36,714 bases of DNA, taken from NCBI GenBank assembly GCA_038870455.1, contig JAWCPB010000007.1:1-36714 (forward strand). The letters run 5' to 3'. A program made the translations under genes and the position numbers. The notes beneath the pieces were generated by a model that saw only the letters and a list, made by a program, of their open reading frames with translations, was not told where the DNA came from and did not search any database. Each line of letters starts with the position of its first letter. The first letter of the stretch is position 1. This DNA is from Candidatus Micrarchaeia archaeon (GTDB lineage: Archaea; Micrarchaeota; Micrarchaeia; Burarchaeales; JACRGF01). Positions 1 to 36,714 of the stretch are shown here, piece after piece.

Positions 1-270
1 AATCGTTCAGAAGCCGCTGTCAATCTCGCGAAGTCATTTGGAAACCGTTCTGTGAGAGTGCTCGAAAAGGCTTTCGAGCAGGAAAAAGACGAGGACGTGC
101 GCACCTCCATCGCGTGCGCGCTGCGCGCTGTTGGAACTTGGAAGGCCTACCGCGCGCTCGCCCGCCTCATGCGCAAGACGGACTTGGAAGCTGAAGACGG
201 CAAAGCAGTTCTTGACGGAATAATCCGCTTGGAGGAGGTTCTCCCGCGCTGGAAAATCCTGCTCAGCTGA
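1..270 (+). CDS. HEAT-repeat (PBS-lyase-like) protein, 5'-partial
   Basis: Frame is open from base 1 (NRSEAAVNLAKSFGNRSVRVLEKAFEQEKDEDVRTSIACALRAVG...). The DEDVR-x-x-IA-x-AL-x-x-VG pattern is typical of HEAT repeats. Stop overlaps the glyA 3' end. Confidence 0.6.
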   Translation, partial: NRSEAAVNLAKSFGNRSVRVLEKAFEQEKDEDVRTSIACALRAVGTWKAYRALARLMRKTDLEAEDGKAVLDGIIRLEEVLPRWKILLS

Positions 271-1504
271 ATCCGAATTTGACTTTCCTGAACTTCCTCC
301 TGAAAGCCACCACGTCCCGCCTCACCCTCTCGGGCTCCTCCTTTTTTATAACAACACGCGCGGCCAGCTCGGCTATGTAAGCCATTTCCTTTTCCCTCAT
401 GCCGAAGCGAGTCATCTCCTGCACGCCCCACCTTATGCCGCTGGGGTCCATGCTTTTCTTCGCCTCGTCCCACGCGAGCAGGTTCTTGTTGCAGACGATG
501 TTCGCCCTCTCCAGGTTCTGCACAATCTCGGTCGATGAGCCCAGCTTCCTGACATCGCTGAGCACCTGGTGGCTCTCGCTGTATCCTCTGTCCTCGCCAA
601 TCATAGGAAAGCCCTGCTCCGCGAGCGCAGCCCCGAACGCCCTCGCGTTCTTCACCGTCTGCGCGGCGTACTCCCTGCCCCATCGCTTCATTTCAAAGAG
701 CGTGATGAGATAGGCCGGCAGGCGGTGCAGGTGATGGTTGCTGACAAGACCAGGGAACACTTTTCTCTGGATTCGCTTGAAGGTCTCCTCGTCCGTGTTG
801 CCTAGGATGAGCCCGCCCTGCGGGCCCGGGAAAGTCTTGTGCGTGCTGGAGGTGATTATCTCGGCGCCTTCTGCGAATGGGTCCTGGAAAGCCCCTCCTC
901 CGATGAGGCCAAGCACGTGCGCCGCGTCATACACGACCCTCGCCCCAACGGACTTCGCGGCGTCAGCCAGCTCCCTGCACGGGTGCCTGAAGGGAATGAC
1001 GCTGCCTCCGAAAGTGACTATCTTGGGCTTGAGCTCAAGAATCTTTTTCCTCGTGGCGTCGATGTCGATGTCGTACCTCTCCATGTCGAACACATAGTGC
1101 TCGACAGCCAGGCCGCATATGCCAGCGCTGCCGAAAGTCTGGTGGCTGATGTGCGCGCCTGCCGAAGTTCCGGGGTTCATGAGCAGCTCGCCGGGCTTCG
1201 CCAGCGCGGCGAAAACCGCCGTGTTCGCCACGGCCCCGCTTATCGCCCTCACGTCGGCCTGCGCTGCCTTGAAGTACGCACACGATTCTCTCGTCGCCCA
1301 GTCCTCTATCTCGTCAATGAACTTCGTCCCCTGGTAGTATCTCTTGAAAGGAAAGCCCTCAGCGTACCTGTGCATGAAGTCGCTCACGTACGCTTTCCTG
1401 GCTAACGGCGACATGACGTTCTCGCTGGCGATGAGGTTTATGCAAGACGCGCGCCAGGCGTCATTCCGCCTGGTTATCTCAAGCACCCTCTCTTCTTCAG
1501 ACAT
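263..1504 (-). CDS. glyA: Serine hydroxymethyltransferase (archaeal type)
   Basis: Motifs LIASEN, YAEGFPFKRYYQG, DAAHVLGLI and the PLP-lysine motif SSTHKTFPGPQGG. Start moved to the ATG at 1504 (MSEEERV), just downstream of the aminotransferase stop. Confidence 0.96.
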   Translation of the reverse strand: MSEEERVLEITRRNDAWRASCINLIASENVMSPLARKAYVSDFMHRYAEGFPFKRYYQGTKFIDEIEDWATRESCAYFKAAQADVRAISGAVANTAVFAALAKPGELLMNPGTSAGAHISHQTFGSAGICGLAVEHYVFDMERYDIDIDATRKKILELKPKIVTFGGSVIPFRHPCRELADAAKSVGARVVYDAAHVLGLIGGGAFQDPFAEGAEIITSSTHKTFPGPQGGLILGNTDEETFKRIQRKVFPGLVSNHHLHRLPAYLITLFEMKRWGREYAAQTVKNARAFGAALAEQGFPMIGEDRGYSESHQVLSDVRKLGSSTEIVQNLERANIVCNKNLLAWDEAKKSMDPSGIRWGVQEMTRFGMREKEMAYIAELAARVVIKKEEPERVRRDVVAFRRKFRKVKFGFS

Positions 1505-1505
1505 T

Positions 1506-2723
1506 TCACGCACCCCCTTTCCCGACAAGGCTCTCGGCGGCCGCGCGCAGCTGCGCCACGCCATCGACGATGTTCTTCTCGCTCGTCGCATAGGAAAGCC
1601 TCACGTGCCTGGGCGAGCCGAAATCGTTTCCGGGCACCACCGCCACACGCCATTCCTCAAGCAGATACTCAGCCAGCCTCGCCGCATCGCCGAGTGGTCT
1701 TCCACGCCACGTTGCCCCCAGCAGGCCCGAGATGTTCAAGAAGACATAGAAAGCTCCCTTGGGCTCGGCGAAAGTCGTCCCCGGCACGCCGCGCAGCTCT
1801 CGCATCATGAGCAGCCTCCGCGCGTCGAAAACCTTCCTCATCTCCTCCAGCTCGCCCGCCGGGCCGTTGAGCGCGGCGAGCGCGGCCCACTGGGAAACCG
1901 AGGAGGGGTTCGAGGTGCAGGCGCCCTGCAGGTTCGTCATCGCGGCGATGAGCCTCTCGGGCCCTGCGGCGTATCCCAGCCTCCACCCCGTCATGCTGTG
2001 CGATTTCGAGACAGCGTTGACGACGAGCGTCCTTTCCTTCATTCCCGGAAAGGCCGCGATGCTGACGTGCGGCTTTCCCGTGAAGTTCAGGCACTCGTAG
2101 ACCTCGTCCGAGATGACAAACAGGTTGTGCCGCAAGGCGATGTCGGCAACCTCCTCCAGCGCCTCCTTTTCATAAACAGCTCCGGTGGGGTTGTTGGGCG
2201 AGTTGAGGAGAAGCACTCGCGTGCGCTTCGTCACCGCCTTCTCGAGCGCCCCAGCATCGAGCGCAAAGCCCCTCTCCTCCAGAGTGGCGAACGGAACCGT
2301 CCTGCCGCCCGCGATCGCGGCCATGTCCGCGTAGCTCACCCAATACGGCGCGGGCACGATGAGCTCGTCGCCTGGTCCGATGAGCGCGCCGACGGCGTGG
2401 TACAGGCACTGCTTCGCGCCAGCGGACGCGATTATCTCCTTCGAGCTGTACTCCAAGCCGTTGTCGCGCTTGAACTTCTCAGCAATCGCAGCCTTCAGCT
2501 CCGGAATGCCTCCCACGGGCGTGTACTTTGTCTTTCCGGCGTCAATCGCCTTCTTGCCCGCCTCCTTCACCCACTGCGGCGTGTCGAAGTCCGGCTCGCC
2601 CGCGTTCAGCGCGAAAACCCTCTCTCCCTTTGCCTTGAGCGCGCTCACCCTCGCCCCAAGCGAAAGCGTGACCGAAGGCCTGACGCGCGCGGCGGCATCG
2701 GATAGCCTCACCTCATAAACCAC
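1506..2723 (-). CDS. Class I PLP-dependent (aspartate-type) aminotransferase
   Basis: Motifs AGEPDFDTP, YTPVGGIPEL, NSPNNPTG, SDEVY, SKSHSMTGWRLGY, PKGAFY. GTG start (2723, or alternatively 2711). Confidence 0.93.
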   Translation of the reverse strand: MVYEVRLSDAAARVRPSVTLSLGARVSALKAKGERVFALNAGEPDFDTPQWVKEAGKKAIDAGKTKYTPVGGIPELKAAIAEKFKRDNGLEYSSKEIIASAGAKQCLYHAVGALIGPGDELIVPAPYWVSYADMAAIAGGRTVPFATLEERGFALDAGALEKAVTKRTRVLLLNSPNNPTGAVYEKEALEEVADIALRHNLFVISDEVYECLNFTGKPHVSIAAFPGMKERTLVVNAVSKSHSMTGWRLGYAAGPERLIAAMTNLQGACTSNPSSVSQWAALAALNGPAGELEEMRKVFDARRLLMMRELRGVPGTTFAEPKGAFYVFLNISGLLGATWRGRPLGDAARLAEYLLEEWRVAVVPGNDFGSPRHVRLSYATSEKNIVDGVAQLRAAAESLVGKGGA

Positions 2724-2740
2724 AAAACCATCCCTGCGTC

Positions 2741-2769
2741 GCCTTATCTATTTCAGATAAGGCTTAAAT
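2741..2769. promoter_or_regulatory. 9-bp perfect inverted repeat (candidate operator) next to a TATA-like box in a divergent intergenic region
   Basis: GCCTTATCT-atttc-AGATAAGGC at 2741-2763, followed by CTTAAAT (2763-2769) about 26 nt before the ATG at 2795. Confidence 0.5.
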
Positions 2770-2794
2770 CCCTGCCTCATGCACTCCAAACAAC

Positions 2795-4036
2795 ATGCGC
2801 GTGGTTGCAGACTTCCACCTCCACTCGAAATACTCGCGCGCCACGAGCGAGAGGCTGAGCCTGAGGGGGATGGCGGAAGCGGCCAAGGCCAAGGGCGTAA
2901 CCCTCCTCGGCACGGGCGACTTCACCCACCCGCAATATTTTGACGAGCTGGAGCGCGGACTGCGCCTGCATGACAGCGGTTTTTACGAGCACGGCGGCAC
3001 GCTGTTTGTTGTCAGCGGCGAAGTTTCAACAGTGTGGAGCGTTGGTGGAAAGGCGAAGAAAGTCCACCTCATCCTCCTCGTTCCCTCCCTTGATGTTGCG
3101 GCGCAGATAAACGATGTTCTCTCAAAGCGCGGCCACCTCGCTGCGGACGGCCGGCCGACTTTCGGCATGAGCGCGGCCGAGCTGGTAGAGGTTGTGATGG
3201 GCATCGCGGACGACTGCGAGGTCATCCCCGCGCATGCCTGGACCCCGTGGTTCTCAGCATTCGGCTCCAAGTCCGGTTTTGACTCGCTGAAGGAATGCTT
3301 TGAAGACCAGGCCAAGCGCATTCACGCGATTGAAACAGGCCTCTCCTCGGACCCGCCCATGAACTGGCGGCTCAGCGCGCTCGACAGCATAACGCTGGTG
3401 AGCAACTCGGACAGCCACTCTCCTGAGAAAGTGGGCAGGGAAGCCAACGTGTTCGAGTTCGAGGAAAAAGGTTTTTCATACCGCTCGCTGCTTTCCGCCA
3501 TCCGCGCGAAAGACCGCAGGCGCTTTCTGGCCACAATCGAATTCTACCCCGAAGAGGGCAAGTACCACTTCGACGGCCACCGACTATGCGGAGTGAGTCT
3601 GCCGCCCCGGAAAGCGCTTGCGTGCGGCAACATCTGTCCAGTGTGCCGCAGGCCTCTCACCATCGGCGTTCTCCATAGGGTCGAGGAGCTGGCGGACAGG
3701 CCTGAGGGCTTTGTTCCTCCGAACGCCATTCCCTTCGCCCGCCGCATTCCGCTCAACGAGATTCTTGAAAAGGCTGTTGGGAGCGGAAGAAAGGCCGAGG
3801 AAGCGCGCTCTCTCCTCCTGCAGGCTTTTGGCAACGAGCTGGCTGTTCTCGAGGGAGACAGGAAGAGGATTGAAGAAGTTGCGGGCGAGAGGGTCGCCGA
3901 GGGCATAGCCCGCGCCCGGGAAGGCAGGGTTCGCCTCGCTCCCGGCTATGATGGCGTCTATGGCGAAATAGACATTTTTGCCGAACCCGCGCAGGGCACG
4001 CCCACCCTGCAGCGCAGCCTGCAAGAATTTTTATAG
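2795..4036 (+). CDS. endoQ: Endonuclease Q family protein (PHP domain + Zn finger, TIGR00375-like) with C-terminal PIP box
   Basis: DFHLHSKYSRATS, GTGDFTHP, PAHAWTPW, IETGLSSD, SNSDSHS, GKYHFDGHRLC..CPVC..GVLHRVEELADR, PGYDGVYG, and C-terminal QRSLQEFL (PCNA-interacting motif). Confidence 0.85.
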   Translation: MRVVADFHLHSKYSRATSERLSLRGMAEAAKAKGVTLLGTGDFTHPQYFDELERGLRLHDSGFYEHGGTLFVVSGEVSTVWSVGGKAKKVHLILLVPSLDVAAQINDVLSKRGHLAADGRPTFGMSAAELVEVVMGIADDCEVIPAHAWTPWFSAFGSKSGFDSLKECFEDQAKRIHAIETGLSSDPPMNWRLSALDSITLVSNSDSHSPEKVGREANVFEFEEKGFSYRSLLSAIRAKDRRRFLATIEFYPEEGKYHFDGHRLCGVSLPPRKALACGNICPVCRRPLTIGVLHRVEELADRPEGFVPPNAIPFARRIPLNEILEKAVGSGRKAEEARSLLLQAFGNELAVLEGDRKRIEEVAGERVAEGIARAREGRVRLAPGYDGVYGEIDIFAEPAQGTPTLQRSLQEFL

Positions 4037-4065
4037 ATTGGCTGCGATAAAGCCTGGTGGAGGAA

Positions 4066-4323
4066 ATGCGTTTTTCTGCCGAGGTAGTCATAGAGAACAA
4101 GCCGGCCGCCAAAGACCCGGAGGGCGAAACCATCTCCCGCGACCTGCTCCAGCGAAACGGCTTTGAGACTGTAAAAGGCGTCAGGACCGCAAAGCTCCTT
4201 CGCATTTCGCTTGAAGCCAAAGACGAGAGGGAGGCGAGGGCGCTCGTCGAAAGAATGTGCAGGGAGCTCAGGCTCGTGAATCCCGTTGCGCAGATTTATT
4301 CGATTTCGGTAAAGCGCGCGTGA
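4066..4323 (+). CDS. purS: Phosphoribosylformylglycinamidine synthase subunit PurS
   Basis: KPAAKDPEGETI and MCRELRLVNPV motifs; precedes purQ. A possible internal TATA (TTTTTATA) lies at 4028-4035. Confidence 0.92.
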   Translation: MRFSAEVVIENKPAAKDPEGETISRDLLQRNGFETVKGVRTAKLLRISLEAKDEREARALVERMCRELRLVNPVAQIYSISVKRA

Positions 4324-4332
4324 GGCAACAAC

Positions 4333-5010
4333 ATGCGTGTGGCAGTCATCCGCTTTCCCGGCAGCAACTGCGACCTTGACGCGGTGCACGCCTTGCGCGA
4401 CGTGCTGCACGCTCCCTGTGAGCTCGTGTGGCACAAGGAATTCAAGGCTGAGAAATTCGATGCGGCCATACTGCCGGGCGGCTTTTCCTACGGCGACCAC
4501 CTGCGCGCGGGCGTCATCGCCGCTTTCTCCCCCGCGATGAAGGAGGTCAGGCGCATGGCCGAGGAGGGCAAGCCCGTCCTGGGAATATGCAACGGCTTCC
4601 AGATTCTCGTTGAAGGAGGCCTGCTGCCGGGGGCGCTCCTGCGCAACGCGGGAATGAGCTTTGTCTGCCGGTGGGTGACGCTGAGGGTTGAGAGGAACAG
4701 AAGCCTGTTCGCCTCGCACCTGCAGGGAAGGCTGCTGCGCATGCCGGTCGCCCACGGCGAGGGAAGGTATTACGTTGAGGAGGATGAGCTTTCGAGGCTT
4801 TACGCCAACGGCCAGGTCGTGTTCAAGTATGTGAACGAAAAAGGCGAGGCGACCCCAGAAGCCAACCCGAACGGCTCGCTCGACAACATCGCTGGCGTCT
4901 GCAACGAGAGAGGCAACGTGCTGGGCCTCATGCCCCACCCGGAGAGGGCCAGCGAGGCCATACTGGGAGGAATTGACGGAAGAGAACTGCTGGGCATCCT
5001 CGCGAGATGA
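4333..5010 (+). CDS. purQ: FGAM synthase glutaminase subunit PurQ
   Basis: [29 protein letters not shown] (catalytic Cys), [20 protein letters not shown]. Confidence 0.97.
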
Positions 5011-5014
5011 TTTT

Positions 5015-7162
5015 TTGGCCCTGACAAAAACCGAGGAAAAAGAACTCACCAAGCGGCTCGGCCGTGCTCCCAACGAGCTTGAGTACGGCATGACCGACAT
5101 CCTATGGAGCGAGCACTGCTCCTACAAGAGCAGCAGACCGTTTTTGAAGCTCCTGCCGACCAGAGGCAACGATGTAGTCGTCGGGCCCGGCTTTGATGCG
5201 GGCGTGGTGGACATAGGCGGAGGATGGTGCGTCGCGTTCAAAATCGAGTCGCACAACCACCCGAGCGCGCTCGAGCCTTACGGTGGCGCGGGCACTGGCA
5301 TAGGCGGCATCATCCGCGACATTCTCGCCATGGGCGCGCAGCCCGTTGCGCTGCTGGACAGCCTCCGCTTCGGCAGCCTGTCATCACCGCATTCGCAGTG
5401 GCTGTTCAGGTATGTGGTGAAGGGAATCGGCGATTACGGGAATTGCGTTGGGGTGCCAACGGTCGCGGGCGACATCGAGTTCGATGCCTCTTTCGAAAAA
5501 AACTGCCTCGTGAACTGCGCGTGCATGGGTTTTGTCAGGCGAGACAAAATCCTTCTCGGCAAGGCGAGGAAGGCGGGCGACCTGCTGGTGCTGGCAGGAG
5601 GAAGCACGGGCCGCGATGGGCTGCATGGAGTGACTTTCGCCTCCCGCGTGCTGAGTGAAGAGAGCGAGGACGACAGGCCAGCGGTCCAGATTCCAGGCCC
5701 TTTCACGAAAAAACTCATAATCGACGCCACGCTCGAGGCCGTTGAGAAGGGCGTGCTCGTCGCGCTCAAGGACTTGGGCGGCGCGGGCCTCACCTGCGCG
5801 GCCGGCGAGATGGTTGCAAAGGCGGGCCTCGGCGCCGAAATCGATGTGGACAAGGTTTTCGTGAGGGAAGGCGGCATGCGCCCCTACGAAATCATGCTAT
5901 CCGAGTCGCAGGAGAGGATGCTGTACGTCGTTGATGAAAAGAGGCTTGGCGAGCTCGAGCTGATTCTCAAGAAATACGACTTGGCCTATGCGGTGATTGG
6001 AAGAGTGACCGCGGACGGCAACATGACAGTAAGAAAGGGCGGCGAGGTCGTTGCCCGCATGCCCGCCCGAATCCTGACCGAGGCGCCGATTCAGAAGAGA
6101 GCCGTGAAGAAGCCGGCTTACCTGAGAAAGCTGCTGAAGCAAAAGCCGAAAAAGCAAGCCGAGCTCCGCCCAGCCCTCCTCGCGCTCCTCTCAAGCGGGA
6201 ACATCTGCTCGCGCGCCTGGGTTTATCAGCAGTACGACCACGAGGTGGGCGACCGCACTGCAGTGAAGCCGGGCAAGGCCGATGCGGCGGTCATTCTCGC
6301 GCCGAACGGAAAGGCCGTCGCGGTGAAGAGCGACTGCAACTCTCACCGTGTCTTCCTCAATCCGCGGGAAGGCGGCGCGCTTGCCGTTGCCGAGGCATGC
6401 CGGAATCTGGCCTGCGTTGGCGCGCGCGCCATTGCGATGGTGGACAACCTGAACTACGGGAATCCCGAGAAGCCCGAGGTGATGTGGTTCTTTTCGGAAT
6501 CTGTCAAGGGCCTGCGCGACGCCTGCCTCGCCTTTGGCATTCCGTGCGTGGGGGGAAACGTCTCTTTCTACAACGAGGATGCCGTCACGGGAAAGGCGGT
6601 CAAGCCCACGCCCGTCGTGGTCGCTGTGGGAATTGTGGACAGGCTCGCGGACATCAGGACGCTGGACTTCAAGAGCGAAGGCAATGCCATCCTGCTCGTT
6701 GGGAAAACAAGGGAAGGGCTCGGCGCTAGCGAGCTGTGGAGAAGCATTCACGGCGTTGAGGGGGGGAGGCCTCCCCGCGTGGATTTGCTGGAGGAAAGGC
6801 GAAACAGAGACTTTGTCCTCGGCATCGTTCCGCTTGCTGCCTCCATTCACGACGTTTCGGCGGGAGGCCTGGCCGTGGCGCTCGCCGAAATGGCCGTCGT
6901 GGGAGGAAGGGGGGCGAGCGTCGAGCTTGAGGAAAGCGAGACGACGCTGTACGGCGAGAGCGGCGCGCGGTACGTCATCGAGTCGAGCGAGCCGCAGAAA
7001 ATCCTGCAGGAGGCGAGAAAGAAAAGAATTCCATGCCAAGTCATTGGCACCGTGGGGGCAAGCGGCGCCCCGCTGAAAATCGGGAGGCTCTCGTGGGAGC
7101 TCGGCGAGCTCAAGCGCGCGTTCGAATCGCAGTTGTGGAAGGCCATGGAGGGAAGACTTTGA
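5015..7162 (+). CDS. purL: FGAM synthase subunit PurL (small type)
   Basis: [63 protein letters not shown]. In-frame TTG start at 5015. Confidence 0.97.
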
Positions 7163-8544
7163 GGCGCGAGGCATTTGATAAGTGCGGTGTGTTCGGCATT
7201 GTCTCGGGCGATTCTCACGTCGCCTCCACGATTTACGATGGCCTGCTCTCGCTGCAGCACAGGGGCCAGGAGTCCTGCGGCATGGCGACTTTCGACGGCA
7301 GCGAGCTGCGCGTGCACAGGGCCATGGGCCTGGTCAGCGAGGTTTTCGATGAGAAAGTGCTTCAGTACCTGCTTGGAAAGCGCGGCATCGGCCACATTCG
7401 CTACTCGACGACAGGCAGCAGCACGATAGAGAACGCCCAGCCGTTTTACTACAGGGCGGCCAGGATGGCGCTCGCGGTGGGATTGAACGGCAACATCACG
7501 AACTACGAGCTCCTGCGCGCCGAGCTCGAGGCACGAGGCCACGTGCTCTCGAGCACCACCGACACCGAGGTCATCGCGCACCTCCTCGGCAACGAGCTGG
7601 ACAAGACCAGCGACCTTGCGAAAGCGCTCAAGGGCGTCATGCAGAAGCTCGAAGGCGCTTACTCGCTCATCATACTGACCGGCAAGGGCCACGTGGTTGG
7701 CGTGCGCGACCCGCTCGGCTTCAGGCCACTGTGCATGGGCAGGCGCGGCGGCGATTTTATCATCGCGAGCGAGAGCGCCGCGCTCGATGCGATAGGTGCG
7801 AATTTCGAGAGGGAGGTCAAACCGGGCGAGGTTGTCATCCTAGGCGACAAGGCCCGGGCGAGGCAGCTCATCGCCTCACCGAAGACCGCGCACTGCATGT
7901 TCGAATGGGTGTATTTCGCCAGGCCGGACAGCGTGATTGGAGGGAGGCTGGTGGGCGAGGTGAGGGAGAGGCTGGGGCGCGCGCTCGGCCAGCTTTACCC
8001 CCTGAAAGTCGACCTTGTTGTGCCCATACCCGACTCGGGCAGAAGCGCGGCGTTCGGCTACTCGCTCGCCACGGGAGTGAAATTCGGCGAGGCGCTTATA
8101 AAGAACAGGTACGTCTGGCGCACTTTCATCATGCCCTCCCAGACAAAGCGCGCGAACAGCGTGCGCCTCAAGCTCAATCCTGTGAAGCAAATGATTCAAG
8201 GGAAAAAGGTCGCTGTCGTGGACGACAGCCTCGTGCGCGGCACAACACTCAGGAAAATCGCCAGGCTCCTGCGGGACGCGGGCGCGGCGGAAGTGCACAT
8301 CCTGCTGTCCTGCCCGCCGATCGTCTCCCCGTGCTACATGGGCGTGAATTTCCCTACCTACCAGGAGCTCGCCGCGCACAACAAGAGCATCGAGCAGATA
8401 AGGCAGGAGCTCGGCGTGGAGTCGCTCAACTACATGACTGTCGAAAAGCTCGTGGAAGCAATCGGCCTGCCCAAGCAAAGCCTCTGCCTCGCGTGCCTCA
8501 CCGGCGATTATCCCGTTAAAATACATTCTCCTTCAAGAGTGTGA
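7159..8544 (+). CDS. purF: Amidophosphoribosyltransferase, [4Fe-4S]/propeptide type
   Basis: Short propeptide then CGVFG (Ntn Cys), LQHRGQE, RYSTTG, CMFEWVYFARPDS, VDDSLVRGTT, PCYMG, CLAC. TTG start overlaps the purL stop (TTGA) after GGAGG. Confidence 0.97.
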   Translation: MRREAFDKCGVFGIVSGDSHVASTIYDGLLSLQHRGQESCGMATFDGSELRVHRAMGLVSEVFDEKVLQYLLGKRGIGHIRYSTTGSSTIENAQPFYYRAARMALAVGLNGNITNYELLRAELEARGHVLSSTTDTEVIAHLLGNELDKTSDLAKALKGVMQKLEGAYSLIILTGKGHVVGVRDPLGFRPLCMGRRGGDFIIASESAALDAIGANFEREVKPGEVVILGDKARARQLIASPKTAHCMFEWVYFARPDSVIGGRLVGEVRERLGRALGQLYPLKVDLVVPIPDSGRSAAFGYSLATGVKFGEALIKNRYVWRTFIMPSQTKRANSVRLKLNPVKQMIQGKKVAVVDDSLVRGTTLRKIARLLRDAGAAEVHILLSCPPIVSPCYMGVNFPTYQELAAHNKSIEQIRQELGVESLNYMTVEKLVEAIGLPKQSLCLACLTGDYPVKIHSPSRV

Positions 8545-9878
8545 GCATGAAGCCAAAACGCATTCTTCTCGTGGGAAACGGCGCCCGGGAGCACGCAATA
8601 TGCGACGCCGTGCTGGCGCACAATGGAGCGGTCAGGTTCTATGCTTTCATGAGCGCGCGCAACCCGGGCATAGCGCGCGCGTGCGAGGATTTCGCGATAG
8701 GCGACATTCACAATCCGGCTGAGGTCGCCAGGTGGGCGGCTGCGCGGCGCATCGACCTCGCGATATGCTCCCCAGACGCCGTGCTCGCTGCAGGCGTTTC
8801 CGACGCGCTGTGGAGGGCGGGCATTCCAACGGTCGGGCCCGTCAAGGCCGCCGCGCGCCTCGAGTGGGACAAGGCCTTCGCGCGCGAGCTCATGGCGCGC
8901 CACCGCATAACCGGCTGCCCCAAATTCAAGGTGTGCCAGACGGCTGCCGAGGCGGCCGACTTCATCGAAGAGCTCGGCGGCGCGGTTGCGGTAAAGCCGG
9001 CGGGCCTCACCGGCGGGAAAGGCGTGAAAGTCGTCGGCTACCAGCTCAAGGACGGCAGCGAGGCCAAGGCATACGCGAATGAGATACTCGACAAGCGCAT
9101 AGGCCAGCTCGGCTGCGTTGTCATCGAGGAAAAGCTTGAGGGAGAGGAGTTCACGCTCCAGGCTTTCGTGGATGGAAAAAATGTCGTGGGCATGCCAGCG
9201 GTGCAGGACCACAAGCGCGCGGGGGAAAATGACGTTGGGCCCAATACCGGGGGCATGGGCTCGTACAGCGACGCGGGCAAAATCCTTCCTTTCATGAGGC
9301 AGGCCGACTACGAGCAGGGGCTTGCGATCATGCAGCATGCTGTCGATGCGCTCAGGAAAGAGGGCATCGCCTTTCAGGGCTTTCTGTATGGGCAGTTCAT
9401 GCTGACGCGGGATGGTGTTTGCCTTGTTGAGTTCAACTCGCGGCTCGGCGATCCAGAGGCCATGAACGTGCTGCCCATTCTCAAAAGCGATTTTGCCGAG
9501 CTCCTTCAGCAGATTACTGAGGGAAAGCTCGGGCGCGCTGAGTTCGAGCACAAGGCAACCGTATGCAAGTACCTCGTGCCCGCCGGCTATCCAGAGAACC
9601 CGCGCAGGAACGAGCCCATCACCGTCATGGAGCACGCCATCGCCCAGGCGGGCGCGCGCTATTACTACGCGAGCGTTGACGAGCGCGATGGGGTGATCTA
9701 CACGAGCTCCTCGCGCGCGGTCGCCCTGCTCGGGATAGCCGACTCAATCGCTGATGCGGAAAAGATTGCCGAGAGGGCGTGCGGCCTTGTCAAGGGCCCG
9801 CTGGCCCACAGGCGCGACATCGGCAAGGCAGAGCTCATCCAGAAGAGAATCGACCACATGAAGGCGCTGAGGGGCTAA
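8541..9878 (+). CDS. purD: Phosphoribosylamine-glycine ligase
   Basis: VGNGAREHA, GLTGGKGV, IEEKLEGEEF, QDHKR..GPNTGGMG, EFNSRLGDPE. Start is GTG 8541 or ATG 8547. Confidence 0.97.
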   Translation: MSMKPKRILLVGNGAREHAICDAVLAHNGAVRFYAFMSARNPGIARACEDFAIGDIHNPAEVARWAAARRIDLAICSPDAVLAAGVSDALWRAGIPTVGPVKAAARLEWDKAFARELMARHRITGCPKFKVCQTAAEAADFIEELGGAVAVKPAGLTGGKGVKVVGYQLKDGSEAKAYANEILDKRIGQLGCVVIEEKLEGEEFTLQAFVDGKNVVGMPAVQDHKRAGENDVGPNTGGMGSYSDAGKILPFMRQADYEQGLAIMQHAVDALRKEGIAFQGFLYGQFMLTRDGVCLVEFNSRLGDPEAMNVLPILKSDFAELLQQITEGKLGRAEFEHKATVCKYLVPAGYPENPRRNEPITVMEHAIAQAGARYYYASVDERDGVIYTSSSRAVALLGIADSIADAEKIAERACGLVKGPLAHRRDIGKAELIQKRIDHMKALRG

Positions 9879-10789
9879 CGCCCTGCCTTCTTCCCAGCCT
9901 TTTTTTCAAGCACAGAAATCTTTTTCTCCAGTTTTGTCACAGCTCCCTTTCCCTTTCTCTCCTCCATCGCGATGCGCCCGATTTCATCCTGCAGTGCTTT
10001 CAGCTCCTTGCGCAGGCCCTCTGCCATGGAAGCCTCTTTCACGGCACCAATCTTTTCCTCCAGCCTCCTCATCCTCTCCCAGATATCCTCCTTCAGGGCT
10101 TCGCCCACAAACAGCTTTCCCGCCCTCATCGAAAAGGCCACCCACTCGTTCGTGGCGCTGTCCAGGAATCCCCTCACGCGCAGCCTGCCCTCACCGACCT
10201 CGATGACCCCGTCCATGAGGTGCTCTATCATCAGCGCGTCCTTTTCGGCGATCATGCCGAGGTCTAGCGAGTACAGCACGGTCGTGCCCATGGCTTTGAG
10301 CTTGTTCTTCACGAACTGCAGGAAGCGGTAGAGCGTGGGCGCGTCGTTCTTCTGGAGCAGGGTGGAGAGCGAGCTGAACACGATTCTCGGCGCGCCCTTT
10401 CCGGCCAGCGCCTCGCTCGCCCTCGTGATCGCTATACTGAGCGCGTTCAGCGCCTCGGGGTTGTCTGGCCTCACGACCTGCGGCGGGAGCTCTTTGGCGG
10501 CAAAAGCAGCCGGCGAGGCATCCACGCACGCGACCAGGCCCCTCTCCTCAAATGGCTCGAGCCGCCATCCGCTCCAGCCCATCATCATCTTCCAGTCCTG
10601 GTAAGAGTGGTCGGTGAGAACGAGCAGGGCGGGCTCCCTGCCTTCGAGCCCCCTGTGGATAAAGCTCATGAGCAGAGGCCGCTTGCCGGAAAGCGGGTGG
10701 CCGTAGACGAGCACGCTCGCGCCGGAAGGAATCCCCCCTCCCAGCAGCCTGTCGAGCCCATCCACTCCCGTGCCGAGCTTGCCCGCCAT
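9875..10789 (-). CDS. KaiC/RecA-superfamily ATPase-like protein with degenerate catalytic motifs and a C-terminal coiled coil
   Basis: TGVDGLDRLLGGGIP and IEHLMDGVIE. Walker A GHPLSGKR and Walker B IVFSSLS both deviate from consensus. Start at ATG 10789 with TTTTAAGG about 25 nt upstream. Confidence 0.85.
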   Translation of the reverse strand: MAGKLGTGVDGLDRLLGGGIPSGASVLVYGHPLSGKRPLLMSFIHRGLEGREPALLVLTDHSYQDWKMMMGWSGWRLEPFEERGLVACVDASPAAFAAKELPPQVVRPDNPEALNALSIAITRASEALAGKGAPRIVFSSLSTLLQKNDAPTLYRFLQFVKNKLKAMGTTVLYSLDLGMIAEKDALMIEHLMDGVIEVGEGRLRVRGFLDSATNEWVAFSMRAGKLFVGEALKEDIWERMRRLEEKIGAVKEASMAEGLRKELKALQDEIGRIAMEERKGKGAVTKLEKKISVLEKKAGKKAGR

Positions 10790-10823
10790 GCAGGAAGTTC
10801 TCCTCAAGGCCTTAAAAGACTTT

Positions 10824-11270
10824 TCAGCTGCACTTTCCAATGAGGGGCTTTTCGCCAATCTGCTTGTTGCCGCTTATCGACCTAGAGTTGTAGATGATTG
10901 TCACATTGTACTCGAATGCCGTGCCTGGCGAGCCGCACGAGGTCGCCAGCGTGCCTGTGACGAGCTTCTCCTCGCCTCCCCTGAAGTCCGTGTCGCTGAC
11001 ATTGAGGGAGCCCCCATCGAGCTCAACGTCCGTAACCGTGAGCTTTGCGTCCTCGTTGTTTCTCAGCGCGAGCGACACGCTCGTGCCGTTTATCTTGTAC
11101 TCGATGATGCCGAACGGGTTGGCTCCCTTCCAGTAAGCCTTGCTCTGCGTCTCCCTCGCCCCACCGGCCAAGCCCGGGAACCAGCCGAGCAGTCCGATGA
11201 CGACGAGCGCTATGATGAGCGCGACAGCCAGCAGCACAAGGTATTCGGTCGAACCCTGTCCTCTCCTCAT
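10824..11270 (-). CDS. Type IV pilin with class III signal peptide (candidate major pilin)
   Basis: MRRG^QGSTEYLVLLAVALIIALVVIGLLG (Q+1, E+5, hydrophobic helix); Cys pair; NxS/T sequons; own TATA box and SD sequence. Confidence 0.88.
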   Translation of the reverse strand: MRRGQGSTEYLVLLAVALIIALVVIGLLGWFPGLAGGARETQSKAYWKGANPFGIIEYKINGTSVSLALRNNEDAKLTVTDVELDGGSLNVSDTDFRGGEEKLVTGTLATSCGSPGTAFEYNVTIIYNSRSISGNKQIGEKPLIGKCS

Positions 11271-11273
11271 CCA

Positions 11274-11312
11274 ATCACCTTGCGTATGTTATTCCTGATT
11301 ATTTTTAAAGCC
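11274..11312 (-). promoter_or_regulatory. Promoter (TATA box) and Shine-Dalgarno sequence of the stand-alone pilin
   Basis: Minus-strand TTTAAAAA at 11309-11302 preceded by an A-rich BRE-like GAAAGGC. AGGTGA at 11280-11275 lies 4 nt before the ATG. Confidence 0.6.
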
Positions 11313-11326
11313 TTTCGCCCCGCTCG

Positions 11327-12106
11327 TCAGGCGCCCTTCCATAGCCTGGCGAGCTTCTCCCTGCTGCGCTTCATCAAGTCCCTGTCGGGCGAGTGGTCCT
11401 CTACAGTTATTGTGCCGTCATAGAATTCCTTGAGCCTGGCGAGCACGGCCTCCCAAGGAATCCTGCCAGCGCCGATGGGGAGGTGGTCATCGGTCTTTCC
11501 CTTGTTGTCGTGCGCATGCACGTGCGCGATCTCCTTCCTAAACTCCCTCATCACCCGGAATATTCCCTCGCTGTTCGGCGCGATGAGGTTGGCGTGGCCT
11601 ATATCGAACGTCATCCTCACTTTCGGAAACTCTTTGAACAGCTCGCGGAACTTCTCAAGGGGAAAGGAAGCCTCCTCGAACCCCTCCACGCACAGCACAA
11701 GGCCGTTCCCCTCGCACGCCGCGGCGATCTCCCCGACGCTCTCGAAATAGTTCCCGGCGAGCGCGGCCTTTTCCTTGTAAACGAAGTGGAAGGGCTCGAT
11801 GTGAATGGTGAAAAGCCGCGCCCCGAAGCCGGCCGCCGCCTCGGCCGCCTTCAGCGTCTCCCGCACGAACGCCTTTCTTATCGATGGATACGGGTGGGCG
11901 AGCGAGAAGTACCACGAGGAGTGCGCGAGTATTTTCCTGAAGCCGGCGAGCTCCTCGGCCAGCCTCTTCCCCTCTGCCGCGAGCTTCTCGGGCGTCGCGT
12001 TCGGGTGTTCGACTGCCAGCTCGAAAGCCTCGAAGCCGGCCTGCCTCGCGAGCCAGGCCTCGTCAAGCACGTTCTTCCACGGGTCGTTCATGAAGGCGAG
12101 CAGCAT
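11327..12106 (-). CDS. Sugar phosphate isomerase/epimerase family TIM-barrel metalloprotein (AP_endonuc_2)
   Basis: LCVE, TFDIGH, HVHAHDN, DDHLPIGAGRI, ITVE metal-ligand pattern. Confidence 0.85.
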   Translation of the reverse strand: MLLAFMNDPWKNVLDEAWLARQAGFEAFELAVEHPNATPEKLAAEGKRLAEELAGFRKILAHSSWYFSLAHPYPSIRKAFVRETLKAAEAAAGFGARLFTIHIEPFHFVYKEKAALAGNYFESVGEIAAACEGNGLVLCVEGFEEASFPLEKFRELFKEFPKVRMTFDIGHANLIAPNSEGIFRVMREFRKEIAHVHAHDNKGKTDDHLPIGAGRIPWEAVLARLKEFYDGTITVEDHSPDRDLMKRSREKLARLWKGA

Positions 12107-12150
12107 GCGGTTTTAATAGGAGGCAAAAATTTTATTATGGGGTGGTCGGC

Positions 12151-12447
12151 GTGATAGTCGCAGAAGCGAGCATCGTGCCGCTGGGCTCCGGCACGAGCGT
12201 GAGTTCCTTCGTGGCCGCGTTCGTGAAAAGCCTGCGGCGGCAGGGCATTAGGACGCGGCCTCACGCCATGGGCACTAACCTCGAGTGCGCGAGCCTGGGG
12301 CGGCTGTTCCGCGCTGTCGAGCGCGCGAGGGAAGAGGTTTTCAGTGCTGGCGCGCGCCGCGTGCTGCTCACGCTCCACATCGACGAGAGGAGGGATAAGC
12401 GCGCGAGCATCGCACAGAAGCTCCGCTCGCTGAAGCAAAAAATCTGA
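12151..12447 (+). CDS. MTH1187/YkoF-like thiamine-binding family protein
   Basis: AEASIVPLGSGTSVSSFVA, HAMGTNLE, RVLLTLHIDERRDK. GTG start (12151, or alternatively 12142). Confidence 0.85.
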   Translation: MIVAEASIVPLGSGTSVSSFVAAFVKSLRRQGIRTRPHAMGTNLECASLGRLFRAVERAREEVFSAGARRVLLTLHIDERRDKRASIAQKLRSLKQKI

Positions 12448-12448
12448 G

Positions 12449-12589
12449 CGCCCCCGCCGAGAGGTTCAGCCGCGCTGGAACCGGTTGCCAGTGCGTGCGT
12501 TTGAACTCGGGTTGCAAGCTCCGCAGGCTTGCGCGACGGGCCGCGTCAGACCTCGCCTTCGCGTCCTGTCCAGGCTAGACTACGGGGGC
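12449..12589 (-). tRNA. tRNA-Arg: tRNA-Arg(GCG) with two non-canonical introns (30 nt at 29/30: 12558-12529; 37 nt at 59/60: 12499-12463)
   Basis: After removing the introns the 74-nt cloverleaf is GCCCCCG UA GUCU AGCCUGGACA GGAC G CGAGC CU-GCG-GA GCUUG CAAC CCGAG UUCAAAU CUCGG CGGGGGC G. A20 (Arg identity element) is present. Both junctions fold as bulge-helix-bulge. CCA is not encoded. Confidence 0.92.
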
Positions 12590-12626
12590 TTATTTATATT
12601 TTTCCCGCCCAAAATTAAAGAAGGTG
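12590..12626. promoter_or_regulatory. Overlapping divergent TATA-like boxes for the tRNA and the Zn-ribbon gene
   Basis: AT-rich island. Plus strand has TTTATAT (12593-12599) and SD-like AAGGTG (12621-12626). Minus strand has TTTAATTT (12619-12612), about 25 nt upstream of tRNA +1. Confidence 0.5.
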
Positions 12627-12631
12627 TTGTA

Positions 12632-12787
12632 TTGCTGAAAAACTGCTATTCGTGCGGGCGGCAGACCAAGGAGTACGCCAAGTTCCCGTGCCCGGCGTGC
12701 GGCGAGGAGGGCATCGTCCGCTGCCTTCACTGCCGCGAGACGATAAACCCCTACAGGTGCAGGAAGTGCGGGCGGGAAGGGCCGTGA
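12632..12787 (+). CDS. Double Zn-ribbon protein, DUF1610/COG2888 family (probable archaeal ribosomal protein aS21 homologue)
   Basis: 51 aa from a TTG start: CYSCG..AKFPCPACGE..IVRCLHCR...YRCRKCGREGP, matching the four-CxxC family pattern that ends in EGP. Confidence 0.85.
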   Translation: MLKNCYSCGRQTKEYAKFPCPACGEEGIVRCLHCRETINPYRCRKCGREGP

Positions 12788-12788
12788 C

Positions 12789-13346
12789 ATGGCAACGGCG
12801 GGCTTTCACTTTCTCTTCACGCTCATAGCCCTTTACGCCGCCCGGCTTCACGTCCGGCACCATCACCTCGCACCTCTCCTCTTCGCCTTCCTCGCGTTCT
12901 TCCCTGATGTCGATTACTTTATCGGAATCCACAGGGCAACGCTTCACAACATCTTCATAACCCTTCTTCTTCCGGCAGCCCTCCTCATCCTCGCCCTCAC
13001 CTTCCAAAAGAGGAGCATCATCCTGCAGGAATCGCTTTTCCTCGCCACTCTCGTGCTTTTCTCCCACCCCGTGTTCGACCTTTTCTACGGCCCTGTCGAG
13101 CTGCTATACCCCATGTTGCGGACCGAGTTCAGCCTCGCGGGCGTGCAGCTCACCGCACAGCTGGGCGGGGCGGAGCGCGTGCTGGTGAGCGCGCCCGACT
13201 TCGGCATGCTCGCTTATGCAATAATCCTTATTCCAGCGTTTTTTCTCGAAGAAATTCTCGAGCTGCGCGGGCTCGGAGGCGTCCCGACAAGAAACTCCCT
13301 GCGCACCATTAGAAGGCAGGTTGAGGCATGGCTGAGCGAACTCTAG
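12789..13346 (+). CDS. Membrane-bound metal-dependent hydrolase (YdjM/DUF457-like)
   Basis: N-terminal His, FPDVD..HRATLHN and SHPVFD motifs among several transmembrane segments. Confidence 0.75.
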   Translation: MATAGFHFLFTLIALYAARLHVRHHHLAPLLFAFLAFFPDVDYFIGIHRATLHNIFITLLLPAALLILALTFQKRSIILQESLFLATLVLFSHPVFDLFYGPVELLYPMLRTEFSLAGVQLTAQLGGAERVLVSAPDFGMLAYAIILIPAFFLEEILELRGLGGVPTRNSLRTIRRQVEAWLSEL

Positions 13347-14347
13347 TCCAGCCTAATTCTCTTTCCCTTCTTCACCAAAATTATTTCCCTGCCTCTCGCA
13401 ACGCTGCCGATGACCGAAGCGCGCACGCCGGATTTCTTGCAGGCGCGGACCGCCTCCTCGGCCTCGTTTTTCGGCACGACAGCAACCATGCCCACTCCCA
13501 TGTTGAACGTGCGGTGCATCTCCCTGTCGTCCGCGCCGCTCGCTGACCTGATGGCCTCGAAGAGCTGCGGGGGCTCTGGCATGCCGTCCAGCACGAAACC
13601 AACCCCAGCCTGTCTTCCTATTCTCGCGAGCTTGCTGAAAGCCCCTCCGGTGATGTGCGCGAGGCCCCTCACGCTGCATTCAGCGAGAAGGCGCGCCACT
13701 GGCCTGGCATAGATGCGCGTGGGCCTGAGCAGCTCCCTCCCCCACTCCTCCAGGTCCAGCACCCTGCGCGCGAGCGTGAGGCCGTTGCTGTGTATGCCCG
13801 CCGAGGCCAGGCCTATGAGCGCATCGCCCGGCCGCATGGCGGCGCCTGTTATCACCTCATCCGCCACTCCGACAGCTGTCGCGGCGAGGTCGAAGCCCGT
13901 CCGCCCCGGCAGCCCGCGTATCACGTCGCCCATGACCGCGGTCTCGCCTCCTACGATTGCGGTGCCCGCCTCGCGCGCGCCCTTCACGAGGCCCCGCATC
14001 AGCTGCTTGACCAGCCCAAAGTCCTCCCGCTGCAGCGCGATGTAATCGACGAGCGCAAGGGGCCGCGCGCCCACGCAGGCGATGTCATTCACGTTCATGG
14101 CGACCGCGTCAATGCCGATGGTGTCGTACCTTCCGACATGCTGGGCCACGAGCACCTTCGTGCCCACCCCGTCGGTGTGCAGCGCGAGCGTCCTGCCCCC
14201 GCACCTGAACAGGCCCGCGTAGTGCCCTAGCAGCGGGTGCGACGCGCTCGTTCTCGTGCGCCTGATGAGCCAGTTTATGTAGCGCTGCATGCGCCGCACT
14301 GCCGCGACGTCAACACCAGCCTCAGCGTATGTGCGCATGGAAATCAT
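13343..14347 (-). CDS. purM: Phosphoribosylformylglycinamidine cyclo-ligase (AIR synthase)
   Basis: TYAEAGVD, TDGVGTK, AMNVND, GGETA, GIHSNGLTLAR, PTRIY, AHITGG, TFNMGVG. Start is ATG 14347 (ATGA overlap with the pilin stop) or 14338. Confidence 0.96.
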   Translation of the reverse strand: MISMRTYAEAGVDVAAVRRMQRYINWLIRRTRTSASHPLLGHYAGLFRCGGRTLALHTDGVGTKVLVAQHVGRYDTIGIDAVAMNVNDIACVGARPLALVDYIALQREDFGLVKQLMRGLVKGAREAGTAIVGGETAVMGDVIRGLPGRTGFDLAATAVGVADEVITGAAMRPGDALIGLASAGIHSNGLTLARRVLDLEEWGRELLRPTRIYARPVARLLAECSVRGLAHITGGAFSKLARIGRQAGVGFVLDGMPEPPQLFEAIRSASGADDREMHRTFNMGVGMVAVVPKNEAEEAVRACKKSGVRASVIGSVARGREIILVKKGKRIRLD

Positions 14348-14802
14348 GCGGGGTCTATGCGTCCCTGCAGTATGCCCGCGTCAACGTGGCCGGCCGCCCC
14401 TCCCTGCAGGTCGAAGCGGATTTCGAGCTTGACGTTGGTGAAGGTGTCGCCCACGCTTCCCGTCATCACGCTCTGCCCGGTGATGTTCAGCTGCCCCCCA
14501 GGGTCGACCGACTGCGGGAGGGCGGGCGAGAGGCCGGTGAGGTTGGCTCCCTTCACCGCAATGCTCGTGATGGTGACGCGCGCGCCGGCGTTGTTTATGA
14601 GGTAGAGCGTGATGTTTCCGTTGGGCACGACCTTGAAGTCGTACAGCGCGAAGGTGCCGAGCCCGAAAGCCTGGTTCCTGCCCGTGACGAAGGAGCCAGG
14701 GTTGAAGAAGCCGAGGTTGAACATGAGCACGAGCAGCACGCCCAGTATGAGGATGGCCCAGCCGTAGGTGATGAGGTACTCCATGGCCGTCTGCGCGCGC
14801 AT
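14344..14802 (-). CDS. Type IV pilin with class III signal peptide (locus A, terminal gene)
   Basis: MRA^QTAMEYLITYGWAILILGVLLVLMFNLGFF: Q+1, E+5 and the TYGWA motif of a common archaeal pilin family. Confidence 0.88.
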   Translation of the reverse strand: MRAQTAMEYLITYGWAILILGVLLVLMFNLGFFNPGSFVTGRNQAFGLGTFALYDFKVVPNGNITLYLINNAGARVTITSIAVKGANLTGLSPALPQSVDPGGQLNITGQSVMTGSVGDTFTNVKLEIRFDLQGGAAGHVDAGILQGRIDPA

Positions 14803-14805
14803 CGC

Positions 14806-15831
14806 TCACCTAATGGCTATGAATGATTTAAACACTTCCGTGAGCGTGTAGTGTGCGATGAAGAACAGCAGGAGGGCAGTGATCATGAACGGCAGGACGT
14901 ACTTCACGCCGTAGCTCACCTTGCCGTGGCGGATGAGCCCCAGCGTGAGCGCGCTGAAAAAAGTCGTCACGAGTATGCTCGTTATGGCGAAGGTCGTCAT
15001 CTCGGCCGCAGTTATCCTGTCCTCGGGCCGCGTGAGCGCGAATGTCGGAAGAAAGCCCACGCCGGCGGCGCCGGCGGGCAGCGCGCTGGGGCCAGCGAAC
15101 TCTGCACTCTGCGTCACGAGCTCGTTTATCTCAGTGTAGTAGATGCTCGTGGAAAACAGGATGGGCGAGGCGAGCACGGTGCTGAACACTATGAAAATCG
15201 TGTACATGAGCGTGGCGTTCTGAATCTCGTGGCGGAGGTTCGCCATCTCACGGATGTCGCGCGCTATCTCGTGCAGCAGCTGGGCCATCTGCCCTCCCAG
15301 CGCGCTTCCCTCTATGAGCAGGTTTATGGCGCGCTTGAGCGCTCTGCTCCTCACCCTCTCGGCCATCTCCCTGAAGGCAGTCGCCATGCTCATCCCGCCA
15401 TAAACTTTTGTCGATACGCGGCGGATCTCTTCCTCGAGCGGGCCGAACTCCGGCCGCGCGCTCGCCAGCACCGCGTTCTCTATCGTCATGCCCGCCCTCA
15501 TGTTGGCGCTTATCATCTGCAGCGCGTCCGGAAGCGCCTCCTCTATCTTCCTCGCGCGGTTGTCCGCGATGATTGTGAGAAGGAGGAAGAACAGCGTCTC
15601 GCTGACCGCGAACGAGACGATTCCCACGAGCAGGCTCTCGAGGAACTCCGCGAACGTCAGCGCTACGGCGAACGCGATGAGCGCCAGCGAGTAGCTCACC
15701 CACAGTGACAGCCCGACGTACTTCCTCGCGGGAATGTCGAAGTCCGCCTCCTGCAGCAGCCTGCCCACGTCGTCGATCACCCTCTGCGGGATGACCGCGC
15801 TCGTTATGACGAAAAGGCGGTCTAGCACCAT
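14806..15831 (-). CDS. TadC/PilC-like (T2SSF domain) pilus platform membrane protein, locus A
   Basis: RARKIEEALPDALQMISANMRAGMTIENA..PEFGPLEEE; GG-x-MA-x-LL; multiple TM helices. Confidence 0.9.
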   Translation of the reverse strand: MVLDRLFVITSAVIPQRVIDDVGRLLQEADFDIPARKYVGLSLWVSYSLALIAFAVALTFAEFLESLLVGIVSFAVSETLFFLLLTIIADNRARKIEEALPDALQMISANMRAGMTIENAVLASARPEFGPLEEEIRRVSTKVYGGMSMATAFREMAERVRSRALKRAINLLIEGSALGGQMAQLLHEIARDIREMANLRHEIQNATLMYTIFIVFSTVLASPILFSTSIYYTEINELVTQSAEFAGPSALPAGAAGVGFLPTFALTRPEDRITAAEMTTFAITSILVTTFFSALTLGLIRHGKVSYGVKYVLPFMITALLLFFIAHYTLTEVFKSFIAIR

Positions 15832-15832
15832 G

Positions 15833-16705
15833 TCAATCCACGCTCGGCCTCCTCGAGGAGACGAAGTTTATGAAGAAGAGCTGGAACAGGATGATGCCGG
15901 CGATGATGGCCGGGAAGATGAGCTTGGGGATGGCGATGTTGAGGAACGACAGGATGATGACCGAAACGCTCACGCCGAGGGACGGCAGTATGCCCGTGCC
16001 CATCATGTACACCATCGTCCAGGGGTTCAGCTCCTGGCCGTACCTCTTAATGTCATCGACGCGCTCCTTGGTCAAGTCCTCGATGGTCGCCTCGAGCTCC
16101 ACCACGACATCCGAGCCGCTCGTGATGGCGTTCGAAACCTGCCACAGCACCCTGCGGAAGCGCGGCGATGGGTTCCGCTTGCTCGCCTCGTTGAGCGCCA
16201 TCGTCTCGGCGATTCCCATGTTTATGTGCTCCACGATGCGCTTGAACTCTGCGCTCACCTCGCCGTAGCCTTCCGTGATGCTCATCATGGCCTGGAACAG
16301 CGTGACGCCGGACTTGAGCTCGATGAGAATCTGCCGCAGCGCAGGGATGAGGTTGTCGTCGAGCGCCCTCACCCTCCGCGTGGCGATGACTCTCGGATAG
16401 AAGAGTGTGGAGAAGAAAGAGGCGGCTCCGACCGCGAGCGCGGCCGCGGCAGCGAAGACATACACGTTGATTCCGGCGAGGTAGCCAAGCAGGGCTATGC
16501 CCGCGGCCAGCACGAGCACGTTAGTCAGCGCGACGACAACGGTGAGCGCGGCGTACTCCTTGGCCGTCAGGTCGTAGTTCGCCTGGATGAGCTCCACCTT
16601 GAGACCCGGCGAGAGCTTGGCTATGGGCGCTCCGAGCGCGAGCAGCCTCTTTGCGAGCGCCACCGCCACGCTCGGGGGAAGCAGGCTGAACGGGATGCGC
16701 GGCAT
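15833..16705 (-). CDS. TadB/TadC-like (T2SSF domain) pilus platform membrane protein, locus A
   Basis: MPRIPF start at 16705; LDDNLIPALRQILIELKSGVTLFQAM..YGEVSAEF; TM helices; directly follows the ATPase. Confidence 0.9.
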   Translation of the reverse strand: MPRIPFSLLPPSVAVALAKRLLALGAPIAKLSPGLKVELIQANYDLTAKEYAALTVVVALTNVLVLAAGIALLGYLAGINVYVFAAAAALAVGAASFFSTLFYPRVIATRRVRALDDNLIPALRQILIELKSGVTLFQAMMSITEGYGEVSAEFKRIVEHINMGIAETMALNEASKRNPSPRFRRVLWQVSNAITSGSDVVVELEATIEDLTKERVDDIKRYGQELNPWTMVYMMGTGILPSLGVSVSVIILSFLNIAIPKLIFPAIIAGIILFQLFFINFVSSRRPSVD

Positions 16706-16706
16706 G

Positions 16707-18218
16707 TCACGACCCCTCGCGCCTGAGCAGGACCTCGGGGCCCTTCTTCTTCTGCACGGCATCCACCACCGCGTCCCTGTTCCTGTAGTACGTCGCGGCG
16801 ATTCTGCCCACCTCGTCAATATCGTATATCCTGTTCTTCACCATGTAGGCGAGAATCTCCTCCTTCTCCCTCAGGTCCTCGTTGATCTCCTTCTCGTTCA
16901 TGCCCGTGTAGAGCTCGAGTTCTGTGAGCAGCCGCACGTAATTCCCCGCCCTCTCGACATCGTCTTTTTTCGCGTTCCACCTCCACACGCGGTTGAGCCT
17001 GACCTCCTTCTCACCCGGGAGCAGCTCGGCGACCTCAAGCGTCCTCCTTATGCCGGTCCGCCTCTGCCTGTACTGCACGAACACGAGGTGCACCGCGCCC
17101 AGCATGCTCTCGGGCAGGTTGATGGGCGGCGTGGTCATGCGGTTGATCATCTGCTCGGCGTTGTCCGCGTGAATTGTGGAATACACGGAGTGGCCCGTGT
17201 GCATGGCCTCGAAAAGCACCTCAGCCTCGTGCTGCCTCCTTATCTCGCCGACGACTATCCTGTCAGGCCTCATCCTCAGAGAATTCACCATGAGGTCGAG
17301 CATGGTCACCTCGCCCTTCCCCTCAGGGTTCGGCGAGCGCGTGACCATCGGAGTCCAGTGCAGGAAGGCCGGCAGGTAGAGCTCGCGCGTCTCCTCTATG
17401 CTGACGATGCGCTGGTTGGGCGGCACGAACACGAGCGCGGCGTTCAACAGGCTGGTCTTGCCGCTCGCCGTGCCCCCGGCGAATATGATGTTCATCTCGT
17501 ACTGCACGCAAAGCCACAGCAGCGCGGCCACCTCGTAGTTGATGGTCTTCATGGGATAGATGAGGTTGGCCGCCGTCCAAGGGGTCTTGGCGAACTTCCT
17601 TATCGTTATGGCATTGCCTTTTGTCGCGATGGGGAACAGCGTTGCGTTCGCCCTATCGCCTGTCGTTAGGTGCGCGTCGAGGATGGGGCTGAGGTTCGTC
17701 ACCTGCTTGCCCACCCTCCTGCCTATGATGCTCGCGTAGTTCTGAATCTGCTCCTCGCTCTTGAGGAAGAAGTTTGTCTTGAGCCAGCCGTGCCTCTTGT
17801 GATACACCCACAGCGGCTCGGCGGATGAATTCACCACAATCTCCTCGAGGTTCTCGTCCGCGAGCAGCAGCTCGATGTCGCCGAGGCCGATGAGGTCGTG
17901 CGTCAGCTTTCCCACCAGCACGCTCCTCGTCTCGTCAGTGATGTTCATGACCTCCCTCTCCACGAGCTCGTTCGCCTTCGCGAGGAATTTTTTCTTCATG
18001 CTCTCAGCCGCGCGGATGTCCAGCATCTCGCTCGCCTTGAGATTCACATCCTCGATTATCCTCTCCTTTATGTGCTCGAGCACCACCTCGGTTGGCTTCT
18101 GCAGCTTGACGGGCGCCACCTCGTACGTCGTGACGAGCTCGTCCTCCCTGTCGGCAATCGTTATCTCCACTGGAATTCCGTCTGCGTTCACCCTGTACTT
18201 CTCGATTATCCTGGGCAC
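16707..18218 (-). CDS. Type II/IV secretion (VirB11/TadA/PilB-like) pilus assembly ATPase, locus A
   Basis: Walker A GGTASGKT, Asp box SIEETREL, LRMRPDRIVVGEIR, His box MHTGH..STIHA. Confidence 0.95.
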   Translation of the reverse strand: MPRIIEKYRVNADGIPVEITIADREDELVTTYEVAPVKLQKPTEVVLEHIKERIIEDVNLKASEMLDIRAAESMKKKFLAKANELVEREVMNITDETRSVLVGKLTHDLIGLGDIELLLADENLEEIVVNSSAEPLWVYHKRHGWLKTNFFLKSEEQIQNYASIIGRRVGKQVTNLSPILDAHLTTGDRANATLFPIATKGNAITIRKFAKTPWTAANLIYPMKTINYEVAALLWLCVQYEMNIIFAGGTASGKTSLLNAALVFVPPNQRIVSIEETRELYLPAFLHWTPMVTRSPNPEGKGEVTMLDLMVNSLRMRPDRIVVGEIRRQHEAEVLFEAMHTGHSVYSTIHADNAEQMINRMTTPPINLPESMLGAVHLVFVQYRQRRTGIRRTLEVAELLPGEKEVRLNRVWRWNAKKDDVERAGNYVRLLTELELYTGMNEKEINEDLREKEEILAYMVKNRIYDIDEVGRIAATYYRNRDAVVDAVQKKKGPEVLLRREGS

Positions 18219-18219
18219 G

Positions 18220-19020
18220 TCATCCCCTCCTGAAAACGCTCCTGGCTATCACGCGCGCCATCCTGTCGAAGAAGCCCGCCAGGCGGGCGAGCGGGCCTTT
18301 CCTGCCGAGGCTCGCCGAGCGGGCCTTGAAGACCGCTATCCTGCGCTTGAAGCCCTCGATGCGCCTCTCGAGCACATCCACTTTCCTGTCGAAGTCGGCC
18401 AACACGCCCTCCAGCGCCTCGCCTTCCCTGACAAGCCTGGCCGCCTCCTCGGGGCTCGCGCCCTTTTCCGCCTCCTCGAGCGCCTCGAGCGTCTCCTCGG
18501 CCCTCCGCAGCCTAGTGAGTATGTCGTCCTCGACAGACAGGAAGCGCTTTTCGCTCGCCCTCACATCGCTGTCGAGGCTCTCGAGCATTTCGGACAGGCC
18601 GGCGAGCTCTTTCTTTGCCGGGGCGGGCGCGCGCTCGCGTATGATGAGCTCCGTCTTGCCGGGGTGCAGCAGTGAGTACCTCACCGAGACGAGCCCGCTC
18701 TCTTCGAGAATGTCCGCGAGCTTCTCGACATCGTCCCTCTCGAGCGCCAGCGCCTCGGCGACCTCGGCCACCGTCGCCCTCTTCTTCTCCTTGATGAACT
18801 CGACCACCCTGTCGATGACGGTCCTCATCTCGCCGGGCCTCGCCTCGGCAGGCATCTCCGCCTGCGCGGGAGGAGCAGGCTCGGCCTCGCCTGTTTCTGC
18901 CGGAGCTTCGCTCGGGATTTCCGCCCGCGCCGGCTCCGCCGCCTCGGCCGCCCGCCCCTTTCCCTTCTTTTTCCTGCTCGTTTCACCCACCCCTGAGCCT
19001 GTCCCGCTTTTCAAATCCAT
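18220..19020 (-). CDS. Hypothetical protein: low-complexity N-terminus + winged-helix-like domain + coiled coil + amphipathic C-terminal helix
   Basis: wHTH-like segment TVIDRVVEFIKEKKRATVAEVAEALALERDDVEKLADILEESGLVSVRY, homologous to the N-terminus of the ATPase at 28312. Stop lies 1 nt before the ATPase start. Confidence 0.8.
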   Translation of the reverse strand: MDLKSGTGSGVGETSRKKKGKGRAAEAAEPARAEIPSEAPAETGEAEPAPPAQAEMPAEARPGEMRTVIDRVVEFIKEKKRATVAEVAEALALERDDVEKLADILEESGLVSVRYSLLHPGKTELIIRERAPAPAKKELAGLSEMLESLDSDVRASEKRFLSVEDDILTRLRRAEETLEALEEAEKGASPEEAARLVREGEALEGVLADFDRKVDVLERRIEGFKRRIAVFKARSASLGRKGPLARLAGFFDRMARVIARSVFRRG

Positions 19021-19930
19021 AGTTTATATCCCTAACCATGAGCTTGGACGGAAACACGACATAAAAGTCGGTCGTGTTGAAGTTGAAGCGAATGACCACG
19101 TCCGTGTCGCGCGAGCACGGCACGCCCGGGTTGCCGGGCTCGTGCAGGCGGATCAGCGCGATGTCATCGCCCCCGCCAGTGTCGCCGAGCGTGACTTCCA
19201 TCCAGCACGGCACCATCTTGACATCGAGCGTGCTCTTCTTGTTCGTCCTGAAGCCCGTCGCGTTGCAGATTTCGCCCGGGCAGGAATAAACTTGGCTCAT
19301 GTTATCCTCTATCCTGAGGCTGAAGTTCATGCAGTTGGGCAGGCTGCCGCAGGACGGCACGGTGAAGTCTGGCGACCACTTGAAGTGGCTGGCATTGCCC
19401 GGAGTGGGCGAGTACTCGAAGGACGCGTTCGGGAAGTCGAAGGACAGGTTGAGCGCGCCGAGCGCGCCGTACGCGCTCGTGTTGGCCCACTCTATCCTCA
19501 GCACCCTCTTTCCCCAGTCGTCAAGATAATCGTACTCGATTCCCCAGGGCTGGATGATTATGTCATCGGACATTGTTGCAAAGTCGATCGGGTTGTCCGC
19601 CTCATCGAGGAAAGTGATGTTCAGCTCGGGCGTCCTGTAATAGCCCTGTATGAAGGCATCGTACGCCTTCAGCGCGTTCGGCACATTCAGGTTCGCGGGC
19701 AGGTGGTCGTAGAACGTGAGCGTGTTGTTCTCCTGCACGATGGTGAGGCCGATGTTAGCCGCGAAGTCCTCCCTGACATCCTCGAAAACAAAGCGGATTT
19801 TCCTCGCGTCCCGCGCGTCGGCCGCCCTCTTCTCGCTCTCGCTTCCCGCGCTCTTGGCGGCGAGCCCGAAGCCCAGCAGCAGGGCGAAGAAAGCCAGCAC
19901 GGTTAGAGTGAGCAGGAAACCTCTTTTCAC
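18983..19930 (-). CDS. Large minor pilin-like protein lacking Glu+5, locus A
   Basis: GTG start (GTGA overlap), MKRG^FLLTLTVLAFFALLLGFGL; 6 Cys and several sequons; paralogue of 27402-28259. Confidence 0.75.
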   Translation of the reverse strand: MKRGFLLTLTVLAFFALLLGFGLAAKSAGSESEKRAADARDARKIRFVFEDVREDFAANIGLTIVQENNTLTFYDHLPANLNVPNALKAYDAFIQGYYRTPELNITFLDEADNPIDFATMSDDIIIQPWGIEYDYLDDWGKRVLRIEWANTSAYGALGALNLSFDFPNASFEYSPTPGNASHFKWSPDFTVPSCGSLPNCMNFSLRIEDNMSQVYSCPGEICNATGFRTNKKSTLDVKMVPCWMEVTLGDTGGGDDIALIRLHEPGNPGVPCSRDTDVVIRFNFNTTDFYVVFPSKLMVRDINYGFEKRDRLRGG

Positions 19931-20364
19931 CGATACCACACCTCGAGCGTGATGAAGCCGTACCGCATCGCCACGGCGTCGATGAACAGCCTCCTGGCCG
20001 TGCCCGTTGGAAGCGATTGGTTGGCCGCGTTTGCGACCACGATGTTCCTGTTGCACACGAAGTCCGCAAAGTCATCGTCGCCGTCGTCCGTGCACAGCGT
20101 GGCGTTGCCCCTTCCGGCCATGTGGGCGGGCAGCAGCTCGTTGAGCGAGGCGTTGAGGGTTGCCCGCGCGGCCGAGTCCGTCTGGCCAAAAAAGCCTTTC
20201 AGCGTGCCGTCCTTGTCCATGACGAGCAGCGTCTCCTGTGCCGTCCTGTGCAGCGCAGCGTCCGCGCCGGCTCTCGCGGACTGCACGCCGAGCACCGCGT
20301 GCAGGAACAGCGTGGCCACCACCACCGCGAACAGCGCATCCAGCATGTAGACGAAGGCCCTCAT
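19927..20364 (-). CDS. Minor pilin-like protein, locus A
   Basis: MRA^FVYMLDALFAVVVATLFL; C-terminal ITLEVWYR; ATGA overlap; paralogue of 26995-27405. Confidence 0.78.
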   Translation of the reverse strand: MRAFVYMLDALFAVVVATLFLHAVLGVQSARAGADAALHRTAQETLLVMDKDGTLKGFFGQTDSAARATLNASLNELLPAHMAGRGNATLCTDDGDDDFADFVCNRNIVVANAANQSLPTGTARRLFIDAVAMRYGFITLEVWYR

Positions 20365-20909
20365 TGCCACACCACCACATTCATTTTCGCGCGCGTCCCC
20401 CGGTATAAAACGAGCGCCTGATGCGCCGCAGCGCGCGTGGCGTTGGCAGGCCAAACGCCGTAGCTCGCGTTCGCGCCCTCCGCGCTCGCCAAGCTGCCGT
20501 TCGCGTAAGTCAGGTTGAAGTAAAAGCCGTACCTGGCTATGCCGAGCGCTTCCCTCACCTTCGAGTAGTTTGCGTCCAGCAGGTTCTTCAGCTGCCTCTC
20601 CTCTATCCTGCCGGGCTCGACGCTCGCCAGCCCGAGCGTCACGAAATTGCTTTCGTTCCATTCCACCGGCCAGCCCGGCGTCTCGACCAGGAAGTCGAGC
20701 GTGCGCTGGGCGAGCGCGCTCCCCTGCCACTCCGCCCGCGCGGCGAGCGCGTTCCACGCGCTCTCGAAAAGCGCGAGCAGCAGGAACAGCACTATTATTG
20801 CGAAAGCGATGTCTAAGCTCGCTGCCTGCGCTCTACCAGAACCCAGGGGAAACCTGCGGTTTCCCCCAGGTTCTCGGGCACTCCCCACCTCCTTCCCTCT
20901 GGAACGCAT
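20361..20909 (-). CDS. Minor pilin-like protein with an unusually long leader, locus A
   Basis: ...SGRA^QAASLDIAFAIIVLFLLL; LVETPGWPVEWN..LGLA..YSKVREALG; C-terminal VVVWQ; paralogue of 26504-26998. Confidence 0.78.
   Translation of the reverse strand: MRSRGKEVGSAREPGGNRRFPLGSGRAQAASLDIAFAIIVLFLLLALFESAWNALAARAEWQGSALAQRTLDFLVETPGWPVEWNESNFVTLGLASVEPGRIEERQLKNLLDANYSKVREALGIARYGFYFNLTYANGSLASAEGANASYGVWPANATRAAAHQALVLYRGTRAKMNVVVWQ
20838..20874. repeat. Imperfect palindrome (15-bp stem) inside a pilin leader
   Basis: AGAACC-ca-GGGGAAACC-tgc-GGTTTCCCC-ca-GGTTCT. Confidence 0.8.
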
Positions 20910-20911
20910 CC

Positions 20912-21328
20912 TCAATTCACCTGCGTGAAGTTCACCACGCCGTCGCTGCTGCTCACCCGGTAAGTCTTTCCGGCGGTGAGCTGGAACGGCGGCGCGACGC
21001 CGTTTCTCGTCACGTTCCTCGCGACGATGGGCGCGGAGCAGTGCTCGTTGCCGTCGATGGTAACGAGCTCCTCGTGGATGGTCGCGTTGTACGGCTGCCC
21101 GTTTACCAGCGCTGGAAGGGTGAGGTTGGCCCTGAACCCGTTCGACAGCGCCGCGAGGTGCGCAAAGCCGGCTATCTCCTCGCACGCTGTCCTCACGCCA
21201 AGCACGCCGGCCTCCTCCTCGGCCTGCATTCCCCTTCCGAGCGCGTACAGCTGGAGCAGGAAGGCGAGCAGTATGACGAGCACAACAGAAACGATGAACT
21301 CAAGCGAAAACTGTGCTCTCAAACTCAT
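20912..21328 (-). CDS. Pilin with class III signal peptide, locus A
   Basis: MSLRA^QFSLEFIVSVVLVILLAFLL (QxSxE motif); paralogue of 26140-26517. Confidence 0.85.
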   Translation of the reverse strand: MSLRAQFSLEFIVSVVLVILLAFLLQLYALGRGMQAEEEAGVLGVRTACEEIAGFAHLAALSNGFRANLTLPALVNGQPYNATIHEELVTIDGNEHCSAPIVARNVTRNGVAPPFQLTAGKTYRVSSSDGVVNFTQVN

Positions 21329-21339
21329 CCCCCACGCGC

Positions 21340-21750
21340 TCATCCCTCGCTGACGTTCACTACGCCGCTCGGCAGGAAAGCGAGCGTGAGGAGGTGCTTG
21401 CCCGGCCGCGCGGGCATCGTTCCGGTCAGGTTTCCCCTGGCGAGCGCGAACACATCGGCAGTCCCGCCCGCGGGCAGGAAGACGTTCACGTTCACCTCCC
21501 TGCCGAGGATGTAAGTCCTTGCCGCATTCACGCCGTCCGGCAGCACGATGACCACCTGGGTTCGCGCGCCCGGCGACTGGGCGAACAGGGAATCAGCAGC
21601 GTCCGCCACGCTCTCGACCGCAATCCTCGCGGTGGCCGTCCTCGACGACGCTGTCGCGGTCTGGAGCGCGAGGTAAGTAACGGGAATGAGTATTATCAGG
21701 AAGGCCGCGACTATGAGCACGTACTCCATGCCCGCCTGCGCTTTTGCCAC
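21340..21750 (-). CDS. Pilin with class III signal peptide, first gene of locus A
   Basis: GTG start 21750, MAKA^QAGMEYVLIVAAFLIILIP; ADAADSLFAQSPGARTQVVIVLP is paralogous to the N-terminal domain of 22587-23675. Confidence 0.85.
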   Translation of the reverse strand: MAKAQAGMEYVLIVAAFLIILIPVTYLALQTATASSRTATARIAVESVADAADSLFAQSPGARTQVVIVLPDGVNAARTYILGREVNVNVFLPAGGTADVFALARGNLTGTMPARPGKHLLTLAFLPSGVVNVSEG

Positions 21751-21772
21751 GCGAGCCCATTCTCTCGCCCGC

Positions 21773-21794
21773 TTAAAAAACACTTGTTTTTTAA
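21773..21794. promoter_or_regulatory. Perfect palindrome containing back-to-back TATA boxes (bidirectional promoter of the two pilus loci)
   Basis: TTAAAAAACA-ct-TGTTTTTTAA. Each arm reads TTTTTTAA outward and ends 23-24 nt from the starts at 21750 (-) and 21818 (+). Confidence 0.75.
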
Positions 21795-21817
21795 ACTCCT
21801 GCGGCGATTACTGGCTC

Positions 21818-22582
21818 ATGGCGAAAGAGGGAAAGGCGAAGGGCGAGGCCGCGAGGGAAGCCGCGCCGGAAGGCAGGTCTGTGCTTGAAAGGATTCCCAC
21901 AGGCATTCCGGGCCTCGACGAGCTCACGGCGGGTGGTTTCGAGAGAGGCAGCACGGTGCTCGTTTGCGGCGAGACGGGCGCGGGCAAGACCACGTTCGGG
22001 CTACAGTTCCTGCACAACGGCGCGCGGGAGCACGGCGAGGCAGGGCTGTTCATTTCCTTCGGCGAAAGTGGGAAGTCGCTTTACAGGCACGCGGCCGGCT
22101 TCGGCTGGGACTTCGCGGGCCTTGAGAAGGAGGGGCTTTTCCGCCTCGTGCGCTACGAGCCGCACGAGGTCGCTAAGCTCATCGAAGAGGGCGGCGGCAC
22201 CATACGCGACACCATAGACGCCATCGGCGCGAAGCGCATCGTGCTCGACTCCCTCACTTCCTACTCGCTGCTTTTCGAAAGCTCTTACAGGACGCGCGAG
22301 TCCGTCCTCGAGCTGTTCGACCTCCTGCAGAGCTGGAAGTGCACCTCGCTGCTCACGACAGACGTGCGCGCGGGCGGCGAGGAGCTCGAGTCCAGTGGAG
22401 TGGAATTCCTTGTTGATGCCATCATCCTCCTCTACCACCCGCGAAAGGAAAGCGTGCGGCTGCGCGCGCTCGAGGTGCTAAAGCTCCGCGGCTCGCCCCA
22501 CGCAGAGCACCTGGCGCCATTCACTTTCGAAAAGAACGGCATCGTTGTTTATCCGGACGAAGAGGTTTTTGAAAAGGTCTGA
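21818..22582 (+). CDS. Single-domain KaiC-like (RecA superfamily) ATPase
   Basis: RIPTGIPGLDELTAGGF, Walker A GETGAGKT, Walker B IVLDS, VEFLVDAII, EVLKLRGSPH. The usual EE motif reads GE (SFGES). Confidence 0.92.
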   Translation: MAKEGKAKGEAAREAAPEGRSVLERIPTGIPGLDELTAGGFERGSTVLVCGETGAGKTTFGLQFLHNGAREHGEAGLFISFGESGKSLYRHAAGFGWDFAGLEKEGLFRLVRYEPHEVAKLIEEGGGTIRDTIDAIGAKRIVLDSLTSYSLLFESSYRTRESVLELFDLLQSWKCTSLLTTDVRAGGEELESSGVEFLVDAIILLYHPRKESVRLRALEVLKLRGSPHAEHLAPFTFEKNGIVVYPDEEVFEKV

Positions 22583-22586
22583 TGCG

Positions 22587-23675
22587 ATGCGCCCGCCCCG
22601 GGGCCAGTCCACTGTCGAGTTCCTCGTAATCCTCGCTGTCGCGCTCGCAGTGCTCGTGGTCATCATCGCGCTGTCGAGCGAGCAGATAACCGACGTGGGC
22701 AAGACGAGGGCGAGGGCGGACGTGCGGGCTGCCGCACGCGACCTCGCCACAGCAGCGAACCAAGTCTATCTGCAGGGTGCTGGCGCGCGCAAGCTCGTTG
22801 CCATCCGGCTGCCGGCAGGCTACAACGCCTCGCGCTCTTTCATAACCAACAACACCATAGGCATAAACTTCGAGGGAAGCGACTACCTGGCCACAACGGA
22901 CGTCGATGTCGTGGGCGTTCTTCCCCCCTCGCCCGGCACGCACTACCTTTGGGTGGTGGCGCGCGAGGGCTATGTCACCATCGGCCCGCGAGCGCTCGTT
23001 TTCACCCCAGGGCTCATCCTCGTGACGGCAACGGCGGCCAACTACAGCCAGTCAAAGACCGCCTACCTCAACGCCTCAAACGAGGGAAACGAGTCGCTTA
23101 ACGTCACACTCGCTCTCTTCTGGAGCGAGGCTACGGTGAATGTCTCTTTCTCAAACCCGGCTGACCAGAACTTCGGGCTGGGTGCGGGAGAGAGCAAGGG
23201 AATCGTTTTCGTTGTCGGCATCAACGCCTCGGCGGTCGGCTCGTACTCGGGCTACATCGACGCCAACGCGTCCAACGGCGAGAGCGAGCGCATTGACTTC
23301 ATCGTCGAGGTGACGCCCCTGACCTGCGTGCCGGCGTCGGTTCCCGGCGCGCCGGGCGCCTGCCGCCCAACGCGCATAGACATACAGACTTACCTCGATG
23401 CCCTGCGCACCATTCCGAAGAAAGCGTTCGCAGCCAGCGAGGTCATCTTCCTCACAGGCGCCGGGTGGGGGGCCAACACGAGCGTCACGGTTGATGTACG
23501 CGACCCGCTCAACGTTTCTGTGGCAGGCTTTCCCCAGACAGTTCTCTCCGATTCGCTCGGCGCGCTCAACCTCTCCCTTGACTCAATGGGCCTCTCTCAG
23601 GGCTCTTACCTCGTGCTCGCAAACTCTTCGTACGCGAGCGCCAGCAGCTCTTTTGTGGTGACACCATGTCCATAA
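22587..23675 (+). CDS. Pilin with class III signal peptide and C-terminal Ig-like extension, locus B
   Basis: MRPPRG^QSTVEFLVILAVALAVLVVII; pilin domain followed by about 215 aa of beta-rich, sequon-rich sequence. Confidence 0.85.
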   Translation: MRPPRGQSTVEFLVILAVALAVLVVIIALSSEQITDVGKTRARADVRAAARDLATAANQVYLQGAGARKLVAIRLPAGYNASRSFITNNTIGINFEGSDYLATTDVDVVGVLPPSPGTHYLWVVAREGYVTIGPRALVFTPGLILVTATAANYSQSKTAYLNASNEGNESLNVTLALFWSEATVNVSFSNPADQNFGLGAGESKGIVFVVGINASAVGSYSGYIDANASNGESERIDFIVEVTPLTCVPASVPGAPGACRPTRIDIQTYLDALRTIPKKAFAASEVIFLTGAGWGANTSVTVDVRDPLNVSVAGFPQTVLSDSLGALNLSLDSMGLSQGSYLVLANSSYASASSSFVVTPCP

Positions 23676-26140
23676 AAGCGTTCATCGCCGCAGCCATGCT
23701 GCTCGCCCTTTCCCCGCTAGCCCTTGCACTCTCTGCAAACGCCTCGCTCGTCCCTCCGAACAACGAGGTTTCGATGGGCGCGGCGAGCGCCACGCTCTCC
23801 TTCAACATCACCGACACCACCTCGCCGCCCGTGGATAGGATTTACAGGGTGATAATCCGCTTTCCTGCAAATCTTTACTCTGTCTCGTTTGCCACAGTCC
23901 CCCCTGCCGGCTGGTCTTACATCCTGCGTTCTCCAGGAGGCGGCGTCAATAACGAAATAGAGTTTTTGACAGAAGCCGGTTCCCCGCCCACCATCCCACC
24001 AGGTGGCTCAAAAGTGTTTGACGTTGTGATAACGGGCGTGGGCGGCGCGTCCATTCCTTCAGCCAGCACCGGCCAGAGCGACTCCACAGTAGCCATTCAG
24101 GTTCAGTACTCCTCCTCGCCCAGCACGGTTGTTTTAAATCCGGTTTTCTGGCAGCGCAGGGCTCTTTCGGCAAGCATCACTGCTTTCCCATCCTCGGTCG
24201 GGAACGGCGGGCTGGTCACAGTCGTGCTCAACATTTCAAACGGCGCCACCACAACAGCCACCAATGTGGTTCCGAGCCTGGCGTACATCGCCACGGGCAC
24301 TGCGAGCGCTTCGCTTGTCTCTGGGCCCACTCCGCCTTCGGTCGCCTCGCTGGCTCCTGGGGTGAGCGCGACCTTTACCTATGTCTATAATGCCAGCACG
24401 GGCGCGAGCGGGGGCACACTGCAGTTCTATGGGAATGCCACCGATGGGCCAGGCCTCTCTTCGAACACGGCCTACTCCAACATTGTCACTGTGGCCGGCT
24501 TCGCCGCGGTGATAACCGCCGCGCCCTCCCGTGTGCTTTCGAAGGAACTTGTAAATGTCACCATGACAGTGAGGAATAATGGCAACTCGACTTTGTACGG
24601 CGTGGTTCCATACCTCTCTGCCTCAGGCACGGCGAGCGCGACCCTCCTCTCGGGCCCCATGCCCACTTCGATCGTCTCGCTCGCCCCCAATGCCACAGGC
24701 ACATTCAACTGGATTTATAACATCACTGGGAGTGAGGGAGATTATGTGGTTTTCTCGGGCAACGCGAGCGCCAATGGCGGGGCAGTGCTCTCGCCAACAG
24801 TCCAGAGCAATCCCGTCTTCATCGTGGCATTCCGCGTCACAGTGGCGCCAGAAAACATTTTTTCCGGAGACACCAACTTCTTCCTGAACTACACCGTTTT
24901 CAACGGCGGAACCGACAGCATCGACCAGGTGGAAATAACCCCGACGAGCGACTACGACATCGGCACAGCCCACTCCGGGCCGCCAGGTTGGCAAATCACT
25001 GTGGTGGGAGGAACCACAGTACGCTTCAGGAAGACAAGCGCGCCTTACTTGGGCCCGGGCCAGTTCGCTGTTTTCACAGTCCACTACGACAGCGTCGCTG
25101 TCACCGGCACTGAGAAAAACGATTCCCACGCGGTGCGCCTGCGCCAGCTCGTTTCACCCTACCAGCCCAACCTGCAGGCCTATGTCATGCGCCGCGTGCC
25201 TGGCGTTGCGCTCGTGCGCATCACCTCGCCTGCGAACGGCTCGAACGTCACGCAGTACTCACTCTTCTACGCAACTGCGAACCTCACGGCAGTCAACGGC
25301 AGCCTGCGCAACTGCAACATCACCCTGACAACCTCTCCGGCAGGCCTGCCGCTCGCAGCAGGAGAGAACGCCACGAAAAGCATTTCCTTCCTCGGCAAGG
25401 GCGACTCAGCTCTGTTTTCCTGGCTGCTGAACGCCACAACGCTCGGCTACTACAACATCACGGTGGCCTCGGCCTGCCAGAAAGGAAATGCCACGAACCA
25501 CACCATAACGATTCGCGTTGTCATGGCCGGGGCAACGATTTCTTCGGACAAGAACTCCTACACGAACTGCGGCACCGTGTATTACCGCGTGGCAACACGC
25601 GATGAGAACAACATCCTAGTCGATTCCAACCTCTCGGTCTACATCTACGACGCCCTATCCTCGCTCATCACAAACTTCACTGCAACTACGGGCAGCCCCT
25701 CCACCGGCCTGTACGACAATCAGCTCTTGCTGAATGCCTCGGCACAGCCTGGGAACTGGCTCATCCGCGTGCTCAGCGAGGGCGCGATCGGCGAGGGATA
25801 CTTCTATGTTGGGACGGGCAGCACAGAGCTGTGGCGCATCGACCTTGCCTTCTCCCCTGACCGCGTCTCCTATCCGCTCAACTCGAACTTCTCCATCACC
25901 TTCCGGATCTACAACCAGCTCGGGGAGGGCGTGCCCGGGCTGGCCTCGCCCTCGACAATGACATTCCAGATAGACGGCGGGCCGAACCTCGCCGGCAGCG
26001 TGAGCGACCTGGGAGGCGGGCTATACGCCTATAACTACAACGCCTCCTCCGCAGGCGCTCACTGGGTTGATGTGAGCGCCAAGGCCTCGCCGCTCGCGAG
26101 CGTAACGGTGAGGGCTTCGAGGAGTTTTGTGGTGGCGTGA
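23666..26140 (+). CDS. Large secreted multi-Ig-domain (CARDB/DUF11-like) surface protein, candidate adhesin
   Basis: Sec-type signal peptide; Ser/Thr/Asn-rich with many NxS/T sequons; tandem ~110-aa repeats at about 24161-24495 and 24497-24830; no C-terminal TM anchor. Confidence 0.8.
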   Translation: MSIKAFIAAAMLLALSPLALALSANASLVPPNNEVSMGAASATLSFNITDTTSPPVDRIYRVIIRFPANLYSVSFATVPPAGWSYILRSPGGGVNNEIEFLTEAGSPPTIPPGGSKVFDVVITGVGGASIPSASTGQSDSTVAIQVQYSSSPSTVVLNPVFWQRRALSASITAFPSSVGNGGLVTVVLNISNGATTTATNVVPSLAYIATGTASASLVSGPTPPSVASLAPGVSATFTYVYNASTGASGGTLQFYGNATDGPGLSSNTAYSNIVTVAGFAAVITAAPSRVLSKELVNVTMTVRNNGNSTLYGVVPYLSASGTASATLLSGPMPTSIVSLAPNATGTFNWIYNITGSEGDYVVFSGNASANGGAVLSPTVQSNPVFIVAFRVTVAPENIFSGDTNFFLNYTVFNGGTDSIDQVEITPTSDYDIGTAHSGPPGWQITVVGGTTVRFRKTSAPYLGPGQFAVFTVHYDSVAVTGTEKNDSHAVRLRQLVSPYQPNLQAYVMRRVPGVALVRITSPANGSNVTQYSLFYATANLTAVNGSLRNCNITLTTSPAGLPLAAGENATKSISFLGKGDSALFSWLLNATTLGYYNITVASACQKGNATNHTITIRVVMAGATISSDKNSYTNCGTVYYRVATRDENNILVDSNLSVYIYDALSSLITNFTATTGSPSTGLYDNQLLLNASAQPGNWLIRVLSEGAIGEGYFYVGTGSTELWRIDLAFSPDRVSYPLNSNFSITFRIYNQLGEGVPGLASPSTMTFQIDGGPNLAGSVSDLGGGLYAYNYNASSAGAHWVDVSAKASPLASVTVRASRSFVVA

Positions 26141-26517
26141 TGCGTGCGCAGATGAGTGCGGAGTTCATCATCATTCTGTCGCTGGCGTTCTCTCTCCTCA
26201 TCCTTGCAGCTGTCATCTACTCCGGCGAGGATAGAAACAGCGCAATCACGCAGGAGAGGATTCGCGCGCGGCACGCCGCACAGGCCATTGCGCTCGCGGC
26301 GAATGAAGCCTTCCTCTCGGGGAACGGCACGCGCATCTACATTGAGCTTGACAGGGAGTACAACGTTTCGATTGAAGAGCGCGCGGTGAGAGTCGCGCGA
26401 GGCAGCGTCTCGAGCTCATCTCAGGTCATCACCGACTCTCTGACAAACAGCAGCCCGCTCAACGGCTCGTTCTCGCTCACCATAACAAACCAAAACGGGG
26501 TCGTTGTCATTGGCTAG
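26140..26517 (+). CDS. Pilin with class III signal peptide, locus B
   Basis: MRA^QMSAEFIIILSLAFSLLIL (QxSxE motif); TGATG overlap with the upstream stop. Confidence 0.85.
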   Translation: MRAQMSAEFIIILSLAFSLLILAAVIYSGEDRNSAITQERIRARHAAQAIALAANEAFLSGNGTRIYIELDREYNVSIEERAVRVARGSVSSSSQVITDSLTNSSPLNGSFSLTITNQNGVVVIG

Positions 26518-26998
26518 AGGACAGGCTTTTTCGCTTGACCTCATGATCGGCGCTGGCGCGCTGCTCATCCTGCTTGCAGCGTATTTCCTTTCCCTTTCCG
26601 ACATCACCATGCGCACCAATGCCTTTGAGGCAACGCGCGCCGCGCGGCTGCACGCGCTTGAGGCCTCTGCCGCGCTGCTCGCTCCAGGAGAGAGCGCGGC
26701 CTGGCACGCCCTGCCACAGGCCAACCTCTCGGCAGTGCGCGCGCTGGGGCTCGCCGGCCAGCCGGGCGTTCTGGAGCCCGCCAAGCTCAACCGCCTGCAG
26801 GGAATGGACTACAACGAGAGCAAGGCGCTGCTGGGACTCGAGGGCTTGGACTGGCGGCTCTCAATCTTCTCGCCGAACGGCACGCTCCTGTATTCAGCGG
26901 GCTCCTCTCCCGCGCCAGAAATCCAGTCCATTGTTGTCGAGCGCGTTACCGTGCTCAACGCCTCGCCCGCAAAGCTCAAGCTGGAGGTGTGGCGATGA
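26504..26998 (+). CDS. Minor pilin-like protein, locus B
   Basis: ARG^QAFSLDLMIGAGALLILL; PGE..W..LGLA..YNESKALLG; C-terminal KLEVWR. TTG start at 26504 or 26510. Confidence 0.8.
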   Translation: MSLARGQAFSLDLMIGAGALLILLAAYFLSLSDITMRTNAFEATRAARLHALEASAALLAPGESAAWHALPQANLSAVRALGLAGQPGVLEPAKLNRLQGMDYNESKALLGLEGLDWRLSIFSPNGTLLYSAGSSPAPEIQSIVVERVTVLNASPAKLKLEVWR

Positions 26999-27405
26999 AG
27001 GGCTTTTTCATCTCGCTCGATGCGGTGCTCGCCGTCCTGCTGGCTTTCCTTCTTCTCGCCACCTCGCTGCTCGTCGCTGGCGACATAAAGAGCGTGGCGG
27101 CGGAGGAGGTGCAGTTGAAGAGGGTGAGCGAGGACATTCTTGCAGTGCTCGAGAAGAGCGGAAGGCTCGCGCTCACCCCGGAGGCCGGCGGGGCAAGCGA
27201 GGTGACGGAGGTTTTCCTAGCCGCGCCGGACAGCGCGTGCTTCAGGCTGCGCGTGCTGAGGGCAAGCGACCTGAAAATCCGTAGGGTGATTGTCAGGCCG
27301 GGGTGCGGAAACCCTGAAGAGTTCCATCAGGTGACAAAAAGGTCCTTTGTCTTTGACAGGGGGTTTTACATCGCTGAGCTGACTTCGTGGAGGCGGCGGG
27401 CTTGA
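26995..27405 (+). CDS. Minor pilin-like protein, locus B
   Basis: MKG^FFISLDAVLAVLLAFLLL; SEDILAVLEKSG; GGAGGTG SD sequence and ATGA overlap. Confidence 0.8.
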   Translation: MKGFFISLDAVLAVLLAFLLLATSLLVAGDIKSVAAEEVQLKRVSEDILAVLEKSGRLALTPEAGGASEVTEVFLAAPDSACFRLRVLRASDLKIRRVIVRPGCGNPEEFHQVTKRSFVFDRGFYIAELTSWRRRA

Positions 27406-28259
27406 GGGGCTTCGTCATATCCATCTCGATTCTGTTGCTCTTCTCCGTCATACTCTCGTTCGTGCTCTTCCTATATCACGAGAACGCGAGGGCCGAGGCC
27501 AAGCTCGCGCGCGCGCACAGCATCCCATCCCCAGCCTATTTCTTTGACGATGTCGCCACAGACCTTTCCTCCCTCCTCAGCCACAACATCACCGCGCTCA
27601 GGGACAACACCACATTACGCATTCGCATTCAGGGCTCTTTTGCAAACCCCCCGAGCGCGGCCAACTTCACGGCATACTCCTCCCTCCTCTCCTCCGGTTA
27701 CTCGAACCTCACCAACTCCAACCTCAGCCTGGACGCGGCCGGCCTGGCTGACGGCACGGGCGAGGCGGCCTTCTCGAACGGCCTGCTGTTCAGCTACGCC
27801 TACACGGGCGCGTCCAAGAGCGCCTTCCTCTCCTCTTCCGCAAACGACACCGGCGCGTCGGCTTACGAGATTAACGTGAGCGTGGACAGGAACAGGCAGA
27901 GCTACAACCCATGGAGCTCCTCGCCCGGAGGCGACTTGAACGTCACCCTCCGCATCATGGACAGGAGCGGAAACCTCACGAGCATCGTCAGCCTCAACCG
28001 CAGCGCGGTCAATGCATACACCGTCGCCTACCAGGGAGGCTCGCTCATCATAAGGGCGGGCAAAATAGGCGCGGCGAACGGCGCGCTCGAGGTGAACCCC
28101 AGCGGGAACATAGTCGATTACACTTACTATACCTCAGTCGCCTCGCTGCCGCCGGGCAACCTCTCAGCCTCCATGCGCTATTACTGGAACGCGTGGCTGA
28201 ATTACTCGCGGCCCGGGAACGTCTCGCGCAGCGACTGGGTTGAGATTGGCAGAGCGTGA
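27402..28259 (+). CDS. Large minor pilin-like protein lacking Glu+5, locus B
   Basis: TTG start (TTGA overlap, GGAGG SD), MRG^FVISISILLLFSVILSFVLFL; YFFDDVATDL matches FVFEDVREDF of 18983-19930. Confidence 0.75.
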   Translation: MRGFVISISILLLFSVILSFVLFLYHENARAEAKLARAHSIPSPAYFFDDVATDLSSLLSHNITALRDNTTLRIRIQGSFANPPSAANFTAYSSLLSSGYSNLTNSNLSLDAAGLADGTGEAAFSNGLLFSYAYTGASKSAFLSSSANDTGASAYEINVSVDRNRQSYNPWSSSPGGDLNVTLRIMDRSGNLTSIVSLNRSAVNAYTVAYQGGSLIIRAGKIGAANGALEVNPSGNIVDYTYYTSVASLPPGNLSASMRYYWNAWLNYSRPGNVSRSDWVEIGRA

Positions 28260-28273
28260 GCGAAGCGAGACGC

Positions 28274-28290
28274 GGGAAAGTGTTTTTAAG
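28274..28290 (+). promoter_or_regulatory. Internal promoter (BRE/TATA) for the ATPase-platform genes of locus B
   Basis: GGGAAAGTGTTTTTAAG ends 22 nt before ATG 28312 and shares AAGTGTTTTT(T)AAG with the locus A promoter arm. Confidence 0.55.
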
Positions 28291-28311
28291 GGAGAATGAA
28301 AAGGGTTTCCG

Positions 28312-30045
28312 ATGGCAGTCATCCTGACGAAAATCGACCGCATGATGGAGATTCTGGAAAAAGAGAAGCGCGCGAGCTTCGACTCCCTCGCCCGCCGCCT
28401 CGAGTGGAGCGTGGATGTGGTCGAGAGGGTTGCGAAAGTGCTCGAGGGGCACGGCGTGCTTGAGATAAGCTACCCCATCAATGTCATCCAAAAGCCTTCG
28501 CTGGCCCTCAGGAAGCCCGTTCCTGCCCCGCAGCCTCTTCCGGAGCTCACCGAGAGGGAGCTCGAGAGCTACGAGATTTCAGCGGACGGCGTGCCCGCGA
28601 CCGTGAGGGTGTTCTACAGCGAGGGCGAAAAGCACGCGGCCTACCGCCTCGAGCTGCCGCAGCTCGGCCAATACACGCAGCTCTACTTGGACTACCTCAA
28701 GGACGCCATAGCCAAGGAAGTTCCCGTCGAGGCCCAGCAGATCACGGACCTGGAGAGGGCGAAGGCAACGCGCGACAAGTTCCTGACAGTGGCGGGCGCC
28801 AAGCTCGAGCCCCTCGGGGCCGAGGGCGCCGATGTGCTGCGCGGCGTGCTGCTGCACGAGATGTACGGCCTCGGCGACATCGAAGTCATCATGGCAGACG
28901 ACTGGGTAGAGGAGGTCGCCATAAACAACGCGCGCACGCCCATTGCCGTTTATCACCGCAAGTACGGCTGGATGAAGTCCAACATTTTTCCAGTCAGCGA
29001 GGAGGACATCGCCAACTACAGCGCCCAGATAGGGCGGAAGGTGGGCAGGCAGATTTCCTCGCTCGACCCCATCCTCAACGCGCACCTGCTGTCCGGCGAC
29101 CGCGTTGCCGCAACGCTGTTTCCCATCTCAACCCAGGGCAACACGATTACGATACGCAGGTTCGCGCGCAACCCCTGGACGGTCACGAACTTCATCTCGC
29201 CCGAGCTGCACACGATGAGCGTGGAAATGGCCGCCCTCCTGTGGCAGGCCATCCACTACGAGATGTCGATCATCATCGCCGGAGGCACCGCGAGCGGCAA
29301 GACGAGCACGTTGAACAGCCTGTGCGCGCTCATCCCGCCCTTCCAGCGCGTCATCACCATTGAAGACACGCGCGAGCTCCAGCTGCCTGCCTTCGAGTGG
29401 AACTGGATTCCCATGGTCACGCGCCTTCCCAACCCAGAGGGCTTGGGCGAGGTGAAGATGCTCGACCTCATGGTGAGCAGCCTGCGCATGAGGCCGGACC
29501 GCATCGTGCTCGGAGAGATAAGGCGGCGGGAGGAGGCGGAGGTGCTTTTCGAGGCCATGCACACGGGCCACTCCGTGTATTCCACCATTCACGCGGACAC
29601 GGGCACGCAGGTCATCCGCCGCCTCACCGAGCCCCCCATCGAAATTCCGACTCTTGAGGTGGAGGCGCTCAACCTTCTCGTCATCCAGTACAGGGACAGG
29701 CGCAAGAACATCCGCAAGACGCTCGAGATATGCGAGATAGCGCCCGGCGCGGAGGAGCGCGGGCTGGCGCTGCACCGCCTTTTCGCCTGGCGCGCGCGCC
29801 GCGATGACTTCGAGAAGGTCAAGGAGCCGCACCGCCTTTACGAGGAGCTCAACCTGCACACGGGAATGACGCAGGCCGAAATCATCGAGGACCAGGAGGC
29901 GAGAGCGGCCATACTCAAGTGGATGCTGGCAAATAAGCTTGAGAACATAAACGACGTGGGCGCTGTCATGCGCGCTTACTACGCAGATCCGGCGGCCATC
30001 CTCAAGGCTGCGGAGGCCGGCACCCCTCCCTCCAAGGTGCTGTGA
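28312..30045 (+). CDS. Type II/IV secretion pilus assembly ATPase with a fused N-terminal winged-helix-like domain, locus B
   Basis: GGTASGKT, TIEDTREL, LRMRPDRIVLGEIR, MHTGH..STIHA; about 80 extra N-terminal residues relative to the locus A ATPase. Confidence 0.95.
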   Translation: MAVILTKIDRMMEILEKEKRASFDSLARRLEWSVDVVERVAKVLEGHGVLEISYPINVIQKPSLALRKPVPAPQPLPELTERELESYEISADGVPATVRVFYSEGEKHAAYRLELPQLGQYTQLYLDYLKDAIAKEVPVEAQQITDLERAKATRDKFLTVAGAKLEPLGAEGADVLRGVLLHEMYGLGDIEVIMADDWVEEVAINNARTPIAVYHRKYGWMKSNIFPVSEEDIANYSAQIGRKVGRQISSLDPILNAHLLSGDRVAATLFPISTQGNTITIRRFARNPWTVTNFISPELHTMSVEMAALLWQAIHYEMSIIIAGGTASGKTSTLNSLCALIPPFQRVITIEDTRELQLPAFEWNWIPMVTRLPNPEGLGEVKMLDLMVSSLRMRPDRIVLGEIRRREEAEVLFEAMHTGHSVYSTIHADTGTQVIRRLTEPPIEIPTLEVEALNLLVIQYRDRRKNIRKTLEICEIAPGAEERGLALHRLFAWRARRDDFEKVKEPHRLYEELNLHTGMTQAEIIEDQEARAAILKWMLANKLENINDVGAVMRAYYADPAAILKAAEAGTPPSKVL

Positions 30046-30084
30046 GGCGCCTCCAGAGTTTGAGGTTTTGTGTTGAGGTGAAGC

Positions 30085-30975
30085 ATGCGCATTCCGTTCA
30101 TGCTGATTTCGGTTGAGACCGGCGAGAGGCTCTCCAGGCGTTTTGTGGGAATTGGAAAGAAGCTTCTCGGAATTTTCCCTGGCGTGCGCTACGACCTGCG
30201 CAATGCGGGCCTGGCCATTGAGCCCGAGAAGTACTGCGTGACCGCGCTGTTCTCCGCAATCGGCTGGGGCGTTCTATTCCTCCTCATCGGGTTCGCCGCC
30301 ACCTACGTCAGGACAGAGGGCGAGCTGGGCGCAGCAGGCGCGGCCGGCGGAGGCCTGTTTCTCTCCTTCACAGCCATCTTCTTCCTACTTCACGTCTTCT
30401 ATCCGGGCATCCTGGCGCGCAAGATCGCCGAGAGCATTGACAAGGACCTGCTGTTCGCGCTCAAGGACATGCTCATCCAGGTCAGGAGCGGCATTTCGCT
30501 GTACAACGCCATGCAGAACATCGCGGCCAGCGACTACGGCCACATCTCGAAAGAGTTCCAGACAGCGGTGCGGCAGATAAGCGCGGGCGAGAGCGAGAGG
30601 AGCGCGCTCGAGAAAATCGCGCTGCGCACGCAGAGCGAGTACTTCAAGCGCAGCATATGGCAGCTCATCACCGCCATGCAGTCGGGGGCGAGCGTGGAGG
30701 GAGCGCTCCGCTCCATCCTCGACATTCTCGTGGCGCGCCAGCGCCAGGCCATCCGCGGCTACTCGTCCGACCTGAACTTCCTCATCCTCATCTACCTGCT
30801 TTTCGCAGCGGTCATCCCGAGCATTGGGGTGACCATGCTCGCGCTGCTCAGCGCCTTCTCCTCTGTCAACATAACGCCAGGGCTTTTCGCGGGCGTGGCC
30901 GTCGTTTCCTTCGTCGTCCAGATATCGCTCATCGGCGCGATAAACTCCTCGAGGCCGGAGGTGTATTCGAGTTGA
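30085..30975 (+). CDS. TadB/TadC-like (T2SSF domain) platform protein, locus B
   Basis: MRIPF start after GAGGTGA; IDKDLLFALKDMLIQVRSGISLYNAM..YGHISKEF; paralogue of 15833-16705. Confidence 0.9.
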   Translation: MRIPFMLISVETGERLSRRFVGIGKKLLGIFPGVRYDLRNAGLAIEPEKYCVTALFSAIGWGVLFLLIGFAATYVRTEGELGAAGAAGGGLFLSFTAIFFLLHVFYPGILARKIAESIDKDLLFALKDMLIQVRSGISLYNAMQNIAASDYGHISKEFQTAVRQISAGESERSALEKIALRTQSEYFKRSIWQLITAMQSGASVEGALRSILDILVARQRQAIRGYSSDLNFLILIYLLFAAVIPSIGVTMLALLSAFSSVNITPGLFAGVAVVSFVVQISLIGAINSSRPEVYSS

Positions 30976-32405
30976 AGAAAAAAACCCTGAGAAAACCCGC
31001 GCCGGCAAAGACGGAGGAAAAAAAGACCGTGCCAAAGGCTCTGCCAGAAGCTGAAGCGCCTGAGGCAGGAGAAATCCCTCTCGCGCGGCCGGAAATGGCA
31101 CCCGCTCCTGTTGCAAAGCGCGAGGGGCTTCTCGCGCGCTTGGGGAAAAGAATTTTCGGGACTCCGCGTCCAAGGCCGCCTGCAAAACCAGCGCCTTCGC
31201 TCGAGGCCGCGAAGCCCGCGGTTGAAGCCAAGCCGGCGGTTGCACCGGCAAGACCTCCTGCGGAAAAGGCGAGGCCGGCCGCGGCTGAAGCAATGCCCAC
31301 TCCGGAAAAGCCCGCGAAAATCCCTGCTCCGGCAAAGCGTGAGGGAATTGCCGCGGGCCTGCGCAGGCGAGTGTTCAACACCTACAAGGGAGTGGCGCGC
31401 TTCGTCAAGGCCGGCTACCAGCAGAGGGTGCAGGCGTGGCTCGACTACGCCGGCATCACGACCGAAGTCGATGTGTGGCTGGGCTCGCGCCTGCTCATCG
31501 CCTTCCTTTTCGGCGTTTTCGCCTTCCTCCTTCCCTGGACTCTCGGCGTGTATCTGGGCGTGGTGGTCATCGCCACGCTCAGCGAGTACGTCCGGACGCT
31601 CGCCCTGTCGCTGGCTCTCGGCGGAGCCACCTTCGCTCTCATCCTGTTCCTCTACTATCTGCACCTCTACTACATCATTGACGACCGCACCAAGAGGGTC
31701 GAGCGCGCGCTGCCGGACTTCCTGCTCATGGTGGCTGCAAACATGCGCGCTGGCATGACGCCCTTCACGGCCTTCCACGTTTCTGCGAGGCCTGAGTTCG
31801 GCCCGCTCGAGGACGTCATAAAGATCGTTGCGGCAAAGGCCATGGGAACAGAGAGCCTGACGGCTGCATTCGCCGAAATCCCGCGTTATGTCCGGTCCGA
31901 CCTGCTGAAGAAGACCGTCTCCTTCTTTGAGAAGGGCATGCGCAGCGGCGGGCACCTCGCGCGCATTCTCGAGAGCAGCGCTGAGGAAATCCGCGAGACG
32001 CAGGAGCTGCGGAACGAGCTCATCGTCAGCACCAAGACCTACACGATTTTCCTCATCTTCGTCGTCGTTATCGGCATTCCCCTGCTTTTCGCCATTTCCT
32101 CGCAGTTCCTCGGCACCTTCTCCAAGATACAGGAGCAGCAGAGGGGCGCGGCCTTCGCCGGCGAGGTGGGGGTGGCCTTCTTCACTGGCGCCCTGACGCT
32201 CACGCCCGAGTTCGTCACCCAGGCCTCCTACATCCTGCTCGTCATAACCGCTTTTCTCGTCAGCATCCTCATCGGCGTGATAGGCGAGGGAAAGCTGCTC
32301 TATGGAGTGAAGTACTTCATTCCAATCGCGCTCGGCTCGGTGGTCACGTTCATCTTCATACGCAACGCCATAGCCAGCGTGCTCGGAGTCATCGGCGGGC
32401 TCTAG
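30972..32405 (+). CDS. TadC/PilC-like (T2SSF domain) platform protein with a Pro/Ala/Lys-rich N-terminal extension, locus B
   Basis: TTG start (TTGA overlap, GGAGGTG SD); RTKRVERALPDFLLMVAANMRAGMT..PEFGPLE; YGVKY; paralogue of 14806-15831. Confidence 0.9.
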   Translation: MKKKTLRKPAPAKTEEKKTVPKALPEAEAPEAGEIPLARPEMAPAPVAKREGLLARLGKRIFGTPRPRPPAKPAPSLEAAKPAVEAKPAVAPARPPAEKARPAAAEAMPTPEKPAKIPAPAKREGIAAGLRRRVFNTYKGVARFVKAGYQQRVQAWLDYAGITTEVDVWLGSRLLIAFLFGVFAFLLPWTLGVYLGVVVIATLSEYVRTLALSLALGGATFALILFLYYLHLYYIIDDRTKRVERALPDFLLMVAANMRAGMTPFTAFHVSARPEFGPLEDVIKIVAAKAMGTESLTAAFAEIPRYVRSDLLKKTVSFFEKGMRSGGHLARILESSAEEIRETQELRNELIVSTKTYTIFLIFVVVIGIPLLFAISSQFLGTFSKIQEQQRGAAFAGEVGVAFFTGALTLTPEFVTQASYILLVITAFLVSILIGVIGEGKLLYGVKYFIPIALGSVVTFIFIRNAIASVLGVIGGL

Positions 32406-33858
32406 CCCTGACCACGCGCATGTAATAAATCGTCAGCGCGGCGGTGAGCACGAGCACGACCGCCAGCGCCTTGAGCGCTGCGTCCCTCGCCCGCGCGGCC
32501 TCCTCCCTCCGCGCGACCTCCTTCTCCAGCGCATTCAGCTCGGACTCCAGCTCGACCACCAGTCCACTCAGCGCGGCCAGCGCGCTCTCGTTCAATGGGG
32601 CGGAAAGCGTTGAGTTCGCGGAAACGAGTTCGGCTTCTGTTCCGCTCGCGTCAACCCCAAAATCCTCCGCGCGCCCTTTTAACGATGAGAATCTTCCATA
32701 TAGCACTCCGATTTTTTTTGCGACTGCACTTTTTTGCTCGAGCAGACCCAAGAGGTTTTCCCTCAGCTCTTGGCCGGCGCGCTCGAACGCCGCGATGGCA
32801 TCCGCCGCGCCGTAGAACTCGCTCTCGCCGCATTTTTTCCCCGCGGCGCCCGCCGCACTTCTCGCGGCGGCGAGCTTTTCGGCGGTTCCCTCCCACACAA
32901 CTTCCCTTGAAGCGCTTGCAGCCTCTGCCTCCAGCTCTGTGATCGCGGCCTCCACTCTCTCCGAGAAGTTGGCGCACGCGCGCGCCTGTGCTCGCTCGAA
33001 CGCGATGCGCGCGCGCTCCCGCCCCTCGGCCGATGTCTCGCGCGAGGCGTTGGCCAGCGCGGCAAGCGGGGCAAGCCGTGCGGTGAAGTTCTCGGCCGCC
33101 CTCTTTGCGGCCAGCAGGCTCGACCAATCAAACTGAATGGGATCGCAGAAGGAATAGACGTACTCATCGAATATAGGGTTTGCCGCAATCTCGCCGGCGC
33201 TCGCGCCCATCCCGCGAACGAGCGCGATGGCTTCGGGCAGCGCCGCCTCCAACTCCTCCACCCTCGCCAGCGTTGCCTCCCTCGCTGTCGGCACATCCGG
33301 CGCGCTCGCGAGAGGGTCGAACAGCCTGAAGAAAGCGCTGGCGTTTGCGTCCAGCGCCTCAGTCGCGTTCTTCCACCTCGACAGGTTCTCGACGAAAGGC
33401 CAGCCGAAGCCGAGCGCGAGCGGCTTGCACAGGGGCGTGTAGCACGCCTTGAAGCAGCTTTCCCTGTCGAAGCACGGAAACTTGTCCAGGCCAGACTCCC
33501 TCATGCACTTGCTTTCCATCGGCTCGCGCGAGGCGTTGAAGGCCAGCACGAGCGCACGCACGCTGGCCAGCTCACTTTTTCTTGGAAAGGCTCCCTCCAG
33601 CTTTGCCCCGAAAAACTCCTGGTAGGCGACCAGAAGTGGGAAGATTTTTTCCGGCTCGGCCAACACGCTGTACCCCCCTTCCTTTTCCTCGACCAGCACG
33701 AGCCTTCCGCCTATCCCAACGAAATAAACTCCGCTGGCGTCGGGCAGCTCAACGATGGAAAAGGATTCGTTCTCAAGCCTGAAGTCGAACACGAACTCCT
33801 GTACGCCCCGCGCTTGGGCGGCTGCGGCGATGAGAAGAACGAGCGCCAGAAAACGCAT
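32389..33858 (-). CDS. Hypothetical secreted, C-terminally membrane-anchored protein with a Cys cluster and coiled-coil stalk
   Basis: Signal peptide MRFLALVLLIAAAAQA; CMRESGLDKFPCFDRESCFKACYTPLC; long helical region; TM segment ALAVVLVLTAALTIYY followed by a basic tail. Confidence 0.75.
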   Translation of the reverse strand: MRFLALVLLIAAAAQARGVQEFVFDFRLENESFSIVELPDASGVYFVGIGGRLVLVEEKEGGYSVLAEPEKIFPLLVAYQEFFGAKLEGAFPRKSELASVRALVLAFNASREPMESKCMRESGLDKFPCFDRESCFKACYTPLCKPLALGFGWPFVENLSRWKNATEALDANASAFFRLFDPLASAPDVPTAREATLARVEELEAALPEAIALVRGMGASAGEIAANPIFDEYVYSFCDPIQFDWSSLLAAKRAAENFTARLAPLAALANASRETSAEGRERARIAFERAQARACANFSERVEAAITELEAEAASASREVVWEGTAEKLAAARSAAGAAGKKCGESEFYGAADAIAAFERAGQELRENLLGLLEQKSAVAKKIGVLYGRFSSLKGRAEDFGVDASGTEAELVSANSTLSAPLNESALAALSGLVVELESELNALEKEVARREEAARARDAALKALAVVLVLTAALTIYYMRVVRARARR

Positions 33859-33867
33859 TTCCTTCCC

Positions 33868-35658
33868 TCACCTTTTCCTCTTCCGAATTTCCTGCACCTC
33901 GCCCGCCTCAACCCTCAGCCTGTACTTGGCCATGAACGCGGCAAGATCCTTTCCCTCCTTCTCAACAATACTCTTCAACTCTTTTCCCGAAATCCTGGCC
34001 AGCCCCAGCTCGCTCACCGCCCCGGCGGTGTCCCTTTCTGGATGCCGCGCCAGGAAAGCCAGGATGTCCGGAGCCGCCGCCTTTGCGAAAACCCCGCGCG
34101 CGAAGGCGGCGAAAAACTCCGCCAGCCTGTCATCGCCAATCCTCTCGACTGCAACCCCTTTTCGGGCGAGCGCCCGCAGCGTCTCCTCGAGCGTTGCCGC
34201 GGCGAACACGGGCTCGCACCCACCCGCGACCGCTCTTTCAAACAGGCCGAGCCTCTTCGAGCGCAGCATTTTTTCTGCGAGCTCGGCAGGCAGCGCTTTC
34301 AGCAGCTCGCCCCGCCTCTCCTCAAGCGGTTTCGGAAGCGCCCTGGAAATTCTCTCAACCAACTCCGCGGTTATCCTTACGGGCTGCGCGTCGGTCTCCG
34401 GGTACATGCGCGCCCGCCCTGGAAGCGGCCTCATGTAGGAGGTCGTGCCGTCCGGATTGGCGCGCCGCGTCTCCTCAGGAATGAAGTCCGCGGCGGCTCT
34501 TTTCGCAACCTCGGCGAGCGCCTTCTTTCCTGTTTCTTCTCCGGCGGCCACGAGCACCCAAGCGTCTTCTGCCGCGCAGGAAAGCGCGCGCGAGAGCGCG
34601 CTCCTCTCATCCTGCGAAACGCCGTATTTCGCCAAGTCTTCGTCGCTGTGGATTATGCCCTTGACTCCGGCTGCCCTCGCGTAGTCGGCGAGCTCGGTGC
34701 CGAACCGCCTTCCCGGCCCGAGCTCTCTCCCCAGCAGGCCGGCGAGTTTCGGAAGCCGCAGCGCCAGCACGCGCTCGCCCCGCTCGAGCGCGGCCTTCAG
34801 AATCCTTGCCTGCGTGGCCGCGAACAACGCGCTCACATCAGCCACACCCGCCTCAAAACCAATTTTTCCCCCGAACCTCGCCCTCGCCTCGGCGAGGATT
34901 TCCAGCAGCGCGCGCTGCCTTTTCACCTCGTTTTCTACAAGCGCCGAAACCAGCGCGAGCTCCTGCGCGCCTTTTATCTCCACGCGCGCCCCTCCCTCCA
35001 CGCTCACGTTGATGTCCTGCCGAATGGTGCCGATGCCGCGCATCACCTTGCCCGTAGACCTCAACACCAGGCCGATTTTCTCAGCAGTTTCCCTCGCATG
35101 CTCGGGTGATGCGAGCGTGGGTTCTGTGGCGATCTCAACGAGCGGAATGCCGAGGCGGTCGAGCCTGTACGTCGCCGCGCCCTCCTTCTCCCCGACTATT
35201 CCCGCGCTCTCCTCCTCGAGGCAGATGGTCGGGATGCGCACTTCCCCCGCGCTCGTGGCCAGCCTTCCGTTCAACGCCACAACGGCGGTTCTCTGGAACC
35301 CGCCCGTGTTGCTGCCATCAATGACGATCTTCCTCATGACCTGGACCTCGTCCACGGGCCTCGCCTTGAGCAGCAGCGCGATCTCAAGCGCGGCCTCGAG
35401 CGCCTTTGGGTTCAGGGCGTGCGGAGGCTCCTCATCCAGCTCGACGAGGCAGCTCGCGTCGTCAAAAACCTGGTAGGCAAAGCGCCTGTCGCGCAGCGCC
35501 TCGAACTGCGCCGCCACGTCAATCTCTCCGAGCTCGCTGGCCACGGGATGAAGCCTGCGCAGTACCACCCCGCTCGCCTCACCCTTAGCTTCGCTGGCGC
35601 AGCCGCAGAACAGCTTTCCGGCATCAAGCCTCTGGTGAATCTCGAGCCCGCACTTCAC
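33868..35658 (-). CDS. gatE: Glu-tRNA(Gln) amidotransferase subunit E
   Basis: GTG start overlapping the gatD stop; CGLEIHQRL, KLFC, CLVELDEEPPH, IDGSNTGGFQRT, DRLGIPLVEI, GTIRQDINVS, RPLPGRARMYPETD. Confidence 0.97.
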   Translation of the reverse strand: MKCGLEIHQRLDAGKLFCGCASEAKGEASGVVLRRLHPVASELGEIDVAAQFEALRDRRFAYQVFDDASCLVELDEEPPHALNPKALEAALEIALLLKARPVDEVQVMRKIVIDGSNTGGFQRTAVVALNGRLATSAGEVRIPTICLEEESAGIVGEKEGAATYRLDRLGIPLVEIATEPTLASPEHARETAEKIGLVLRSTGKVMRGIGTIRQDINVSVEGGARVEIKGAQELALVSALVENEVKRQRALLEILAEARARFGGKIGFEAGVADVSALFAATQARILKAALERGERVLALRLPKLAGLLGRELGPGRRFGTELADYARAAGVKGIIHSDEDLAKYGVSQDERSALSRALSCAAEDAWVLVAAGEETGKKALAEVAKRAAADFIPEETRRANPDGTTSYMRPLPGRARMYPETDAQPVRITAELVERISRALPKPLEERRGELLKALPAELAEKMLRSKRLGLFERAVAGGCEPVFAAATLEETLRALARKGVAVERIGDDRLAEFFAAFARGVFAKAAAPDILAFLARHPERDTAGAVSELGLARISGKELKSIVEKEGKDLAAFMAKYRLRVEAGEVQEIRKRKR

Positions 35659-36714
35659 TCTATCATACTCCGTGCGCTCATCTCGCCCGCGTAATTCGTC
35701 AGCATCATCTCCTCCACTTTTTTCAGCTCCCTCGTGTGCCCGAGCACCCAGGCGAGCTTGGCTAGCGCGGTCTCGGGCAGCCAGTCGCATCCGTCGCCGA
35801 TCGCGCCCAGCGCCTTGAGCGTCCGGCCTGTCGTGTACACATTCAGGTTTATCCTGCCGAACAGCGTCTGCGGAGCCAACACGACCGCAACGCCGCTGGC
35901 GATGAGCGACTTGAGGGCGGGAACAAGCGAGACAGCCAGCTTGTCCCCAAAAGGGTTTGTGGGCAGCGCGCTCTCCAGCCCTGTCCCTGCAAAAACAACC
36001 CCATCGTAGTAGTCTGCCAGTTTGGCCACGAACTTCGGCGAGATGCCCGGATGCACCCAAATCAAGCCCACCCTCGGGTTTATCCTGTCATCCAGCTCCA
36101 GCTGCCTCTTCTCATCCCTCTTTCTGTAATCACTCATTCCCTCGAACTTTCTCTCCCTGTACCACACGCGCGCGAGCGGCCGCGCGTTCACGCTCTTGAA
36201 CGCATCCCTTCTGCTCGTGTGCAGCTTCCTCACTTTCGTGCCCCTGTGCAGGAAGCAGTAGTCATCGTTGAGGGTGGCGTGCATGCACACCCCAACTTCG
36301 GCGCAGTCGCTTTTTGCCGCAATCACGCTGCAAACCAGGTTCATGGCGTTGTCGCTGCTTCCCCTGTCGGAGCTTCTCATCGAACCCACGAGCACGACCG
36401 GCACAGGCAGGTTTCTGAGCATGAAAGAAAGCGCCGCGGCCGTGTAGCCCATGGTGTCGGTGCCGTGCATGAGCACGATCCCCTGCGCCCCGCTCCTTAT
36501 TTCCTTCGCGACCTCTCGCGCAACCGCCTGCCAGTGCGCGGGCGTCATGTCCTCGCTCAGCAGGTCGAACAGTTTTCTTCCAGAAAAGGAGGCCAGCCCA
36601 CGCAGCTCCGGGAAAGCGAGGAGCAGGTCGCCGGGGGAGAAGGCAGGGAAGGCCGCACCCGTGGCGTACTCAACTCTTGAGGCGATTGTCCCACCGCAGC
36701 CGAGAATCGAAATG
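35655..36714 (-). CDS. gatD: Glu-tRNA(Gln) amidotransferase subunit D, 5'-partial
   Basis: Frame is open to the window end (ISILGCGGTIASRVEY..LLSEDM); HGTDTMGY, SSDRGSSD, KLHTSRRDAF; adjacent to gatE. Confidence 0.95.
   Translation of the reverse strand, partial: ISILGCGGTIASRVEYATGAAFPAFSPGDLLLAFPELRGLASFSGRKLFDLLSEDMTPAHWQAVAREVAKEIRSGAQGIVLMHGTDTMGYTAAALSFMLRNLPVPVVLVGSMRSSDRGSSDNAMNLVCSVIAAKSDCAEVGVCMHATLNDDYCFLHRGTKVRKLHTSRRDAFKSVNARPLARVWYRERKFEGMSDYRKRDEKRQLELDDRINPRVGLIWVHPGISPKFVAKLADYYDGVVFAGTGLESALPTNPFGDKLAVSLVPALKSLIASGVAVVLAPQTLFGRINLNVYTTGRTLKALGAIGDGCDWLPETALAKLAWVLGHTRELKKVEEMMLTNYAGEMSARSMIE

Follow-up and report, generated by a model that had tools for sequence, protein, structure and literature searches.

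Two anciently diverged type IV pilus-like gene sets diverge from a palindromic hinge in a Micrarchaeia genome

The window analyzed here is the whole 36,714-nucleotide stretch of DNA, and its source genome is a ~1-Mb (1.04-Mb) MAG of the Micrarchaeia (DPANN). Two gene arms, A and B, diverge from a palindrome at 21773-21794, and their outward gene order is alike: a pilin, four pilin-like proteins, a winged-helix (wHTH) domain, a secretion ATPase, and two half-size platform proteins. Pfam, pairwise blastp, and profile comparison gave the same gene content and order as a preliminary description of this DNA. Its locus layout stands, and two of its start positions do not: the KaiC gene begins at 21818, and A2 most likely begins at 21343. 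The A1 start is a GTG at 21750 (ATG at the same place in the sister genome). The features are as follows, with arm A, the hinge, and arm B each read outward.

21340..21750, minus strand: A1, pilin, 136 aa, first gene of arm A; N-terminus MAKA-QAGMEY, then a hydrophobic helix
20912..21343, minus strand: A2, pilin-like, 143 aa, paralogue of B3 (hhalign); motif R-A-Q-F-S-L-E-F
20361..20909, minus strand: A3, pilin-like, 182 aa as drawn, paralogue of B4 (hhalign); motif [KR][GA]Q..S.D
19927..20364, minus strand: A4, pilin-like, 145 aa, paralogue of B5 (hhalign; AlphaFold model)
18983..19930, minus strand: A5, large pilin-like, 315 aa, 10 N-glycosylation sequons, paralogue of B6 (hhalign); motif [KR]RGF..T
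18220..19020, minus strand: A6, separate winged-helix protein, 266 aa, equivalent to the N-terminal domain of B7 (blastp)
16707..18218, minus strand: A7, secretion ATPase, 503 aa (Pfam T2SSE, 112.9 bits; cut-off 24.9)
15833..16705, minus strand: A8, platform half 1, TadB-like, 290 aa (Pfam T2SSF, 52.3 bits)
14806..15831, minus strand: A9, platform half 2, TadC-like, 341 aa (Pfam T2SSF, 56.8 bits)
14344..14802, minus strand: A10, PilA-like pilin, 152 aa (MRAQTAMEYLITYGW...; family alignment)
21773..21794, no strand: palindrome TTAAAAAACA-CT-TGTTTTTTAA, 10+10 nt, perfect (sequence)
21818..22582, plus strand: B0, KaiC/ArlH-like ATPase with one domain, 254 aa, opens arm B (Pfam KaiC, 203 bits)
22587..23675, plus strand: B1, pilin with C-terminal extension, 362 aa, 13 sequons (hhalign to A1)
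23666..26140, plus strand: B2, secreted Ig-like repeat protein, 824 aa, Sec-type signal, 27 sequons (weak Pfam)
26137..26517, plus strand: B3, pilin-like, 126 aa, paralogue of A2 (hhalign; signal motif)
26504..26998, plus strand: B4, pilin-like, 164 aa, paralogue of A3 (blastp; hhalign; signal motif)
26989..27405, plus strand: B5, pilin-like, 138 aa, paralogue of A4 (hhalign; model pLDDT 84.8)
27387..28259, plus strand: B6, pilin-like, 290 aa, 13 sequons, paralogue of A5 (hhalign; signal motif)
28281..28290, plus strand: second TATA-like box (TGTTTTTAA), 22 nt ahead of the B7 start
28312..30045, plus strand: B7, wHTH domain fused to secretion ATPase, 577 aa (Pfam T2SSE, 112.0 bits; cut-off 24.9)
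30085..30975, plus strand: B8, platform half 1, 296 aa (Pfam T2SSF, 58.2 bits; aligns with the UpsF N-terminal half)
30972..32405, plus strand: B9, platform half 2, N-terminal extension of low complexity, 477 aa assuming a start at TTG 30972 (Pfam T2SSF, 51.7 bits)

The contigs of the source genome (G000) encode six T2SSE ATPases; two TadC halves come after each of four of these, namely the ones in arm A, in arm B, and on contigs C3 and C8. The assembly ATPase is of the hexameric GspE/ArlI/CpaF type; the nearest solved structures to A7 are A. fulgidus GspE (2OAP, E 7.7e-74), FlaI (1.8e-51), and CpaF (1e-49). All four platform genes score well above the Pfam T2SSF cut-off of 25.2 (51.7-58.2 bits). 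UpsF is one protein of 484 positions, whereas here its halves match separate genes: A8 aligns with the N-terminal half (positions 23-244 of 484), A9 with the C-terminal half (positions 264-432 of 484), and B9 with the C-terminal half of UpsF/ArlJ. A platform made of two half-size T2SSF proteins resembles bacterial TadB/TadC. The wHTH domain profile of A6/B7 matches the LrpA wHTH (1I1G) at E 1.9e-6, with weaker matches to FeoC, TFE, and IclR. The NCBIfam equivalog models ArlI, ArlJ, UpsF, BasE, TadA, ArlH, and KaiC all scored below their own cut-offs, which places both loci outside every experimentally characterized subtype.

Class-III signal motifs are present in 11/11 pilin-like families by family alignment, and a Pfam search of the pilin-like proteins gave no family above threshold. 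A1 reached 20.7 bits with Class_IIIsignal (cut-off 23.7), and its motif [KR][GA]Q..E[YF] is kept across a 15-row alignment. Sub-threshold matches were to DUF7266 (4/9 A2 orthologues) and DUF7287 (2/5 A3 and 2/9 B4 orthologues). The genome has a single A24 prepilin peptidase, on contig C22 (Peptidase_A24, 39.2 bits; cut-off 26.5). Pfam domains and signal motifs together agree with the earlier reading of two complete T4P-like machines of the archaeal ATPase, TadC, and class-III pilin kind.

The arms differ in accessories, as had been described: arm B has KaiC, the Ig-like protein, and a fused wHTH, while arm A has its wHTH in a gene of its own and ends with a PilA-like pilin. B0 matches KaiC halves and PH0186 (2ZTS, E 6e-40) in the PDB, and it precedes the B1 orthologue in 5/5 B-type loci with a captured pilin module from other genera of the order, and likewise in genome G038. 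B1 orthologues have MG2, Filamin, or Fn3-like matches within the C-terminal extension. B2 has weak matches to MG2, DUF7507, and CARDB, all sub-cut-off; conservation of its C-terminal ~200 aa extends to B-type loci in other genera, and arm A has no counterpart of B2. The stop codon of A10 overlaps the purM start by 4 nt. A10 is kept 3' of the platform genes in 13/22 A-type loci outside the genus (family alignment of 20 rows from 18 loci, one with two copies), and more A10-type copies lie on contigs C2, C1, and C36; it is a candidate, and probably the actual, major pilin of arm A. The gap between B6 and B7 is 52 nt, and the box at 28281-28290 is probably a separate promoter for the arm B motor module. 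In G038, in G029, and on contig C8 of the source genome, the pilin module lies on one strand and the motor module on the other.

All-versus-all protein alignment recovered the proposed pairs, the weak ones being settled by profiles. By pairwise blastp within the window, A7 and B7 are 48.8% identical over 500 aa (E 2e-175), A9 and B9 39% (E 3e-45), and A8 and B8 27% (E 2e-36); residues 67-144 of A6 match the N-terminus of B7 (6-81, E 1e-7). Among pilins, A1 matches B1 (E 3e-8) and A3 matches B4 (E 5e-5); A2 and B3 reach only E 0.05, and no match was found by this search for A4 with B5 or A5 with B6. Profiles were built from orthologues in related genomes for 11 pilin-like families and compared by hhalign, and the five proposed pairs are the top five of 55 family pairs (98.3-99.9%): A3 and B4 at 99.9%, A1 and B1 at 99.7% over residues 4-136, A5 and B6 at 99.3% over 221 columns, A2 and B3 at 98.4%, and A4 and B5 at 98.3% (98.5%, E 2.8e-15 in a second run). 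The ordered paralogue pairs are thus real. AlphaFold models of A4 (pLDDT 85.7) and B5 agree in how their elements follow one another: an N-terminal helix of ~50 residues comes first, short helices come next, and four strands, which form a sheet in A4, come last. Of the best 50 PDB entries for these two models in a VIA search, 34 are common to both; no solved pilin is among the best structure matches, which are PAS/Cache-like sensor domains with middling Z of 7-9. Similarity between the arms is at the protein level (20-49% identity) and the duplication is old, as had been suggested.

The spacer between the first genes, A1 and KaiC, is 67 nt (21751-21817). Apart from its palindrome, no perfect inverted repeat in the window combines 10-nt arms with a spacer of ≤6 nt; the 1.04-Mb genome has 36 matches of this class, overlapping positions counted. 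Among archaea the 22-mer was found only in the sister MAG, and three further matches are Bacteroidales contigs. In the sister genome the palindrome is identical and lies within a 44-nt identical run (21759-21802); at an overall DNA identity of ~85%, this run shows constraint at the sequence level. The palindrome amounts to two putative TATA boxes placed back to back, ending 22 and 23 nt ahead of their respective start codons. Pure A/T 8-mers peak genome-wide 24-28 nt 5' of start codons, and by this measure the hinge boxes are at 26 and 27 nt, inside the peak; this is the predicted genome-wide position for leaderless genes. GGAGG/GGTG-like motifs are found 5' of internal genes and are absent 5' of A1 and KaiC, and the A1 and B0 transcripts are probably leaderless. 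There are 16 boxes of the type TGTTTTT(T)AA in the genome, 12 of them with a start codon 19-28 nt downstream. In a crude set of 240 divergent gene pairs, the spacer is 40-60 nt long in 27, and most of these have an A/T box in the middle. Because the boxes are placed for leaderless starts at A1 and KaiC, the hinge resembles an ordinary archaeal promoter, compact and bidirectional, such as this genome commonly has. Transcription from each box would begin, without a leader, at the first codon of its gene, A1 on one side and KaiC on the other.

An operator bound by a dimeric regulator would likewise account for constraint at the hinge. The palindrome could then couple both operons, either as an operator or as a double promoter with steric exclusion, so that pilus A or B, or both together, would be made under one control point, perhaps by way of A6 or B0. 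The perfect palindrome and its identity in the sister genome agree with such coupling, as do the wHTH domain and KaiC-family ATPase encoded within the arms. The two boxes are 14 bp apart center to center and share the 6-bp stretch expected for each TFB-recognition element, and from established archaeal geometry two pre-initiation complexes probably cannot fit the hinge simultaneously. However, each half-site is exactly at the ordinary TATA-box position, the same box type serves unrelated genes, and the genome has many compact divergent promoters, some of them likewise near-palindromic A/T pairs. The arrangement is also limited to one genus, and both loci work apart elsewhere. The wHTH is ATPase-fused in 3/4 paralogue types examined, a pattern more in keeping with a motor accessory than with a free repressor. 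We therefore consider regulatory coupling unlikely and favor the bidirectional promoter.

Bacterial T2SS and competence pseudopili have comparable sets of minor pilins plus one pilin. The four minor-pilin-like proteins and one pilin of each arm recall these sets, and at least one arm could be a pseudopilus-type machine for secretion or DNA uptake/transfer instead of an adhesive pilus. The reliance of DPANN archaea on host contact and exchange, described earlier (PMC5498576), agrees with this, and arm B is without an A10-type PilA-like small pilin. The nearest relatives by sequence, however, are archaeal pilus and archaellum ATPases, and Pfam and NCBIfam searches found no DNA-handling genes in either arm. 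A secretin-free T2SS is not known from archaea. A pseudopilus function is accordingly doubtful, and pilus assembly by both arms is the preferred prediction.

A-type and B-type loci both occur across the class. The head-to-head arrangement is present in 2/2 genomes of the genus, including the sister genome, and was not found outside it in the related genomes with A- or B-type loci that were compared; a conserved twin arrangement is thus not supported, and its absence from relatives counts, by the preliminary description's own standard, against that description's reading. One near-complete genome outside the genus, G019, has its A and B loci 267 kb apart, with the A ATPase at 259 kb and the B ATPase at 527 kb of one contig, and four genomes (G008, G026, G004, and G028) have the two on separate contigs. 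Judged, as for all such fragmented MAGs, on the sequence available around each locus, nine genomes have no B-type gene in the 3.4-9.7 kb upstream of the A1 orthologue, and five have no A-type gene in the 2.8-7.2 kb upstream of KaiC.

The like gene order and palindromic center could suggest a mirror-image copy of one arm, made around the hinge, with later divergence. The common order is general to this locus family and recurs in the C8-type locus, and inter-arm protein identity is only 20-49%; each arm has its own orthologues (54-64% identical) at separate sites in other families of the order. In a 56-row ATPase tree, the A clade (22 rows), the B plus C8-type clade (18 rows), and the C3-type clade (12 rows) each have SH-aLRT 99, and the first two each contain genomes from other orders of the class. 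B7 groups with the C8 paralogue of its own genome (SH-aLRT 99) and not with A7; an A+B clade excluding the C8 type, a group chosen after tree inspection, was rejected by the AU test (p-AU 0.0019). The suggested twin origin is not supported here, and the tree, the AU test, and the separate orthologues refute a recent or local inverted duplication for practical purposes, leaving it very improbable. On the tree and the separation of the loci outside the genus, the arms are not the product of local mirror duplication; by the same sequence comparisons, they are a genus-specific juxtaposition of two old loci. A metagenome assembly artefact joining unrelated loci at the A/T-rich palindrome, as might be suspected from the A-arm and B-arm Logan contigs of the data set that best matches this DNA, which meet at the hinge (the first stops at 21773 and the second starts at 21748, a 26-nt overlap), is hardly credible, because the second contig extends 36 nt into the A side, including the A1 start codon, and in the separately assembled sister genome (~85% DNA identity) a contig of 151,933 nt contains the same join internally, with matching flanks (purM and a 489-aa protein).

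The preliminary description regarded the locus as a candidate for an undescribed system. Three papers already describe paired tadC genes, KaiC-family ATPases adjoining archaeal T4P loci, ancestral and lineage-specific T4P locus duplications, a micrarchaeon with two T4P systems, and unrecognizable DPANN pilins (PMC4858521, PMC5498576, PMC6393860), and that view is not upheld. The arms are most likely two complete, anciently diverged paralogous T4P (Epd/Tad-like, "two-TadC") sets, two of the four motor sets in the genome, with a bidirectional promoter as the hinge and an adjacency that arose in the genus ancestor; A and B would be separate lineages across the class, brought head to head only there. 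In each arm, the pilin and four pilin-like proteins would have their class-III signal peptides cut by the single A24 peptidase, and the hexameric ATPase would drive assembly on a membrane platform of two T2SSF halves, with the wHTH domain acting free in arm A and ATPase-fused in arm B. We infer that B0 is a probable modulator in arm B, B2 a probable adhesin or sheath, and A10 a probable major subunit of arm A. The two machines may have different jobs, such as different host-contact or adhesion tasks.

Each arm is an archaeal type IV pilus gene set, and filament assembly is predicted for both. The genes are listed outward from the hinge, a palindrome in the spacer between A1 and the KaiC-like gene B0.

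Genes of the two arms
A1, 21340-21750, minus strand: pilin-like family; start GTG at 21750 (ATG in the sister genome G001)
A2, 20912-21343, minus strand: pilin-like family
A3, 20361-20909, minus strand: pilin-like family
A4, 19927-20364, minus strand: pilin-like family
A5, 18983-19930, minus strand: pilin-like family; 10 N-glycosylation sequons
A6, 18220-19020, minus strand: winged helix (wHTH profile match)
A7, 16707-18218, minus strand: ATPase, PF00437 (T2SSE), 112.9 bits (cut-off 24.9)
A8, 15833-16705, minus strand: platform half, PF00482 (T2SSF)
A9, 14806-15831, minus strand: platform half, PF00482 (T2SSF)
A10, 14344-14802, minus strand: pilin, class-III N-terminus
B0, 21818-22582, plus strand: KaiC-like, PF06745; ATG at 21818; 254 aa
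B1, 22587-23675, plus strand: pilin-like family; 13 sequons
B2, 23666-26140, plus strand: 824-aa Ig-like protein; 27 sequons
B3, 26137-26517, plus strand: pilin-like family
B4, 26504-26998, plus strand: pilin-like family
B5, 26989-27405, plus strand: pilin-like family
B6, 27387-28259, plus strand: pilin-like family; 13 sequons
B7, 28312-30045, plus strand: winged helix fused to ATPase, PF00437 (T2SSE), 112.0 bits (cut-off 24.9)
B8, 30085-30975, plus strand: platform half, PF00482 (T2SSF)
B9, 30972-32405, plus strand: platform half, PF00482 (T2SSF)

Within each arm, neighboring genes overlap or are separated by 1-4 nt; the exceptions are a 52-nt gap between B6 and B7 and a 39-nt gap between B7 and B8. 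The closest PDB structure to the ATPases is Archaeoglobus GspE (2OAP, E 7.7e-74), followed by FlaI and CpaF. PF00482 matches in A8, A9, B8, and B9 score 51.7-58.2 bits (cut-off 25.2). A8 and B8 align to the N-terminal half of the two-domain platform protein UpsF and A9 and B9 to its C-terminal half, indicating that the platform is divided in two, like TadB/TadC of bacteria. With its one domain, the KaiC/ArlH-like ATPase B0 resembles single-domain PH0186 (2ZTS); a complex prediction of B0 with B7 gave no answer (score 0.00, alignments of 9 and 14 rows) and weighs neither for nor against an interaction. One copy of an A24 prepilin peptidase was found in the genome (PF01478, contig C22, 12191-12523, 39.2 bits against a cut-off of 26.5). 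Sequons are frequent in the predicted extracellular proteins A5, B1, B2, and B6, and none occur in B0, A6, A8, or B9. The parts of an archaeal type IV pilus are present (T2SSE ATPase, T2SSF platform, substrates with class-III signals, and A24 peptidase), and the preliminary description was right that two pilus-type machines are encoded. Because of the ATPase, split platform, peptidase, and class-III families, we assign both loci to the “two-TadC” kind of archaeal type IV pilus locus.

Euryarchaeal Clade 2/Clade 1 loci, such as Haloferax volcanii PilB3/PilB4 and Methanococcus maripaludis Epd, are among the nearest described counterparts. In the available parts of PMC4858521, archaeal clades 1 and 2 carry paired tadC genes, about five minor pilins per locus, and linked KaiC-family ATPases; the paper also describes ancestral and lineage-specific duplications of the loci, the swapping of pilin sets as modules, and one organism in which a single locus carries two ATPases. 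Judged against those parts, the arms share with these loci a VirB11/GspE-family ATPase with two tadC-like genes, about five pilins with class-III signals, association with a KaiC-family ATPase, several paralogous loci per genome, and shuffling of pilin and motor modules. They differ in that no Pfam or NCBIfam model reaches threshold for the pilin families, a winged-helix domain, either free or fused, stands ahead of the ATPase, and a 1-Mb genome carries four paralogous motor sets.

The ATPase resembles ArlI/FlaI of the archaellum (PDB 4II7, E 1.8e-51), and single-domain B0 recalls ArlH. However, the platform of the arms is split, there are no archaellin or ArlF/G/X/CDE genes in them, and all archaellum models scored below cut-off (ArlI NF058587, 295.7 and 264.1 bits vs. 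550; ArlJ models, at most 27.6 bits vs. 400-570; ArlH NF052589, 18 bits vs. 215), so archaellum identity was rejected. Bacterial Tad/Flp pili (type IVc: CpaF/TadA, TadB, TadC, TadE/F pseudopilins) are similar in the ATPase (like CpaF, E 1e-49), in two single-T2SSF-domain platform proteins, and in small pilins accompanied by minor pilins. Unlike them, the arms have no secretin, TadZ, TadD, or RcpB-type parts, and their signal-peptide motif is of archaeal type; a bacterial Tad pilus was rejected because the TadA model TIGR03819 gave 181.9 and 159 bits, below its cut-off of 373. The Ups/Bas/Aap systems of Sulfolobales were also rejected (UpsF at most 39.1 bits vs. 400; BasE 134 vs. 1000), as was a circadian KaiC for B0, which has one PF06745 domain in 254 aa rather than two tandem domains in about 500 aa (NF006799, 168 bits vs. 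408). Since these equivalog models are below cut-off and the pilins have no Pfam family, the loci fall into no experimentally characterized subtype.

The same kind of locus has been reported from the same lineage. The available parts of PMC5498576 describe two distinct type IV pilus systems in a cultured Micrarchaeon (Mia14, ‘Ca. Mancarchaeum acidiphilum’) that are common to many Micrarchaea, and those of PMC6393860 describe DPANN type IV pilus islands with unrecognizable pilins. More than one system per reduced genome and a proposed role at the host interface are common to these accounts and the arms. In the same parts, neither paper mentions head-to-head order, ordered minor-pilin paralogy, or four-clade ATPases; the arms are set apart from the Mia14 loci here by the papers' descriptions, not by sequence. 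Our literature search found no head-to-head type IV pilus pair in Micrarchaeota and no ordered minor-pilin paralogy. Both are a matter of detail, not a new kind of system, and the “undescribed system” anticipated in the preliminary description belongs to a known kind of type IV pilus locus (PMC4858521, PMC5498576, PMC6393860). In Saccharibacteria (CPR), the available parts of PMC11623550 describe two distinct type IV pili serving episymbiosis and twitching, a likeness in that an ultrasmall episymbiont keeps more than one specialized machine; those pili are bacterial T4aP-type, with no relation of descent to the loci described here.

Paralogy between the arms can be traced gene by gene. Within the window, blastp paired A7 with B7 (48.8%, E 2e-175) and also matched A9 to B9, A8 to B8, A6 to the N-terminus of B7 (E 1e-7), A1 to B1 (E 3e-8), and A3 to B4 (E 5e-5); A2 and B3 reached only E 0.05, and A4/B5 and A5/B6 gave no blastp match. 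Orthologues were therefore collected from 34 loci of related genomes (pilin-like family sample, 41 genomes) by assigning ORFs to the family of their best blastp match. Rows covering less than half of the query were left out, and all 55 family pairs were compared by hhalign on alignments of 6-20 rows. The best five pairs were exactly those proposed from gene order: A3/B4 (99.9%, E 8e-33), A1/B1 (99.7%), A5/B6 (99.3%, 221 columns), A2/B3 (98.4%), and A4/B5 (98.3%; 98.5%, E 2.8e-15 on separately built alignments). Cross-links among the true pilins A1, A2, B1, and B3 ranked next (90-98%), and the remaining pairs matched over the N-terminal helix of about 30 residues only.

Class-III signals ([KR][GA]/Q or [KR]G/F, then about 20 hydrophobic residues) are kept in all 11 family alignments, and each pair has its own variant: [KR][GA]Q..E[YF] in A1, A2, A10, B1, and B3, GQ..S.D in A3 and B4, GF...LDA in A4 and B5, and RGF..T in A5 and B6. 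AlphaFold models of A4 (pLDDT 85.7) and B5 (84.8) have the same architecture and share 34 of the best 50 PDB entries found for each by VIA search. Their best VIA matches are PAS/Cache-like sensor domains (Z 8.7-8.9, the tool's “middling” range), with no pilin among the 50 best entries of either model, and Foldseek found no PDB match at E <= 0.001. When the domain common to A6 and the B7 N-terminus was used as a profile, it matched the winged helix of LrpA (1I1G, E 1.9e-6) and other wHTH proteins. Profile pairs, models, pair-specific N-termini, and the shared wHTH domain agree; we therefore consider the ordered paralogy real, and the similarity of all five pilin-like pairs, partly beyond pairwise detection, is significant at profile level.

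Family databases contribute little to naming these proteins. No pilin-like protein has an above-threshold Pfam family (A1 against PF04021, 20.7 bits, cut-off 23.7), NCBIfam has no family for any of the 11 or for B2, and phmmer of A10 against PDB gave a single “pilin” chain, 6W8U, that was not significant (E 0.12). Sub-threshold Pfam matches among orthologues are to DUF7266 (A2, 4/9) and DUF7287 (A3, 2/5; B4, 2/9), which we take to be haloarchaeal families; these links are a further likeness to Clade 2/Clade 1 loci. In the A3 orthologue of genome G013 (L019:7088-8164), a von Willebrand factor A domain is present (VWA_2, E 1.3e-11), which suggests an adhesive tip role for the A3-type position of the pilin set. 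In two other orders, the orthologues of A1 and B1 continue into, or are fused with, very long ORFs of 1001 aa (L031:8228-11233, G039) and 685 aa (L035:3536-5593, G038), so pilins with large C-terminal extensions recur in these loci.

The ATPase phylogeny does not make the arms sisters. The tree (IQ-TREE quick, LG+C20) contained 56 rows from 34 genomes, with one 245-aa fragment dropped, and was rooted on two distant ATPases of the same genome. A-type ATPases form a clade of 22 rows (SH-aLRT 99). B7 groups with the paralogue type of a pilus motor locus on contig C8, and B type (11 rows) and C8 type (7 rows) form one clade of 18 rows (SH-aLRT 99). The type found on contig C3 forms a third clade (12 rows, SH-aLRT 99), there is a small fourth clade besides, and the tree gives no firm branching order among its clades. 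Other orders of the class are represented in both the A clade and the B plus C8-type clade. This tree indicates that the closest paralogue of arm B lies on another contig and that the split between A and B is older than the class. Forcing A and B together without the C8 type cost 71 log-likelihood units and was rejected (p-AU 0.0019, for a group named after the tree was seen). A mirror-image inverted duplication was rejected on both grounds. The arms are anciently diverged, as the preliminary description had it, and they are not each other's closest relatives, so the “twin” origin it proposed does not hold.

Divergent adjacency of the two loci is found in G000 (the genome of the window) and G001 only, among genomes examined. 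G001, of the same genus, has the identical arrangement with both flanks included. In G019, a 96% complete genome in two contigs, the A-type ATPase is at 259 kb and the B-type one at 527 kb, 267 kb apart, and in G008, G026, G004, and G028 they are on different contigs. No B-type gene occurs in the available 3.4-9.7 kb upstream of the A1 orthologue in these five genomes or in G013, G022, G024, and G006, and no A-type gene occurs in the available 2.8-7.2 kb upstream of KaiC in the same five. G002, from the other sampled genus of the family (89% complete), has an A-type locus, with no B-type ATPase at E <= 1e-150. In the sequence covered, adjacency is thus absent beyond the genus, and the twin arrangement is not a conserved one. 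Each locus keeps its own internal gene order when alone: KaiC is the first gene in 5/5 B-type loci with a captured pilin module from other genera of the order, and in 13 of the 22 A-type loci from outside the genus the A10 pilin follows the platform genes. In genera g8 and g17, the A-type loci have no A3-A5. Pilin and motor modules lie on opposite strands in G038, G029, and the C8 locus of G000, indicating that modular rearrangement is frequent.

An assembly artifact at the hinge is unlikely. In the Logan contigs of the best-matching DNA run, one contig covers 18972-21773 and the next 21748-24175. This second contig reads across the palindrome and 36 nt into the A side, and in the sister genome, which was assembled separately, the junction recurs within a contig of 151,933 nt. 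Logan contigs of four runs on 14000-33000 are fragmented, and their listed “joints” were taken as noise from other organisms because their sides are just 20-26 nt. The runs listed as carrying 17000-26999 comprise four DNA runs from a single study and no RNA run.

The hinge palindrome, TTAAAAAACA-CT-TGTTTTTTAA at 21773-21794, lies inside a 67-nt spacer; the window has no second perfect inverted repeat whose 10-nt arms are 6 nt or fewer apart. Genome-wide there are 36 such matches, and many of the others belong to a dispersed hairpin repeat. This hairpin (arm CTTTTGCCGG, 4-nt loop, complementary arm) occurs at 12 places, on contigs C1, C2, C9, C12, C18, C32, C43, and C44 (e.g., C1:57303, C9:31091). 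The exact hinge 22-mer is found among archaea in the sister MAG only, and three further matches are Bacteroidales contigs. A 44-nt hinge core is identical in G001, against about 85% overall DNA identity; among identical runs it is 14th in length and the sole non-coding one.

Pure A/T 8-mers peak sharply 24-28 nt before starts genome-wide (859 crude gene calls), a pattern characteristic of leaderless mRNAs transcribed from TATA boxes. Measured in this way, the hinge half-sites are 26 nt from the A1 start and 27 nt from the KaiC start. GGAGG/GGTG motifs were seen before internal genes, not before the two first genes. There is also a third such box, whose end is 22 nt upstream of B7, so arm B probably consists of two transcription units. 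The box TGTTTTT(T)AA has 16 genomic copies, 12 with a start codon 19-28 nt downstream, and the genes are mostly unrelated. Of 240 crude divergent gene pairs, 27 are separated by 40-60 nt, and a single central A/T box is present in most of these spacers; near-palindromic pairs occur in some of the longer spacers. Given the box geometry, the unrelated users of the box, and the commonness of divergent spacers, an ordinary compact bidirectional promoter is the best reading of the hinge; as judged from sequence, this genome seems to rely as a rule on leaderless transcription and on bidirectional promoters that two genes share. Because the two boxes are 14 bp apart and share TFB-site DNA, they probably cannot both carry an initiation complex at the same moment.

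A hard-wired either/or device, in which each initiation event would select either pilus A or the pilus B module headed by KaiC, is a long shot by comparison. In this reading, two old pilus operons have been joined, in this genus only, at a single 22-bp double-TATA palindrome, where two TBP/TFB complexes would compete for overlapping DNA and KaiC (B0) or the free wHTH protein A6 would bias the choice. If true, it would give phase-variation-like heterogeneity of host-contact filaments without DNA rearrangement. A pilus-specific role for TGTTTTT(T)AA was rejected, since 13/16 copies lie outside these loci, most before unrelated genes.

The window takes up contig C7 from end to end. The genome (1,038,003 bp, 51 contigs, estimated 90% complete) has G001 as its closest relative in the collection, with ATPases 92% identical, and G+C is about 0.59-0.66 all along the window. 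On the A side the arms are flanked by the housekeeping genes purL, purF, purD, and purM plus SHMT, and on the B side by a 489-aa secreted or anchored protein followed by gatE/gatD. The A10 stop overlaps the purM start by 4 nt (14344-14347), with the same neighbor in G001, so purM and the ten-gene pilus operon may be co-transcribed. The 489-aa protein (32389-33858, minus strand) starts with a signal peptide, is rich in coiled coil in its middle part, ends in a membrane anchor, and has no Pfam or NCBIfam family. In G001 its counterpart (67%) also lies beside arm B, and G000 encodes four partial paralogues of it (one on C26, one on C23, two on C17). B2 holds the longest DNA runs identical between G000 and G001 (136, 100, 87, 74, and 73 nt), and its protein identity is 92% compared to 79-84% for its neighbors B1, B3, and B4, which points to either recent exchange between lineages or unusually strong constraint. 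A second KaiC-domain protein (9875-10858, minus strand, 327 aa; PF06745, 76.5 bits; DUF7504) is encoded amid the purine genes, about 3.5 kb past the end of arm A, and additional KaiC-like genes occur close to the pilus loci of C8 and C3 type.

Six T2SSE ATPases are encoded in G000, and in four cases (arm A, arm B, C3, and C8) a pair of TadC halves comes after the ATPase; the C8 locus also has KaiC and B1-, B3-, and B4-like genes on the opposite strand. These findings open no new kind of system and resolve no open question, and their annotation value is modest, providing names and pairings for ten “hypothetical” pilin-like proteins. They document a genome that seems to run on leaderless transcripts from a TATA box about 26 nt upstream, with many compact two-way promoters, and the one lead of some reach is a possible competition between the two operons at the double-TATA hinge. 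Up to four pilus motors of the Tad/Epd-like kind, anciently diverged from one another, are retained in Micrarchaeia genomes of about 1 Mb. The four pilus loci take up roughly 3-4% of the DNA (estimated from locus coordinates), a share consistent with surface filaments being central to a host-dependent life.
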